The translations under genes and the position numbers were made by a program. Shown here in pieces: positions 1 through 64,000 of a stretch of DNA of 64,000 nucleotides; positions within the stretch are counted from its first letter, which is position 1, and the number at the start of each line of letters is the position of its first letter. The notes beneath the pieces are model-generated. The model was not told where the DNA came from. It did no database searches and saw only the letters and a list, made by a program, of their open reading frames with translations. The stretch is from Candidatus Bathyarchaeota archaeon (lineage in GTDB: Archaea; Thermoproteota; Bathyarchaeia; Bathyarchaeales; Bathycorpusculaceae), in contig OY969706.1 of assembly GCA_963702095.1 (NCBI GenBank), forward strand, positions 160,001-224,000. Reading direction: 5' to 3'.

Positions 1-11
1 GGACACATTTT

Positions 12-500
12 TTGCCCTCCAACCTTGAAGTCGCCTTGGAACTCGACAAGATAGCGGAGGAAAACGAAGGCGACCGCCGCAAAGCCCGCTTAATTGAGAT
101 GCGGCAAGAAGCCCTTGCCGTGATGCATCTTTTGAGTGCTTATTCGCCCCTGTTGATCGGCAGTGTCTGGCGTGGGACCATAAAGATGGGTAGCGACATC
201 GACGTCGCCGTCTACACCGACGATCCCCAAAATGTTCTAAGTGTGCTAAAATCTGGCGGAGTAAAAGTTACTCGGACCGCGTGGACAACGGTTAACAAGA
301 AAGGCGCCACTTTGGAGTCCTTCCACATCTACGCCCAAACCCCGGCGAAGCATGGGCTGGAAATCGTGGCGCGCAGTACAGAGGAAGCAGGTAAAAAACG
401 TCGATGTGAAACTTTTGGGGACGAAATCAAAGGGCTAACCATAAGGGAACTCGAAAAAACGTTGCAGACCAACCCGACGCAGCAGTTCATTCCACGGTAA
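12..500 (+). CDS. Nucleotidyltransferase-domain protein (MNT/pol-beta fold), probably 5'-truncated by window edge
   Basis: GS...SDIDV motif; frame stays open upstream to the window start. Confidence 0.75.
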   Translation: MPSNLEVALELDKIAEENEGDRRKARLIEMRQEALAVMHLLSAYSPLLIGSVWRGTIKMGSDIDVAVYTDDPQNVLSVLKSGGVKVTRTAWTTVNKKGATLESFHIYAQTPAKHGLEIVARSTEEAGKKRRCETFGDEIKGLTIRELEKTLQTNPTQQFIPR

Positions 501-571
501 GTCCGAAAAAACCGTTTTCTACATCAATAAAGAAAATAAACTACCGTTTCTAATTTTATTAATGATGGCTA

Positions 572-1048
572 ATGGCTATTGAGAAAAAATCCCTCAAAAA
601 AATGTTCCCCCATCTCTATGAAGAGTTAGAGTTAGGAGAAGCCAAAGTTCCAATTGATGCTGTTCGGAAGTCTCCTTTGGAAGCGGAGTTAGCAGCTGAA
701 GAAGTTGAAGAATGTGAATGCGACGAATGCCATGAACCCGCAGAGGAATGCACCCAGAATCCTGACAAACTGCGCCATTTCAACCCACAAGCAGTTGATT
801 TTCTTCGTCGATGCGACACTGAAGCGCAGGCGGAAGAGATCATTGCTTACTTGGAGAAGAAGGGTGAAATCACCAAGGAGTATGCTTCGGAGTTGCGGTG
901 TCAGCTTAAGCGGGATGGCGTTAGGAGTTTTGGCCCAAAAAAGAGGAGAACCATTACTTTCGGGAAGGCGGCATCTACTAACCGTCCGAATGAGGTCTTT
1001 CCAAGTTTATCCTGTTTTTGGCTTTTTTTGACGAAATCCCTTAATTAG
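572..1048 (+). CDS. DUF2095-family protein; likely true end at TAA 979-981 (one A missing in A-run 937-942)
   Basis: P..VDFLRRCDT..A.EII.YLEK.GEI motif; adding one A gives the family-like C-terminus FGPKKEENHYFREGGIY*. Confidence 0.7.
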   Translation: MAIEKKSLKKMFPHLYEELELGEAKVPIDAVRKSPLEAELAAEEVEECECDECHEPAEECTQNPDKLRHFNPQAVDFLRRCDTEAQAEEIIAYLEKKGEITKEYASELRCQLKRDGVRSFGPKKRRTITFGKAASTNRPNEVFPSLSCFWLFLTKSLN

Positions 1049-1079
1049 TTCGACAAATAGTCCTCTATTTGGGAAAATT

Positions 1080-1259
1080 ATGTGTGAATTCAACGTAATC
1101 TTAAACAGTAAAATCCAAATCAAAGACATAATCTACGCTAAAGCCGAAGAGGACAAAGTCGTGGTCAGAGATGTCATGGGCTCGGCTATGGAGTTCAAAG
1201 GCTGCAAAATCGTCGAAGTAGATGTAGCCAACGCACGGCTAGTGTTGGTTCAGGCATAA
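1080..1259 (+). CDS. cooT: CooT-family small nickel-binding protein (59 aa, below ORF-track cutoff)
   Basis: Manual translation MCEFNVILNSKIQIKDIIYAKAEEDKVVVRDVMGSAMEFKGCKIVEVDVANARLVLVQA; MC N-terminus and D..G / I.EVD motifs. Confidence 0.75.
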   Translation: MCEFNVILNSKIQIKDIIYAKAEEDKVVVRDVMGSAMEFKGCKIVEVDVANARLVLVQA

Positions 1260-1268
1260 GCTTAGAAT

Positions 1269-1430
1269 CCAAGTTGAGGCTAAGCCTGTTCAACTAACAA
1301 AGTTCAGCCATATGTTAACTGACCCGCAAAACAAACCCAATTGATATAATCGCAACAGATCCACTAAGCCAGTCAGTTAATGTTGACAACTGTTCTAAGC
1401 CTAGTTGATTCAGCTTGCTCCTCAACTTGG
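1269..1430. repeat. 162-bp nested imperfect inverted repeat
   Basis: CCAAGTTGAGG (1269-1279) / CCTCAACTTGG (1420-1430); TCAACTA / TAGTTGA; TTAACTGAC (1315-1323) / GTCAGTTAA (1372-1380). Confidence 0.75.
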
Positions 1431-1491
1431 TAATTAAAAAGTAATTTTTAGCCTTTATTTATGTTGTTTGTACTGTCTTGGCTCAAAAAGC

Positions 1492-1511
1492 TGCAGTGGA
1501 AACCGAGGGGT
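1492..1511 (+). promoter_or_regulatory. Candidate origin recognition box (ORB-like)
   Basis: TGCAGTGGAAACCGAGGGGT resembles the archaeal ORB (TCCAgtGGAAAC...GGGG); AT-rich tract 1431-1470 adjacent. Confidence 0.35.
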
Positions 1512-1704
1512 AAAGCATGAATCTATCTAAAAAACCATGGAAACCCAGCGCCTGAACGCTATCCATGTTGGGTATATAAGCAAACAAGCGCCAAACCGCA
1601 GATTCCAAGATGGGTTAATTGCTTTTTTGGCTTTATATATCAAAACGTTAACTAGTTAAATGAGCATGAGCCGTCGCCAGCGGTTTTGGTAAGGAACTAC
1701 CGAA

Positions 1705-2376
1705 ATGAGTAACCGGCAAAAATTTCAAAGCGACCTAGAACTTCTAATAGACAGGTTAACCTGTAATGCGTCACCTATCGTTGACCAGAAACTTACTCTC
1801 TTAAAAGATTGGCTCATAAAACTCCAACAAGAAAACATCGTAAAAATCAACCACTCCGTCATGGAGTTGGTCTGCGCCAAATACCTCCTCGAAAAAGACT
1901 ATGAAATCCAACTTGAATACCCCCTCAGCGAACTTTTAATCTGCGACTTATATGGCGTTAAAGGCTTAGGCAACCTCATCGTGGAAATAGAAACTGGCTT
2001 CATCCCACCTGATAACGCTTTGGCACCCCTAACCTACACCTCCGCGCGGTTAGCCAGCAAAATTGTCCGTTACAGCAGTTTCGCAGGCAAATTCGCTTTA
2101 GGTGTGCCTCCGCATTATATTTTGCCGTTTCCACAGGTTTTTGCTAAGCCTCCCCGTAACCGCACCGACCAAGAAATCGAGGTAATCAAAGCCCTAGTTG
2201 ACGCCTACTACCATAAACCCCCTGTTACTTTGGATGAAATCAGGAATGCCCGCATCCAAGAAATCTACATAATCGACGTTGACCGCGGCAAAGTACAGGA
2301 GGTCGACCCTGAAACCTACCTCAAGAGGGCAATGCAAAAAGGGGTCGTCTACGATTACCTAACACCTATGTGCTAG
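1705..2376 (+). CDS. Conserved archaeal hypothetical protein, possible PD-(D/E)xK nuclease fold
   Basis: EY.L...CDLYG...VEIETG pattern. Confidence 0.55.
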   Translation: MSNRQKFQSDLELLIDRLTCNASPIVDQKLTLLKDWLIKLQQENIVKINHSVMELVCAKYLLEKDYEIQLEYPLSELLICDLYGVKGLGNLIVEIETGFIPPDNALAPLTYTSARLASKIVRYSSFAGKFALGVPPHYILPFPQVFAKPPRNRTDQEIEVIKALVDAYYHKPPVTLDEIRNARIQEIYIIDVDRGKVQEVDPETYLKRAMQKGVVYDYLTPMC

Positions 2377-2390
2377 GAGCAAACGGGCAA

Positions 2391-2660
2391 ATGTCGTTTT
2401 ACGTTTACATCCTGCAATGCGTAGACGGAACCTACTATACAGGCTACACTAAAGACCTCGCCGAACGTACAAGGCAACATGAGAATGGCAAAGGCGCCAA
2501 ATACACCAAATCTCATCGCCCACAGAGAGTGGCGTATGTAGAACTTTTTGGCGCCCGAGGTGCAGCGATGAAGCGGGAACGGCAAATCAAAAAGCTGAGT
2601 CACCAGCAAAAGCTGGCGTTAATTATTTCTCAGGATAAAGGTCAACCACCCAAAAAATAA
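2391..2660 (+). CDS. GIY-YIG nuclease (UPF0213/YazA-like)
   Basis: YVYIL.C.DGTYYTGYT.DL..R..QH..GKGAKYT; A.KRE..IKKL. Confidence 0.9.
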   Translation: MSFYVYILQCVDGTYYTGYTKDLAERTRQHENGKGAKYTKSHRPQRVAYVELFGARGAAMKRERQIKKLSHQQKLALIISQDKGQPPKK

Positions 2661-2745
2661 GTAAAACATGCTTCCGAAAGATTTTTGACTATCTAATCAG
2701 GAAGGGCAAAACATCTCAAAAACTGCAGAAAGCATTGGTCCGCTT

Positions 2746-3981
2746 CTAAATCAGCAGCGTCAAGAATGCCCCGGTTAAAATTGGTATCAAAACATTGTCG
2801 TTGACTGGGAGGGGCAAAACTTCAATGGTCATCGCAAACGCAGCGCCCACCAACGCCAATGGTGGTGGAACAAAAAAGCTCCCGGCTAAAAACGCGAAGA
2901 AGAATCCTGCGAGGGAGCCTTCCCATGTTTTGCCCTTGTTAAATGGCAGAGAGGTTGAGATTGTCCCGCCGAACAAAGATGCGGTGCTGTCGCCTAAGCA
3001 GAACATGGCTATGGCTGCACTGCCTGCGTGCGTAGGAAACAGAAGCAGGGTTGCCACTATGCCGAAGGCGAAGTAGAGGGGGGCAGCGGCGAAACCAAAA
3101 AGTTCTGACTGCGAGGCCGCATGGCTGGTTACTGCGGAGACAACGGGTATGGTGCGTCCTTCTAGGCGAAAGAGTTCGGAGACTGTGTAGATGATGGCTA
3201 TTATGGTTATGATGATTGCCACGGCTGGGATACTGATCATGCCTGCGATGACGGGCATAAAGAAGCCTGCTGCATGGATGTCTTCTCGCACTAAGTCGTT
3301 GGCACTGGGAAAGGTGCGTTTGTGGGGTTTGCCGTCGATGATGGGCAGTATGCCTAAGAGTTTACCGTTAACAACCCTGTCCGCAACCACCCTTATCACG
3401 AAGTCAGCGTTGAACCCGATTTTTAATGCACCCGGAAGAAAAATACAGCGGTTGTTTCTGTCGTCGCCCACTACAACGCAGTCTCCCACCAGAAGCCTTT
3501 CACGGTTTAGGATTTCGCAGAGAATCGATAGTTTACCGTTTTTGGCTATGGCGTCGCCGCTGATTTGACCTGTTAAGCGCCCGTCTTTTTGTTCTACTTC
3601 GATGCCGTAAGCGTAGTCGGCGCCTACGCATTCAGCTAATTTCTTGACTAGAATCGTCGGTAACCCCGAGGTGATAAGGGCTGTTTTGCAGTTGCGTGCT
3701 TTAAGCTGCATGAAAAGGTTCTGCAGAAACGGCGTTGCAGGTATCTTGTTAAAAACCTTGACCATATCGTCGACTTTGACGCCTTTTAAGTCGCCGTAGA
3801 TGTGTCGCAGCGTAGATTCAAGCTTAAGAATGCCTGCTTCATAGAGGAAACCGAAGAAAAGCAGCTTAATCAACATAAAGAAACCCAAAGTTTTGCCCAT
3901 TTCAAATAAGAAGCGATTTTTGGGAATCAACACTCCTTCAACGTCGAAAACGACAAGCCTATGCTTCTCCTTATGAGCCAT
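2746..3981 (-). CDS. Fusion: HAD (SerB-like) domain plus CTP-dependent dolichol/phytol/DAG-kinase-like membrane domain
   Basis: N-terminal VVFDVEGVL, ITSG and GDDRNN; C-terminal GDSTASLFG...KTWEGSLAGF...DNVLIP with multiple TM helices. Confidence 0.75.
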   Translation of the reverse strand: MAHKEKHRLVVFDVEGVLIPKNRFLFEMGKTLGFFMLIKLLFFGFLYEAGILKLESTLRHIYGDLKGVKVDDMVKVFNKIPATPFLQNLFMQLKARNCKTALITSGLPTILVKKLAECVGADYAYGIEVEQKDGRLTGQISGDAIAKNGKLSILCEILNRERLLVGDCVVVGDDRNNRCIFLPGALKIGFNADFVIRVVADRVVNGKLLGILPIIDGKPHKRTFPSANDLVREDIHAAGFFMPVIAGMISIPAVAIIITIIAIIYTVSELFRLEGRTIPVVSAVTSHAASQSELFGFAAAPLYFAFGIVATLLLFPTHAGSAAIAMFCLGDSTASLFGGTISTSLPFNKGKTWEGSLAGFFFAFLAGSFFVPPPLALVGAAFAMTIEVLPLPVNDNVLIPILTGAFLTLLI

Positions 3982-4041
3982 TATCTGCTTGACACTCACA
4001 GAAACTGTTTTGGTAAGAAGGAGGGCTTACTTAGAAATAAA

Positions 4042-5388
4042 TTATGCTGTTGACGTGCAGCCGTGTTCTTTGTTTTGGAGTTCAAGGGGACATCCGCCGC
4101 CGCAGACCTGCAACTCCCCGCAGTCCCTGCATTTCTCCTCCACGTAAGCGCGGCTCCGCAATTTGATGGCAAGGGGGTTGTTCCAGATTTTATCCCAGGG
4201 CTCGGTTAATATGTTGCCGAGGCTTTCGAAGTAGCTTTGGCAGGGGTACACGTCGCCGTTGGGGCCGACGCAGGCGTTTATCATGGCGGCAGTGCAGCTT
4301 TTGATGCCTAAACCAAGTTGGACAGGGTCGAATTCGCAGTACTGGGTAGGCGTATACCAGAGGAATTTGAGGTCAAGCATGTTGGCTTTGTCGCGGACCT
4401 GCGGCAGAAGCGTCTTCAACTCTTCAACTGAGAGCGCGAACTCGTTGCTTGCCGCTGGGGCTTTGCCGCTGTAGATGAGGCTGTTGCAGCCAAACGCATC
4501 CACACCCAACTCTTTAATGTAGTCTATGGTTGTTAAGAAGTCGGCGGCATTGTACTTGCTAAGCGTCGTGTTAGTGGAAACGTAAATCTCTGAGTGCACA
4601 GCGTTTTTTATGCCCATAACGGTTTCTTTCCAACTGCCCTCAGCTTTAGTCATTGCATCATGCACCTGAGGCTTATGGGATTCAAGCGTAATCTGCACGA
4701 AGTCCAGCCCCGCCTTCTCCAGCGCATCCACGTAGGCTTTGTCTTTGAGGCGTCGCCCATTGGTGATTAAGCCCGAGACCATGCCTTTGTTTTGGGTATA
4801 CTGGAGCAGTTCAGAAAGGTCATCGCGGACGGTAGGTTCGCCGCCTGTGAATGTTAAGATGAAGACGCCTATGCTGCTTAGTTTGTCGATTACCGTTTTC
4901 CACTGTGCGGTGGTGAGTTCGGGGGTTTCATGTGGTCCGCCGGCGTAGCAGTGGACGCAGTTGTTTTGGCATCGGAAAGTCAACGCCATATCCATGCGCA
5001 GTGGCGCCGAGTACTGGTGGCTGAAAGGTTCTGCTTTTTCGATTTCGAGATAGGTGACGGGGTCGATTTTCTGTGTTTGCGCCAACGTGCTGATGGTGTA
5101 GACGAGGCGTTGGTAATCCATTTTTGCCTCTTCAGCTTTAACTCGGTACATGCGGCGGATTTTGGCGACCGCCTCTTTCTCGGGCAGCCCCTGCATGAAG
5201 TAGTAGGCGTAAGCGGTTGCAGTCTGGTTTAGGTGCAAGACGTTGTTGCCGTTGATGACCATGACGCCTTGCCCGCCCTCTTCAATGCGCAACTGCAGCG
5301 ACATCCCCGCAAACTCGTCTGTTCCACGGTAACTGTAGCGTCCAGTGGGAACCGTCTGTTTTTTACCTAAGTGTTTTAGGAAACTCAT
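4042..5388 (-). CDS. Radical SAM/SPASM enzyme with N-terminal PqqD/RRE-like domain
   Basis: CQNNCVHC; GGEP; SPASM C...GDVYPC...GNI...CRDC...CGGGC; N-terminal LHLNQTA plus three-helix RRE-like segment. Confidence 0.85.
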   Translation of the reverse strand: MSFLKHLGKKQTVPTGRYSYRGTDEFAGMSLQLRIEEGGQGVMVINGNNVLHLNQTATAYAYYFMQGLPEKEAVAKIRRMYRVKAEEAKMDYQRLVYTISTLAQTQKIDPVTYLEIEKAEPFSHQYSAPLRMDMALTFRCQNNCVHCYAGGPHETPELTTAQWKTVIDKLSSIGVFILTFTGGEPTVRDDLSELLQYTQNKGMVSGLITNGRRLKDKAYVDALEKAGLDFVQITLESHKPQVHDAMTKAEGSWKETVMGIKNAVHSEIYVSTNTTLSKYNAADFLTTIDYIKELGVDAFGCNSLIYSGKAPAASNEFALSVEELKTLLPQVRDKANMLDLKFLWYTPTQYCEFDPVQLGLGIKSCTAAMINACVGPNGDVYPCQSYFESLGNILTEPWDKIWNNPLAIKLRSRAYVEEKCRDCGELQVCGGGCPLELQNKEHGCTSTA

Positions 5389-7023
5389 TTAGTGTCCTCC
5401 TCCTCCCGCACACGCGCAAGCACAGGATACGCAGGCGCAGGCACAAGCACACGCGGCGCAAGCGCAGACGCAGCCTTCTTTGTGTGGAGCTGGTTGGTGG
5501 CTGGTTTTAGGCGGCGGAGGAACGATGGAGTTGGCGAATTTTTCGAGGTTGACGACGACGTTGTTGGCGGTGCCTTCGACTGCGGTGGCGATGTTGTTGG
5601 CGAATTCGGCGCCTGGAATCGCCATGGGTTTAGGCGACTGTGCGGGTGCGGATATGTTGGGTGAATATGCGGGGTGGGGGTGATAGATGGTGTAGCCGTA
5701 CCACCACCAGAACCACATGGGCTGTGGCTGGAAGGGTCGGTTTTGGAAGGTGGTTTCGGTTCTGCTACGCTGGTTAGGATCCATCATCAGCCACAGAAGC
5801 TGCTCGTCGTAGGCGTTTGAAGCTAACTCGAGGGTGCCCGCCTGCTCCACCTGCGTCCAAGCCTTCGCCACAATCCGCCGGTAATAATCCACCGTATCCT
5901 TGCGGCTGTAGCCCTCCAACTTCTGCTCCACCGTGTCACGGAGAAACATGACGGTGTGCGCCAACTTTGCCTCGTCGAGGCTGCCGTCTTCTTTGAGGGA
6001 GTGCAAAAAGTCGATTTCGTAGTAGCGCAGGGGGTTCTCTTTGGTGCCGACTTTGTCTTCGTAGGGCGGCAGCACCTTAAGTTTAAGCGAGGGCTTGGTT
6101 TCTGTTGCCCACACCGCACGTTTCTGCAGTAGGCTGTAGAGGATTTCAGTGACGACTTGCGTGGGTTTGAGGTCAAGGAGGTAGGAGGCTTCGACTGCGG
6201 TTAAGCCGCGTTTGACGCCTAAGGTTTCCATGCTGACTTTGGGGGACTGGTAGTTGCTCTTGCTCTTGCGGAAAACCCACACGATAATGAACAGGAAAAA
6301 GATGACTGCCGCAAATACGCCTGTGACTGCAATGGTTTCTCCCCAACCGCCGAAGCCGCCTCCGCTGGGTGGAGTATAATTGGGCAGGGCACTGGAGGGA
6401 AAAGACACACCCAAGATTACCTGATCGTTTGGTCCAATGGAGCCGAGCCCCCAATAAACCGCTAGCCTGCCCTCGACGGTGGAGGTACCGTTGTAGTAGT
6501 TCTGGGTCGTTTTCACATCATTAGTCGAAACACCCGGAGGCAATACAATCTGTACTCGCACATCGTTAATGGGTTGATCCGATATCCACTGCGGCGCAAA
6601 TTCCATGCCATAGTTGCCGGGGTTGGTGGTGTCGTTGCTTATCATACCGCCGACGTTGGTGGTGACTTGGAACCAGACGGATTGCCCAGCGGAGAGGGGC
6701 TGATTTAGGGTTACGTCGACTCGGTAGTCGCTTCCACTGCTTGCGTCGGTGACTTGGAGGTTGTTGCCATACTGGTCTGTTGCTTGCCCGATGGTGAAGT
6801 CGCTGTTGGGTTGCCCCACATAGAACCCGTGCATCGTCCCCTGCGATACAGAGACCGAGATGTTGTAGATTAGATCCACGGTGCCATCTTGGTTTATGAA
6901 GAGTTGCGCCCACTCATGGTCAACACTGTACACCAAACTCTGAGCTTGGGCACCCCCGACAGCGGAAAGAGCCACTGCCAAAACCAACACAGCAGCCAAA
7001 ACAAGGGGCAGACGCTTTACCAT
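5389..7023 (-). CDS. Single-pass membrane protein (DUF2207-like ectodomain) with C-terminal Cys-Ala repeat tail
   Basis: Signal peptide, beta-rich domain, TM around aa 230-252, tail CVCACAACACACACVSCACACAGGGGH. Confidence 0.8.
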   Translation of the reverse strand: MVKRLPLVLAAVLVLAVALSAVGGAQAQSLVYSVDHEWAQLFINQDGTVDLIYNISVSVSQGTMHGFYVGQPNSDFTIGQATDQYGNNLQVTDASSGSDYRVDVTLNQPLSAGQSVWFQVTTNVGGMISNDTTNPGNYGMEFAPQWISDQPINDVRVQIVLPPGVSTNDVKTTQNYYNGTSTVEGRLAVYWGLGSIGPNDQVILGVSFPSSALPNYTPPSGGGFGGWGETIAVTGVFAAVIFFLFIIVWVFRKSKSNYQSPKVSMETLGVKRGLTAVEASYLLDLKPTQVVTEILYSLLQKRAVWATETKPSLKLKVLPPYEDKVGTKENPLRYYEIDFLHSLKEDGSLDEAKLAHTVMFLRDTVEQKLEGYSRKDTVDYYRRIVAKAWTQVEQAGTLELASNAYDEQLLWLMMDPNQRSRTETTFQNRPFQPQPMWFWWWYGYTIYHPHPAYSPNISAPAQSPKPMAIPGAEFANNIATAVEGTANNVVVNLEKFANSIVPPPPKTSHQPAPHKEGCVCACAACACACACVSCACACAGGGGH

Positions 7024-7370
7024 TTCGGTTCCTCAGCTACCTCAAAAGTTGTCCCGCAATAGGGGCACTTAACATATGGGACGCCTTGCATAATTTTTAT
7101 TTGGTCGGCGTTGATGGATGCACCGCAGTTTGGGCATTTAATCTGCGCTGCTTTCATCTGCCCCGACATCTCCAACTGCTGAACTACAGTTTTGGGTCTA
7201 CGGTTAAGGTACCAGACCCCGGCAACCACGGCTATGCCGACGACAAAGAGGATGCCGCTGACCGCCAACCTCGAAGTGGTTGCCTGCACAGAAGCGGCTA
7301 ATCCAAAGATTACTGCGAAGAAGAAGCAAATTACCGCGATTATGCCGCCGATTACAGTGATTATCTTCAT
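7017..7370 (-). CDS. Two-TM membrane protein with C-terminal zinc ribbon
   Basis: CPNC...CPYC; stop overlaps the ATG of the next gene. Confidence 0.8.
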   Translation of the reverse strand: MKIITVIGGIIAVICFFFAVIFGLAASVQATTSRLAVSGILFVVGIAVVAGVWYLNRRPKTVVQQLEMSGQMKAAQIKCPNCGASINADQIKIMQGVPYVKCPYCGTTFEVAEEPKW

Positions 7371-7460
7371 AATTGTTGCAGTGTAGGGCTAAAAGATTTA
7401 AAGTTAATGCTACTGCCCTTCGCTGCCTTAAGCTACGCTTACTTGTAAAAGCAGAAATAG

Positions 7461-7703
7461 TTACTCTACGTGGTGGCCGACGACGTCTTTGCCGTGGAAT
7501 TCGCTGTGTTCTTGGCGCAGATGTTCCAGATGCACACCGTGCAGATGCGCATCAACCGCCTCTTTAACGGTGAATGTTTTGCCGCATTCCGGGCACATAA
7601 ACGTTTTCTCGTTAACTTTGATTGCTGCGGTGTCGTGGCCGGGTGTATGTTTAGGTTCGCCGGACACTTCTTTATTTGGGTTATTTTGCTCCATAGAAGC
7701 CAT
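7461..7703 (-). CDS. C2H2 zinc-finger protein
   Basis: F.CPECGKTF.....L..H....H pattern (CPECGKTFTVKEAVDAHLHGVH). Confidence 0.7.
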   Translation of the reverse strand: MASMEQNNPNKEVSGEPKHTPGHDTAAIKVNEKTFMCPECGKTFTVKEAVDAHLHGVHLEHLRQEHSEFHGKDVVGHHVE

Positions 7704-7794
7704 AACAATAAACCTCCACTAAACAGCCCGCTACCCAAGAGTATTAACGTATGTGATAGCCACCCTACAGCCACATACGCAGGCACCAGTAGCG

Positions 7795-8133
7795 TTATAC
7801 GTCGAGGCTATGAATCTTCTTTAACAGCGATTTGCACTCTTCCAGCCCCTTCTTAGTTATCTCCACCACCTGATGGCTACCGCCCCATGATTTAACCGAG
7901 CGAATCTCAACCAATCCAGACGCCTCCAACTTCGAGATGTGATTCTCCAAACTGCCCTTACCCAACCCCACCAACGCACGCAACTCTGAAGCCTTCAACT
8001 TCTTGTTCATAGCAAGCAAAATCAAAATCAGTATACGCGTCGAAGATTTGAGGCTGGGGTCGCTTAGCTGCCTATTTAATGATTTAATGGCATCTATACT
8101 GGGAGCCCCGGTGGGTTTGCCGTCGACATTCAA
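7795..8133 (-). CDS. Winged-helix transcriptional regulator (ArsR/MarR-like)
   Basis: R..IL..L...EL....L.KGSLENHISKLE..GLV...IT.KG. Confidence 0.85.
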   Translation of the reverse strand: MNVDGKPTGAPSIDAIKSLNRQLSDPSLKSSTRILILILLAMNKKLKASELRALVGLGKGSLENHISKLEASGLVEIRSVKSWGGSHQVVEITKKGLEECKSLLKKIHSLDV

Positions 8134-8792
8134 TCTGGATGGTCCTCCGGCGGTTTAGGCGGTTTCTGCCTGTAACCATAGGCAGCGGCGACTAGCGAAA
8201 CAGCAATCATTAGTATCCAAAGTGTAGGCGCAACTCTATCTTGTAGTAGGAAAAATGTAAGGTTGCCAAGTGCACAGAAAGCATACGTTGCCAGGACAGC
8301 TATGCCTTCGCGGGGTAGCCGTTCTGGGAAAGATACTTTTAAGCTAAAATAGAAGGGACCCACTGAGGTTGCCAATACTCCATAGAGGACTACCACAGCA
8401 ATAGGGCGAAGAAAAATGATTGCGACGATAATCGGCAGATAGTATGCTAACCAAAGTACAGCCACCCATGAAGGCCTAAACAGCTTAGCCCAAATCGAAT
8501 CCGCGATTTCTCGGCGAACAAGCATAGCATCATATGCCTTCTTGAAAACCCAAGTGGCGACAGCAACCCCAAAGATGCTTACGGAGGTGTTGAAGACAAG
8601 CGGGACGAATAAATTATAATCAGACGAAAGGTTATGGAACAAAATATCGAACAAAAGGATCAATGAAATTTCAGTGGCCAAAACAGCATAGCATAACCCC
8701 CAAGCCCGCCTCAGAATATACTGTTCTAATATGAGGGCTCTTTTCGCTATCTGTCTAACTTGCTCTTGGGAGACTGCTTTATCCTCAACCAC
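8130..8792 (-). CDS. Multi-TM hypothetical membrane protein
   Basis: About six hydrophobic segments; overlaps the start of the regulator. Confidence 0.7.
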   Translation of the reverse strand: MVEDKAVSQEQVRQIAKRALILEQYILRRAWGLCYAVLATEISLILLFDILFHNLSSDYNLFVPLVFNTSVSIFGVAVATWVFKKAYDAMLVRREIADSIWAKLFRPSWVAVLWLAYYLPIIVAIIFLRPIAVVVLYGVLATSVGPFYFSLKVSFPERLPREGIAVLATYAFCALGNLTFFLLQDRVAPTLWILMIAVSLVAAAYGYRQKPPKPPEDHPD

Positions 8793-8851
8793 ATTTCTTC
8801 CCTTAAGGTTTATCTCTCTGTGTTACACACTCTTTTGACCTTTGTCTTGTT

Positions 8852-8868
8852 GGTACAAAATTTGTACC
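8852..8868. promoter_or_regulatory. Perfect 8-1-8 palindrome, putative operator in divergent promoter
   Basis: GGTACAAA-A-TTTGTACC between divergent genes at 8792 and 8939. Confidence 0.5.
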
Positions 8869-8938
8869 TGTGCAACCTTATTTATGATACATCCACTAAT
8901 ACTAGGCAGAAAACGGCTCATTTATAAAAGGTAATCGC

Positions 8939-9856
8939 ATGATTGACACTAACGGTTTAACTAAAAAATTCGGGGACCTAACAGCCGTAGACAACCTCAC
9001 CTTGCATGTTGACGACGGCGAAGTTTTCGGTTTCCTCGGACCAAACGGGGCAGGAAAAACCACCACCGTAAGGATGCTTTGCTGCCTCATATCAAAGACC
9101 AGCGGAAGCGGCAAAATTGGCAATTATGAAATAGGCAACAAAGAAGACTCACTTAAAATCCGCAAAATCATCGGGTTTGTCTCTGATAACGTTGGATTAT
9201 CTGAAAATCTGACAGCCTACGACAACCTAGACTTTTTTGCAAAGATATACGATTGCTCGGAAACCCAAAGAAAAGAGAACATCAAGCGTTTTCTTGAGAT
9301 GTTGGGGCTTTGGGAGAAGAGGAATGTTTTGGCAGGAACTTTTTCCAAGGGCATGAAACAAAAACTTGCCATAGCCCGAGCCTTAATTCATGAACCACAA
9401 GTCATTTTTATGGACGAACCTACCGCGAATCTAGATCCTGAGGCTTCGAAAACAGTGCGAGATTTCATTCTTCAACTAAAAAAAGAGAAGAAGACAATCT
9501 TTCTAAACACCCACAACCTCGACGAGGCGCAGAGAATCTGCGACAAGGTAGCAATAATGAATACGAGTCTGCGGGCAATCGGTACTCCGCAGGAACTTGA
9601 AAGGTCCGTTAGCGGTAAGAAGACAGTTATCGGATTAGAACAGCAAATTAACGATGTGGTTTTGGGGGCACTGAAAAAACTGCCGCTCAAAAACCTGTCC
9701 AGCGAGGGCAACACAATAACATTTGATGTAGAAGACCCAGACAAGGAGAATTCGCCTGTTGTAGAAGCTATAGTGCAGGCGGGCGGTCATGTCAAATCAC
9801 TCAATGTGGTGGGCTCAACTTTGGAAGATACCTATCTACAACTTGTGAGGAAATAA
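8939..9856 (+). CDS. ABC-2 exporter ATP-binding subunit
   Basis: GPNGAGKTT, FSKGMKQK, MDEPT, H-loop. Confidence 0.95.
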   Translation: MIDTNGLTKKFGDLTAVDNLTLHVDDGEVFGFLGPNGAGKTTTVRMLCCLISKTSGSGKIGNYEIGNKEDSLKIRKIIGFVSDNVGLSENLTAYDNLDFFAKIYDCSETQRKENIKRFLEMLGLWEKRNVLAGTFSKGMKQKLAIARALIHEPQVIFMDEPTANLDPEASKTVRDFILQLKKEKKTIFLNTHNLDEAQRICDKVAIMNTSLRAIGTPQELERSVSGKKTVIGLEQQINDVVLGALKKLPLKNLSSEGNTITFDVEDPDKENSPVVEAIVQAGGHVKSLNVVGSTLEDTYLQLVRK

Positions 9857-9858
9857 AC

Positions 9859-10602
9859 ATGCGACTCTCAAAAGCGTGGATTATAACCGCTAGGGACTTC
9901 AAAATATTTAGGCGAGTTAAAAATGTCTGGTATCCGATTATGATTTTCCCTGTTCTTATCTCGGTTGGGTTTCCGGTGATACTGGAGTATTTAACAATCA
10001 GGGGGAACCACGGCCTCGCATCGCCAAGTGTTCTTCCAAATTTGCTTACCTCGTTTTCTTTCTTTTTAGTTATAGGAGCAGCGTATGTTCCCTTAGGGAT
10101 TGCCTCCTACAGTATAGTGGGGGAGAAAGTGGAGAAGAGTCTTGAACCGCTTCTAGCAACGCCCCTTACTGATGCAGAAATATTGCTTGGAAAAGCCATT
10201 TCCGCAATTATCCCAACCTTAGTAGCAATGTATGTGGCTGCAACAATCTTCATGGTAAGCGTTGATGCGGTTACTTTCAATACGCTCGGCTACTATTATT
10301 TTCCAAACTGGAACATCGCCACGTTGCTCTTGGTTCTGATGCCGGTCGCCATCGTATTGAGTGTGCTGTTCGGTGTGATTGTTTCATCAAAAGTTAATGA
10401 TGTTCGAAGCGCTAACAGTTTTGGAGCTTTTATTCTCTTTCCACTCATCGGCATATACTTTCTCAGCGAGACAAGCATAATAACCCTTGATGTAAACACC
10501 CTGCTCATAATCTCAGGCATCATCTTAGCGGTTGATGTTGCGCTTTTCTATGTTAGCACAAAAACTTTCCGAAGGGAGGAAATACTAACAAAATGGAAGT
10601 AG
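9859..10602 (+). CDS. ABC-2 exporter permease
   Basis: Six TM; GEK.EKSLEPLLATP...EILLGK. Confidence 0.9.
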   Translation: MRLSKAWIITARDFKIFRRVKNVWYPIMIFPVLISVGFPVILEYLTIRGNHGLASPSVLPNLLTSFSFFLVIGAAYVPLGIASYSIVGEKVEKSLEPLLATPLTDAEILLGKAISAIIPTLVAMYVAATIFMVSVDAVTFNTLGYYYFPNWNIATLLLVLMPVAIVLSVLFGVIVSSKVNDVRSANSFGAFILFPLIGIYFLSETSIITLDVNTLLIISGIILAVDVALFYVSTKTFRREEILTKWK

Positions 10603-10627
10603 CAAAGTTGGAAGCGACGAGGGGGAG

Positions 10628-10834
10628 GTGGAAAAAATGGTGGACATGAAAGATTATTATCAAACAAACAAAGGGCGACTCCTTGGAATTGGCGGAATAC
10701 TAATTATTGTAGGCTTGGTCCTCTATTTTGCAAGAGGTCAGGAAGCGGTGCTCGTATTACCCGTCATTGGGGCTGTTTTGTTCATTGCCGGTGTTATCTA
10801 TAAGCCTAAAAGGAAGGAGCAAATGACCGGATAA
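10628..10834 (+). CDS. Small two-TM membrane protein
   Basis: Two hydrophobic helices; follows the permease with a GGAGG RBS nearby. Confidence 0.6.
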   Translation: MEKMVDMKDYYQTNKGRLLGIGGILIIVGLVLYFARGQEAVLVLPVIGAVLFIAGVIYKPKRKEQMTG

Positions 10835-10921
10835 CACTTCATAGTTTAAACCTTAACCCATAATTTTTTTGCCCTGCTATTAAGGCTTGAACTGTAAGCA
10901 CAATCGTCAGCCGCCCTCACT

Positions 10922-13273
10922 CTAAACTTTAACGCTCGTCCGTTTGAGCCTAATGTGACGGCTGACTGCCCCCATTGTCTGGTAAAGTAGGCTGGCGATT
11001 GCAATGGCGAACGCGGGCATAGCGGGCAAGATATACCAGTATAATTTGGTTTGGGCCACCGTAAAGATTCCTATCACAATCGCAATCCAGGTGAGAATTA
11101 ACAAATCCTCTTTTGAACGTTTAATTGCTTTGAAAATACACAAGCCCACAGCTAAGGGGAGCAGAAGCATCCAAAGCAGAGTTTCCTTTGTGGCTAAATA
11201 ATTAAAATAAAACAGCCAATTGCCAACATGCCCCTCAATAGGCGTCACCGACCGCGTGTAAACGCAATAGACAAAGTAGTAGTTCCAGAATTCCTTTAAT
11301 CTTAAGCCCATATAAATCAGGTAAGGGCCAAAAACCGCCAGTGCAGTTGCAGAAAAAAGTCCAAGCTGCTTAAACAACAGTGCTTTGATGTTTTTCTTTT
11401 TGATGATAAAATAGCATATGATTATGAGTGGGATAAGTAGCGATTCTACTTGCTTGGTTAAAAATGCTAACCCAAAAAACAAGCCACTCAAAACTGCATA
11501 GCGGCTGGTGCTCTGTTGTTTTTGGTCCGCTAAAAGCATGAAGTACAAACTTGCCAACATAAAAAATAAGAGGGGAATATCCGTCATGGCATGGGTTGAA
11601 AACGCCCAAAACGTCACCATTGTCCCCAAAACCAGAACTGACAGTAGCCCCACATTGGCATTGTATAGTTTCTTCCCCAAAAAAAACACCACAACCAACG
11701 ATAAGGCACCAAAGAGTGGGACCCAAAATCTTGCAGCAAAAATGGTGAAGCCAAAGATTTGGTAGGAAAGCGACATCAGCCACATGAGCACGGGCGGTTT
11801 TCCTGTCCACAGCCCCGATTCGCCATACGTCCGTGGCATAAGATAATCGCCCCGTTTCACCATGTTGTAGGCTATTTGGGAATAGGTTTTTTCGTCACCC
11901 GACCAAAGTGGACCCGCGTTGAGGTTCAAGTAGAACAAAACGATGAAGGTGATAACGAGTGCGGCGCAGAGCAGGTTTTGGTTGGTTAAAACCCAGCGTA
12001 TGCCTTTTTGTTTCTCTGTTGCATCGGTTTTTTTAGTCAGCCTAACTATTTGAACATGGCGTACAACTGTTACAGCTGCTATAGCCGCAACTACGCAGGC
12101 TAAGGCATCAAAAGCGATGGTGCCCCATGACCGATTTTCGGTGGTTTCTGGCAATGAATCCACAGATGCATTTATGTTAAAAGCGTAGAGGTGCCCGTCA
12201 TTGGAGCCCACATAGAGCATGTTGTCTTTGATGGCGGGGGAAGACTCCACGATTTCTCCGGTTTGGTAACTCCACATTTCTTTGCCAGAGGAAGCGTCAA
12301 GACAGTAGATGCGATAGTCTTGTGAGCCCACGTATACTCTGCCGTCGGCTATGGCGGGCGAGGACCAAACCCAAAACCCGGTCTTAAACTGCCAAATCCT
12401 GCTGCCTGTGGAAGCGTTGAAACAATAGACATTACAGTCGTCTGAGCCAACAAAAACGCATCCGTTTGCAGCCGCTGGAGAAGAACCAATCGTATCTCCG
12501 GTTAGAGCCTTCCACTGCTCCTTGCCTGTGGTTGCGTTAAGACCGTATAGGTAGCCGTTGAATCCGCCGATGTAGAGGCAACCGCCGCTTATGCAGGGTG
12601 AGCTGTCGCCCGCTGAGACTTTGTGACGCCAGAGTTCAATGCCGCTAGTAGAGTTAAGAGCATAAACAAACCCGTCATGGCTGGTAACATAAACTGTTTC
12701 TTTGGAGATGGCGGGTGAGGCATTGATACTTGCGTGTGTTGGGAAAGTCCAGAGTTTGGAGCCGTCTGAGGCGTTAAAACAGAGGAAATCATACTGGACT
12801 GACCCTATATAAACGCGTCCGTCTGTGACTGCGGGGCTAGATCGAACCTTTCCCCCGACCTCAGATTTCCAAATTTGGTGTCCGGAGGTGAAGTTTAAGC
12901 AGTATAGCCAGCCGTCGTCGCTGCCCACAAATACGTAGCCTTTCTCGATTGCGGGTGAAGAATTTACTTCTCCGTCTGTTTTGAAATTCCAAACTTCTTT
13001 ACCCGTGGATGCGTTGAGGCAATAGACCGCGTGGTCTTTGCAGCCGACCACCAAGTAGCCGCCTGATACTGCGGGAGAGGATAAAACTGACCTCGACATA
13101 GGTATCGCCGAGCTAAGTCCCCCTAAACCGCTTACATCACTCTCTGAAGCTCCGCTATGGTTTAGGTCATGGCGAAACATCACCCAATCATCGGCTGATG
13201 CGGAACCAATTACGCAGGATTGAACTAGAAATCCTGCAAGAAGCACCAGTAGCAACCATTTCGGCGATCGCAT
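10922..13273 (-). CDS. Fusion: PQQ-like beta-propeller repeats plus GT-C (ArnT/PMT, GT39-like) glycosyltransferase
   Basis: Repeated SSPA....VY.GS.D...YC.NA..G...W; C-terminal DE..Y...A..M, KPP, R, TK, K...YILP. Confidence 0.85.
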   Translation of the reverse strand: MRSPKWLLLVLLAGFLVQSCVIGSASADDWVMFRHDLNHSGASESDVSGLGGLSSAIPMSRSVLSSPAVSGGYLVVGCKDHAVYCLNASTGKEVWNFKTDGEVNSSPAIEKGYVFVGSDDGWLYCLNFTSGHQIWKSEVGGKVRSSPAVTDGRVYIGSVQYDFLCFNASDGSKLWTFPTHASINASPAISKETVYVTSHDGFVYALNSTSGIELWRHKVSAGDSSPCISGGCLYIGGFNGYLYGLNATTGKEQWKALTGDTIGSSPAAANGCVFVGSDDCNVYCFNASTGSRIWQFKTGFWVWSSPAIADGRVYVGSQDYRIYCLDASSGKEMWSYQTGEIVESSPAIKDNMLYVGSNDGHLYAFNINASVDSLPETTENRSWGTIAFDALACVVAAIAAVTVVRHVQIVRLTKKTDATEKQKGIRWVLTNQNLLCAALVITFIVLFYLNLNAGPLWSGDEKTYSQIAYNMVKRGDYLMPRTYGESGLWTGKPPVLMWLMSLSYQIFGFTIFAARFWVPLFGALSLVVVFFLGKKLYNANVGLLSVLVLGTMVTFWAFSTHAMTDIPLLFFMLASLYFMLLADQKQQSTSRYAVLSGLFFGLAFLTKQVESLLIPLIIICYFIIKKKNIKALLFKQLGLFSATALAVFGPYLIYMGLRLKEFWNYYFVYCVYTRSVTPIEGHVGNWLFYFNYLATKETLLWMLLLPLAVGLCIFKAIKRSKEDLLILTWIAIVIGIFTVAQTKLYWYILPAMPAFAIAIASLLYQTMGAVSRHIRLKRTSVKV

Positions 13274-13378
13274 AATGCTCCATTAAACCATGGGAGATAT
13301 TAAATTATTCATCGATGCTTCGCTGCCATGAATTCTAAAGCGAACTCAACATGTTCCCAAATGCACAATCAAGCCTTT

Positions 13379-13686
13379 CCATGTATTCTTGTGAAGAAAA
13401 ACACCTTCCCCACACCGTAACAGACATAGAAAAACAATGCACCCCAAAAACACAACGCAACCCTCAACCAGTCTTGTGGCACCCCATAAAACGCCACACC
13501 CACATAAAGGGAAGGAAACAGTCTTTCTACAATAACAGTAAATCAAAAATTTGTTCTGTTTGCGTTTTGCTCCACAACCAGCAAGCAATCAAAAACAAAC
13601 GCTGAAGCATAAAAGCAACAGTTTGCACAATCGGCTGGTTGTTGTTGTGTATAGGAGGTTCTTGGCAACAACTAACAAATAAAAAA
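13379..13686 (+). repeat. Dispersed intergenic repeat, copy A (full length)
   Basis: 27/31 identity of 13410-13440 to 22683-22713; TTGCTCCACAACCAGC core; terminal hairpin GTTGTTG..CAACAAC followed by TAACAAATAAAAAA. Confidence 0.8.
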
Positions 13687-13875
13687 TTTGATCCACTGAT
13701 AAGGGAGCGGATAGAGTCGGCAGAGCAACAGAGGCTGCTTCTATGAATACACATTGAAATCTGAGCCTCAAACGCTTCTTGTCTTGCAATATTTATTTAA
13801 ACTTGGAACGCCAAACATAGCCAATATAGCTAATATATGCATGGCGTGTAAGGTACTCTTCGAGGATGGCATGGT

Positions 13876-14649
13876 TTGGCTTGGTATGATGACCCCATAA
13901 CTGTTTTGGCAATCGTTGCAGTGGTGGTTATCGTCTGCGGCACAGTCGCCTATGCGATGCACCGATACAGCACCACCAAAAAAGGCTCTAGCGAACCAAA
14001 AAAGCAGTCGCAGCCACAGCAGCAACCCCAAACCACGTCAACCGTTGACCTCCAATACACCAGCATGCCTTTTCGCGTCTCCAAAAGCGTCCAAACCTCC
14101 ATGGCGTCCACTGCCAAAGATGAGCTCCGTATGCTCGACCTCGAACGCGAAATTTTAGGAGACGCCATCCGACGCCTCTACGAGGCACAGGCAGAAGGAA
14201 AAATCAGCGAGGGCGAACGCGAAAAACTCGCCGCTTCATACAAGCAGCGGATGAACACCATTAAAGACTCCATCAGCAAAGACGAATCCATCATTGCGCT
14301 CCATGAACTTGAGGGCATGCAAGAAGACCTCATGAAACTGTTCAGTGAACGATTCGGCGAATTAACAAGCAAAGTCGAGGAACTCCGCACACGCATCGAC
14401 GTTAAACCCATCCGTGAAATCCCCGTTAAACCCCTCGTTGCCACGCCAATCCAAATAGAGGAAGACGACGAAGAAGAGACAGAAAACGATGTCTCCAAAG
14501 CAGCGGGCGAAGCGAAACCCAAAAGAAAACACAAACCCCCAGAAGAGAGACCCACCCAGAAAACCGAAGCCGAACGCCGCATCGAGTCGATTCGCAGTGA
14601 AGTAGAGAAGGTCCTCGACAAGTTAGGGCAGATGGAGATCGAAAGCTAA
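13876..14649 (+). CDS. Hypothetical membrane-anchored coiled-coil protein
   Basis: N-terminal TM, long heptad-rich region; 1 nt gap to rpiA. Confidence 0.75.
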   Translation: MAWYDDPITVLAIVAVVVIVCGTVAYAMHRYSTTKKGSSEPKKQSQPQQQPQTTSTVDLQYTSMPFRVSKSVQTSMASTAKDELRMLDLEREILGDAIRRLYEAQAEGKISEGEREKLAASYKQRMNTIKDSISKDESIIALHELEGMQEDLMKLFSERFGELTSKVEELRTRIDVKPIREIPVKPLVATPIQIEEDDEEETENDVSKAAGEAKPKRKHKPPEERPTQKTEAERRIESIRSEVEKVLDKLGQMEIES

Positions 14650-14650
14650 C

Positions 14651-15358
14651 ATGGACTCGGTAGCTGAACAGAAGCAGAAAGCCGCATTGGCAGCGGTAAA
14701 ACACGTTAAAGACGGCGACGTCGTCGGGCTTGGAAGCGGCAGCACAGCCGCCTACGCCATACAAGCCATAGGTGAACGCGTTAAAACCGAAGGCATCCAC
14801 GTCATGGGCATACCCAGCAGCTACCAAGCCTTCCAAGTCGCAGTCGAATCCGGCATCCCAGTAACCACGCTTGACGAGCACCCCATAATCGACGTCACAA
14901 TCGACGGCGCTGACCAGTTGACGCCACAGCTCTACCTCATCAAAGGCGGCGGAGCAGCATTGGCACGCGAAAAAATCGTTGCGTCCGCTTCTAAAGTCAA
15001 CATAATCATCGCCGACGAAAACAAAAAAGTCCCCGTCTTAGGCGCCAACAACCAGTTCGTCCCCGTCGAAGTCATCCCCTTTGCACTCTCACCCGTCAAA
15101 CTCAGATTGGCTGAAATGGGCGGAAAAGTCACGGTTCGCGAAGCCAAAGGCAAATTGGGCCCAATCATCACCGATAACGGCAACGCAGTTACCGATGTGG
15201 TCTTCGGAGAAATCCAAAACCCCGCAGAGTTACAGGTTAAGGTAAAGATGGTTCCGGGTGTGGTTGAAACAGGGTTTTTTGTGGGTTTAACCGACATCGC
15301 ATACATCGGCACTGTCAACGGTGTCGAAAAAATCGCTGTAACAAGAAAGCCACTTTAG
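14651..15358 (+). CDS. rpiA: Ribose-5-phosphate isomerase A
   Basis: GLGSGST, DGAD, IKGGG.AL.REK, PVEV, TDNGN, PGVVETG. Confidence 0.97.
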   Translation: MDSVAEQKQKAALAAVKHVKDGDVVGLGSGSTAAYAIQAIGERVKTEGIHVMGIPSSYQAFQVAVESGIPVTTLDEHPIIDVTIDGADQLTPQLYLIKGGGAALAREKIVASASKVNIIIADENKKVPVLGANNQFVPVEVIPFALSPVKLRLAEMGGKVTVREAKGKLGPIITDNGNAVTDVVFGEIQNPAELQVKVKMVPGVVETGFFVGLTDIAYIGTVNGVEKIAVTRKPL

Positions 15359-15438
15359 CATTGAGCGGTGTGGCTGATGGTTTGTAGTCACACAACTTAA
15401 AATAAACTGCAGCCCTCAAGTCTCTTTGAGGTTTGGGT

Positions 15439-15590
15439 TTGTCTATTCTTTTGTGGCTGGCGCTTATTGCAGTTTTGCTGTGGCTGTTCGGCTGGATAGT
15501 GTTCCCCGGCATCGGTATAATAATCCATATAGTTCTCTCATCGCCATAATCTTTCTTGTTGTCTGGCTTATAACAAGGCGAAAGCCCTGA
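15439..15590 (+). CDS. Small lmo0937/DUF5670-like membrane protein (one-base frameshift near 15537)
   Basis: TTG start after GAGG; MSILLWLALIAVLLWLFGWIVFPGIGIIIHIVL, continuing IAIIFLVVWLITRRKP* after a one-base shift. Confidence 0.55.
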
Positions 15591-15662
15591 CGGTTGTCTC
15601 TTCTGATGCTCTCACAGACATCTAACCCCCCTTATATAAAGGCAGAAAAAGAGGAATGTCTT

Positions 15663-16013
15663 ATGGAAGCAGTAGCTTTTGGCTGCGTAAAAATCAACGG
15701 AGAAAAATACGACAAAGACCTAGTCATCCATGCAAACGGCGAAGTCACCAAACGCAGAAAGAAAAAAAGCAAACCCCTGAAACAAGACTACGGCCACACG
15801 CCCCTCTCTGAGATGGAACTCGACTTTTTAGAGGAGGAAAAACCTGCGGTCGTCTACGTCGGCACAGGCTACAACGCCGCCCTACCCATCACACCCGAAG
15901 CCCTAGCAATCCTCGCAGACTACAAAACCGTCATCTTACCCACGCCCGAGGTGCTTCCGAAAATAGAAGCAGATAAAAGAAAACTCGTAGCCTTCATACA
16001 CGTTACTTGTTAA
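15663..16013 (+). CDS. Mth938-like domain protein
   Basis: FG.V.INGE.Y..D.VI...G.V..R.K; VGTG; HVTC C-terminus. Confidence 0.85.
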   Translation: MEAVAFGCVKINGEKYDKDLVIHANGEVTKRRKKKSKPLKQDYGHTPLSEMELDFLEEEKPAVVYVGTGYNAALPITPEALAILADYKTVILPTPEVLPKIEADKRKLVAFIHVTC

Positions 16014-17289
16014 CTGAGTTCTTGGGACATTGTTTCCGTTTATCGCGAAGTATTTTTGCCGCCAACACGGCTACAGCTACAGCTAATATGAAAACCAAAG
16101 GCACAAGAAACCATGGAACAACCGCCGAATCCGCTGGCGTTGACGGATTGCCAAATGCGTACAATCCGCTCCTTGTAACCACATAAACCATGCCATCAGC
16201 GACAACAGGGTAAGATTGTATCCAAGTATCATGGCTGTTGGGGATAATGTACTCCCAAATTATGTTACCCGTCGAAATGTCGAGGGCAAACAGTTTTTCG
16301 TCGATACTATACATACCCTCTTGTCCGTTGTCGACGTTTCCATACAAGTAAACGGTGTTATCGGCTGCAACTGGCGAATATATTTCACCGCTAAATTCGC
16401 TGTCAGTGTTGTTCCATAGTAATATGCCTGTTGATGAGTCAACTGCGGTGGTTCCAAGCACTAGGTATTGACCGACAATTACTGGGCTTCCTTTACCGAC
16501 GAACCCTCCAGCCATGGTACGCCAAAGCTCAGTTCCATTAAAGGCATCTAAACAAACAGTGTATTGCGCGTTTACGTAGACCCGTCCGTCAGCCACAGCT
16601 AAGCGACCAAGTGAAGAGTCAAGTCTATAGTACCAAACTTGCTTTCCGGTATAAGCGTTCAAAGCATAAATACCATCGTTTGAGGTGCCATACACACTTA
16701 GAAAAAGCAGCCCATCAGCAAAGGCAGGCGAGTTTTCAGTCCATAAGTCATCATTAACCCACAATAAGCTTCCCGACGAAGCGTTTACAGCGAAAACCTC
16801 AGTATGTGATCCCAAAAATACTGCTCCGTCAACAACTATCGGAGAAGTAGCCCCCTGCTTAGCGTAAATGAACATAAGCGACCCTGTAGAAGTGTTATAA
16901 GCAGCACTTGTAGTGTAAACGTACATTCCATCCACGGCAACTCCTATGTAATCATTAGGATTTGCTAGTTTACTCTGCCAAATTTCAGTACCGTTTGAGG
17001 CGTTAAAGCAAAAAAGATAATCGCCGTTAACAATGTAGAGTTTCCCGTCTCGGATAACTGGGGCGCATGCCAAATTAAAAATATCTTCGGAAATCCATAC
17101 GGGGGTAGCAGCGGAGGCAGGTACTGAACTATTTGAGTAACTTGTTCGGGCAGCATCATGCCCAAACATTGACCAATCATCCGTTGGCGAGGTAGCTTTC
17201 ACAGTTGGTTGTTGAGGAAGAGCACCTAAAGTCACAACAATAAGAAGCAGCAGCCCAATCAATGACTTGTTAATTTTAGCCACCAGCAC
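16003..17289 (-). CDS. Secreted PQQ-like beta-propeller repeat protein with C-terminal TM anchor
   Basis: Signal peptide, DW.MF.HD, repeated SP...DG..Y...A.NA.TG...W. Confidence 0.85.
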   Translation of the reverse strand: MLVAKINKSLIGLLLLIVVTLGALPQQPTVKATSPTDDWSMFGHDAARTSYSNSSVPASAATPVWISEDIFNLACAPVIRDGKLYIVNGDYLFCFNASNGTEIWQSKLANPNDYIGVAVDGMYVYTTSAAYNTSTGSLMFIYAKQGATSPIVVDGAVFLGSHTEVFAVNASSGSLLWVNDDLWTENSPAFADGLLFLSVYGTSNDGIYALNAYTGKQVWYYRLDSSLGRLAVADGRVYVNAQYTVCLDAFNGTELWRTMAGGFVGKGSPVIVGQYLVLGTTAVDSSTGILLWNNTDSEFSGEIYSPVAADNTVYLYGNVDNGQEGMYSIDEKLFALDISTGNIIWEYIIPNSHDTWIQSYPVVADGMVYVVTRSGLYAFGNPSTPADSAVVPWFLVPLVFILAVAVAVLAAKILRDKRKQCPKNSVNK

Positions 17290-17333
17290 CCAACCAACAA
17301 GGCGCTCAAAGACCCTTAAATCTATTTGGAAGA

Positions 17334-18106
17334 CTAAGCGCTGATTTTTGGTGGTGGACGCACCCGCTTCTTGCCCAACTTCACCCTTAGTGCTATGCGG
17401 TAGAGTTTGCGCAGTGACTTAACAAGTTGCTCCACAGTGGGCACTGTCGAGTAAATCAGCGGTATCTGCTCGTACTCGGCTATGCGCAGGGTTTCTTCAT
17501 CAGGCACAGTTTTGTGGAAGACGATCACGCGGGGTTTTAGGCTGCTAACGCGGACAATCATCATGGGCAAGCATCCTGACTCGACATTGGTGAAAACCAC
17601 TGCCCGCTCAGTCGAGGCGCCGAAAAGCTGCGCGTAATCCGAGCCAGAGTAAGCTTCAACGGCTCTGCGGCTATCGATAACCGTGTAACCCGTGACTTCT
17701 TTGACGTATTTTTCTTTGCAAGCTACCACTTCGCCGCCGATGGCTTTGCAGAGGTACTCCACGCGGACGGGAATGGGGAATTCACGGAGATCCACGACTG
17801 CCATGCTGGGGCTGCTGGTGAGTTTAGCGAATTCACGGATGAAGCGGCTGCCTTTTGTCTCGTCAATATGTATGAGTGAGAGGACGAATCGGCGGGTGAA
17901 TTTGGCTCCGGGGCTTTGGCGTCTGCCGCTTTCGTAGTCGCTGATTACTGAGGAGGAGACACGCATGGTTTCGCTTAGGCTCGTCTGCGAGACGGCGAAG
18001 AGTTCACGCCACTTCCGCACTGCGCTGCGCCTGGCTTGCTTGAAAGGATGATTTCTCCGGCGATTCTTCTGGCTAAAATTTCACGTAGACCCGGCGACAC
18101 AGACAT
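17334..18106 (-). CDS. XRE-HTH transcriptional regulator (COG1709-like), frameshifted near 18025
   Basis: Upstream frame MSVSPGLREILARRIAGEIILSSKPG joins RKWRELF..SQ..L...M.VS.SVISDYE.GRR.SPG. Confidence 0.8.
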
Positions 18107-18169
18107 GGATCATTCTTCCTGCTTGCATCTTCCACCTTCAAGACAGAGGTATAAAACTGTACCGTTTTT

Positions 18170-19070
18170 TTAAACTAGGAAGAGCAACACGATGCCAGCC
18201 ACGATTGCGGCTGCTCCAACAATGGTTTTTACGGTTGCTTTTTCTTGGAAAAGCAAGAAACCAGCGAACGTGGCAAACAGCGGCGAAGTCGAAGAAATCG
18301 GTATTACATAGGATTCTGGTGAAGTCTGGAAACTGTAATTCATCAGTAGCCAGCCTAAGCCGTTGGCAATTAACCCGCCAACGCACAGTAAGATTACTCC
18401 GCGACGGGAAATCTTGAGAAACCCCCTATCCCTATCGATGAGCGGCGCTAAAACCAGCAGAATCAGCGCCATAGCGGCAATACGCACAGTGACGATGGCA
18501 TAGCTGGCGCCTAAACCAGCAACCGCTGAGTAAGTTATGGCATAATCCATCATGGTTATGCCTATCGACCACACAAGCGCCGTACCCAAACACATGGCGA
18601 CGCCGACCCCAAGCTACCCTGCCCCTAACTGTTGGTTCCTGGGGGATTTTTTGGCTGCTCAAAAGCCAGATGCCGACCAATATCACTGCGGCTCCAACTA
18701 CCGCAGCAGCCGACAGGGGCTGCCCCCGCAGTAGAACTGCCCAAACCAGACTGAACAGCGGGTAAGATGCGGCTAAGGGTACGGCTCTTGAGACTCCGAT
18801 GGATTTTAACCCAAACATGTAGAGTGTGTCGCCGACGCCAAGCCCCAAGACGCCGCTGACTATAACAACCACCAGTACCCAAATGGGCAGAGCAGCTAAA
18901 ACCCCAACCAACCCTACACCCACCAGTATCACAATCAGCACAGCGGCGTTGGTTGCGCATCGCGTGATGTTTGCGGAGATTGGCTTGGTGTTTGTGAGTG
19001 CTTTGCGGTAGAGTATGGGTGCAATTGCCCAGCATAATGCTGTGCCGAGTGCAGCGAGTTCGCCAATCAT
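18170..19070 (-). CDS. EamA/DMT family transporter, frameshifted near 18615
   Basis: Two EamA halves in different frames (GELAALGTALCWA...GDTLY; ALVWSIG...PISSTSPLF). Confidence 0.85.
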
Positions 19071-19205
19071 CCATCTTTGACCGAGAGTCCCTTTACTGAA
19101 ATCTTGTTTATAAGGAAGTTTTGCGTACTTAACACTAACGTTCGCCGTCAAAAGGACAGCTGAACGTTAAGCATCGCAAACAACAGAAAAAAGGAGTGAA
19201 TATAC

Positions 19206-19496
19206 ATGTCTGAAAAAGCTAGTGACGTAATATTTGTTGGAAACAAACCCCCAATGAGCTATGTGCTCGCTATCATAACCGCATTCTCAAGTGGTACCCA
19301 AAAAGAAATAACCCTAAAAGCCCGAGGTCAAGCAATCACTACCGCAGTTGACGTAGCCGAAATTACCAGAAGCCGCTTCATAAAAGACCTTAAAGTCACC
19401 AAAATCGCAATCGGTACCGCAGAGATGCCGCCACGAGAGGGCGAAAACAGGTCCAGAATGGTTTCCACGATAGAAGTTACTCTAACGAAAGCGTAA
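19206..19496 (+). CDS. albA: Chromatin protein Alba
   Basis: IFVGNKP.M.YVLA...LKARG.AI..AVDVAE...VSTIEV.L. Confidence 0.95.
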   Translation: MSEKASDVIFVGNKPPMSYVLAIITAFSSGTQKEITLKARGQAITTAVDVAEITRSRFIKDLKVTKIAIGTAEMPPREGENRSRMVSTIEVTLTKA

Positions 19497-19520
19497 CCAC
19501 GACGGACAAATAAAAGAGTT

Positions 19521-20399
19521 TTAGCTCCCCAACCCTTTTTTGCCATCTTCAAACTTTTGCACTTTATCAACGATGTCCATGAACGCTTTTGAGGCAGCCG
19601 AATCCTTCTGTGCATACACAAACGGCGTACCCTTATCAGAGTCCACGCCTACTTGGGGGTCGATTGGGATGCTGCCTAAAAAGGTGACACCGGCTTCTTT
19701 AGCCATCTTTTCGCCTCCACCAGAACCGAAAATCTCGGTTTTTTTGCCACAGTGGGGGCAGACAAAGCCGCTCATGTTTTCGATTACGCCGATGGTTGGC
19801 ATGTTTAGTCGCTCAGCGAACGTGATGGCTTTTTTTACTATGCCGCTTGAGAGTTGGGTGGGCATGGTGACGATGACTACTCCGTCCATTTCGGGCAGCA
19901 ACTGCGCCACACTTAGCGGCTCGTCGCCAGTGCCCGGAGGCAAATCGATGAAGAGGTAATCCAGTTCTCCCCAGACAACCTCGGATAAGAACTGTTTGAT
20001 AGCCCGCATTTTTAGGGGTCCACGCCAAATCGTCGGCGCCCCCTCAGACAAAAAGAAGTCGATGGACATAACTTTTAGCCCCAAAAGACCTTCGATGGGG
20101 AAAGCGCCGATTGGAGAAGCCTTCACATGCTTGCCCTCCAAACCTAAAAGTTTTGGTACGCTGGGACCATGAATATCTGCATCTAAAATCCCAACGCGTT
20201 TGCCCTCCATTGCAAAAGCAGTGGCAAGATTAACTGTTACGGTGCTTTTTCCGACGCCGCCTTTGCCGCTTATAACCGCAATTTTATGTTTGATTTTGCC
20301 CATGCGGTTTTTAAGTTCTTGATCTTCATGGACTTGCTGTTCCTTGTAAGCTTTAAGCTGAGCCATGTTTCGTTCGTATGCTGCTGACATAAAAAACAT
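19521..20399 (-). CDS. mrp: Mrp/NBP35 Fe-S carrier ATPase
   Basis: SGKGGVGKST, DADIHGPS, WRGP, DLPPGTGD, ENMS.F.CP.C. Confidence 0.95.
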   Translation of the reverse strand: MFFMSAAYERNMAQLKAYKEQQVHEDQELKNRMGKIKHKIAVISGKGGVGKSTVTVNLATAFAMEGKRVGILDADIHGPSVPKLLGLEGKHVKASPIGAFPIEGLLGLKVMSIDFFLSEGAPTIWRGPLKMRAIKQFLSEVVWGELDYLFIDLPPGTGDEPLSVAQLLPEMDGVVIVTMPTQLSSGIVKKAITFAERLNMPTIGVIENMSGFVCPHCGKKTEIFGSGGGEKMAKEAGVTFLGSIPIDPQVGVDSDKGTPFVYAQKDSAASKAFMDIVDKVQKFEDGKKGLGS

Positions 20400-20462
20400 T
20401 CCAACCTAAGGTATTGTGTAGGTTTGAATCTGTGGAGTATTAAAAAAGGTTATGGTAATCTG

Positions 20463-20948
20463 CTAGCCGAGTTTATAGCCGATTTTCCGTAGAAACGCCC
20501 GTCGCTCCGCAATGTCTTTGTCGCTTTCGACGCTTTTGCTTTTGTAGCCGTCTACGACTCCGATGATGCCTCTGCCCTGCTCCGTCTCTGCGATTAGCAC
20601 TTCAAGGGGGTTGGCGGTGGCGGCAAAAACCGTGCAGACCTCGGGCAACCGATTGATTTTGTCGAGCACGTTTAGGGGGTAAGCGTTTTTGAGGTAGATT
20701 ATGAAGCTGTGTCCGCAGCCAATTTCAAAGGCTTTCTGCGCCGCGAGTTGCCGCAGCTCTGGGTCGTTGCCTTCATGACGTACCAGACAGGGTCCGCTGC
20801 TTTCACAGAAGCCCAAACCAAACTTGACGCCGGGAACAGAGTTAACTAAGGCCTCGTAGAGGTCTTCAGCGGTTTTAATGAAGTGCGCCTGACCTAAGAT
20901 GATGTTGCAGTCTTTAGGCGGCTCAACTTTCACGGTTTTAAATTCCAA
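20463..20948 (-). CDS. Adenosine-specific kinase family (DUF355)
   Basis: [44 protein letters not shown]. Confidence 0.9.
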
Positions 20949-21105
20949 GGGTTAAACCTCAAAACACATTATTGCAATTTAGGGATATAACGTTTTAAAG
21001 CCGTTTTGTGGTTTATGATAAATCTTATATTTCCTTCCAACCGCATTAGAGAAGTGTGCAAAACCTATGTTTGCACCATAAACACTGAGAAGGAGTTGAA
21101 AGTGA

Positions 21106-21252
21106 GTGTCAGGAAAAGAAATGTTCAAGGCAACCTGTTCTGAATGCGGCAAAGAATGCGAAGTTCCATTCAAACCCGACCCGAGCAGGCCAATTTACTG
21201 CCGCGAATGCTGGGCAAAGAAGCGACCCGCTAGACCCAGAAACCGATACTAA
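21106..21252 (+). CDS. CxxC-x17-CxxC zinc-ribbon protein (48 aa, not in ORF track)
   Basis: MSGKEMFKATCSECGKECEVPFKPDPSRPIYCRECWAKKRP...; GGAG RBS upstream. Confidence 0.85.
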   Translation: MSGKEMFKATCSECGKECEVPFKPDPSRPIYCRECWAKKRPARPRNRY

Positions 21253-21364
21253 GCCCTACCGCTTAACAGTTTAAATCCAAGTTTACTCTATTTTTTATTT
21301 GCCTGAGCTGTTTTTTGTGGCAAAACCTAAATAACGTAGAGTTGCATCAGTTTTGGCTACGCAA

Positions 21365-21441
21365 GGGCCGGTAGTTCAGCTGGTATGAACGCTTGACTTG
21401 CACTCAAGAGGTCGGGGGTTCAAATCCCCCCCGGTCCACCA
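21365..21441 (+). tRNA. tRNA-Ala(TGC), CCA encoded
   Basis: Cloverleaf GGGCCGG/CCGGTCC with G3:U70, anticodon arm CTTGA-CTTGCAC-TCAAG, TTCAAAT T-loop. Confidence 0.97.
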
Positions 21442-21546
21442 GAATATCTCCAGAACATTTTAACGCATTCCGGCTTAACAGGAACGCTGATGAGCGAGGT
21501 CTCTGTCAATTAAAAAGGTGGCTCATGAGGATCAAATTTCTCTATT

Positions 21547-22308
21547 TTATAATTGACTGCTTGGCAAATGAGATTTTAGAGGGGCGAGGCAGTACATAGC
21601 CCAGCCCATATATTGACTTTGGAACTGTAAATAATCATCCTGGTCAGTACGGAAGTGTTTGAATACCTGTTCATGGTCAGGGTGGTTGGGGTTTTCTTCA
21701 AGCCAACGTATCAGTCCATACCAACTATCTGAAATGTACCTGTCCCAGTCATCGCGGCTGGAACGGATGATATATTCGAGTTCAAAGCCTTCGTTTCGGG
21801 CAAATTGAGCCAGTTCTGGTTCCGTGTGGGTAGTTGTCTGTTTTTGGGCATACTGCGGATGTACCTGATTGCTAAGCCAGTAGGTTTCACCGATGCCGAG
21901 GCGTCCATTCTGATGCAGGGCCCGCTTCATCGCTTGGATTGTCTGCTGGAAGCCGCCGAAAACAAAAGTTGACCCAATACATGTTGCGGCATCGAAAGCC
22001 CCCTCTTCGAACACGTAGTCAGCCCCGGGGGAGCATACGATTTCGATTTGGCTCGACAACCCTCTCTTGACCAGCTTATCCATTGCCCGGTCGCAGAAAT
22101 CCCTGGATATATCTATGCCAATACCGGTGATGCCGAATTCCTCAGCCCACAGAGTGAGAGGTTCGGCGCAACCACAACCGAAGTCGATAACTCGACTACC
22201 TTTTTTCAACTTGAGCAGTTTGCCCAGTTGGATGATTTTTTCAGGCGTAGACGGGTTGAGTATCTCCATATAGCGGTGTGAGATGCTCATAAGGTCAAAG
22301 AATTCCAT
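21547..22308 (-). CDS. Class I SAM-dependent methyltransferase (YjhP-like)
   Basis: VIDFGCG, G.GIDIS, FD.A.CIG, G.L.IGE.YW. Confidence 0.9.
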   Translation of the reverse strand: MEFFDLMSISHRYMEILNPSTPEKIIQLGKLLKLKKGSRVIDFGCGCAEPLTLWAEEFGITGIGIDISRDFCDRAMDKLVKRGLSSQIEIVCSPGADYVFEEGAFDAATCIGSTFVFGGFQQTIQAMKRALHQNGRLGIGETYWLSNQVHPQYAQKQTTTHTEPELAQFARNEGFELEYIIRSSRDDWDRYISDSWYGLIRWLEENPNHPDHEQVFKHFRTDQDDYLQFQSQYMGWAMYCLAPLKSHLPSSQL

Positions 22309-22650
22309 GATTCAAGCCTCCTTCAGGAAATGGTAACTTCATTATAATACCAGCCATTAATGACATTTAATCGTCCTCTATCTGATGAACTTAACCATAC
22401 GGTAATTGGCGATGAAGGATTATGCGGTAATAATAAAGTATTGGCGGCTGCTTTTTTGTTCCATTGCATTTCGCCTTTTAGTCATCTGCACAAAGAAAAG
22501 AGGTGCTTGCGAGTGAGACTTCGAGCTGTCCGGAGTACAAATCCCCCTGTTCCACTTCTCTTTGCTTTTAAACCAATTCCCTAAGTTCTACGCAGGCAAG
22601 TCGCTTTTAACATGCTTCCACATCCACACAGTTTGGATTTCAACATGGAG

Positions 22651-22976
22651 CCATGCAGGGTGTGTGGAGAAAAACGGATATGCCACACCGAAACAGACGC
22701 TGAAAAACAATGCTTCCACAAAACACAAACGCCTCCACAACCCATCTTGTGGTGCCCCACAAACCGCCACACCCACACAAAGAGAAAACGCATAGTTGCT
22801 TTCATAGGGGGTCGAGTCAGAGCAGTAGGCCTGAATTGTCTGGCACTACTTGTAGTTTGCTCCACAATCAGCCAGCAATCAGCAACAAACGTAGAAGCAA
22901 AAAAGCAATCGCTCCCAAAGCCTCCGAGAAGATGATGAGTAAGGGCACCTCTGCCTTCATCTAACAATAGAAAAAA
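22651..22976 (+). repeat. Dispersed intergenic repeat, copy B (full length)
   Basis: Homologous to 13379-13686; hairpin AGATGATG (22930-37) / CTTCATCT (22955-62) followed by AACAATAGAAAAAA. Confidence 0.8.
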
Positions 22977-22986
22977 GCACTTAGTG

Positions 22987-23023
22987 TGCACTTAAGAGGT
23001 AGCGGTTCAAATCCCGCTTTCAC
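22987..23023 (+). repeat. Degenerate copy of tRNA-Ala 3' half (relic att site)
   Basis: TGCACTTAAGAGGT..GGTTCAAATCCC versus tRNA TGCACTCAAGAGGT..GGTTCAAATCCC (from 21399). Confidence 0.6.
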
Positions 23024-23102
23024 TTGTCTATTGTTTCTTTTTCTTTTCTACGGTTGCACTTAATTATCGTTTACCGATTGGATGCCGTGCGCTAAAACTG
23101 CT

Positions 23103-23249
23103 CTACATATCTCTTCCGATTACTTGTATGTTATCAGTGCATGCGTCGATTAAGCAGCCGCATTCAGGGCAAACTCGTTGGTTGATACCTGCATCCATCA
23201 CAAATACAGGATCAATTAATTTATCGCAATTCTTACATCTCACTGACAT
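23103..23249 (-). CDS. Small zinc-ribbon protein
   Basis: MSVRCKNC...CPECG; GGGGA RBS-like sequence upstream. Confidence 0.5.
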   Translation of the reverse strand: MSVRCKNCDKLIDPVFVMDAGINQRVCPECGCLIDACTDNIQVIGRDM

Positions 23250-23355
23250 TTGGTATCCCCTGATTAATAGAGGGCGGTAACTAAAAACCTCTCCTATAGC
23301 GTCTGCACTTGCACTCAAAAGCTCGATGGTTCAAAATCGCCCATGCCGCTTGCTT

Positions 23356-24909
23356 TTAGTCTTTTTTTGCGTATTTTTGGCGCAACTTGGTTTTTTCGAT
23401 TTTTCCCGTAGGATTGCGCGGTACCTTATCAAAAATGATCTTGCGTGGCCTCTTATACTTCGGTAGCTGACCCTCAATGAAAGCCATGATTTCTGCTTCA
23501 GTTAAGCACTCGCCGGGTTTCACGTCTATGATGGCGCCGATTACTTCTCCTAGACGCTCATCGGGGATACCGATTACACCTACGTCGTAGACTTTGGGGT
23601 GGTTATGGACGGCGTCTTCAACTTCGATTGGGTAAATGTTTTCGCCGCCGACGATGATGAGGTCTTTTTTGCGGTCCACCAAGTAAACATAGCCATCAGC
23701 GTCTACTCGCGCCATGTCACCCGTGTGCAGCCAGCCGTCAACGATGGTTTTCGCGGTTAACTCTGGATTCTTGTAGTATTCACGCATTACACCATCCCCC
23801 TTGACACACAATTCACCGACTACTCCAGAGGGAAGTTCATGGCTGTCGTCTGTATGTACGATTTTTAGTTGCCAGCCAAAGCCGACTTTACCTACCGCGC
23901 CAACCCGAAACGTATTTTCCACTCCCAAATGCACTGCACCGGGACCGGTGGCTTCACTGAGTCCATAGTTATTGTCATAAGCCATAGCTGGGAAGTATTC
24001 TCGCCAATGCTGCACAAGAGCTGGAGGCACAGGTTGAGCTCCAATGTGCATTAAACGCCAGGACTCCAAGCTGTAATCTTCCAGTTTTAATTCGCCTCTG
24101 TCGAGCGCCACCAAGATGTCATGGACCCAAGGGACAAGTAGCCAAACGATGGTTCCCCCCTCTTTGCTGACGGCGTCAAACACATTTCTGGGGCTGAACT
24201 CAGTTAAAACCGTGCCTTTTGCTCCCGATATGAGGCTGCCGAACCAATGCATCTTGGCACCCGTATGATACAACGGTGGCAGCAGTATGAAATTGTCGCT
24301 GTGGGTCTGGTGGTGGTGTTTTTGCTCGACTTCTGCTGCGAAACTCATGTTTTTATGGGTCAAAAGAACGGGTTTGGGGTCTCCTGTGGTGCCCGAGGTA
24401 AAGTATAAGCCGCATCCATCGTTGGGTGTCAACTTGATTAGGGGTGATTGGGTTTTAGCTGTTTTTAAAATTTCGTTAAAGCTTGTCATGCCCGCAGGAA
24501 GATTGGACCCCACACAGATGTACTCTGTAATGGTGGATGGTTTTACTTGCTGAACTGTTTTGAGGAAAAACTCTTCAAAAATAACCGCTTTAGCCGCAGC
24601 AATCTCGGTGCAGAATTTAAAATCCTGAGCGTTGAAACGGTAGTTGAGAGGTACCGCCCACGCCCCGGTTTTGATGATGCCGAAATAAGCTACTAGCCAG
24701 GGGATAGAGTTGCGCATCCAATGGATTACTTTGTCGTCTTTTTTTATGCCTTTTTGCAGGAGGTAGTTGGCTATTTGGTTGGCTTGGTCGTCGAACTCTT
24801 TCCATGTGGTTTGTTTGCGGATGTTCTGGCTGGGAGTAAGCTCAATTAACGCAACATCGTCTGGGTATTTTCGGGCATTTTCTTCAAGCATTTCCATTAT
24901 CGTAGGCAT
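23356..24909 (-). CDS. Acyl-CoA synthetase / class I adenylate-forming enzyme
   Basis: YFTSGTTGDPK, YGLSE, GWLHTGD, DRKKD.I..GGENIYP, TGKI. Confidence 0.93.
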   Translation of the reverse strand: MPTIMEMLEENARKYPDDVALIELTPSQNIRKQTTWKEFDDQANQIANYLLQKGIKKDDKVIHWMRNSIPWLVAYFGIIKTGAWAVPLNYRFNAQDFKFCTEIAAAKAVIFEEFFLKTVQQVKPSTITEYICVGSNLPAGMTSFNEILKTAKTQSPLIKLTPNDGCGLYFTSGTTGDPKPVLLTHKNMSFAAEVEQKHHHQTHSDNFILLPPLYHTGAKMHWFGSLISGAKGTVLTEFSPRNVFDAVSKEGGTIVWLLVPWVHDILVALDRGELKLEDYSLESWRLMHIGAQPVPPALVQHWREYFPAMAYDNNYGLSEATGPGAVHLGVENTFRVGAVGKVGFGWQLKIVHTDDSHELPSGVVGELCVKGDGVMREYYKNPELTAKTIVDGWLHTGDMARVDADGYVYLVDRKKDLIIVGGENIYPIEVEDAVHNHPKVYDVGVIGIPDERLGEVIGAIIDVKPGECLTEAEIMAFIEGQLPKYKRPRKIIFDKVPRNPTGKIEKTKLRQKYAKKD

Positions 24910-25053
24910 GACACTTCAACTCCCTCTCTTTTCAACCTTGAAGACACTGTTAAGTTCTGGCTGTGTTTAGTCATGAAATACGCTAAGACTAATAGGTGAT
25001 TGAATGCTTAAAAGAATTACATCTCAGCTAAAAATAAAAAAGGAAAAGGCTGG

Positions 25054-27648
25054 TTAAGACTTATTTTTGAAAGTCAACGCGCCGCCCTTCTCATCCACTG
25101 TGATAGCGCAGTTTTTATCCACTTTTTCGGCGAGGATTATCTTTGACAGTTCGTTTAGCACTTCCTTCTGAATCACCCGTTTGATGGGTCGGGCGCCGAA
25201 CTGGGGGTCGAAGCCAACTTTGGCGATGTGGTCGACGGCTTTTCTGGTGAATTCGACTTTGACGCCGTTTTTATCAAGCATCTTCTGGACGGCTTTAAGC
25301 TGGTTTTCCACGATTTTTCTGACTTCGGCTTCGTTTAGGGGTTGGAACATGATGATTTCGTCGACTCGGTTGAGGAACTCTGGCTTTATGGAGCGTTTGA
25401 GTAGGCTGAAGACTTGCTCGCGGGTTTGGTTCCAGATTTGCTCGCGGTTTTCGGCGGTTGTTTTTTCGAGGTTTTCCTGTATGATCTGTGAGCCCAAGTT
25501 GGATGTCATGATGATTATGGTGTTCTTGAAATCCACGGTTCGGCCCTTATTGTCGGTTAATCTGCCGTCGTCAAGCACCTGCAACAGGATATTGAACACA
25601 TCTGGGTGCGCTTTCTCGATCTCGTCAAGCAACACAACCGAGTAGGGTTTACGCCGCACAGCCTCGGTGAGTTGTCCGCTTTCCTCATAACCCACATACC
25701 CTGGAGGCGCACCGACCAACCGCGAAACCGTATGGCGCTCCTGGTACTCGGACATGTCAATGCGTACCATGTTGTTTTCGTTGTTGAATAGGAAATCCGC
25801 CAGCGACTTAGCCAACTCGGTTTTGCCCACGCCAGTGGTGCCCAAAAATATGAATGAGCCGATTGGACGTTTAGGGTCTTGCAAGCCAGCGCGGCTGCGG
25901 CGTATTGCGTCGGATACGGCTTGGATTGCCTCTTCCTGTCCAACTACGCGCATGTGCAACTCGGTTTCGATGCTTAGCAGCTTCTGCTTCTCACTCTGCA
26001 ACATGCGGCTCACAGGTATGCCTGTCCAGTGCGAGACGACTTCAGCGATTTCCTCTGCATCCACTTCCTCGTTAATCAGCGGCTGACCTTTCTGCAGTTC
26101 AGAGAGTTTCTGTTTGAGGGTGTCAATGGTTTTTGTGGCTTCAGGGATTTTGCCGTAGCGGATTTCTGCGACTTTGCCTAGGTCGCCTCTGCGGTTAGCA
26201 TCTTCATCTTGGAACCGTAGTTGTTCAATCTCGTTCTTTTTAGCTTGGATTTGCTCTACGATGTCTTTTTCGGCTTGCCATCGTGCTTTGAGTTTGTTGC
26301 GCTCTTCGCTTAGGTTGGCGATTTCTTGGTTGAGGGTTTTGAGTTTGTTTTCGTCTTTTTCGCGTTTGATGGCTTCCCGTTCGATTTCGAGTTGGTGGAT
26401 TTTGCGTTCGATGGTTTCGAGTTCTTCGGGCGCCGAGTTGATTTCGAGCCGTAACTTTGAGGCGGCTTCGTCGATTAAGTCGATGGCTTTGTCGGGCAAA
26501 AAGCGGTCTGAGATATAGCGTTGTGAGAGTTCGACGGCGGCGATTATGGCTTCGTCCTTGATGCGTACGTGGTGGAACACTTCATAGCGTTCCTTCAGGC
26601 CCCTAAGGATGGAGATGGCGGAGAGGGTGTCTGGCTCGTTAACCATGACGGGTTGGAAACGCCGCTCCAGCGCCTTGTCTTTTTCAAAGTACTTCTGGTA
26701 TTCTTTGAGTGTGGTAGCGCCGATTGCCCGCAACTCGCCTCTTGCTAGGGCGGGTTTTAGGATGTTAGCTGCGTCCATGGCTCCTTCGCTGGCGCCTGCA
26801 CCGACCAAGGTGTGGATTTCGTCGATGAACAGGACGACTTCGCCTTCGGAGGATACGACTTCTTTTATGACACTTTTGAGGCGCTCCTCGAATTCGCCCT
26901 TGTACTTGGCACCTGCAATCAGAGCTCCCATGTCAAGTGAGAAAATCTGTTTGGACTTGAGGTTCTCTGGCACATCGCCGTTAACTATGCGATGCGCGAT
27001 GCCTTCGGCTATTGCGGTTTTGCCGACGCCGGGTTCGCCGATGAGGATGGGGTTGTTTTTGGTGCGCCTGGAGAGAATTTGGAGGACTCGGCGAATTTCT
27101 TCGTTTCTGCCGATGACGGGGTCCAGTTTGCCCGTTTTCGCCCGCTCGTTTAGGTTGATGGCGAAGCGGTTTAGGGCGTTGTAGGTTTCATCTGTTGTTT
27201 GACTATTCACAGTTGATCCCTTTCTCAATTGCTTAATTGCTTCTTTAAGCTCTTTCTCCGATACCCCACTACTCTGTAGCAGTCGTGAAGCGGAGTCGTT
27301 AACGGATAGGAGCGACAAAAGCAGCTGTTCGATGGAGACAAATTTGTCTTGGCTCTCAGCAGCATACTCTTGGGCTTTTTTGAGGGCTTTGTTGGAGTTG
27401 GAAGATAGGTAGTGTTCTCCACCAGTGACTTTAGGCAGTCCATCAAGCAGCCTGTCCAATGACATGTTGAATGTGTCCAAGTTTACGTTGAATTGCCTTA
27501 GCAGGTAAGGCACGACGTTTTCGTCGACGAGCAGCATGCCTTTTAAGAGGTGGATGGGTTCGATGGCTTGGTTCTGCTTTGATGTAGCTATCTCGAGAGC
27601 CTTTTGGATGGCTTCTTGAGATTTAACCGTAAAATTATCTAAGCTCAT
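25054..27648 (-). CDS. clpB: Chaperone ClpB
   Basis: GEPGVGKT and GTTGVGKT Walker A motifs, KYKGEFEERLK, coiled-coil M domain, GYVGYEE. Confidence 0.97.
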   Translation of the reverse strand: MSLDNFTVKSQEAIQKALEIATSKQNQAIEPIHLLKGMLLVDENVVPYLLRQFNVNLDTFNMSLDRLLDGLPKVTGGEHYLSSNSNKALKKAQEYAAESQDKFVSIEQLLLSLLSVNDSASRLLQSSGVSEKELKEAIKQLRKGSTVNSQTTDETYNALNRFAINLNERAKTGKLDPVIGRNEEIRRVLQILSRRTKNNPILIGEPGVGKTAIAEGIAHRIVNGDVPENLKSKQIFSLDMGALIAGAKYKGEFEERLKSVIKEVVSSEGEVVLFIDEIHTLVGAGASEGAMDAANILKPALARGELRAIGATTLKEYQKYFEKDKALERRFQPVMVNEPDTLSAISILRGLKERYEVFHHVRIKDEAIIAAVELSQRYISDRFLPDKAIDLIDEAASKLRLEINSAPEELETIERKIHQLEIEREAIKREKDENKLKTLNQEIANLSEERNKLKARWQAEKDIVEQIQAKKNEIEQLRFQDEDANRRGDLGKVAEIRYGKIPEATKTIDTLKQKLSELQKGQPLINEEVDAEEIAEVVSHWTGIPVSRMLQSEKQKLLSIETELHMRVVGQEEAIQAVSDAIRRSRAGLQDPKRPIGSFIFLGTTGVGKTELAKSLADFLFNNENNMVRIDMSEYQERHTVSRLVGAPPGYVGYEESGQLTEAVRRKPYSVVLLDEIEKAHPDVFNILLQVLDDGRLTDNKGRTVDFKNTIIIMTSNLGSQIIQENLEKTTAENREQIWNQTREQVFSLLKRSIKPEFLNRVDEIIMFQPLNEAEVRKIVENQLKAVQKMLDKNGVKVEFTRKAVDHIAKVGFDPQFGARPIKRVIQKEVLNELSKIILAEKVDKNCAITVDEKGGALTFKNKS

Positions 27649-27720
27649 TAAACAAAAAGATGGCGGGGAAGCTATTTGAATATTTTCTTGCACTAACAAG
27701 GTTTCGATGGGCTAAACGCC

Positions 27721-28575
27721 TCAAACTTGCCACAGCGTTTCTGTTGTATGCCTAACTTTCTCAATAAGCGACAGGACTTCTTGCTGTGACAACCCGATTC
27801 TCCTTTCAAGGTAGTGGCTGTCCTGCTCAAGCAACTGCTTAATCAGTACAATCCCCACCTCAACTAGACGTTGCCTTGTTTCTGTACTTACTCCTCTTAG
27901 GCAACTCAACGGGTACAGCCTATACTTCTCCACCATTTCCCTCAATCCAAAACCTGCAGGAGAATCCCAGCCTACCTGCACAATGCCGCGGCACCCCCCA
28001 TAGACTACTGCGTGCTCTGAGTATCGGGTGTTGGTGACTATCATGGCTCGGTCGATTTTGATGCTGGTTGCACCCTGTTTGTAGCCGTCGGTGAGGTCTT
28101 CTATTATTGCTCGGGCTATGCGGCTTTCATCCAGCCCAGTTAGGGCATGGTAGTTTATGTGGTGTTTGGCTTCCACCAGATAAGTTAAGCCGTCCTTGCT
28201 GGCTACTGCATCTACTTCGTGTTCCCCACATAAGCCCCTGAGAATTATGTTGGGTTGAACCACAAAGCCGCTGTGAGCTAAGATTACTCGAACGAAAGCT
28301 TCGAATTCGGGTTTGGGCTCCATTAGGCTTATGCCGCGTTTTAGGTCGAAGAGGTGTTTTACGGCGGGTTTGCGTTTGCGCATCAAAGCAAAGATTGATC
28401 TAAGAATTTCTCGTGTTTTTATTCCCTCGTAGAGGGTGCCTTCGATTTTTTGGGCGATTTGGTCAGCGACCTCGCGGCTGGCGCCCATCCTGAGACATGT
28501 CTGCGCGATCTTTTCTTTGTCAAATTGCTGTTTATAGCCGTCTGCTTTAGTTACCCAAATCGCCAAGCTTCTCAA
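27721..28575 (-). CDS. ATP-cone plus Mrr-like restriction-endonuclease-domain protein
   Basis: V.KADG..Q.FD.EKI (ATP cone); FE....L...GF, HEVD, VEAK. Confidence 0.8.
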   Translation of the reverse strand: MRSLAIWVTKADGYKQQFDKEKIAQTCLRMGASREVADQIAQKIEGTLYEGIKTREILRSIFALMRKRKPAVKHLFDLKRGISLMEPKPEFEAFVRVILAHSGFVVQPNIILRGLCGEHEVDAVASKDGLTYLVEAKHHINYHALTGLDESRIARAIIEDLTDGYKQGATSIKIDRAMIVTNTRYSEHAVVYGGCRGIVQVGWDSPAGFGLREMVEKYRLYPLSCLRGVSTETRQRLVEVGIVLIKQLLEQDSHYLERRIGLSQQEVLSLIEKVRHTTETLWQV

Positions 28576-28836
28576 CCTGTTAATCGGACAATTAGGTCTT
28601 CACGCTTTTAATTTTTTACTATTTATTCTTTTTAGCGGATGCATGATCAGAGAATATTTATGCAGAGAGAAAATCCCCTACTCCAACCACATAAGACAGC
28701 ACCCAAAACCGCTGTCAACTGCATATTCCTTGGCTTTGGCTGGGAGAGTAGTTTGGTTTGAATGCGAAGCGCTGACTGATACTTCAAGGTAAGCTTTTAC
28801 TTAGACGATCAACTCACAGTATGTGGGAGTGTTTCT

Positions 28837-29346
28837 ATGAGTTCTCTACCTAACAAGCAAATGGAATATGCGCTTTTAGAAGAGCACATCATCGGTTTCC
28901 TCAAGGCACAGAACATGTGTGTTCTGGCAACCTGCAGCGCAGACATCCCAAGGGCAACACCCATAGAGTACCGCTCGAAAGGGCTCGCCATGTATTTTGT
29001 TGGGGAACCAGGAACCAAACTCAAAAACATAGTCGAAAACCCACAGGTTAGCATCGGCGTTTTTTTGCCCTACAAAGGCTGGGAAACCGCCATGGGAGCC
29101 CAGATAACTGGGAAAGCAAAAATAATCATAAGGGATAACATAGAAGAATTCAATGAAGCCTTAGTGGCTTATAACTGGGAAAAAACCGCGGGCGAGTTGG
29201 GTCTAAAAGAGTTCCCCAAGACGGCTGGGTTGATACGGGTTGACCCCGAGAAAATCGAGTTTATTGATGCGTCGCTGAGGAAACTGGGCTATAACCCAAG
29301 GCAGACGCTTGTGATTAAAGCTGCTCAAAACAGCACCGCTTCTTGA
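28837..29346 (+). CDS. Pyridoxamine 5'-phosphate oxidase-like FMN-binding protein
   Basis: VLAT....PRATP.EY....K..NI..NP.VSI. Confidence 0.85.
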   Translation: MSSLPNKQMEYALLEEHIIGFLKAQNMCVLATCSADIPRATPIEYRSKGLAMYFVGEPGTKLKNIVENPQVSIGVFLPYKGWETAMGAQITGKAKIIIRDNIEEFNEALVAYNWEKTAGELGLKEFPKTAGLIRVDPEKIEFIDASLRKLGYNPRQTLVIKAAQNSTAS

Positions 29347-29724
29347 CCTAGAAAGATAGCTTTGAGCCGTTTTTGGTGTCGGCGAGGTTTGCTGGGGCTC
29401 TGGTAGATATCTTTTGGAAGAAAAGAAATGCACAAAGCAATCACGACTTTTGTAATCGTGAATCTATCAGAGCTCTTTCAGCTCTTGCTCGACAATTCTT
29501 GCCTTAAATTGCTAAAGAGTTTATTTTCATAGGTTGTTAAGGTTTCGTGGTGTTTTTTCCAATAATAACTATTTCCCAAATATCAACCAGATTTACTCCG
29601 AAAAAACTAAACCTAAAACTGTTGGGCTATCCCTAAATGGGTAAGGAACCGGTGTTATTTAAGCTTATATAATTGGTTCACAGTCCTTGAAAGTAAATCT
29701 AACGGATGTTGGGGGAGAACTGGG

Positions 29725-30156
29725 TTGGATGAAGTCTTAGAATTATTAGATAAAACCTCTAAGCGGGTTCAGAAGAACGCGGATGAAACCAAAGAAGCCA
29801 TCTGGAAACAATCAGCCATCTACGAGCAGCTTCAACAGTCGCCTGAAGCTACACAGGAACAGAAAATCAAGGCCTTCCTAAAGAAAACCTTAGAGTTGGA
29901 CCGCTTAGAACATCTTAATTCACAGTTGAGCCTACTTTACTCCCTGCAAATCTTCGCTTTCAAAGTGAAAGTGCTTGAGGTTTCAATGGATAAAATGAAG
30001 AATCAACTGGTCGAATCAGGTGTTTTACAGAGCGGCGTTGAGTTGGAGGACATCAAAAAGAACATTGACGCCCTCAAAATCCTCATCGAAGCCCAGTACG
30101 AATCAATGAAAGAAATCAACGACACCCAGAAGAAGAACTTGGGCTATATCCTCTAA
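29725..30156 (+). CDS. Hypothetical coiled-coil protein
   Basis: TTG start with GGGGAG RBS; TATA-like TTATATA upstream; helical composition. Confidence 0.7.
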   Translation: MDEVLELLDKTSKRVQKNADETKEAIWKQSAIYEQLQQSPEATQEQKIKAFLKKTLELDRLEHLNSQLSLLYSLQIFAFKVKVLEVSMDKMKNQLVESGVLQSGVELEDIKKNIDALKILIEAQYESMKEINDTQKKNLGYIL

Positions 30157-30180
30157 AACTGGGTTAAATTGATATAAATA

Positions 30181-30232
30181 AAAAAGTCAGCTTGGCTTTC
30201 AACCAAATTATGGTTGACTGCCGACAGCTTTT
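30181..30232. terminator. Hairpin between convergent genes
   Basis: AAAAAG..TTGGC.TCAACCA-AATTA-TGGTTGA..GCCGA..CTTTTT. Confidence 0.45.
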
Positions 30233-30260
30233 TGCTTCTTTGTTCCGTGCTTGCTTATTT

Positions 30261-31181
30261 TTAGAAGAGCTTTTCCCAGCTTGTGACTAGGTCGAGGACT
30301 TCTTGGCCTGCTTTGCCGCCGTAACTCTTTAGGCGTTCGCGTGTGTCTTTTTCTGCGATGGCTTTCTTCTGGAATTCCTGCATCTGTGCTGCTTTGTCTG
30401 TGAGGTATAGTAAACCGTCAGCGCCTGCGCGTGCCATGCGGACTGAGACTGTGAGGAGTTCGCTTGGTGTTGGTGTTTCTCTTGGATCGTCGCCAGGACC
30501 GATAACGTAGAGTGCAATGTTTAGCTTTGTGTCTTTGAAGAGTTTTTTGAAGTTGCGTGTGAGCATTTCCCAGTACCAAGGTGTTGCATAGTTCTTGCTG
30601 AACATGACTACGAACATTTCGGTTGTGAGTGGTAACATGTCATCGAAGTTGACGCCGAAGCGTTCATAGTTGGTAACGGGGTCTGGTAGGACACCGATGT
30701 AGAGTGGTTTTTTGGCTTTGTTGATTACGCGGTCGCTTGTTGCTGCCATGTAGTTTGTGACTTCTTTGCGTCTCCACTCGTACCATGAGAGGCCGCTTTT
30801 TTCGTGGAGTGCTTTGCAGCGTGGGCATGTGCAGTGGCCGTGTTCTGCGAAGTGGATGCTGTTGAGCCAAACGCCTTGGCTTTTGCGCGCTACGTCTTCC
30901 ATGTAGTCGAGTTGTTCTGCTCTGTGTTCTGGTTGTGTTTGGCAGAGGACTTCCCAGCGTACGTTGAAGTTGTCGTTGGTTCTCCACGCTGGACCGAGGT
31001 CGCTTTGGCTAATCCAATCGGGGTGAAGGCGTGCAGCTACGTTGTCGCCGAAGATTGCTACGTTGCTGTACATATCAGCTTTGGGGGGCAGTCGTCTTCC
31101 GACTTCAGGTTTAGTGCGGAAAAGGTCAAAGTCGAAGCCTGGAACCTTTTTTGCTTCAAACATGTATGTGCCGAATTTCAT
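30261..31181 (-). CDS. Hypothetical protein, possible glycoside-hydrolase-like TIM barrel with C.C..C motif
   Basis: HPDWI, HCTCPRC...WR, typical of DUF187/GHL-like barrels. Confidence 0.55.
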   Translation of the reverse strand: MKFGTYMFEAKKVPGFDFDLFRTKPEVGRRLPPKADMYSNVAIFGDNVAARLHPDWISQSDLGPAWRTNDNFNVRWEVLCQTQPEHRAEQLDYMEDVARKSQGVWLNSIHFAEHGHCTCPRCKALHEKSGLSWYEWRRKEVTNYMAATSDRVINKAKKPLYIGVLPDPVTNYERFGVNFDDMLPLTTEMFVVMFSKNYATPWYWEMLTRNFKKLFKDTKLNIALYVIGPGDDPRETPTPSELLTVSVRMARAGADGLLYLTDKAAQMQEFQKKAIAEKDTRERLKSYGGKAGQEVLDLVTSWEKLF

Positions 31182-31335
31182 TTGCTTCTACCTTTTTAGA
31201 ACTCAAAACGTTCGGCGCTGTTATAAAGTTTTGCATAAATGACGTATTAAGGGTTGCAAAACCTAAATTGATGTTTGGCGATTGCTTAAGACGCAAAAAA
31301 CCGCGTCTGGCACCAAAAGTATGTTTCAGCACATG

Positions 31336-31462
31336 TACTTGCAGAATCCACCCTAACCAGCCAGCAACTGCAGAAACCCGCAGAATCCAAAACACAGCCG
31401 CCTGCAGAACCCGCTGGTTGTTGTTGTGTATAGGAACCTTCAGCAACAACAACATTAGAAAA
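31336..31462 (+). repeat. Dispersed intergenic repeat, copy C (3' part)
   Basis: AACCAGCCAGCAAC core; GCTGGTTGTTGTTGTGTATAGGA identical to copy A; stem GTTGTTGTTG/CAGCAACAAC followed by AACATTAGAAAA. Confidence 0.75.
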
Positions 31463-31684
31463 GGCCAAAAGTTAGAGACTTCTTTGGTCAGCTGTTTTCA
31501 TCGCTGACAGTCAGGGTTTGCGGATGTTTTTGTTTTGCCAAGACCCCTTTTTTGCAGCAGAGATGGACAGAAACAGCGAAAAAACCTAGTCCCTGCAAGC
31601 GGATTTTTTATTTATTGTTGTCGCAAGCTTTTTAGGGTATGCGCCTCCGCAAATAACATATCTTGTTAACGTTTAGGTGCCAAG

Positions 31685-34306
31685 ATGAGCCAGCCGCATG
31701 CCCAACTGCCAGATGAAGCCGTTTCGGCGTTGGAATCCAACATCGAGCGGGGCTTAACTGAGCAGGAAGCAACGGCGCGCCTAAACCAATACGGCAAAAA
31801 TACGTTAGTGGAAGAGCGGCAGATACGGTTCCTCGATATTTTCAAAGAGGAAGTCACCGAACCCATGATACTGCTACTCTTAGCCATCGGAGTATTATAC
31901 AGTGTCCTAGGGTTCCTAGCAAACACGGGTTTTGAAGATGCCGCAACCATCATCGTAATCATAATCATCCTCGTCTTAGCTGAAGTCTGGAACGAGTACC
32001 GTGCCAAACGCTCTGTAAACGCGCTAAGGCAACTGGCGCCACCTACGGCAACTGTGCTTCGCAACGGGCAAACAGTGGAATTACAGACAGCTAATTTGGT
32101 TCCAGGCGACGTTTTGCTCCTCAAAGTTGGGCAGAGAGTTCCAGCGGACGCGCGAATCTTGGAATCCTACGGTTTAGAAGTCGATGAATCTTCCCTGACC
32201 GGCGAATCTTTCCCCGTCGCCAAAGACGCCACGGCAGTTTTACCCCCAGAAACTCGCGTCACTGAACAGACCAACATGGTTTTCACTGGAACCGTTGTTA
32301 CTCGGGGGAGAGCAAAAGCCCTGGTGACCCAGACAGGCGTAGCCACCGAGTTGGGCAGAATCCAAGGCATAACCAAAGCAGGCAAAGAACCCAAAACCTC
32401 CCTCCAGTTGGCTATGAAGCAACTATCCAAAACTCTGGTCTGGGTGGCGCTCTTATTTGCAATACTCATCCCCCTGCTAAGCTATGCCCGTGGGTTGCAG
32501 CCTAGCCCAGCAGAAGCTGTCCTCTACGGCTTATCCTTGGCGTTCGTTGTTATCCCCGAGGAATTGCCCATAATCATCACTATGGTGTTGGGCGTCGGCA
32601 GCTACGCGTTGTCCCGCAGAGGCGCCATCGTGAAGCGGCTTCGTGCGGCAGAGACTTTGGGTAATGTTACCGTTATAGCCACCGACAAAACTGGAACCAT
32701 AACCGAGAACAAGCTGAGGGTTGAGCACCTCTACTTCGACGGCTCCATCCATGCCTCTGCCGAGTTTAAGGAAAACGAGAAAGCGGCCCTGAAAACAGCG
32801 TTTCTCGCCAGCGACGCCGCGGGAGCGTTGAGTAATCCGTTGTCGAATGCGATTTTTGAGCGGCTAAAACAGGGGGGCTTAGACGTTAAAACGCTCACTG
32901 AGGGCTGGGTGCTCAAGGATGAGTTAAGTTTTGATGTTAACCGCAAATTAGCCTCATACGTTTACCAGTATGGCGCCTCAACCGTGGTGCTCTCAAGCGG
33001 CGCCCCCGAAAAAGTGCTCGCTCAATCTTCTCGGATTCTGCTGGAAGGCCAAGAGAGCCCCCTGACAGATGAATTGCGAAGCCAAGTCATAACGGTCACG
33101 GCGCAGATGGCGCACACTGGCGAACGGCTACTGGCTTTTGGCTACCACCGCTTAGCCCCAGACGCTAAAGAGGGCTTGGAGCAAGACATCGTTTTAGTCG
33201 GCGTCATAGGCTTCATTGACCCACCTCGCCCCGAAGTAAGAGACGCCATCCGCACCTGCCAACAAGCAGGCATCCGAGTCATCATGGTTACAGGCGACCA
33301 CCCTGAAACCGCCAAAACAGTCGCGGGACAAGTCAGCATAAACAACTCAAAAGTGTTAACTGGCGCCCAAATCGCAGCGATGTCCGATGAGTTGTTGAAG
33401 GATGCACTGAGGAGCACCAGTGTGTTTGCTCGGGCAACTCCTGAAGACAAGTTGCGGTTGGTTCGGTTGTTGCGTGAGATGGGGGAGATTGTGGCGGTTA
33501 CAGGCGATGGCATAAACGATGCGCCTGCCCTCAAAGAAGCCCACATCGGCATAGCCATGGGCATCCGGGGAACCGATGTAGCCAAAGAAGCCGCCGCCAT
33601 GATAATCACCGACGACAACTTCGCCACTATAGAAACCGCTGTTAGCGAAGGCCGCCGCCTCTACAGCAACCTCCGAAAAGGCGTCCGCTACTACTTAGCC
33701 TGCAAAGTCGCCTTGGTATCCATCTTCCTTGTCCCAATCATACTGGGCATCCCCCTGCCTTTTGCTCCCATCCAAATCATCGTGCTCGAACTTTTCATGG
33801 ACTTAGCCGCCTCAGCCACTTTCGTTGCAGAGCCACAAGAGAAAGGCGCCATGAAAAAGCCGCCCAACGACCCCAAAGAGCCCTTCATGGATTGGCGCAT
33901 GCTAAGACCCCTGTTCTTGGGTGCATTGAGCCTCTTCTTAGCTGTCACAGTCACCTACCTCTTTACATACTACACAGGACTCTCCACCATGACAGTCGAA
34001 CAAGCAACAATTTACGCGCGAACAGTTGCCTTTGCAACATGGATGTTTGGCCATATCTTCTTAGCCCTCAACTTCCGCTCCGAAAACGCGCCGCTACTAA
34101 AACAGGGTATCCTCTCCAACAAGGTTATGCTGCTGTGGGCGCTGGTGGTGTTTGTTGTGTTGCTTGCAGGCACCACATTACCCGCTTTGCAGTCGGCAAT
34201 CCAGATAACCTCGCTTAACGCGGCTGATTGGGTATTGGTGATTGGTGTGGCGTTTGTGGCGACGTTTTGGATGGAGCTCAAAAAGTTTCTAACAGGAAAA
34301 ATTTAA
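31685..34306 (+). CDS. Cation-transporting P-type ATPase (type II, Ca2+-like)
   Basis: TGES, IPEELP, DKTGT, DPPR, TGD, GDGINDAPAL. Confidence 0.95.
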   Translation: MSQPHAQLPDEAVSALESNIERGLTEQEATARLNQYGKNTLVEERQIRFLDIFKEEVTEPMILLLLAIGVLYSVLGFLANTGFEDAATIIVIIIILVLAEVWNEYRAKRSVNALRQLAPPTATVLRNGQTVELQTANLVPGDVLLLKVGQRVPADARILESYGLEVDESSLTGESFPVAKDATAVLPPETRVTEQTNMVFTGTVVTRGRAKALVTQTGVATELGRIQGITKAGKEPKTSLQLAMKQLSKTLVWVALLFAILIPLLSYARGLQPSPAEAVLYGLSLAFVVIPEELPIIITMVLGVGSYALSRRGAIVKRLRAAETLGNVTVIATDKTGTITENKLRVEHLYFDGSIHASAEFKENEKAALKTAFLASDAAGALSNPLSNAIFERLKQGGLDVKTLTEGWVLKDELSFDVNRKLASYVYQYGASTVVLSSGAPEKVLAQSSRILLEGQESPLTDELRSQVITVTAQMAHTGERLLAFGYHRLAPDAKEGLEQDIVLVGVIGFIDPPRPEVRDAIRTCQQAGIRVIMVTGDHPETAKTVAGQVSINNSKVLTGAQIAAMSDELLKDALRSTSVFARATPEDKLRLVRLLREMGEIVAVTGDGINDAPALKEAHIGIAMGIRGTDVAKEAAAMIITDDNFATIETAVSEGRRLYSNLRKGVRYYLACKVALVSIFLVPIILGIPLPFAPIQIIVLELFMDLAASATFVAEPQEKGAMKKPPNDPKEPFMDWRMLRPLFLGALSLFLAVTVTYLFTYYTGLSTMTVEQATIYARTVAFATWMFGHIFLALNFRSENAPLLKQGILSNKVMLLWALVVFVVLLAGTTLPALQSAIQITSLNAADWVLVIGVAFVATFWMELKKFLTGKI

Positions 34307-34366
34307 GGCGGGCTCGGCGGGTTCTTCATTAATTTTATTAGGACTATCCGCCCAAATTGGTGGGCG

Positions 34367-35452
34367 ATGGGTGCGAACGTGGGGGATACCTTGGAGCCTA
34401 AACCAGCCGCCGGTTACTCGGTTGATTTAATCCGCTTCGTCGCCATCTTCGGCATCATCTTAGTCCACACCTCAGGATACCCCTACCCAATACCGGGCCC
34501 CGGAATCACAGCCACAGACGTGGTTTACTGGTTCACCACCGACATCTACAATACTCTGGGCACGGTGGGGGTGCCGTTGTTTGTTATGTTAACAGGCGCT
34601 CTGCTACTGGACCCAGTCAAAGCCGATGAACCCCTAAAGGATTTCTACAAGAAACGCTTCAACCGCATCGCTTGGCCATTCTTTTTCTGGACTTTGTTCT
34701 ATTTTGCTTGGGACTTCAGCGTTCGCGCAAAGCCCTTAACACTCTTCAACGTGGGACAGGGGCTCCTCACAGGGGCATACCCTCATCTGTGGTACATTTA
34801 TTTGCTTATGGGGTTATATGCTGTAACGCCGATTCTGCGAATACTCCTAAAACACATAGACCGCAAACTATTCACCTACCTGCTTATCCTATGGTTTGCG
34901 GGTACAGTGTTTACCCCTTTCATTCACACCTTCACAAACTTCACCTACGACCCCGTTTCTTTCATGTTTTTTGATTGGATAGGCTACTTCCTCTTAGGCA
35001 TCTACCTGCTCCAGAGCAACTTCCGACGCCAAACCGGCTACGTCTTTGCTGCTGTGGGGCTTTTAGGCGCCATCATCGGCGACTGGCTCCTCACCGCAAC
35101 CTTTGGCGAACAGTTCACAGGTTACCTGCATAATTACATGAGCATCACCATGATAGTGGGGTCCGCAGGCTTGTTTTTCCTCTTAACCACCGTAAAAGCC
35201 TCAGTGTTCAGTAGCCGACCCAAGGTCAACCGTGTGCTTCATTGGGTAAGCCAAAACACCCTTCCGATTTACCTCATCCACATGATAGTTCTCGAAGTCT
35301 TGACAATGCAGGTTTTCGGCGTTTACCTAAACACCCTGACGTATAATCCCCTCATCGACATCCCCGTCTTCACTTTACTGGTGTTTTCTGTTTCGGCGGG
35401 GTTGGTTTTTGTTCTCAAAAGGATTCCGGGTGCTGCAAAAGTAATCGGCTAA
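34367..35452 (+). CDS. Acyltransferase-3 (WecH/OafA-like O-acetyltransferase), paralog 1
   Basis: DLIR..AI...I.VH, VPLF.M..G.LL, KR..R, HLWY.Y, IYLIH. Confidence 0.9.
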   Translation: MGANVGDTLEPKPAAGYSVDLIRFVAIFGIILVHTSGYPYPIPGPGITATDVVYWFTTDIYNTLGTVGVPLFVMLTGALLLDPVKADEPLKDFYKKRFNRIAWPFFFWTLFYFAWDFSVRAKPLTLFNVGQGLLTGAYPHLWYIYLLMGLYAVTPILRILLKHIDRKLFTYLLILWFAGTVFTPFIHTFTNFTYDPVSFMFFDWIGYFLLGIYLLQSNFRRQTGYVFAAVGLLGAIIGDWLLTATFGEQFTGYLHNYMSITMIVGSAGLFFLLTTVKASVFSSRPKVNRVLHWVSQNTLPIYLIHMIVLEVLTMQVFGVYLNTLTYNPLIDIPVFTLLVFSVSAGLVFVLKRIPGAAKVIG

Positions 35453-35588
35453 TGCTCCTTAAGGCGCTCGGTTAGTTCGCTTGGGAATTTTTGGTTTTAT
35501 GTCGGTCACTTTTAAATGGGATGGTTTTGTTGGGTGGGCGATATATCGGTGAAGTCTTAGGCAATCTGTTCAAACTTACAATGCACCC

Positions 35589-36632
35589 TTGAATTTGTCG
35601 GTGGATCTTGTCCGCACAGTAGCTATTGTGCTGGTGGTTTTGGTTCATGTAACCTCTTTTCCCTTCAGCGTCCAAGGCTTAATGACTCCAGCGGCGATGT
35701 TTGACTGGTGGACAACCGACGCGTATGGCGCAGTTGCAAACCTCAGTGTGCCCCTCTTTATCATGCTTAGCGGTGTTTTGCTGCTTAATCCTGAGAAAGC
35801 TGATGAGCCAATTGGGGTTTTCTTCAAGAAAAGGCTTGCACGCATAGGTTTGCCCTTGATTTTTTGGACCGTAGCCTACTTTGCCTGGGACCACTACATC
35901 CACGGTTACGCTCTTACGCCAACCAATGTCGCCGAGGGCTTGCTGGGCGGTTCATACTATCACCTGTGGTTCCTCTACCTTTTGGTAGGGCTCTACTTGG
36001 CTACGCCTGTTCTGCGTGTACTCGTAAAAAACCTTGACCACCGCCGATTCAGGTATTTCTTGGCGTTGTGGGTGGTCGGCACCTTTGCGATTCCATTCGT
36101 CAACGCATTTGGCGGATTAGGCTTCAACGCCGACGTCTTCATTTTCGTCGGTTGGGCAGGATACTATCTCTTAGGAATTTATCTGTTGCAGACACAGGTT
36201 TCGTCTCGGGTGCTCTACGCCTGTTTAGTTGGGGGGCTTGTGGCGACTGTTGTTGCGGATGGTTTGGTGCCTGCTGTTTTGGGTGCTAACTTTATGGGTT
36301 TTTTCCATCAACCCCTCAACTTCACTTTGGTCTTGGCGTCGGCTGCACTGTTTCTCATCTTAATGCGCACCACAGCAAACCAAACAGGCAACAATCATCC
36401 TACATTTAATCGAGGGGTAAGCTGGATAAGCCAAAACACACTGCCAATTTATCTGCTTCACATCATGGTTTTGGAAGTCCTTGAAAACGGCTATTTGGGG
36501 CTTTCTTTGAACATGTCGGTGCTAAGTCCAATTGTGGAGATTCCCCTGCTTACGTTAGTGACTTTTGGGTTAACTGCGCTGATAGTTTATCCGCTTAAAA
36601 AAATACCCCTAGTGAATCGGTTAATCGGGTGA
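35589..36632 (+). CDS. Acyltransferase-3, paralog 2
   Basis: Same motifs: DLVR, VPLFIMLSG, HLWFLY, IYLLH. Confidence 0.9.
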   Translation: MNLSVDLVRTVAIVLVVLVHVTSFPFSVQGLMTPAAMFDWWTTDAYGAVANLSVPLFIMLSGVLLLNPEKADEPIGVFFKKRLARIGLPLIFWTVAYFAWDHYIHGYALTPTNVAEGLLGGSYYHLWFLYLLVGLYLATPVLRVLVKNLDHRRFRYFLALWVVGTFAIPFVNAFGGLGFNADVFIFVGWAGYYLLGIYLLQTQVSSRVLYACLVGGLVATVVADGLVPAVLGANFMGFFHQPLNFTLVLASAALFLILMRTTANQTGNNHPTFNRGVSWISQNTLPIYLLHIMVLEVLENGYLGLSLNMSVLSPIVEIPLLTLVTFGLTALIVYPLKKIPLVNRLIG

Positions 36633-36734
36633 TTTCCTTGCCAAAACACGCCTGTGGGCACTTAACTTTTTTAACCTCAACTGACCTCCAACCCTAAAAA
36701 ATCCGTATGGCTGCGGGGGACAGAGATTACAAAC

Positions 36735-37796
36735 TTGGAGCAGAAAGCCGTAACTGTAGATTACCCAGTTGATTTAATCCGCACCGTAGCCATCCTCATG
36801 GTGGTTCTGGTTCACTGCTCCTGCTTCCCCTTCCGCATTCCAGGCGAAATAACGCCCCTTGTTATGGTTGACTGGTTTGCCTCAGACGTTTATGGAGCCA
36901 TTGGCTACCTAGGCGTGCCCCTTTTCATAATCTTAAGCGGCGCATTGCTGCTTAACCCCGCTAAAGCCGACGAACCCATGCGTGTCTACTACAAGAAACG
37001 CTTCGCCCGCGTTGGGTTGCCTATGATTTTCTGGACCATAATCTACTTCGGCTGGAGCTTTGGCGTTCGAGGCAGCCCTTTTAGCCTCTACAACGTCGGG
37101 CAGGGACTAATATCTGGCTCTTACCCGCTGCTGTGGTTCCTCTACTTGTTGGTGGGGTTGTACTTGGTTACACCGATGCTGCGAGTGTTTGTCAAGCATG
37201 TAGACCGCAAAAAATTCACAGTGTTGCTTGCCCTCTGGTTTGTGGGCACAGTCATAAGCCCCATCATCCACACCTTCACAACCTTCAACTTTAACCCGTT
37301 GTCGTTTGTGGTGCTGGATTGGATTGGGTACTTCCTATTGGGCATCTACCTCGTCAATAGCAAAATCCGTTCCCTTTGGGCTTATCTGGGCTTGTTTGGG
37401 GGTTTGCTGGTGGCAATCTTGGGTGACTGGTTGCTAACCGCCAGTATGGGCGAATCCTACACTGGCTTCTTCCACGGCTATTTGAGTTTCAACATGATAA
37501 TCGCCTCCGCCGCCCTCTTCATCCTTCTTACCCGAATTCCGCAGAGCAAAATGGACCGCCTAAACCCCACCGTCAACGGCGTAATCCACTGGATAGGACA
37601 AAACACGCTGCCGATTTACCTGTTGCATATCATGATTTTGGAGACGCTGCAGTTGGGGCTGTTGGGGTTCGCGTTCCCCTACACCTACATCTTCATAGTG
37701 GACGTGCTCTACATGACCGTGGTAAGCTTCGGCCTTACAGTCGCCATCATCTACCCCCTCAAAAAAATCCCCTACTTGGCTAAACTCATCGGTTAA
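36735..37796 (+). CDS. Acyltransferase-3, paralog 3
   Basis: Same motifs; HLWF replaced by LLWF. Confidence 0.9.
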   Translation: MEQKAVTVDYPVDLIRTVAILMVVLVHCSCFPFRIPGEITPLVMVDWFASDVYGAIGYLGVPLFIILSGALLLNPAKADEPMRVYYKKRFARVGLPMIFWTIIYFGWSFGVRGSPFSLYNVGQGLISGSYPLLWFLYLLVGLYLVTPMLRVFVKHVDRKKFTVLLALWFVGTVISPIIHTFTTFNFNPLSFVVLDWIGYFLLGIYLVNSKIRSLWAYLGLFGGLLVAILGDWLLTASMGESYTGFFHGYLSFNMIIASAALFILLTRIPQSKMDRLNPTVNGVIHWIGQNTLPIYLLHIMILETLQLGLLGFAFPYTYIFIVDVLYMTVVSFGLTVAIIYPLKKIPYLAKLIG

Positions 37797-37820
37797 CCTT
37801 CTTAGTGGTCGAAACTTGCT

Positions 37821-37900
37821 GTTCTGCTTGTAGAAACCTCCACAACCCGCCTGCAACCCCTCTATGGTACAAAACCCAAAAACACAGCCGCTCACTAAGC
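37821..37900 (+). repeat. Dispersed intergenic repeat, copy F (internal fragment lacking hairpin)
   Basis: GTTCTGCTTGT..CTCCACAACC shared with copy E; AAAACACAGCCGC shared with copy C. Confidence 0.6.
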
Positions 37901-37943
37901 TCACTTAATTTTTAGTGATTGATTAAAAATAAAAAAGAGGAAG

Positions 37944-39089
37944 TTATTTGTTTATTCGCTTCTTAAGCACCACTGCAATGATTGCAGCTGAAATCAAGAC
38001 AGCAGCTAAGATGGCAGCGACGTATGCAAGGGGAAACTGGTTGAATTCTGCAACAGTTTGGTCCTTAGAGAGGGTTGGGTCAACCGAAGAGGAGGCGCTA
38101 GGTGAACTATCCGGAATGTACCCTCCGCCAGATAAAGTTACACAAGAGATTATTTCGCCACTGTCAGCCCACAACTGAACACGAATTTGACTTACAAAGT
38201 AAGGGTACAATTCGCTTAGCGGCAGATAAACTACCCAGATCGGATGCAAACTTCTATCTTCACCGCGGCTCTTAGAAAACGGTTCTGCACGGATGTAGTC
38301 ATGTACTATTGAAAAGTTTGAGATTACTTCGCCATCGTCCATTCGGTATGAGAAGGTTTCCGCCCGCTTTAATGCCAAATCTATCGCCTGCTCTCGGGTA
38401 ATGTTTACGGTGGTGTCGCCGATAGAATTGAGGCTTCGACTATCCGCAAAGGAACTAAATTGTCCGTCCTTGAAGCTTACGTTTATTCCAGGGTAGTCCA
38501 CGCCGTTGAAGGTTGGTTTCCAATGGAATAATGTAGTATTGCCATTTGATGATACTTCAAGCTTTAAGTTGCCCTCGATTTTCGATGAATCCTTTGAGGG
38601 GTCTATATTGACAAGCATGTTTCGCATTATGGCTATATCTTTATCACCGGTAAATTCTTCGCATTTTTCCATGAATGCAGCTGCATTATTGACAATATTG
38701 GCTGATGGGTTTTTGGTATAAATCGGCGACCCCGAAGTTGCATATAACTTACAGGATAATAGATTACTGCCTGCGAAGTTGAAGATACAATGCAGAAGAC
38801 TGTTTTCGTGGTTTTCGAAATCTAGATAATCTAAATCATAGCGTCCAGATGTTTGAATGTATCCAGCCTCACCAATTAAACTGATTTCGGAAAGATTGGT
38901 CGTGTAAAAAGAGTTAAGGTGTATTTCGTACTTCGATAAATCGAGGTTAACAACATTACTTAAGAAAGTTAGGACTTTTTCAGGATCAGCTTGCGATTCA
39001 ACTTCAGATGCACGGCAATATGAAAGTGGCTCGGACAGTGTTAGTGCTAGGAAAGCTATCAGAATGGCTGTTGTTAATTTTTTGTTCAT
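37944..39089 (-). CDS. Secreted/surface protein with C-terminal TM anchor
   Basis: Signal peptide; PepSY-like IT.EQAI..A...W.V...A.SGEI; S/P linker, TM, basic tail. Confidence 0.75.
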   Translation of the reverse strand: MNKKLTTAILIAFLALTLSEPLSYCRASEVESQADPEKVLTFLSNVVNLDLSKYEIHLNSFYTTNLSEISLIGEAGYIQTSGRYDLDYLDFENHENSLLHCIFNFAGSNLLSCKLYATSGSPIYTKNPSANIVNNAAAFMEKCEEFTGDKDIAIMRNMLVNIDPSKDSSKIEGNLKLEVSSNGNTTLFHWKPTFNGVDYPGINVSFKDGQFSSFADSRSLNSIGDTTVNITREQAIDLALKRAETFSYRMDDGEVISNFSIVHDYIRAEPFSKSRGEDRSLHPIWVVYLPLSELYPYFVSQIRVQLWADSGEIISCVTLSGGGYIPDSSPSASSSVDPTLSKDQTVAEFNQFPLAYVAAILAAVLISAAIIAVVLKKRINK

Positions 39090-39101
39090 TTTTTCACCGT
39101 T

Positions 39102-40664
39102 CTATCTTGGAATTGTTGCATATCCATCGCCCCATACACGTAACTGTGTGGTGGTATAGTTTCCATGCACAGCATCCCACACTACTTGCTGATTTAAATA
39201 GAGATCACTATTTGCGAAGTCTACGCCGTTTATAAAGTATGAAGCGTCGTCAAGAGCATTTTTGACATTCTCTCCTTGGAGAAGAGTGTTGAAGAATAAG
39301 ACAACAAATTGTGACATATATCTATCATCCAATTGTCCCATGTCATTGTAATTGGCCGAGATTGATGTGAAACAAATGAAAACATGATCAGAGAGATCAG
39401 GGTCTGCATATCCATCGTCCGCCATTTCGCTATTAGGATCTGTGATGTCAAGCCAAGATGCAAGCATACCCCAAGCGTGATCTCCTGAGATTTCTCCAGC
39501 ATTGTCAGGATGCCCTTCTACGCATGACCAGAGAAAAACGAAGTCATGTGTGCCACGTGTATGACTCGTTACAGATTTTGCAGCTTGTACACTAGCAAAA
39601 AGCTCATAGTCTGTTATAGGATCCAGTGAATCGTAACCATTTATATCGACGATTCCCCAATGGTTGATGGGGCAGCTAGGATTACCGCAGCCTCCAGCAC
39701 TGTCATCCAGCCAGAAATGCCCTTTGTAGATAACTAAGGAATAATCGCATACTATTTCGTTCGCATATGTATTATAATAGACAGTATCCGTGTATGTTCC
39801 ATCATTTCTATTTCCCCAATCATCGATGCAAGGGCTATATTTGCCAGTATTAGCGAAATAAGTTGTAATATAGGACGAAACTGTGCCTGACATCGAACGT
39901 TCAGCTTCTCCGCCATACTCGGGGGGGTACCAGAGAGTGCCATAGGAGGTCATGCTTGGTGTTCTCAATAAACCAAAATCATAGGAAGTATCTGTTCGAT
40001 CCATGATTACTGGACCTACAAAATAACAGGTCTTTAGAACATTATTGCTTGAATCTAAAACTTGTATATAACAAACCTGAAGCCCCGTAGTGTCTGCTGT
40101 CCACAAATCTACTCCTCTGATCACAACATCGACAGTTGAACTTGAGAAACCTGATAGATTTAGGATACCCGATGTATCTTGTCTCCAACCAATCCATCCG
40201 CCATTGCTAGTAGCAGGGTAGCTACAGGCCAGTACAGAGGTGTAATCGCTGATTGGATGTTGTACGTTATCTACTGTCGTCCTAAATTCATCGTCATTTA
40301 TAAGTCGCCTGTTGAGTTCGTGGTCAACCACATAAAGTTCGGCAAGAGTTACGGGATCACCGTAGTAATCATAATACCATTGCCAGTAAACTCGCAATTT
40401 CTTTCCGTCAAGATAGCTTCGGTCAAATGGCATAAAGATGTAGGCGTCACCAAGGCCGTTATCTGTTGACATAGCTTGAAGAACTGAGCCGGAGTCTTTA
40501 CTAAAAGTGTATGCTGGAGTGTATGCGTTCCATTGTTTGTACTCTTTTAATGCTTCTGTGCTGTATAAGTCTGTGGAATTTGCTTTAACAGGTGCAATAC
40601 CGATGAAAAGGGATGCAAGAAGTGAAAGCAATAGCAAACTTGGAATTATATGTTTCCTATGCAA
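39102..40664 (-). CDS. Secreted hypothetical protein
   Basis: Signal peptide; 520-aa ORF; KGH...FVFLWSC segment reminiscent of His/Cys peptidase folds (weak). Confidence 0.7.
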   Translation of the reverse strand: MHRKHIIPSLLLLSLLASLFIGIAPVKANSTDLYSTEALKEYKQWNAYTPAYTFSKDSGSVLQAMSTDNGLGDAYIFMPFDRSYLDGKKLRVYWQWYYDYYGDPVTLAELYVVDHELNRRLINDDEFRTTVDNVQHPISDYTSVLACSYPATSNGGWIGWRQDTSGILNLSGFSSSTVDVVIRGVDLWTADTTGLQVCYIQVLDSSNNVLKTCYFVGPVIMDRTDTSYDFGLLRTPSMTSYGTLWYPPEYGGEAERSMSGTVSSYITTYFANTGKYSPCIDDWGNRNDGTYTDTVYYNTYANEIVCDYSLVIYKGHFWLDDSAGGCGNPSCPINHWGIVDINGYDSLDPITDYELFASVQAAKSVTSHTRGTHDFVFLWSCVEGHPDNAGEISGDHAWGMLASWLDITDPNSEMADDGYADPDLSDHVFICFTSISANYNDMGQLDDRYMSQFVVLFFNTLLQGENVKNALDDASYFINGVDFANSDLYLNQQVVWDAVHGNYTTTQLRVWGDGYATIPR

Positions 40665-40878
40665 TTTTTTATTCTCCCAAATTTGTGTCTAAGAGCTAAG
40701 GCGTTAGCTCTCAGCAAGTAATGTATTAAGAGCAATCTATTAATAAAGTTAATTCAGAAATTGAATATTTTGATTAAAACAAAAAGGCTTACTTTTTCAG
40801 TTTAAACACAAGAGCACTGTACAGGGCTTAGCTCCACATCTTGAATTTTAGATTAAATAATTTGCTGGTCTATGGATC

Positions 40879-40994
40879 GCCACAACCAGTATGCAAGCCA
40901 ACCCAGACGTAGCCACAGAAAAGCAGCCGTCTGCCAAGCCCCTAAGAAGTTGTTGTGTAAGGCCGACTTTTCACTACTTCTAACAATAGAAAAA
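40879..40994 (+). repeat. Dispersed intergenic repeat, copy D (3' part)
   Basis: CCACAACCAG core, GCAGCCG, hairpin AGAAGTTGT (40945-53) / ACTACTTCT (40973-81) followed by AACAATAGAAAAA. Confidence 0.75.
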
Positions 40995-41091
40995 CAAACA
41001 CTTCAATCAATTTGAATGCAGCTATGGGAACGCTTAACTTTTTAACCAAAACAACATATCCTACAGGATAAGCAGAAGAGAGGGAAGCGGC

Positions 41092-41499
41092 ATGCCTATC
41101 AAGTATTATGAGGCTCCAGAAATTAAAAAGCAGGTTGACCAGTTGGCGCAGGAATGCGAATTCTACCATGTAGTGCCCCAGTTCGTGTTCTGCGTCCGAA
41201 GCCGAGGCTCTAAAGCCCGCCGCACCATCGCCCGCATCCACGGCTTGGGCAGAATCTGGCAGGGCGTACTCAACCTTCCGCCGTCCTACACCATCGAGGT
41301 CATCTCGGAGATCTTTGACAGGATGTCATCTGAAGACAAGGAAAGAACCCTCATCCACGAACTCATGCATATTCCCGGCGGCTTCGGCGGCGGCTTCCGA
41401 CCCCACAAGGGCTATGTGGAACGCAAAAACGTCGAAGCAGTCTATAAGAAGCTGCAGTGCGACCGCGCGGCGAAGCGGCAGAAAACCCTTTTTTCCTGA
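41092..41499 (+). CDS. Putative metallopeptidase (COG4900-like)
   Basis: RS.GSK...ARI.G, Y.IE.ISE.F, HELMHIP. Confidence 0.8.
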   Translation: MPIKYYEAPEIKKQVDQLAQECEFYHVVPQFVFCVRSRGSKARRTIARIHGLGRIWQGVLNLPPSYTIEVISEIFDRMSSEDKERTLIHELMHIPGGFGGGFRPHKGYVERKNVEAVYKKLQCDRAAKRQKTLFS

Positions 41500-41635
41500 C
41501 AAAAACTGTGGCTGTAGCGCCAAATTTTTAAGCTACGCAGACGGGATACTGGGAGTTGACGTTTTCGGCAACAAAAGGATTATAAACCCAAATAAGCAAA
41601 GTCACAAAGAACTTTGCCGCAGACGAGGAAAAAAA

Positions 41636-43296
41636 ATGAAGCATGTTATGAAAAGCCTAAAACACAACGGCATATTCGTCCCACCCTACGACCTCAAAGG
41701 GTTCACAGTTAAAATTGCAGGTCAACCAATCAAACTATCAGAGAAAAGCGAGCCCATGGCAGTCGCTTGGACCCGCAGAGTCCTATCCACAACCATCCCC
41801 GCGCCAGACAAGGTTTTCACACGCAACTTCATGCGGGAATTCCTCGACCGAATCAAACAGGAAAACCCATCTGCAGCTTACCTCAACACGTTTATCCCAA
41901 AATACATTGACAGCATCGGAAACGCGCCTGCCACACAGAACAATGGCGGCAGCCAAGTCAGCGAAATCGACTTCACACAAGTCCGCGCTTTCATTTTGGA
42001 GGAAAAAGCCAAAAAGGAAGCCCTAACCAAAGAGGAAAAGAAAAAACAAGCCGAAGAGCGCAAAGTCAAACGGTTGGAATTCAAGGAAAAATACGGTTAC
42101 GCCGAAGTCGACGGTCAAAGGTTGGAAGTTGCCAACTGGACCGCGGAGCCCAGTTGCCTCTTTGCAGGACGCGGCGACCACCCGCAGCGGGGCAAATGGA
42201 AAGAAGGCCCCGCCAAGCAGACATCACCATAAACCTCTCACCAGACGCGCCTAAACCAGAGGGGTGGAACGTCACTTGGGAACCTAACAAAATGTATGTT
42301 GCCAAATGGGTTGACAAACTCACAGGCAAAGTCAAATACGTCTGGTTTAGCGACACCGCTTTTTTGAAGCAAAACCGCGAGAAAGAAAAGTTCCAGAAAG
42401 CCGAAACCCTGGGCAAACAAATCAAGCAAATCGAAGCCCACATACTCAAAAACCTCAACGCCAAAGAAGAGGAACGCCGCAAAGTCGCGACGGTTTCATG
42501 GCTGATTCTTGTTCCCAACATGAGGGTCGGTGATGAAAAGGATCCTGACGAAGCCGACACAGTAGGCGCCATCACACTGCGCCCTGAACACATCACAGTC
42601 AACGGTGAATCCCTTCACTTTGACTTCTTAGGCAAAGACAGCGTCCGCTGGGTAAAAGAGTACACGGCACCCCCCTCAGTAATCAGAAACATCGAGGAAT
42701 TCTCCAAAGACACAACCAAGCAGTACCTTTTCGAAGGCATCGACAGCAAAAAAGTCAGCCGCTTCCTCTCTGAGAAAATGCCTAAACTCACCGCCAAAGT
42801 CTTCCGTACCTGGCGATGCACCAAAACCGTCAAAGAAGAACTTGAAAAAAGCGGCGTAACCAAAGAAGACCCCGACTACAAAAAGAACTATGCGGCGAAA
42901 ATGGCTAACTTCAAAGTCGCAGAAGTCGCCAACCACAAACGCAAAATCCCCCCCACCTTTGACCAACGCGTCGCAGAGAAAGAAGCCAAACTCAAAGACA
43001 TGCAGGAAATTCTCAACGCAAAAAAGAAAGAGGGCAAAAAAACTGAGACGCTTGAAACCCGCATTGAACGAGCCAAACTCGACTTAGAACTCACCAAACT
43101 CACCAGAGAATACAACTTGGGCACATCGCTCAAGAGCTACATTGACCCAACCGCCTACGTGAAATGGGCTAAGAAAGTCAAGTTTGACATAGAGAAATTC
43201 TACCCCACGACGTTACGGAGCAAGTTCAGCTGGGCATTGGAGCAGCAAAAGAAGAAAGCGACCGCAACCTGCGACGCCGAGTGCATCACGCCTTGA
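41636..43296 (+). CDS. DNA topoisomerase IB (eukaryote-like), frameshifted at C-run 42208-42211
   Basis: L.HNG..PP.Y; EP..LF.GRG.HP..GK; catalytic residues in MRVGDEK, GKDS, KVFRT, NH and TSLKSYIDP. Confidence 0.9.
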
Positions 43297-43586
43297 GCAT
43301 CAAAGAAACCGGCGACGGCGTCCTATTAACCATTTACGTTAAACCCAACAGCCCCAAATTCAAAGTGGCACTCGACGGAGGCGAAGTGGTTGTTTATGCT
43401 ACTGAGGAACCAGAGAAGGGCAAAGTAAACAAAGAAATCATAAAAGAACTCACCAGGCTTTTGCATGCACAGGTGGAGCTTGCAGCTGGGTTCACTTCTA
43501 AACATAAACAACTGATCATTAAGGGCTTGAATAAGCAGGAACTTGAAAAGGGGCTTTTCGCTAAAAATAAGATTGGAAAAACATAA
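43293..43586 (+). CDS. DUF167/YggU family protein
   Basis: V.PNS......P.KGK.NKE...L....V.L..G.TSK.K. Confidence 0.85.
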   Translation: MSIKETGDGVLLTIYVKPNSPKFKVALDGGEVVVYATEEPEKGKVNKEIIKELTRLLHAQVELAAGFTSKHKQLIIKGLNKQELEKGLFAKNKIGKT

Positions 43587-43615
43587 AAGGCAAACAATAC
43601 AACGCTAGCACGGCG

Positions 43616-44059
43616 ATGAAAATGAAAGCTGATCAGAGAACAACAGCTGAAGTAACCCAAACCTTCAAAGCAATGTTTGAAGCCTTCAAGAAAAAAGACC
43701 TCCAAGCAACCCTCTCCTACTGGGCACCCGACCCCGATCTGGTAGCCATCGGTACAGGCGCCGACGAGAAAGCAGTCGGATTAACCCAGTTCACCGAGAG
43801 CCTAAAGCGGGATTGGGCACAGGGAGAATTACAATCCATCGGCGTCACCGACTTCTCCGTCTCCGCGGCGGGTTTAGTCGCATGGTTCTCAGCCGACATT
43901 ACCTTGCACGGCACCTCAACCGATGGGAACTTTGATTTTCAAACACGCTTAACAGGGGTCATGGAGAAGCGGAATGGGAAGTGGTTGTGGGTGCAGATGC
44001 ATCTATCCACGCCCAGTTGCGAGCAAGAGCATGGGCATTCTTGGCCCACAAATCCGTAG
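43616..44059 (+). CDS. SnoaL/NTF2-like protein
   Basis: GTG.DE...G, VAW, R.TGV.EK..GKW..VQ.H.S. Confidence 0.85.
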   Translation: MKMKADQRTTAEVTQTFKAMFEAFKKKDLQATLSYWAPDPDLVAIGTGADEKAVGLTQFTESLKRDWAQGELQSIGVTDFSVSAAGLVAWFSADITLHGTSTDGNFDFQTRLTGVMEKRNGKWLWVQMHLSTPSCEQEHGHSWPTNP

Positions 44060-44259
44060 CCGCATGGATATGTCGAATCTTGAAATATGCCTTATATGCG
44101 CTGGAACATTAATTGAGCTAAGAACTGAGAGAGGGGCTAACACCCTCACCTTACCATTAGTCGGCTTTTCGTAATTCTTACAAGTTTTGAACTGGAAAAT
44201 TAAAATAAAACTGTTTACTTGTTGTCAGGGCTACAAACATTAGCTTAGAGGTAAAAAGT

Positions 44260-45849
44260 ATGACTGGCAGTCCTGACGAAAACCGAATCATCCCAAGAAC
44301 AATGTCCACTCAGCACCCTGACAACGCAAACAACCCTGAATGGAGCAAAGACGAAGTCATAAACGGCAGCTCAGAAGTCTACGAAGCCTACTGCGCCTAC
44401 GCCTCACTAGGTTGCCAAGAAGTCATGTGGGATTCAGAGGGCAAAGACACCGACACCCACGTTTCCCGCAAACTTCTAGAGAAGTACTGGGATTATTTTG
44501 CCAGCCACACAATCGGCGAAGACGTATACCTCACCTACCGCATACCCAACCCCAAAATCGAAGGCGCCGAAAAGAAAATAATAGTAGAAACCCTACAGAA
44601 CATCCCCGTGGCGTTCGATGTAGCTTCAATGGTGTACAAGCGCGAAGTTGCTCCCATCTTCGAAGTCATCCTCCCATTCACCACCGAAGCCAAAGAAATA
44701 ATCATGCTCTTCAACTACTACAAAAAAGCCATCGTAGCCGCAGAAGACGCCGCCCTCTATGAATCCACAACGGTGAAAGACTGGATTGGCAACGTCAGAC
44801 CCAAAGCCATCAAAGTAATCCCGCTGGTCGAAGACTTCGACAGCATACTACACGTTGACAAAATCGTGGAGCCCTACCTAAAAGCCATCAAGCCCAAACA
44901 GCAACGCGTCTTCATCGCACGATCCGACCCCGCCCTCAACTACGGATTCATCTGCGCAGTTTTGCTCTCCAAAATCGCCCTGAGCAAGCTTAAGGCATTG
45001 GAGAAGCAGCAGAACACCCAAATCCACCCCATCTTAGGCGTCGGCTCTAAACCCTTCAGAGGACACCTCTCCCCCGACAACGTCGACAACTTCCTCGAAG
45101 AATACAAAGGATTATCCACAGTCACCATCCAATCAGCATTCCGTTATGACTACCCCGCCGAGCAGGTTAAAGAGAGCATACAAAGCCTCAGCCAACGTCT
45201 CCCCAACGGCAACCCAGCCGCCATCGGAACCGAAGACATGGACACCTTACAGAATATACTGGGCAAGTTTAGGCTGCAGTATGAACGCCAAATCGAAGCG
45301 TTGGCGCCCTTCATCAACAGCGTCGCCGTCTATGTGCCCCAGCGTAGAGCAAGAAAACTCCACATCGGCCTCTTCGGTTACAGCCGCTGTGTCGCAGGCG
45401 TATGTCTCCCCCGAGCAATCAGCTTCGCCGCCGCCCTCTACAGCGTTGGACTACCCCCCGAATTCATCGGACTCAAAGCGCTGGCTGAATTAAACGACAG
45501 GGAATGGCAGACACTGAACCGCTACTACCTCAAAATGGTCCTTGACCTAAAACTGGTCGGCGAATACGTGTCACTGGAGAACTTTAGCATGCTGTTGGAG
45601 ATGAGCCGCACAACCGCGAAGAGGGCAGGCATGAGCGAGGAAAAACTCAAAGATGCCCTGACCATGGTGCTTGAGGACTTAAACACTGTAGAGCAGAAAA
45701 TGGGCATCAAACTGGGGCCGAAAGGGGTAGCACAGCGCAAACACGAAAACTTTACCAACAATTTCTTGCTCAGCTACATCCAAAAGCAGGATGCAGAGGC
45801 TAAGACGGCGCTGGTGGAGTCGGCTAAACTGCGCAAATGCTTAGGCTAA
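44260..45849 (+). CDS. ppcA: Phosphoenolpyruvate carboxylase, archaeal type
   Basis: IPRTMSTQHPDN, MWDSEGK, RVFIARSDPALNYG, PFRG, RARKLHIGLFGYSR, LPRAISF. Confidence 0.96.
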   Translation: MTGSPDENRIIPRTMSTQHPDNANNPEWSKDEVINGSSEVYEAYCAYASLGCQEVMWDSEGKDTDTHVSRKLLEKYWDYFASHTIGEDVYLTYRIPNPKIEGAEKKIIVETLQNIPVAFDVASMVYKREVAPIFEVILPFTTEAKEIIMLFNYYKKAIVAAEDAALYESTTVKDWIGNVRPKAIKVIPLVEDFDSILHVDKIVEPYLKAIKPKQQRVFIARSDPALNYGFICAVLLSKIALSKLKALEKQQNTQIHPILGVGSKPFRGHLSPDNVDNFLEEYKGLSTVTIQSAFRYDYPAEQVKESIQSLSQRLPNGNPAAIGTEDMDTLQNILGKFRLQYERQIEALAPFINSVAVYVPQRRARKLHIGLFGYSRCVAGVCLPRAISFAAALYSVGLPPEFIGLKALAELNDREWQTLNRYYLKMVLDLKLVGEYVSLENFSMLLEMSRTTAKRAGMSEEKLKDALTMVLEDLNTVEQKMGIKLGPKGVAQRKHENFTNNFLLSYIQKQDAEAKTALVESAKLRKCLG

Positions 45850-45977
45850 ATACGCAGCCCTACTCATTTTCTCCTCCTTCTCTGAAGAAACATGAAATTT
45901 AATGTTAAGTCGAATGTTTTTAATGTCATCAAATGTTGACTCGACCCGCTCTATCAGTGGAATCAAAGGATTCTTTG

Positions 45978-46110
45978 GTTCTGCTTGTGATTTGCTCCAC
46001 AACCAGCCAGCAACCCATTTCCGTTGCTGAAAAAAAAATGCAGCCGCCCACCAAAGCCACAGGAAGAAGAGTAAAGGGGCTCCTCTGCCTTTTTCTAACA
46101 ATAGAAAAAA
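45978..46110 (+). repeat. Dispersed intergenic repeat, copy E (3' part)
   Basis: TTTGCTCCACAACCAGCCAGCAAC; hairpin GGAAGAAG (46062-69) / CTTTTTCT (46089-96) followed by AACAATAGAAAAAA. Confidence 0.78.
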
Positions 46111-46310
46111 CAAAGTAAATAGAAGTTGGAGCCTTCGGCGGGATTTGGACCCGCGACCATTACCTTACCAAGGTTTGATGGAAGTAAAAGCTTATGATAA
46201 TGATAGACGCGCTTGCCATTTTTGAATCCTTCATAATGCTGGATTCTCTGGCTGTTCCCTCTCTGTTGTAGGATTCCTTCGACACCACAAACAGAACAAA
46301 GAGCTTTCAT
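46095..46310 (-). CDS. Int(N): N-terminal fragment of SSV1-type split integrase
   Basis: Reads through att as LGKVMVAGPNPAEGS, the same peptide found at the start of Int(C). Confidence 0.85.
   Translation of the reverse strand: MKALCSVCGVEGILQQRGNSQRIQHYEGFKNGKRVYHYHKLLLPSNLGKVMVAGPNPAEGSNFYLLCFFYC
46127..46174 (-). repeat. att site (duplicated 3' part of tRNA-Thr)
   Basis: TGGAGCCTTCGGCGGGATTTGGACCCGCGACCATTACCTTACCAAGGT identical to 52841-52888. Confidence 0.95.
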
Positions 46311-46430
46311 TCTTTAGCCTCCATGTACGCCATGGCTTCAAATGAGCGTTGGTTTGGAAGGGATTTGAACCCTCGACCCGCAGATTGCAAATAGGATTGA
46401 GTGTTTTTCATTGGAATGCCCTCCCGTTGT

Positions 46431-46904
46431 TTACTCTTTATTAGGGTGGTATAATGCTTCAACTTTTTCTTCTCTTTGAGTAGTCTCTAAGCTTATGCAA
46501 ACCAAGGTTGCAGATGCGGCGAATTTTCCCAATCGACTTAGCTCTTTGTTCGGAACAGCGTTCCACAGTGAAACATATTGGAAAGCACCATTTCTTTTGA
46601 GCGGCATAACGTCAATGTAGTCGTCTGTGCTCATTGCAGAAAGCACAATTCCACCTTTTGGAGTTCTAAAAATAACCTCGTCGTCGAAGTCTAATTTGAA
46701 TTCATGGGTTCCACCTTTTGCAAATTGAAGCTGTACATCCATTGGTTCGAGTGAGTCTGCACTACTTATTTTTCTAAGTCCAAACTCGGCAAGTTTTGTA
46801 ATAATTTCGCTCCTCGAAGACTTAGAGTCTTCTGACAATTTATCAATCTTTTTGACTATGTCTTCGGGCATTGATATTGACATTTTTTCGTAATTAGGGC
46901 TCAT
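46431..46904 (-). CDS. Ribbon-helix-helix (CopG/NikR-like) regulator with C-terminal domain
   Basis: MSISMPEDIVKKIDKL......SRSEII. Confidence 0.75.
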   Translation of the reverse strand: MSPNYEKMSISMPEDIVKKIDKLSEDSKSSRSEIITKLAEFGLRKISSADSLEPMDVQLQFAKGGTHEFKLDFDDEVIFRTPKGGIVLSAMSTDDYIDVMPLKRNGAFQYVSLWNAVPNKELSRLGKFAASATLVCISLETTQREEKVEALYHPNKE

Positions 46905-47124
46905 TTTATGCTACCTCAATCTTACCAAAGTACTACTGTGGTAGTATTAATATACTTTTTGTAACTTGAGGAAAAACCTAAGGAAATCCTTAGGGTATTT
47001 GAGCTTATTTTTTAATTTTATAGTAATATTGAACCTAAAAACTTTAAAGAAAACTTTAAAGCTGTTTGTTCGTGCAATAAGCCTTAAAAACACGTCGAAA
47101 TACATTGTACTCTGTTGTGATAAT

Positions 47125-47301
47125 ATGGCGACGAGAGAGCGATTTGTAACGATTCGGGAAGAATCCGACATTATTGACAAAGTGGATAGGCTTGCAAGAG
47201 AGCAGGGGATAGACCGCTCAGGTTTTTACAGGATGGCTGTGAGAGACCGAATCAGGATGGAAGCCGACGAAAACGCCGCAAGATACAAGCGAATTAAATA
47301 G
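47125..47301 (+). CDS. Small ribbon-helix-helix protein
   Basis: MATRERFVTIREESDIIDKVDRLAREQGIDRSGFYRMAV. Confidence 0.75.
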   Translation: MATRERFVTIREESDIIDKVDRLAREQGIDRSGFYRMAVRDRIRMEADENAARYKRIK

Positions 47302-47305
47302 GGAG

Positions 47306-48772
47306 GTGAAAGCAATGACTGAACAAGACCCAGAAAAAAGCCACATTGGCATAACCAAACAATATTGGGATGCCAAAACAGACGCACCAACAACCTATGG
47401 GGTCGGGATGGCTTACTTGACCCTTGGTCACCTTTTAGGTCGAGAGGTAACCAACCATATTCAACCCTCTGAAGTCTTTCATAACATGTATCTGGTCAAT
47501 GTAGGGGATAGCACTACCACAAGGAAATCCACAAGTCAGACAATGGGTTTGGAGCCGATTCCAGCCACTCGGCTAACAGACAATGACGTAGCAAGCCCCG
47601 AAAGGCTCGTGGAAATAATGAGCAAGAAAAACGAGATTATCCAGCCAATGGGCGAATTCAGCAAATTGCTCAAAGGCATAAAAAATGGAAACTACCAAGC
47701 AACATTCGCAGAAGTCTATAATGACTTGCACTCATGCGCTAAATTTTCAAGGAGCTTAAAAAGCAGAAATGGCTCTGAAACCCAATTCACCGTCGAAAAG
47801 CCTTTCCTCTCCATAGTGTCCTCTTGCACCTTTGAAGTATTGCAGGAGACATTGACGAGGGAAATGACTTATGGAGGTCTACTGCCCAGATGGATAATCA
47901 ACTATGGAGAGGCAAAGCGCAGACCGCGAGGCAGGCTTACGGCTGAGGCTTTTGAGCTTCAAGCTCGCTTAACCGAAAACTTTGCCCTCCTTGACAAAAT
48001 CGACAAGAAAGGCGCATACTTTGAGCTAAGTGATGCAGCCTTGGCATACTACAATCAAATCGAGAATGAAGTCTATGAAAACCCCCTGTTTGCCAATGTC
48101 AAGGCTTTTGGAGGAAGATACCTCAATTATCTCATAGCCTTTGCCGACATAAACCTCATCAGCGAAGCCCTTGGAGAGTTTAGCAAGCTCTCAACCCTCA
48201 GGAAGACTTCAATTCGTAAATTAGTTCAATTAGTACAGTTAGTAGAATTAGTAGAGAATATAGAGGGTACTAACGCACATAACCCTTCTAATCCAACTAA
48301 TTCAACTAATCGACTAACCCAGCTACCTGACCCCAACCGCATAATAGTGCAAAAGAGACATGTCCAAAGAGCATGGGCTTTCCTCAAACCCTGCTTAGTA
48401 TCTGCCTCAGAGTTAGCCACTTATGTTGATATGGATAAACCCCTCACCAGAGTCAGAGAATACCTCAAAACCCATGCGATAAACGGTCAGAAAGTCTACC
48501 ATTCCGACCTTATGCGAATGGCAAATGTCAATGCAAGAGAAGCCGAACAGTCAATCCAAAGCCTCAAGCTAAGGGAAGAAATTGAGCAAGGCAGCGAGGC
48601 CTTCACAGCCAAAAACAACCGTCAAATCACGAAGCGATTTTATCTTTGGGTTCCCCTCGAAGCTGAAGAATCAATCGAAGGCACTTCGCACCCTTCACTA
48701 CAATATAGCGAGCCGCATCAGCGGCGAGCCAATATACCAAACCTAATGCCAACCGAGGGGGTGATTGAGTGA
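47306..48772 (+). CDS. DUF3987/YfjI-like replication helicase-related protein with C-terminal wHTH
   Basis: N.Y.V.VGDSTTTRKST (variant Walker A), SPE.L, EF..LL, P.LSI, G.L.R. Confidence 0.65.
   Translation: MKAMTEQDPEKSHIGITKQYWDAKTDAPTTYGVGMAYLTLGHLLGREVTNHIQPSEVFHNMYLVNVGDSTTTRKSTSQTMGLEPIPATRLTDNDVASPERLVEIMSKKNEIIQPMGEFSKLLKGIKNGNYQATFAEVYNDLHSCAKFSRSLKSRNGSETQFTVEKPFLSIVSSCTFEVLQETLTREMTYGGLLPRWIINYGEAKRRPRGRLTAEAFELQARLTENFALLDKIDKKGAYFELSDAALAYYNQIENEVYENPLFANVKAFGGRYLNYLIAFADINLISEALGEFSKLSTLRKTSIRKLVQLVQLVELVENIEGTNAHNPSNPTNSTNRLTQLPDPNRIIVQKRHVQRAWAFLKPCLVSASELATYVDMDKPLTRVREYLKTHAINGQKVYHSDLMRMANVNAREAEQSIQSLKLREEIEQGSEAFTAKNNRQITKRFYLWVPLEAEESIEGTSHPSLQYSEPHQRRANIPNLMPTEGVIE
48221..48317. 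repeat. 9-bp iteron-like array (4 forward, about 6 inverted) inside the Rep gene
   Basis: TTAGTTCAA TTAGTACAG TTAGTAGAA TTAGTAGAG, then GGGTACTAA ... TCCAACTAA TTCAACTAA TCGACTAA. Confidence 0.7.
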
Positions 48773-49305
48773 GCTATATGAGTGTAGATTCAATGTATGC
48801 CAAGGAAAACATTGAGATTGACATAAGGGAATTGGCTGAATCCCTAAAGGCACAGCAGAGAAAACAGGCAGATGCAGATTCCCAATTCAAGCCTAATGCA
48901 TCCAACGGAATCAATAAACCGAAACAGTCCCCTGAAGCCCTTAGGGCAAGAATGGAAGAGTTCCTGCGGAAAGGCTGGATATCCGCCGAGCCTAAGCCTA
49001 CTGAGCCGATTGTCATTAAAATGGAGCCCAAAGATGCCTACTTGCATAGACTGCCAAAAGTGCTTGGCGCCTGCCCCTATTCAGTCAATGAGATGCTTGA
49101 GCGAGGGAAAAATCAAGGTATCATCAATGACCTCTATGGCGAACGGCAAAAACAACCCAAGCCCTTAGACGAGGTCTATCGGGCTGAAGGCATGCTGCCA
49201 GCCGAACCATTAGACTTGTACCGACAAAGAAATCAAATTCGAAGGACAGCGACTTCCCCAGAGAAAGAAGCCTTAGCATTGATTCAGAAATTCGGTTTAA
49301 GGTGA
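48769..49305 (+). CDS. Hypothetical protein (element)
   Basis: GTGA overlap with upstream gene, RBS present. Confidence 0.65.
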   Translation: MSYMSVDSMYAKENIEIDIRELAESLKAQQRKQADADSQFKPNASNGINKPKQSPEALRARMEEFLRKGWISAEPKPTEPIVIKMEPKDAYLHRLPKVLGACPYSVNEMLERGKNQGIINDLYGERQKQPKPLDEVYRAEGMLPAEPLDLYRQRNQIRRTATSPEKEALALIQKFGLR

Positions 49306-49676
49306 AGGAGGCAATGGAAGCGTTGATAACTCAAGAAAGCAGGCAGAAACCAACATTGACAGATAAACCCAAAGAGCGTAGAAAGCGACTATTTCAGGTA
49401 TTGGACTCAATAATAAGCTTCGCTGAAGAAAAAAGAGTGCTTAAAGGCAACTCAGACAAAGCTAAGCAGGCATGGAGCCGAATCGCGATAAGCGCAATCG
49501 ACAGCTATGGTAATCTATTGAAGACGGATGAACTCCAAAACATTGAGGCTCGACTTGAAGCTCTCGAACATGGGAAAACAAGAATCCTTGAGCCTCTTCC
49601 CATGAGGGAAAACCTGCTTGACAGACTAAAAAGAGAAGAGAACGAGCGAAAGCAAGCTGGGATGCAATATGACTAA
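49302..49676 (+). CDS. Hypothetical helical protein (element)
   Basis: Overlapping start; ELQNIEARLEALE coiled coil. Confidence 0.65.
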   Translation: MKEAMEALITQESRQKPTLTDKPKERRKRLFQVLDSIISFAEEKRVLKGNSDKAKQAWSRIAISAIDSYGNLLKTDELQNIEARLEALEHGKTRILEPLPMRENLLDRLKREENERKQAGMQYD

Positions 49677-49941
49677 GACACTGAAGCGTAGAATCAAGCA
49701 ACTGGAAGAAAAGAGCAGCTACAAACACCTCTTTCCTTCAATCACCTTTGACCTTGTGAAGCTAATCGTGGAGCAGAGAAAGGAAATCGAGCGCTTACGC
49801 AATCTCAGCGACGCCGAGTTTGAAGCCTACCTTACTGAAGCTGAAAAGACGTTAACTGACCCCACAGACGAAACGGCAACAGCAAAACGGGCAGCTTTAC
49901 GGGTCTTATTACAAGAAAAGAAGCGCCAACCTTTAGACTGA
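49669..49941 (+). CDS. Hypothetical coiled-coil protein (element)
   Basis: Overlapping start; LKRRIKQLEE. Confidence 0.65.
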   Translation: MTKTLKRRIKQLEEKSSYKHLFPSITFDLVKLIVEQRKEIERLRNLSDAEFEAYLTEAEKTLTDPTDETATAKRAALRVLLQEKKRQPLD

Positions 49942-49976
49942 CACAGAAACAGGACGGGTATACCTTCCCCATCCTT

Positions 49977-50023
49977 GGGCTCACGTTGCTATCCCTTAGG
50001 CATTTGGGTGGCAGCGTGAGCCT
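49977..50023 (+). terminator. 18-bp stem-loop with four G.U pairs after the Rep operon
   Basis: GGGCTCACGTTGCTATCC-11nt-GGGTGGCAGCGTGAGCCT. Confidence 0.6.
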
Positions 50024-50093
50024 GTCTCAGATGCCATGCGTGATAACAGCAGCAAGCTCTATGTGAATATCAGAAGTAAAACCGAGCATTAAC

Positions 50094-50849
50094 TTACGCT
50101 TTGTACGGTTTAGCGGTTTTTCGATGCCTAACTATCAAGGCAACAGAGAGACCGAGTAGTAGCAGAGGCACAACCGCTAACCAAGACAACTCTGGAACAG
50201 TTGGAGATGGAGTTGGTGAAGCAGAATTCGCTGGAATAGTTAGTGTTTTCGTGTTACTCCAAGCACTTGCTTGACCGTCAAAAACAAATGGATACATATC
50301 TAATTGATTTGTTGCAGAAGCGTTGTAGCCACGATGTACTGCCCCTATTAACGCTTGAACTTGAAAGTCTATCTGATAATTTGTTGTAAGACCGTTTGGA
50401 TTGAATTCTTCTGAATAGACCATAGTATAATCAGAGTTTGATTGGGTTGGGAAGTCTGTGTCAGGGCTATAAAGTATTTTCCAATTATCTTCAAAATGCC
50501 CCTTCATACGGACGTTATAATATAATGTTGGAATAAAACCAGAATTTCCTTCTGGATTCCATTGTGGCGTAAATGGTTGGTTCTTTACGATAACTTGTAT
50601 GGAGTAATTTTCTATGTAAGAACTTGGGCTTGTTTCGTTTTGCCCTGTATAAGGGTTAATCGTTGAACTTGCAGGTATCTCATAAGATGCGTTTACAAAT
50701 TTGACGCTAAATTCAGGAATAGAAGGAACAGGTACGGAAGGATTTGGGGTTGTTTGAGCATTTGCGGGTTTAACCATTAACATAGTCAGGCATGACAAAA
50801 CGATGATTAGTGTTAGCATTAATGCCAAAGTCTTGCTCTTGCTACCCAT
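50094..50849 (-). CDS. Secreted surface protein with PEF-CTERM-like sorting signal
   Basis: Signal peptide; PSIPEF; P/T/S linker, VPEL, TM, basic tail. Confidence 0.75.
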   Translation of the reverse strand: MGSKSKTLALMLTLIIVLSCLTMLMVKPANAQTTPNPSVPVPSIPEFSVKFVNASYEIPASSTINPYTGQNETSPSSYIENYSIQVIVKNQPFTPQWNPEGNSGFIPTLYYNVRMKGHFEDNWKILYSPDTDFPTQSNSDYTMVYSEEFNPNGLTTNYQIDFQVQALIGAVHRGYNASATNQLDMYPFVFDGQASAWSNTKTLTIPANSASPTPSPTVPELSWLAVVPLLLLGLSVALIVRHRKTAKPYKA

Positions 50850-51083
50850 GACAGTATTAGGTGCATAAAGCCGATATAACGTTAATTGTTTAGGTTTGTG
50901 GACTAAGCCCAGTCAAGGATTCTTGACTACTTACGCTTCCTAAACAACCTAAACCCATCCATTTCAGTTACATACTCAAAACTTGCATCAATCAGGACTG
51001 TTGCTTTCTTGGTCTCTGGACTTCATCGGTACGAGTAAAAAGTTAAATGCTCAAGAAACGATTAGCCAAACAAGGTCGGTTGA

Positions 51084-51749
51084 ATGCCAAGAGAAAAATT
51101 GGAAGAAAAACTTTACTCTCCTACAGTTAAAGCGCTAAAAAAAATGTTTGACAGTTATTATTGCGATAAAAGCCGACTTTATGGTAAACCACTTCCGGGT
51201 ACTGATTACCGACCTCAAACTGGTTTAAGCGAAGCCGAAATAGATAATCCCCACCTTGAGATAACAGCACAAGGTCAGTTTTCCGAACCGTTAAAATTCA
51301 AACAATCCGACCCTTACCTGTTTGAACAACTTTTTGCCGAGGAGTTGCGACCGGATATTCTTGGCTACGTAATAAAAAGCACAGGTAATAAACCAAGCCC
51401 TCCCGAAACCATTGTCGTTGAAATAAAGGCACACGAGTTGACTCTACGAGATTTGATGCAGGCTAAACTGTATGGAACTATCTTTGGCGCTAAGCATACG
51501 TTTTTGCTTTCGCCACAGGGGATGAAAGGCGAAAAAATGGCAGTTATTATGAAGCATGGTGAACTTCTAAGGGGTAACGTGATAATAGGCAAATGTCACG
51601 AAAACGGTGTTGTGCTGTTTGACCCAAGGCTTGTTGACTGCATGCCCTCGGAAGGGTTTAAGCACTTCTGTATAGAATCAAGATACTACTCTAATGCATG
51701 GTTCGCACTTACCCTCGAAGAAGCAATGAACCCCAAACTGAAAAAATAG
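51084..51749 (+). CDS. Putative PD-(D/E)xK nuclease-fold protein (cargo)
   Basis: RPDILG...VVEIK...Q..LY. Confidence 0.55.
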   Translation: MPREKLEEKLYSPTVKALKKMFDSYYCDKSRLYGKPLPGTDYRPQTGLSEAEIDNPHLEITAQGQFSEPLKFKQSDPYLFEQLFAEELRPDILGYVIKSTGNKPSPPETIVVEIKAHELTLRDLMQAKLYGTIFGAKHTFLLSPQGMKGEKMAVIMKHGELLRGNVIIGKCHENGVVLFDPRLVDCMPSEGFKHFCIESRYYSNAWFALTLEEAMNPKLKK

Positions 51750-51819
51750 CGATTATGTGAAGTAGGAGTTATTCTCGCCTCTTCTTGAAGAGTCTCTCGA
51801 CCGTTTTGCACACCACAGG

Positions 51820-51888
51820 GGTAACCACTCTTTTCCACCTATGGTTACTCATAGTATAGGTAACCATTTCCCGCCAACTGTGGTTACT
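51820..51888. repeat. Tandem palindromes GGTAACCA-N14-TGGTTACT x2
   Basis: Half-sites at 51820-27, 51842-49, 51859-66 and 51881-88. Confidence 0.7.
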
Positions 51889-51938
51889 CGTCTTTGAGGA
51901 CTCCAAAGTACATCGAAACCAAACCTCTAACCCTTAGG

Positions 51939-52898
51939 CTACTCAACAGAGATATGAATCCCTTTGAGAGAAGGGGGCAGAACAGAGCTGATTGCGCCAA
52001 AAACCCTTTCACCAAGCTCCTTAAGTTTAGGGCTCCAATAGTGCCGAATGAAGATACTTATTGGTATTCTCCCACAAACCAAGTTCTGTTCTGCTTCCAA
52101 GATTCCATTACTGATTAAGTGAGTTCCGAAGAAATCTCTGAACTCATCCAACCGCATTGGTTTGTTGTTTCTTTGTAGCCTTTTACGAATGGAAGAATAA
52201 GTTAATGGTTCACTTTGGGCTATTTCCTCTATGAAATCTTGGGGTAGGAAGGTGAGGAAGGCATTCTTTGTTCCTCTGATGAACTGCTTTTGGTATTTGA
52301 AGTGCATAAGGCAAGCCCAATCGCTATTGTAATAATCTGACAGTTTACCGCTCTTGGAAAGCTCGATTATTAGGTTAAAAGATTCTATCCCTTCGCTCAC
52401 TCTTAAACCGCTAAAAAGAAGGAACTTGGCAAATAATCTTTCATTGTCTCTGAGTAGCGGTATAATCTCTTTGTAGTACTCTATGATGTTGGATTCACTA
52501 ACATTAAGCATCCTTATGAAGGCATCAAGAGCGTTTGGTCTATACAGCTTAATGCCATGCTCTTTCAGTCTGTCTTTGAACTGACTGTAGCATCCATTGA
52601 ATTTAGCTAACAGAAGTAAAGATTTCACTACACTACTTCTTACATCATTAGACAACAGCTCAAGTTCTGCAAGGTTGCTATCAGCCTCAATCAAATGGTA
52701 ATACTTCTTAGCATAGCATAGTGTTACCTTTCCATAAGAAACAGAATACTTAGCTTTTATCCACTCTTCGAATTTGGAAGTAAGTGGAAGTAAATGCATG
52801 GAAGTAAAAGTGGTCGGATTAAGACTTATTTGGTTAGAAATGGAGCCTTCGGCGGGATTTGGACCCGCGACCATTACCTTACCAAGGTAACGCCCCAC
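51939..52898 (-). CDS. Int(C): catalytic fragment of SSV1-type tyrosine integrase
   Basis: SGLRVSE, K, EFRD, CGR and RHY catalytic pattern; begins inside tRNA-Thr/att. Confidence 0.9.
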   Translation of the reverse strand: MGRYLGKVMVAGPNPAEGSISNQISLNPTTFTSMHLLPLTSKFEEWIKAKYSVSYGKVTLCYAKKYYHLIEADSNLAELELLSNDVRSSVVKSLLLLAKFNGCYSQFKDRLKEHGIKLYRPNALDAFIRMLNVSESNIIEYYKEIIPLLRDNERLFAKFLLFSGLRVSEGIESFNLIIELSKSGKLSDYYNSDWACLMHFKYQKQFIRGTKNAFLTFLPQDFIEEIAQSEPLTYSSIRKRLQRNNKPMRLDEFRDFFGTHLISNGILEAEQNLVCGRIPISIFIRHYWSPKLKELGERVFGAISSVLPPSLKGIHISVE

Positions 52899-52917
52899 CG
52901 GGCTAGGCTACGAAGGC
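52841..52917 (-). tRNA. tRNA-Thr(GGT), CCA encoded
   Basis: GCCTTCG/CGAAGGC acceptor stem, TTACC-TTGGTAA-GGTAA anticodon arm, GCGGG-TCCAAAT-CCCGC T arm. Confidence 0.95.
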
Positions 52918-53072
52918 AAATTTCTGTTCTTCCCCCAAAACAAATACGATAGTAAATAAAGAGGTTACGGTGCGGGAGTCAACCTTCGACGGCAAAACCG
53001 TCTTAAAGCACGGAGTTTTGGGGCAAATAAATATTTAGGGAGGAAGAACTATCCTCATACGCGCATCTCTGT

Positions 53073-53160
53073 GCAGGGGTCTCCAAGCCAGGTCAACGGA
53101 GTAGGGCTTAGGACCCTATCGCGTAGGCGTTCGTGGGTTCGAATCCCACCCCCTGCACCA
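53073..53160 (+). tRNA. tRNA-Leu(TAG), CCA encoded
   Basis: GCAGGGG/CCCCTGC acceptor stem, TAGGG-CTTAGGA-CCCTA anticodon arm, long variable arm, TTCGAAT T-loop. Confidence 0.96.
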
Positions 53161-53217
53161 TATATAAATAAACTACAGGGGGTTTGTTCTGGCGATGTTA
53201 GGTGGTTTTTTGTCATG

Positions 53218-54507
53218 TTAAAGCTTCCTTTTTCTAAAGATTTTCGCGTCTTGAAAATCGGTGACATATTCAAATCCTGCCTCTATTAGGCTGCAGACGT
53301 CTTTTTCGGTTTTAGCGACTTTTGAGATGTAGTCGGTTTCGCCTTGGAAGAGGGCTTCTTCGAGTTGGATGTAGAGCAGCGTGTTTTTGATGTTTTTATG
53401 TCCGAGGCGTTGCATTACGTAGTAGATGTCTTTGGTTTGATGGTAGAGTATGGTGCCTTTCCAGTGTCGGAAGGTGTGGAAGTGGATTTTCATCAGTCTT
53501 GGGTTGCTGAGCTTATGGGCTAATCGTTTTCTTTGTATGCAGAATAGTGTTCCGAAGTGGTCAACTGGCATGGGTGCATGTGAAAAGATTCTTTCGCCGT
53601 AGATTTTAGGTATCTGCGTAAGCATTTCCAACAGTTTGTTGCTGAGGTGTGCGACTCTTGGGTTGCTGTTTTTTTCGGCTGTGATGTTTACGACTTTGCT
53701 TTCGAAGTCTACGTCGTCCCATTTGAGTTGCCAGATTTCGCCGCATCTTGCGCCTGTTTCTTTAAGCATCTGCAGGAAGGTTGCCACGCGTTGGGTGCAT
53801 CCTGCGATGAGCTGGTCAATTTCTGTTTCTTTGGGAATGAAGGGCAGTTTTCGTATGCATTGGTATAGTGGGGCGTCCCATTTGCCGCCTACCATCTTTA
53901 GGAATGATGAGTAGGCGTCGACTGCGTTGTTTTTTCTTCCGTTACTCCAAGTTTGTTTAGCTATGACTGCTTTGATTGTTTCGGGGTCGTAGAGGTCTGC
54001 GCCTCGCTTAGTCATCACCAAGAGCAGTTTTGAGCGTCCGAGAATCGTTTGTTCGCTGTAGCCGCCTTTTTTCAGCCACCAGATGTATTCAACGATTTTT
54101 CCTTTTACGTCAATTTCGTTTCTCCGCAGAACTTCATTTGTTTGAGGTTCTGCCGCCAAGTTTTTCGTCTCCATGACGCATATTTGGCTACCCTCTAGTA
54201 TGCCCTCGAAGGTTTTTAATGACTTCGTATCAACAGTTGAAATATTTTCAATGGCTTTTTTTGCCTGCTCTAGGTCGTTTGGGTCTGAGAATCGCATGCC
54301 ACAGTCTCGGCAGATCCAGCGTTGAATCTTCTGGCCATAAAAAATTCGGCTGCCGTCGCGCCATACTTTTGGGGAGTCGCACTGTGGGCATTGGAGGCTG
54401 ACGTCGGCGGAGCCGTCTGCAGACTCCGACTTGCCTGAGTTTGAACCGACTTTAGTGCCAAATACGCAATCCGGTGGAAGTGTTGCGTTTGGTGTAAGTT
54501 CAGCCAT
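53218..54507 (-). CDS. Tyrosine recombinase/integrase with N-terminal zinc ribbon
   Basis: CPQC...CRDC; TGARCGE, K, HTFRH, LGH...T..Y. Confidence 0.93.
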   Translation of the reverse strand: MAELTPNATLPPDCVFGTKVGSNSGKSESADGSADVSLQCPQCDSPKVWRDGSRIFYGQKIQRWICRDCGMRFSDPNDLEQAKKAIENISTVDTKSLKTFEGILEGSQICVMETKNLAAEPQTNEVLRRNEIDVKGKIVEYIWWLKKGGYSEQTILGRSKLLLVMTKRGADLYDPETIKAVIAKQTWSNGRKNNAVDAYSSFLKMVGGKWDAPLYQCIRKLPFIPKETEIDQLIAGCTQRVATFLQMLKETGARCGEIWQLKWDDVDFESKVVNITAEKNSNPRVAHLSNKLLEMLTQIPKIYGERIFSHAPMPVDHFGTLFCIQRKRLAHKLSNPRLMKIHFHTFRHWKGTILYHQTKDIYYVMQRLGHKNIKNTLLYIQLEEALFQGETDYISKVAKTEKDVCSLIEAGFEYVTDFQDAKIFRKRKL

Positions 54508-54522
54508 ACCCCCATCTCAGCC

Positions 54523-54891
54523 TCAAACGGAAGGTTTGTTCTGCTCTAAATCTGTGATGCACAGCAAATCACACAAACTCTTGAACGCCTGCAAAGCTTC
54601 CGCCTGCTTCTTTTGGTCAAAAATAGCCAAAATCCTGTTTCTGAGCAGTTCAAGCTCAGCCTTCAAGTCCAATTCCTCAATTAACTGCAACCTTTGCTCG
54701 TGGTCGTTTAGCACAGTGTTGATTTTGTTTAGGATGGCGCCGATGTCAGCGATGATTTCCTGAACGGTTACTTTTTTGGCTTTCAACAGTTTCACCTTAA
54801 GCCTACATGGAAAGCTGAGGCTAAGAAAATTCTGCCGCCGCGAAGGAAACTCCCTCAAGCGCTCGCCAAGGAGTTTCCTTGGTGGGCTCAC
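54523..54891 (-). CDS. Hypothetical coiled-coil protein (true start probably downstream)
   Basis: Helical C-terminal ~90 aa; directly upstream of the integrase RBS. Confidence 0.5.
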   Translation of the reverse strand: MSPPRKLLGERLREFPSRRQNFLSLSFPCRLKVKLLKAKKVTVQEIIADIGAILNKINTVLNDHEQRLQLIEELDLKAELELLRNRILAIFDQKKQAEALQAFKSLCDLLCITDLEQNKPSV

Positions 54892-54977
54892 GAAGGAAAC
54901 TAATCAAAAATATCAATTATGCGCTCTTGAGAGATATCTTTTGGCATAAAAAAGCGAAATTTTGATGAAGCTACTCT

Positions 54978-55583
54978 TTATTTGTTTGGCGAGCAGGCCT
55001 GAATTAGATCAGATAGAATAATTATAGCGTCTTTATCCGTTATTTGGTTTAGCACTTCTTCAGGGCTTTTTTTGCTCATAAAAGTAGCGAGCAGAGCCTT
55101 GGGGAGCAACTCATAAAGGGCTGCTTTTACCGCTGGTTGAGCGGTTTGTATTGGCGAAACATAGCCCTCTTTTTCTAAGCAGTGAATTCTTTTATTTATA
55201 CTTGCATAATATGTGCCATGAAGGCCTTTTTGCTTGCTTAGCTGCTTTTGCAGTTCAAGTATAGTTTTTGGTCCTTCCATAGCAAGTATAGTAAATATTG
55301 CGCGGTTTAGATTTGCTTCTCTGCCCTTGAAGACAGAAAGCTTAGAGCCGCTATCGTTGGCCTCTACTTTTTTGCGTCGACTATTCTTATCTGGGCAAAA
55401 ATGGCTCGAAGAATGGATTGCAGCTATGAAAAACAATTGTGAAAAGCAGGTCGAGGGAGCATGTCCGAATATTAATTCAGAAATGCCTCCTTGGTGGTCA
55501 GCGTCCCCAGTAAAAAATGGATAAAATATCGAACAGGTAACCACTAGAGCTACCGCTAAGGCAATAATGTCCCTGCTTCGCAT
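54978..55583 (-). CDS. Winged-helix DNA-binding protein (start uncertain)
   Basis: AIF.ILA.EGP.TI.EL....Y.SINKRI..LEKEGYV. Confidence 0.6.
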   Translation of the reverse strand: MRSRDIIALAVALVVTCSIFYPFFTGDADHQGGISELIFGHAPSTCFSQLFFIAAIHSSSHFCPDKNSRRKKVEANDSGSKLSVFKGREANLNRAIFTILAMEGPKTILELQKQLSKQKGLHGTYYASINKRIHCLEKEGYVSPIQTAQPAVKAALYELLPKALLATFMSKKSPEEVLNQITDKDAIIILSDLIQACSPNK

Positions 55584-55748
55584 AAAACTTGAGCAAACGA
55601 TTGCTAAATAAAAGATTACTGGAAAAAGCGACTAACGAAAGTCAAGTTCAACAAAAATACAGAAGGCTTGTTAGAAAAATAAAAAAATGAGGAATTGTTG
55701 TCCTGCACTAGCATTGTAACCAGTTTATCTGTTGTCATTTTAGTCCTC

Positions 55749-56510
55749 TCAACTGACCACTTTCCTGAATAGGTACAAAGTAGCGCCGAAAGTCACAATC
55801 GCAATCACTCCGATTACAGCGTAAGCAGAAGCAAATGTACTCCAAGTCAACCCGCCCTCGATTAAGCCCCTTGCTACGTTTGCGACATAACTCAATGGGT
55901 TGTAGTCAGCAACGGTTTGCGCCCAAAGAGGCATGATTGATGTGGGAAAGAGACCGCTGCTAATAAACAGAAGTGGTAAGGCTATAATATTGGCCAATGC
56001 TGACAGAGTTTCTGCGTTCTTTGTCTTCAAGCCCAAGGCAAGTGAAAGCCCAAACCAAGCAAGTCCAAAGAAGGCAAAAGTCACGAAAATGAGTAAGAGT
56101 CCACCGACCCCGGTTGCGATTCTAAGACCCAGCAGCATTGCCACTCCAAGTATTATGGCTGACTGTGCCATGAGCACGAGTATGTCACTCATCAAACGAC
56201 CAAGCAAAATTGCCGATCTGCTAACAGGAGTTAAAAGCACTTTCTGAAGAAACCCCGAGTTAAGATCACTCACAATCGACTGGCCCGTTGGCAAACCAAT
56301 TACTAAATTCAACACCAATATCCCAGGCGTAAGATAAGCAAGGTAACTCCCAGTCGGTCCTAGAAAAACGCCGAGTACTTGAAGTAACTGCGAAAAAAGT
56401 AGCAGAAACAGCAATGGCGTGAAGAGGTGGACAAACAGTAGAGTAGGGTTTCTCCGTAGTTTTATTAAAGCTCTTTGGAACAAAGATTGAATGTCATAAA
56501 ATAGGGTCAT
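55749..56510 (-). CDS. ABC-2 (DrrB-like) permease
   Basis: Y..YL.PG, D..SGFL..VL.TPVSR..ILLG, P.W......NPLSY. Confidence 0.9.
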   Translation of the reverse strand: MTLFYDIQSLFQRALIKLRRNPTLLFVHLFTPLLFLLLFSQLLQVLGVFLGPTGSYLAYLTPGILVLNLVIGLPTGQSIVSDLNSGFLQKVLLTPVSRSAILLGRLMSDILVLMAQSAIILGVAMLLGLRIATGVGGLLLIFVTFAFFGLAWFGLSLALGLKTKNAETLSALANIIALPLLFISSGLFPTSIMPLWAQTVADYNPLSYVANVARGLIEGGLTWSTFASAYAVIGVIAIVTFGATLYLFRKVVS

Positions 56511-56523
56511 TTCTACGTTTACC

Positions 56524-57525
56524 TCACATTAAGATTTGTTCGTTGGGTTTTCTGCCGAGTTCTTCGGGTCTTATTCTTCTGCCTGTATGGTGCAGGAAAA
56601 CATCGTCAAGTGTTGGAGAGGACATATTCAAAGAAGTCGGGCGAATGTTGTTGCGATCCAATGACGTAACTACCTCAGCTATTATTTCGTCTGCATTCTT
56701 AGCATGAGCAGCAATACCGCCGTCTGAATCAGTAACATCCACTACCCCCGGAATTTCTTGCAAAATCCTTTTCGTTTCAGATCTCAACAAGGAATCTTTT
56801 GGATCCTTAAGTGAAAGAGTTATGGTGTCATGTCCGATTGCTTGTTTGAGTTCTGCGGGCGAACCACCAGCAACAATCTTCCCATGGTCAATTATTGAGA
56901 GTCGCCGGCAGAGTTTGTCTGCCTCCTCCAAGTACTGAGTCGTCAAAAATATTGTAATGCCTTCTTCCCGGTTTAGCTCATCCAGGTAGTCCCAAATTGA
57001 CGCACGAGCTTGGGGATCAAGCCCAGTCGTCGGCTCATCGAGAAAAAGTAATTTAGGCTTATGAATTAGGGCAGAGGCGAGGTCAAGCCGTTTTTTCATG
57101 CCGCCTGAATATCGGCCAGCAGGTTTGTTTGCGAATTCTTCAAGCTGCACAGTTTTTAGTAACTCGTCGACTCGTTTCTCTAAGGCGCTACCATGCATTT
57201 GTTGGAGACGACCTTGGAGATGGAGATTTTCTTTGCCTGTTAGGTCAGCGTCTATTATGGTTTCTTGTGTGAGGACTCCGATGACTTTTCGGATTTCCTT
57301 TGGTGATTTTTCTAAATCGTAACCAGCTACTTGCACGTGCCCTGACGTCTTTTTGAGGAGCGTGGTGAGGATTTTAATTGTGGTGCTTTTTCCTGCGCCG
57401 TTTGGTCCCAGAAACCCGAAAAACTCGCCCTCTTTCACATTAAAAGAGATTCCCTCAAGTGCTCTTGTGCTGTCGGCGTAGACCTCTACTAGGTTTTCGA
57501 CCGAAATAATATTTGATGGGTCCAT
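56524..57525 (-). CDS. ABC exporter ATP-binding subunit (DrrA-like)
   Basis: GPNGAGKST, YSGGMKKRLD, LDEPTTGLDP, TTQY, PTLDDVF. Confidence 0.95.
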   Translation of the reverse strand: MDPSNIISVENLVEVYADSTRALEGISFNVKEGEFFGFLGPNGAGKSTTIKILTTLLKKTSGHVQVAGYDLEKSPKEIRKVIGVLTQETIIDADLTGKENLHLQGRLQQMHGSALEKRVDELLKTVQLEEFANKPAGRYSGGMKKRLDLASALIHKPKLLFLDEPTTGLDPQARASIWDYLDELNREEGITIFLTTQYLEEADKLCRRLSIIDHGKIVAGGSPAELKQAIGHDTITLSLKDPKDSLLRSETKRILQEIPGVVDVTDSDGGIAAHAKNADEIIAEVVTSLDRNNIRPTSLNMSSPTLDDVFLHHTGRRIRPEELGRKPNEQILM

Positions 57526-57568
57526 TATTGTTCACTTCATGTAATTTTCTGATACATAGTCGCGGTTT

Positions 57569-57598
57569 CGGATTAAGTTTGTAGCGAATATACTCGCT
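57569..57598 (-). promoter_or_regulatory. Conserved promoter/operator, copy 1
   Basis: CGGATTAAGTTTGTAGCGAATATACTCGCT, containing palindrome AGCGA-N6-TCGCT. Confidence 0.7.
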
Positions 57599-57809
57599 TT
57601 TTCATAAAATATAGGGTAACGCGCCAATCTCTATCTATGCCAGACTAGTTTTAGAGTTGTCGATAAAAAACCAAATTAAAAAAACTAAAAGACGCTGAAT
57701 AAAATATTACTTGAAAAAGTTTCTAAAGCAAATTTTGTTCGATAAAAAAGCATGTTGCGAAAAAGAAAAGAAAATATTGGAAATTTAAAGAGCGGAACGG
57801 GCTTCCATT

Positions 57810-59309
57810 CTAAGGTACAGTCTTCTTTTCAAGGGTTCTCGACACATCCTGTTTCGGTTTCTTGAAAACATCGTTCTTGATTGCCAGACTCAACGCGATG
57901 ATTAAAACGGCTAATACGATGCCTATTCCGAAGATAACGTTGAACGCTGTTGCTGAGGGCAGAGTTGCGACAATAACGCTTTTTCCACCTACGACTTTCG
58001 TTACTGCGACGGTGAATGAAGCCAAGATTGACGTTGTAAGAACTGGCCCGACTGCAGACCCAATATTCTTGAGAGTTTGGTTGAATCCTTGACCAACAGA
58101 GATGCTTTCTTTGGGCAGAGATAGGGATATCATGTTGGAGATAGGTACCAGCAGAGTGACAAGTCCTATAAAACCGAAAATTATGTTTACTGTGACGTCT
58201 ATGGCGGTTCCTCGGTTGACTATGAACAGCAAAAAGCTTACGATTTCGACGCCTGCACCCGCAGCGAGTGTTGGCTTGGGTCCAAATCTAGTCACCAACT
58301 TTCCAACAAGCGGCCCCATTATAAGCATGGCTATTGTGCCTGGCGCTATTGTTAGTCCAGTGTGGATGACATCAAGACCCAGTCCATAAGGTGCAGGCAC
58401 TTCAAGGTACTCTATGGCGACAAAGAAGAGTAGAAAGTTCGTGATGCCTGATATGAGAATAACTAAATTAGCGATAAGAACATTTCTTATTTTTAGAAGA
58501 TCAAGCCGAATTAACGGTTCAGGCACTACAGTTTCTGCGTAGAAGAATAAAATTATCAATGAAAGCCCAGGAATTAGGAATGCTAATGCTTCAAGTGAAA
58601 ACCAGCCTAGCGCTGGTCCTTCCGTTGTGTATATCAACACAAGTGCTATTCCTAGTGAAAGCAGTAGGGCACCGACGTAGTCTATTTTGCACTTTCTATA
58701 GGAGACGTCTCGTTTTATGACCGCTATGACAGCGACAAAAACTATCACGCTTAATATCGCCGCAATGTGGAAAGCAGCACGCCAACCTAAGTCTTGAATA
58801 ACGTATGATCCAAGCACTAAGCCCAGCGAAGTGCTGATGGCTGCTGAGCCCACAATGACGCCCATTGCACTAGCTAATCGTTCTTTGGGAAATATATCTG
58901 TCAAAAACGCTAGTGACAGTGGAATCATGGCTAAGCCTACACCTTGGATGGCTCGGGCAAATATTAGGAAGTAAATACTGGTTGAGAAACCCGCGATGCC
59001 GACGCCCACGGTGTAGAACCCTAGAGCTACAAGCATCATTTTTTTCTTTCCATAGAGATCACCTAGTTTGCCGAAAATTGATGAAACCACGGCGCCAACT
59101 AGGAGAACTATGGCTGTGATCCAAGACCCAATGGTTGTTGTTGTAGACAATTCATTCACAATTGTCGGGATGCCTGGAAGAACCATGGTTTCCACATAAC
59201 TGATAAGTAGAAGAGATGCAGTTAAGATTACAAGTGCCCGAATGGGGTATTTGTCGGCTTTTGTCCTACCTGTTGGTAACGAATTATCTTTTGGGTTTAA
59301 GGCTGTCAT
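57810..59309 (-). CDS. MFS transporter (14-TM, DHA2-like)
   Basis: GKLGDLYGKK, ARAIQG.G, GWR..F, DY.G. Confidence 0.93.
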   Translation of the reverse strand: MTALNPKDNSLPTGRTKADKYPIRALVILTASLLLISYVETMVLPGIPTIVNELSTTTTIGSWITAIVLLVGAVVSSIFGKLGDLYGKKKMMLVALGFYTVGVGIAGFSTSIYFLIFARAIQGVGLAMIPLSLAFLTDIFPKERLASAMGVIVGSAAISTSLGLVLGSYVIQDLGWRAAFHIAAILSVIVFVAVIAVIKRDVSYRKCKIDYVGALLLSLGIALVLIYTTEGPALGWFSLEALAFLIPGLSLIILFFYAETVVPEPLIRLDLLKIRNVLIANLVILISGITNFLLFFVAIEYLEVPAPYGLGLDVIHTGLTIAPGTIAMLIMGPLVGKLVTRFGPKPTLAAGAGVEIVSFLLFIVNRGTAIDVTVNIIFGFIGLVTLLVPISNMISLSLPKESISVGQGFNQTLKNIGSAVGPVLTTSILASFTVAVTKVVGGKSVIVATLPSATAFNVIFGIGIVLAVLIIALSLAIKNDVFKKPKQDVSRTLEKKTVP

Positions 59310-59348
59310 GTTTTTTCGCTTCTTTTTTCTCTATCATGCCAAGACATG

Positions 59349-59378
59349 CGGATTAAGCTTGTAGCGAGCATATTCGTT
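59349..59378 (-). promoter_or_regulatory. Conserved promoter/operator, copy 2
   Basis: CGGATTAAGCTTGTAGCGAGCATATTCGTT, 25/30 identical to copy 1. Confidence 0.7.
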
Positions 59379-59416
59379 GCAACATTTATTTATTGAATAG
59401 CTGTAATGTAAATCAC

Positions 59417-60148
59417 ATGCGCAGACTAGTTGTAGAGTGGTCAATCAACGAAGCAATTAAACAAATTAAGGATAGAGAAATCGAGAAACTCAAAAAGTCC
59501 GGAGAGCAGGACGGTTCTGAATTAGTCAAAAAAGCTGGATTGACTGAATTAGACAGGCTTGAGACAATTAAAAAAATCAAATCATTTGAGGTGCTTCACA
59601 TTTTAAGATTTGATTCCTCTGAAACGGCAGCAATATTCAGATTAGAGCCCAAGGATAACTCTTTGAAAGTTGAAGAACTCTTAAAATCACTCCTTCAAAA
59701 CCTCAACGTCGAATATCAGCTTTTAGAACAGGATAGAGGCTCTTGCATCTATTTCATCAAGGGAAAAACGTTTCAGCCAAATTCAGGAACACCCAGCAGA
59801 ACAGGGATGTACCCCCTGTTGCCGGTTGCTGTCAGGGATGGAAAAGTCAGAGTCACCCTTGTCGGAGATAATGATAAGGTTAAAGAATTCCTTGAAAACG
59901 GACCCATCAATTACAAAGTGCTGTCGTTGACAGACGCTAAATTCGCCCTTGATTCGCCGATTAGCTGCTTGACTGAAAAGCAACAAGAGGCTATTTCTTT
60001 AGCATTTAGGCTTGGCTACTTTGATACGCCCCGAAAAATAAGCGCAGACGAACTTGCAGCTAAGCTTGGTCTTGCGAGTTCCACCTTAGCCGTTCATTTA
60101 AGAAGAGCAGAACGTCGCTTACTCGCTGATCTGTTAAACGAACAATAG
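59417..60148 (+). CDS. HTH-10 (bacterio-opsin activator-like) transcriptional regulator
   Basis: LTEKQ.E....A...GYFD.PR.....ELA..LG...ST...HLRRAE. Confidence 0.9.
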   Translation: MRRLVVEWSINEAIKQIKDREIEKLKKSGEQDGSELVKKAGLTELDRLETIKKIKSFEVLHILRFDSSETAAIFRLEPKDNSLKVEELLKSLLQNLNVEYQLLEQDRGSCIYFIKGKTFQPNSGTPSRTGMYPLLPVAVRDGKVRVTLVGDNDKVKEFLENGPINYKVLSLTDAKFALDSPISCLTEKQQEAISLAFRLGYFDTPRKISADELAAKLGLASSTLAVHLRRAERRLLADLLNEQ

Positions 60149-60212
60149 TTAAGCTTATTGAGGGCAATAACGCGCGCATTAATTTAAGCAGCAGAAATTA
60201 ACTGTGATTTGC

Positions 60213-61472
60213 ATGGCACGAAACAGGACACGGATAATGAGCAACGATTTAGCTCAGCACATACTGTTAATCCTTCGCAAAGAAGGCGCTCAAACCCTGC
60301 TGCAACTCCAAGAAAAAACTGCCGTGCAAACCTCAGGTTTCCAAAACCAGACAGGAGGACGGCGTGCACGTTCCGAAACGTTGAGTGTAGCTGCAACGTG
60401 CGATGACCTGGCGAGCCGAAAATGGATAAAACTTGCCGATAATGCTACGTACGAGTTAACGGCTGAAGGCAGGGTGCAAGCGGAAGAAATCGCCAATGAC
60501 ATGGAAAGTTTGGTCCACAGGATTGAAAACCAGATTTTAAATCCCTCTGCTGCTGCAAGGAACGCGACCGGCGGTTACTTTGTGTTAGCTATACTGAAAA
60601 TGTTGGCTGGGTTTTTTAGTGGTAGCGTCGGTTTGATCGCTGATGGCGCAGACACAACAGTCGATACAGCATCTTCAGCAATTGTTTGGGCAGGCATAAA
60701 ACTTAAAAAAGAAATCCTTGGCACGATAATCATACTTGGGTTAATGTTTCTAACAGCGGCTATTCTGTTCTATGATTCAGCAAGTTCTATAATAAAGAAT
60801 GTACACGGCATATTTCCTCCAATATCGATGCCCATAATGGTAATTGTCGTTGAGCTCATAGCTATGCTATCGATGTTTGTTCTTTCGCTTTATCAGCGAG
60901 TTGTAGGAAACAGAAACCAGAGCCTCGCGTTAATATCTCAATCTATCGACTCCAAAAACAGCGTATATTCCTCGGCAGCTGTTATTGTGGGCGTAATCTT
61001 CTCTATATTTGGCATATATTGGGTAGATGCGATAGTTGGAGCATTCATAGCTGTTAGAATCAGCATTGATGGAATAAGTTTAACCCGAGAAGTTGACAAA
61101 TCGATGAGTGGGCAACAGCCCGAGTTTTCCAAGTTCAAGTTGCCAATCGAAAAACGACTTGAACAGGCCCGCTTGGATAACTTCCGAAACTGGATATTGT
61201 ACTCCATTTACAAAGACAAATTAAGCACTAAGCAGGAGCTTGTGTGTTCGCTGGAGAAAACGTTCCGACCCAGCTATATGCCAGCAGTTTTCAATGAATT
61301 TAGGATTGGTACGGGCGTTGACTTCGAAGATAACTTTTCTGACCTTATCAAGCCCTTAATCGAGGCGGCATACATTATCGAAACAAACGGCGTTTACTCG
61401 TTGACAAGTAAAGGTAAAACTTTCATTAAAGATACGGTGGATACTCTGAGGTATAAAGAAACCGAACTCTAA
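60213..61472 (+). CDS. Cation diffusion facilitator domain flanked by winged-helix-like domains
   Basis: K..AG..SGSV.LIADG.DT..D; S.AL....DS.N; .W.D...G; N- and C-terminal Y.LT..G wing motifs. Confidence 0.7.
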   Translation: MARNRTRIMSNDLAQHILLILRKEGAQTLLQLQEKTAVQTSGFQNQTGGRRARSETLSVAATCDDLASRKWIKLADNATYELTAEGRVQAEEIANDMESLVHRIENQILNPSAAARNATGGYFVLAILKMLAGFFSGSVGLIADGADTTVDTASSAIVWAGIKLKKEILGTIIILGLMFLTAAILFYDSASSIIKNVHGIFPPISMPIMVIVVELIAMLSMFVLSLYQRVVGNRNQSLALISQSIDSKNSVYSSAAVIVGVIFSIFGIYWVDAIVGAFIAVRISIDGISLTREVDKSMSGQQPEFSKFKLPIEKRLEQARLDNFRNWILYSIYKDKLSTKQELVCSLEKTFRPSYMPAVFNEFRIGTGVDFEDNFSDLIKPLIEAAYIIETNGVYSLTSKGKTFIKDTVDTLRYKETEL

Positions 61473-61727
61473 GATTGTTCCAATGGCGATGTATATAGTC
61501 AGCCATGGCAGCCAAACTAAAGGGCACTTTCTTGTCTATCTGCCGACTAAGGGAAAAAATGAAATAGAACTTGATTACCAAATGAAAAGCCATGGAAATC
61601 TTTTTCTTGCCTAAAGAGGCGGTGCTCCTGGAGTTTAAGCGTGTAAACGGTTCTTGGCTGGCTAACCAACTACCGCCTCATTCTATGCGATTCAGGAACC
61701 TGGTTCTATCTTTTGAGTAACTTGTTT

Positions 61728-61960
61728 AGAAGAAGAAAAACGGCTAAATTCCTACGGGAAAATCCGTTCTTCTTCTTTCCAAAACTAGATTAGCCATTGA
61801 GTGATAAAAGAAGAAGACATTACGTGTGTGCAGTGCTTTGTCTTCTTCTTTTAGCGAAGAAGAAAAAACAATTGTGCAGCAACAAATTTTTTCTTCTTTC
61901 AATTTAAAGCCTGACCTAACAAAAGAACAACAACAGATGGCAGTGCATTGTTGTTGTTCT
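61728..61960. repeat. Array of four palindromes with (GAA)n/(CAA)n arms
   Basis: Stems 61731-43/61764-76, 61805-19/61839-53, 61857-68/61887-98 and 61924-35/61949-60. Confidence 0.8.
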
Positions 61961-62181
61961 ACCGACCAAGTCAAGAGCAACAGTTTACTGATACACCGTG
62001 TGATCGCCTTGTAGGCTTCTGAAGGACGATTTGGGCAAAAAGAAAAGTTACTTAATTGCGTGCTTTTTATGCGGTAAGAATTCTAATTGTTCTTAGGCGG
62101 CGTTTAACGCGGTATCGATACCTAACTTGAAAGGTTATATTTATTGTGACATAATACTATAAAAGTCCAGAGTGGATAAGA

Positions 62182-64000
62182 ACGGCTGACAATAACTCTA
62201 CTGACCGCAATAGCAATCCCTTCTCAACATCTGGGTCGGGTATAACTTTTGAACAATTGGTTGGAACATATTATCTTGTATCGCTTCTATCACAGGAAAT
62301 CCCGCGGGGTATTGAGTACGGAATTTGCGCAGAAGTACGATTCCAACAGCGTTGGGCAGGCTGTTTACTTGATGATATAGTCGTGGTAGCAAGTGATGGA
62401 ACTAAAGAAATGAGACTTGCTACTCAAGTAAAGCATGATTTGACCATTTCTGATGCGACAACAAATACAGTGTGTGCAGAGGTAATAGATGCTTGTTGGA
62501 AGACGTTTAACAGCGCATTATGGAAATTCAATGAAGCAACTGATAGAGTGTGTATAGCACTCGGTATTTCTCAACCACGTTTAGACAAACATTTTAAGCC
62601 TATTTTGGAGTGGGCAAGAGCATCAAGCGATCCAGATGAATTTATACAGAAAGTGTCATCACCGGGATTCTCTTCAAAAGAAAAGCAAGATTATCTCAAG
62701 ATAATGCGAAATCTTTTAGGAAAAGCAAAAGGAAGCGATTTAAAGAATGACGAACTTTGGCGTTTTCTTAAATGTCTTGTCATTTTAGATTTTGATTTAG
62801 AAGTGGAGGGTAGTAGAGATACAACTTATTCTTGGAATCGTCTATTAAATTGTTTAAGAAGGCGTGACTATAATCAGGCGATTTTGCTGTTTAATGAGTT
62901 AAACTCGATTGTAAAAGAATATTCTCGTTGCGCTGGATCAGTTACTCTACAAGCTCTAAGTGCAAAAATTGGCTCAAAAGTGGAATTAAATGACGCACCT
63001 AATTTTAGCTCAGATTTAGTAAACCTGCGAAAGCATACCGACCTAGTTTTGTCTTCAATAAATGATGCTATCGGTCTTAAAATCAGGTTTACCCGAACTG
63101 AACTCGTTGATAAACTTGAATCGGCGGTAAAGCAATCAAATGTTGTTATTATTTCGGATGAACCAATGACTGGTAAGTCAGGGCTGTTAAAGTTATTTGC
63201 AAATCGATTAAGAAGCGATGGCGAAATAATAGCACTTTCGGTAGCAAGGTTTACAGGTTCATCTTTAAACGCTTTTTTACAATCTATCCAAGTAACCAAT
63301 GACTTTGAGGCAATTTTGTCAGCTGTTGGAGGAGCACCCTTTCGTTGCATCTTAATTGACGGATTAGAAAGAGCTAAAGATGATGATAAAAAGCGTGTTC
63401 TCAATGACCTTCTTTTATCCGTTGGAAACTATAATAGGTCAATTTTAGATGCTAAAGGTCACAATGATTATTGCTGGCGAATTGTATGTACGTGCAGGTC
63501 GTCAGAAACCCAAAATATTCTTCTTCATACTGAATTTAGAAAGAATTTAGCGAATAGTTCCCTTAAAACAATAGACGTAGGCAGGCTATCCAACAAAGAA
63601 ATTAAAGAAGTTTCACAAGAGTTTCCAGCACTATCGGACATTATATCAAAGGAAAATTTGAAGGAATTCACATCATTTCCTTTAATCTTGGACATTCTTA
63701 CCCTTCCAAATATAACACTGCCTTCAAAGTCTTTGCCATCAAAAATTACTGAGTCATGGCTACTCAATTGGTATTGGAACGAAATTGTACGATTAGGTGA
63801 AGGAACACGCTACGGTGTAGGAAGCCCTGAGCAAAGAGAAAAAATTTTGCTGGCTCTTGTAATGAAGGCGCTTATGGGTGAAACAGTATGCCTGAGTGAT
63901 ATTAATGAAACTGAAGCGGTATCTGGTTTAATATCTGACAGGCTTGTAATAAAAGAAGGGAATTCTCTTCGATTTTCACACGATGTAATAGAAGATTGGG
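62182..64000 (+). CDS. Avs-like antiviral STAND NTPase with N-terminal PD-(D/E)xK nuclease, 3'-truncated by window (absent from ORF track)
   Basis: Manual translation: NPFSTSGSGITFEQ...LDDIVV...QVK; Walker A DEPMTGKS (63157-63180); Walker B ILIDGLE; WRIVCTCR; no stop seen before the window end. Confidence 0.75.

Follow-up and report, generated by a model that had tools for sequence, protein, structure and literature searches.

The Correia elements (CREE/NEMIS) of Neisseria are noncoding repeats of 100 to 160 bp that occur in hundreds of intergenic copies, in both orientations and often near the ends of genes; they form subtypes and can be present or absent between close relatives. Essentially all copies end in well-conserved inverted repeats of 26 bp and have a TA duplication, and no cognate transposase is known. 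In the MITEs of archaea (Sulfolobus, Methanocaldococcus, and the haloarchaea), the terminal inverted repeats match an identifiable IS of the same genome. Other small repeats have other architectures: ERIC is a long imperfect palindrome over its full length, BOX is built from A, B, and C boxes, and REPs are palindromes of 20 to 40 nt that co-occur with a Y1 (RAYT/TnpA) gene.

The Bathyarchaeia repeat described here shares with the Correia elements, as these are generally described, its small size, high copy number, noncoding and intergenic nature, frequent position near the ends of genes, occurrence in both orientations, subtypes, presence or absence at individual sites, and lack of a known transposase. 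It differs in that inverted repeats of about 13 nt are found in only a minority of copies, the best-conserved parts being internal boxes and a 3' stem-loop, and it belongs to another domain of life and has no sequence similarity to them. Like the archaeal MITEs, it is a small nonautonomous repeat in archaeal intergenic DNA, but no IS with ends related to the repeat was found in this genome. Unlike ERIC and BOX, the core is mostly nonpalindromic and CA rich and carries one 3' hairpin, the arms of which follow a G-W-W period; unlike REPs, the unit is 131 to 190 nt long, includes long nonpalindromic boxes, and is found in a genome in which no Y1 gene was detected. ERIC/IRU and pneumococcal BOX/RUP (see also PMC3184786, PMC2759123) are, like the Bathyarchaeia repeat, intergenic repeats of about 100 to 170 bp with stem-loop potential, an uncertain means of spread, and a modular or mosaic build; the Bathyarchaeia core combines with an "up-module" and a promoter-like module. 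REP/REPIN with RAYT transposases and IS200/IS605-derived PATEs (see also PMC3116915, PMC3733652) resemble it in having a hairpin as the conserved feature and an extragenic location enriched at gene 3' ends; a further likeness is the GTAG in the left inverted repeat CAGTAGATC of the Bathyarchaeia repeat.

Copies in the window and across the genome

The window is a stretch of 64,000 nt from a closed genome of 2.94 Mb. An iterated nhmmer profile of the repeat core (134 positions) recovered the six window copies where the initial annotation had put them, all on the + strand. The features are as follows, in window positions.

13379..13535, +, CA-rich up-module upstream of copy A, with a GTGGC..GCCAC hairpin and ACCCACATAAAG tail; outside the core family
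13536..13548, +, left short inverted repeat of copy A, CAGTAAATCAAAA, complementary to ATTTGATCCACTG at 13686-13698
13554..13686, +, copy A, full-length core (model positions 1-132, E=9e-26), with T-type arms GTTGTTG/CAACAAC
13685..13740, +, promoter-like module downstream of A (..CTGATAAGGGAGCGG..GCAGAGCAACAG), 1 of 34 genome-wide matches to the module profile
13686..13698, +, right short inverted repeat of copy A, ATTTGATCCACTG, partner of the left repeat
22651..22830, +, up-module and promoter-like module upstream of B; shared flank cluster, module match at genome positions 182768-182830
22846..22975, +, copy B, full-length core (model positions 3-132, E=2e-28), with A-type arms AGATGA/TCATCT
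31336..31462, +, copy C, full-length T-type core (model positions 4-131), in a divergent intergenic region
37822..37904, +, copy F, 3'-truncated core (model positions 1-82 only)
40877..40995, +, copy D, core with mosaic arms AGAAGTTGT/ACTACTTCT (model positions 16-133)
45979..46110, +, copy E, full-length A-type core, GGAAGAAG/CTTTTTCT (model positions 1-133, E=5e-28)

Copy A is one of 11 copies with both short inverted repeats, and the hairpin of copy B lies at about positions 22930-22962. The upstream flank that constitutes the up-module is common to 9 copies that cluster together, A and B among them, and the module profile covers the tail of the up-module upstream of A. Copies C, D, and E had been taken to be 5' truncated with a fixed 3' end, an idea that arose because the upstream modules of A and B were mistaken for part of the full-length form; the cores of C, D, and E are full length, and what A and B carry in addition on the 5' side is a separate repeat module. 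The truncated copy is F, at its 3' end, and it opens a duplicated two-gene block of 2.9 kb (genome positions 197822-200718 versus 988056-990947, 87%).

The window copies are a small part of the family. The genome-wide profile search returned 181 copies at E<=0.01, with bit scores of up to 125, far exceeding chance; together they make up 0.8% of the DNA and are fairly evenly spaced over the chromosome. The shared orientation of the six copies proved to be local chance: 99 copies are on the + strand and 82 on the - strand, their order along the closed chromosome is random (runs test, z=-0.41), and the longest same-strand run is 6 copies, with runs of at least that length arising in 95% of shuffled strand orders. 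The suggestion of a polar chromosomal site, with an orientation switch along the chromosome, is thereby refuted.

Essentially all copies are intergenic. With a crude ORF caller, 149 of the 181 lie outside ORFs; the remaining 32 overlap short ORFs (median, 104 amino acids [aa]), 19 in antisense and 13 in sense orientation, and only one of them is inside an ORF of at least 200 aa. The 149 intergenic copies occupy 51 convergent, 30 divergent, and 68 tandem regions, compared with about 30.5, 41, and 77 expected from intergenic length (chi-square of about 18, 2 df, by our own arithmetic), such that gaps between convergent genes are over-represented. This distribution over gene contexts is the pattern of tolerated insertions. 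In tandem contexts, 42 copies run in the direction of the genes and 26 in the other direction (p=0.07). Mean pairwise identity between copies is 64% and median nearest-neighbor identity is 80%, indicating an old family and not a recent burst, and no near-identical copies pointing to recent movement were seen in the genome. Rfam, which could have identified the repeat as a described family, gave no match even at E<=1.

Core anatomy, ends, and the 3' hairpin

The core, about 131 nt in length, combines conserved boxes with a 3' stem-loop, whose arms read (GWW)n/(WWC)n, and with an A-rich tail. As first described, conservation in the family is highest in the loop start (GTAAGG/GTATAGG), the AACAATAGAAAAA-like tail, and the CCACAACCAGCC.GCAAC box. 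Some boxes of the core are invariant and other positions vary freely, a very uneven pattern that also fits a host function.

The repeat had been reported to lack terminal inverted repeats and target duplications, and this is accurate for most copies: 111 of the 181 have no recognizable inverted repeat on either side and so fall outside the definition of a MITE. It does not hold for 11 copies that have CAGTAGATCAAAA...TTTTGATCTACTG immediately outside the core, 4 to 5 of which also show A/T-rich direct repeats of 4 to 5 bp outside the inverted repeats. Some copies thus form units with terminal inverted repeats of about 13 nt that span 163 to 190 nt; with one mismatch per arm allowed, 6 such inverted-repeat pairs were found over this size range, each with a core inside. 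An extended model reached the left repeat in 42 of the 181 copies and the right one in 31; in 13 copies it reached both. Candidate target duplications are short, A/T rich, varied in sequence, and present in few copies only. Covariation was also looked for in the 5' TTGWGG/CCWCAA inverted repeat, and none was seen.

That the two arms of the 3' hairpin change together was borne out. Among 44 diverse copies of this genome, 88.7% of cells pair compared with 70.3% after shuffling, a value reached by 0 of 500 shuffles, and both sides have changed in 4 of the 7 pairs; among 32 distinct copies from other genomes, the figures are 90.8% and 72.3%, with both sides changed in 5 of the 7 pairs. New complementary arms, GTTGATG/CATCAAC and GTAGAT/ATCTAC, were seen in two copies from another genus. 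Between arm types, A and T trade places at two of every three positions, with complementarity kept and G fixed at every third position. The proposal that this S-W-W periodicity reflects protein readout fared poorly, as the arm types swap A<->T yet stay complementary and there is no common reading frame. The covariation exists between a few arm types and not between individual copies: chimeras of same-type arms from different copies fold like native hairpins (-11.4 versus -11.5 kcal/mol, p=0.25). It could arise without structural selection, through loop-spanning conversion tracts or template switching in an inverted repeat. RNAalifold found no consensus structure for the copies, and whole-element folding barely beats shuffles (z=-1.4 forward, -1.1 reverse). 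The hairpin region is more stable on the given strand in 131 of 162 copies and on the complement in 29, which hints at G-U pairs; G-T and A-C cells are, however, equally rare in the seven well-supported stem pairs, which leaves the poorly aligned inner part as the sole source of the strand signal.

Orthologous sites and taxonomic range

In G007, the closest relative, 40 copies were examined, of which 19 have collinear flanks in this genome. Of these 19 sites, this genome keeps a copy at 14, in the same orientation at 13 and in the opposite one at 1 (within a 5-kb interval), and lacks a copy at 5. The arm type differs between conserved flanks in 7 of the 13 same-orientation pairs, and core identity in these seven is 0.56 to 0.82, against an average of 0.70 for nonorthologous pairs. 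Flank alignment reaches within about 10 nt of the core in two of the five alignments inspected. Of the window copies, D, E, and F are conserved in G007, A and B are absent, and C is replaced by an A-type copy in opposite orientation in the same intergenic region. Copy E has its ortholog in the same relative orientation, after the PEP-carboxylase gene, and copy D is at the orthologous place, where two G007 contigs break inside the copy. Copy B lies within a stretch of about 420 nt that is missing from the G007 site; the right edge of this gap is at or within a few nucleotides of the A-rich tail, the left edge is about 290 nt upstream of the core, and CACTT is present at both junctions. Comparison with this relative thus revealed presence, absence, and replacement, but it recovered no clean pair of filled and empty sites with a duplication, the "empty" sites in this genome being unrelated or remnant sequence.

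The repeat is restricted to one Bathyarchaeia family. A covariance model matched 37 of 61 genomes of the genus, with at least 51 scored matches in 5 of them; the 24 without a match include two single-contig genomes with a completeness of 97% and 88%. In a class-wide sample, 3 of 141 genomes matched, all within one family. An exact-pattern scan of the genomes of 185,579 species found 38 loci, all in Bathyarchaeia/Bathyarchaeota metagenome-assembled genomes (one titled only "uncultured archaeon"), and the same scan found 0 loci in viral contigs.

Possible origins of the family

As one of three readings, the initial annotation proposed a nonautonomous element with a structured end, mobilized by HUH/rolling-circle or reverse transcriptase enzymes. 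Spread through a single-stranded or RNA intermediate, with the hairpin as substrate of an IS200/IS605-type HUH transposase or the A-rich tail as priming site of reverse transcription, would suit a 3' end made of a hairpin and a short conserved tail, the position of the copy B gap and its CACTT junctions, and the A/T-rich, variable candidate duplications elsewhere. We regard it as very improbable: Y1_Tnp (HUH), the TnpB zinc ribbon, RVT_1, DDE_Tnp_1 (IS4/5), and IS110 had no match in the closed genome, and the Y1_Tnp, TnpB, and RVT_1 searches did detect their families in control genomes. Orientation along the chromosome is also free of strand bias, the copies once taken to be 5' truncated are not, and some copies are flanked by short inverted repeats. 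The genome has three IS6-like genes, which are not plausible partners; the two examined have ends unlike the repeat, and the presence of such genes in the genus does not follow that of the repeat, with 6 of 15 repeat-rich and 11 of 24 repeat-free genomes having them. Fragments of a decayed protein-coding gene, or a conserved peptide-coding module, might account for the 3-nt period of the arms and the overlaps with ORFs. This origin is effectively refuted, as those ORFs are short and on either strand, A<->T swaps at two of three arm positions would alter every codon, and small indels between boxes shift the frame from copy to copy.

Small structured noncoding RNAs or cis-acting RNA modules of untranslated regions, with a CA-rich single-stranded body, terminal hairpin, and A-rich tail, would owe their spread to a benefit from the RNA, which might act as a protein sponge, stabilizer, or processing site. 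Conserved boxes alternating with free positions, as in functional RNAs, hairpin complementarity kept in several arm types and in a second genus, greater hairpin stability on the given strand, the tendency to point with tandem genes, and a TATA-like TTTATA about 30 nt before the conserved start in copies with the left inverted repeat all speak for such RNAs. We nevertheless consider them unlikely, given a range from none to more than 50 matches among congeners, which implies that the family is dispensable, the lack of a promoter-like motif at a fixed distance in most copies, the weak folding of the whole element, the equal rarity of G-T and A-C in the stem, and the absence of an Rfam match. A host site acting as DNA, a repeated platform whose GNN-periodic arms would be bound, as duplex or cruciform, by a protein of chromosome architecture, segregation, or recombination, is less probable still. 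The fixed G and swapping W positions, the even spacing, and the 13 of 19 mappable sites that keep place and orientation in the nearest relative are consistent with it, but orientation is random relative to the chromosome, the family is missing from complete relatives in the genus, the copy at a given site can be exchanged for another and is sometimes lost, and 80 nt of conserved nonpalindromic CA-rich sequence would be left without a role.

On balance, we lean toward reading the six copies as lineage-restricted small noncoding interspersed DNA repeats, similar to MITE, Correia, ERIC, or BOX repeats, that now evolve by copy exchange. The family has expanded to about 180 intergenic copies in both orientations in this genome and has very different copy numbers in congeners. 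A nonautonomous element remains the best-supported class because of this range in copy number, the presence, absence, and replacement of copies at sites, the subset with inverted repeats, and the excess between convergent genes; the HUH or reverse transcriptase mobilizer of the initial proposal was not found in the closed genome. Spread at the DNA level would have been helped by an enzyme supplied in trans that is now unrecognizable or gone from the genome. The stem-loop is presumably the part that needs to stay self-complementary, and it could be a folded single strand recognized in mobilization or exchange or an RNA structure within neighboring transcripts. Copies at fixed loci are now mostly overwritten by other family members, as 7 of the 13 orthologous sites show, and the likely route is ectopic gene conversion, with the conserved boxes of the two ends as anchors.

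An interspersed repeat family in the closed chromosome

The window makes up bases 160001 to 224000 of a closed chromosome of 2,937,366 bp. A profile built from the six window copies matched the whole chromosome 181 times at E<=0.01, 99 times on the plus strand and 82 times on the minus strand, and two more rounds of nhmmer returned 182 and then 181 matches with a model of 134 positions. The family is real, abundant, and restricted to one Bathyarchaeia lineage. Its core is a small, multicopy, noncoding repeat of 131 nt (the middle half of the nhmmer match lengths falls between 128 and 132 nt); the 181 copies have no common reading frame, and their reading as pieces of a coding gene is rejected. 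Both end motifs could be anchored in 139 of the 181 copies, 77 of which have a CTGCTTG-to-TAGAAAA distance of exactly 129 nt. In pairwise comparison the 162 full-length copies share 64% identity on average, and the median identity of a copy to its nearest neighbor is 80%. Altogether the family occupies 24,223 bp, or 0.82% of the genome.

The initial annotation described six related intergenic stretches, A to F, and the final model finds exactly these within the window. The CCACAACCAGCC.GCAAC box, the loop start, and the tail, singled out there as shared features, are indeed the best-conserved blocks of the family as a whole. The repeat had been called unexplained, and this holds against Rfam, where no copy found a match at gathering thresholds or at E<=1; only tRNAs pass threshold in the window.

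Copies of the repeat core in the window and the sequences adjoining them (window coordinates unless stated; core boundaries from nhmmer)
13554-13686: core of copy A
22846-22975: core of copy B
31336-31462: core of copy C
37822-37904: core of copy F, partial, model positions 1-82 only
40877-40995: core of copy D
45979-46110: core of copy E
13379-13535 and 22651-22767: up-module, consisting of a GTGTGG..CCACAC hairpin, a GTGGC..GCCAC hairpin, and a ACCCACATAAAGAGAAAA tail
13685-13740 and 22768-22830: promoter-like module, (TTTGATCYACTG)-TTAAATA-GGGGAGGGG-N-GCAGAGCAACAG
37822-40718 (genome 197822-200718) and genome 988056-990947: duplicated 2.9-kb block

Copies C, D, and E, previously read as 5' truncated with a fixed 3' end, proved to be full length, and the sole truncated copy in the window, F, lacks the 3' part. 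Copies A and B look longer because a separate CA-rich up-module, common to a cluster of nine copies that includes both, sits upstream of their cores. The layout of this module, in which AAAAGCAACCGCC is followed by a hairpin and finally an A-rich tail, is like that of the core, and the up-module may therefore be a sister family. The promoter-like module has 34 matches genome-wide and stands after the core or after the up-module. The next open reading frame is co-oriented with it in 14 of the 34 cases, often at a distance of 23 to 155 nt, a placement that looks promoter-like; in the other 20 cases the next open reading frame is opposite, with its stop codon within about 8 nt of the module end in 8. 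A role for this module as a long terminal inverted repeat was rejected, as inverted 5' placement was seen in only 1 case compared with 16 downstream placements.

Copy F lies at the first base of a 2.9-kb block with two open reading frames (381 and 520 amino acids) that is duplicated at 87% identity. At both sites the block starts at a partial core (positions 1 to 83), and a full, co-oriented core follows about 120 to 160 nt after it. The duplication may have used core copies as portable homology. Neither the 381-amino-acid nor the 520-amino-acid product matches Pfam, and nothing therefore marks them as transposases.

Orientation and position among genes

The shared orientation of the six window copies is a chance outcome. 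The strand order of all 181 copies comprises 88 runs compared with 90.7 expected (z=-0.41), and the longest same-strand run is 6, a length reached or exceeded in 95% of shuffles. A polar chromosomal site of the KOPS or Chi kind, one of the readings first put forward, would show an orientation bias that switches at the origin or terminus; this reading is rejected, and almost every 100-kb bin contains copies on both strands.

Relative to a gene set of crude longest-ORF calls (2,785 open reading frames), 149 of the 181 copies lie between genes. Short open reading frames on either strand (median, 104 amino acids) overlap the remaining 32, and just one of these 32 copies lies inside an open reading frame of 200 amino acids or more. 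The intergenic copies fall in 51 convergent, 30 divergent, and 68 tandem regions, compared with about 30.5, 41, and 77 expected from the length of each class (chi-square of about 18 with 2 degrees of freedom). Within tandem regions, 42 copies share the direction of the genes and 26 oppose it (p=0.07). The neighbors of the window copies are ordinary genes, encoding phosphoenolpyruvate (PEP) carboxylase, a P-type ATPase, topoisomerase IB, an AMP-binding enzyme, and an acyltransferase. An open reading frame at window 41315-42232 carries a eukaryote-type topoisomerase I DNA-binding domain (PF02919, E=3e-31).

Beside copy E, the minus strand of window 46095-46390 contains two fragments resembling tRNA 3' ends (..GGTTCAAATCCCTTCC.. 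and ..GCGGGTCCAAATCCCGCCGAAGGCTCCA), neither of which was called as a tRNA by ARAGORN or Rfam in that interval. The second of these overlaps the end of a 71-amino-acid open reading frame that has a CxxC motif and extends into it. Judged from its sequence, the arrangement looks like the split-integrase/att configuration of an integrated archaeal element, and the T-run that directly follows it is supplied by the tail of copy E.

The 3' stem-loop and its arm types

In the in-register stem, G-W-W-G-W-W-G pairs with C-W-W-C-W-W-C. Among 161 distinct copies, the three G-C pairs are kept in 148 to 152 sequences, and the W pairs are A-T in 92 to 100 sequences and T-A in 53 to 56. The proposal that the two arms change together is confirmed. 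In 44 diverse copies, 88.7% of cells pair compared with 70.3% in shuffles, a level reached by 0 of 500 shuffles, and both sides have changed in four of the seven pairs; the covariation, on the other hand, lies between a few arm types, namely, an A-type (101 copies), a T-type (58 copies), and mosaics of these. The stem register is ambiguous, and a partner slid by 3 positions in either direction still pairs in 82% of cells, because the arms have a 3-nt period. In 32 distinct copies from other genomes, 90.8% of cells pair compared with 72.3%, with both sides changed in five of the seven pairs, figures from an alignment that was fitted to the structure by the model and is therefore biased in its favor. 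New complementary arms, GTTGATG/CATCAAC and GTAGAT/ATCTAC, are present in two copies of another genus.

Compensation specific to individual copies was sought with chimeric hairpins, in which the 5' arm of one copy is joined to the 3' arm of another, and none was found: same-type chimeras are as stable as native hairpins (-11.41 and -11.49 kcal/mol, respectively; p=0.25), and cross-type chimeras are weaker (-8.92 kcal/mol). RNAalifold gave no consensus structure on the 162 copies or on the 44, and whole elements fold weakly better than shuffles (z=-1.4 and -1.1). The 5' inverted repeat TTGWGG/CCWCAA does not covary, its central pair being TA in 57 copies, AA in 31, CA in 29, TT in 24, and AT in 13. 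Folding favors the given strand over its complement in 131 copies and the complement in 29; this strand evidence for the hairpin is weak because the seven solid pairs contain equally few G-T and A-C cells. In the best-fitting reading, the 3' stem-loop stays self-complementary. Mosaic arms such as those of copy D could come from conversion tracts that span the loop and exchange the inner segments of the two arms together, in which case the arms would remain complementary with no need for selection on individual pairs. A function of the repeat at the RNA level is conceivable.

Distribution and turnover among related genomes

A BLAST search with one copy detected the family in 5 of 31 relatives, this genome counted. 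Within the genus, a covariance model matched 37 of 61 genomes, with at least 51 scored matches in five genomes, G005, G007, G014, and G046 among them, 11 to 37 in ten, and 1 to 5 in many. The covariance model found no match in 24 of the 61, among which are genomes in a single contig with a completeness of 97% and 88%. When the class was sampled evenly, 3 of 141 genomes matched: the present one, a congener, and a member of a second genus within the family. An exact two-box pattern occurs at 38 loci in species-representative genomes, all of them metagenome-assembled genomes of Bathyarchaeia or Bathyarchaeota (one is titled "uncultured archaeon"), and was not found in viral contigs.

Copy turnover was followed in the nearest relative, G007, whose genes are 85 to 94% identical at the DNA level to those of this genome. 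Copies D, E, and F are kept in place and orientation in G007. Copy A is missing, with part of its up-module still there, and copy B lies within a composite stretch of about 420 nt that is missing from G007, with CACTT at both junctions and a right edge at or within a few nucleotides of the A-rich tail. This stretch is flanked by two tRNA-like 3' fragments (window 22500-22561 and 22985-23025) that are adjacent in G007. At the site of copy C the flanks are common and the inserts of about 300 nt differ, being T-type on the plus strand here and A-type on the other strand in G007.

Forty G007 copies were fetched with their flanks; 19 are collinear with this genome, 12 are not, and 9 have an unmatched flank. 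The 19 collinear sites hold a copy in the same orientation in 13 cases, a copy in the opposite orientation in 1 (across a 5-kb interval), and no copy in 5. Arm type differs in 7 of the 13 same-orientation pairs (five T versus A and two mosaic versus A), with a core identity of 0.56 to 0.82; five pairs of the same arm type have identities of 0.79 to 0.89, the pair at locus L103 (0.73) could not be assigned an arm type, and nonorthologous pairs have a mean identity of 0.70. Of five alignments displayed, those of loci L085 and L106 have both flanks aligned to about 10 nt before TTCTGCTTG and again just after the A-rich tail; at L094, the downstream flank alone does so. Arm types are thus swapped between kept flanks: at a fixed site, one family member often takes the place of another in the same orientation. 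No clean empty site was found; the four alignments examined for the five copyless sites (L097, L118, L116, and L120) show diverged or remnant sequence and no precise gap. From the alignments, such replacement would seem to be explained better by gene conversion with the end boxes as anchors than by insertions made independently.

Ends, candidate partner enzymes, and the kind of repeat

Terminal inverted repeats and target site duplications had been reported as absent, which describes most of the family and not all of it. When an inverted repeat was called at 3 or fewer mismatches in 13 nt, 111 of the 181 copies had neither one, about 38 had the left one, about 35 had the right one, and 11 had both. 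In these 11 copies, CAGTAGATCAAAA stands 5 to 10 nt before the core (about 40 to 55 nt in two) and TTTTGATCTACTG stands 0 to 18 nt past the tail; A/T-rich direct repeats of 4 to 5 bp (ATAA, TATA, TTAAA) lie just outside the inverted repeats in four to five of them. Six inverted-repeat pairs, with one mismatch per arm, span 163 to 190 nt, all around a core. When a 206-position model that includes the inverted repeats was used, it extended to the left one in 42 of the 181 copies and to the right one in 31; in 13 copies it took in both. Most copies are therefore without recognizable ends, and their internal boxes are still conserved. Longer elements bounded by the same ends were not in evidence, with 31 pairs at larger, insertion sequence (IS)-like spacings compared with 31 in a control arrangement. 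At genome 2631773-2632083, the same short inverted repeats stand 310 nt apart with no core between them; this pair may hold a different payload between the same ends.

Small interspersed repeats of the MITE/Correia/ERIC type fit the family best. It does not qualify as a MITE in the strict sense, because most copies show neither the ends nor a duplication and a related IS was not found. No autonomous IS with the same ends was seen, and self-comparison of the genome yielded only a few repeats of 400 bp or more, with two or three members each and no large family above three. Mobilization by an HUH enzyme or by a reverse transcriptase had been suggested, and neither has a candidate in the closed genome. 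The Y1_Tnp domain (PF01797) has no match there, and the same search found the family in 6 of 14 control genomes; this, together with a single supported hairpin near the 3' end where such elements would have a palindrome of 20 to 40 nt or paired subterminal hairpins, rejects the REP/REPIN-RAYT and IS200/IS605 PATE readings. RVT_1 (PF00078) is likewise without a match in the closed genome and gave matches in control genomes, and a retroposon would also not account for the family because the window copies do not show 5' truncation with a fixed 3' end. The TnpB zinc ribbon (PF07282), found in control genomes, has no match in this genome, which speaks against an omega-RNA or right-end-derived RNA of TnpB. 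DDE_Tnp_1 and DEDD_Tnp_IS110 also had no match in the closed genome and gave matches in control genomes.

The genome does contain genes matching DDE_Tnp_IS240, which are IS6-like.

IS6-like genes
Genome 1161960-1162340: DDE_Tnp_IS240 match
Genome 1195199-1195612: DDE_Tnp_IS240 match
Genome 1962934-1963350: DDE_Tnp_IS240 match
Fetched locus L082, 2793-3950, minus strand: one of these three genes, about 380 amino acids, N-terminal SWIM zinc finger
Fetched locus L081, 2818-3948, minus strand: a second of the three, about 380 amino acids, N-terminal SWIM zinc finger

The two examined genes have no obvious terminal inverted repeats and no ends resembling those of the repeat. IS6-like genes are patchy in the genus (24 of 61 genomes) and occur in 6 of 15 repeat-rich genomes compared with 11 of 24 repeat-free ones; with no matching ends and a distribution that does not track the repeat, they were rejected as the partner. 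The repeat is best seen as old and without a recognizable partner, evolving mainly by loss and copy exchange. A more specific reading, which we regard as improbable, is that the core is a cassette exchanged between fixed sites by an unrecognized archaeal enzyme that reads the end boxes and the folded (GWW)n/(WWC)n stem-loop. Such an exchanged cassette might deliver promoter-like modules to neighboring genes.

A full-text literature search, judged on titles and the beginnings of abstracts, returned no description of this family or of Bathyarchaeia repeat families. The Bathyarchaeia are abundant, mostly uncultured sediment archaea, and the repeat has practical consequences for their genomics. 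Assemblies of relatives break at it, as in G007, where copy D contains the ends of two contigs. It also seeds rearrangements and can lead gene callers astray, as with the 32 spurious short open reading frames that overlap copies. Copy replacement between kept flanks provides a handle on recombination in an archaeal lineage without a genetic system. If the cassette reading is true, the repeat would be a new hairpin-directed mobile or recombining element in Bathyarchaeia that works without any known transposase family, and an enzyme that used the hairpin as its substrate would represent a new mobilization or recombination activity.
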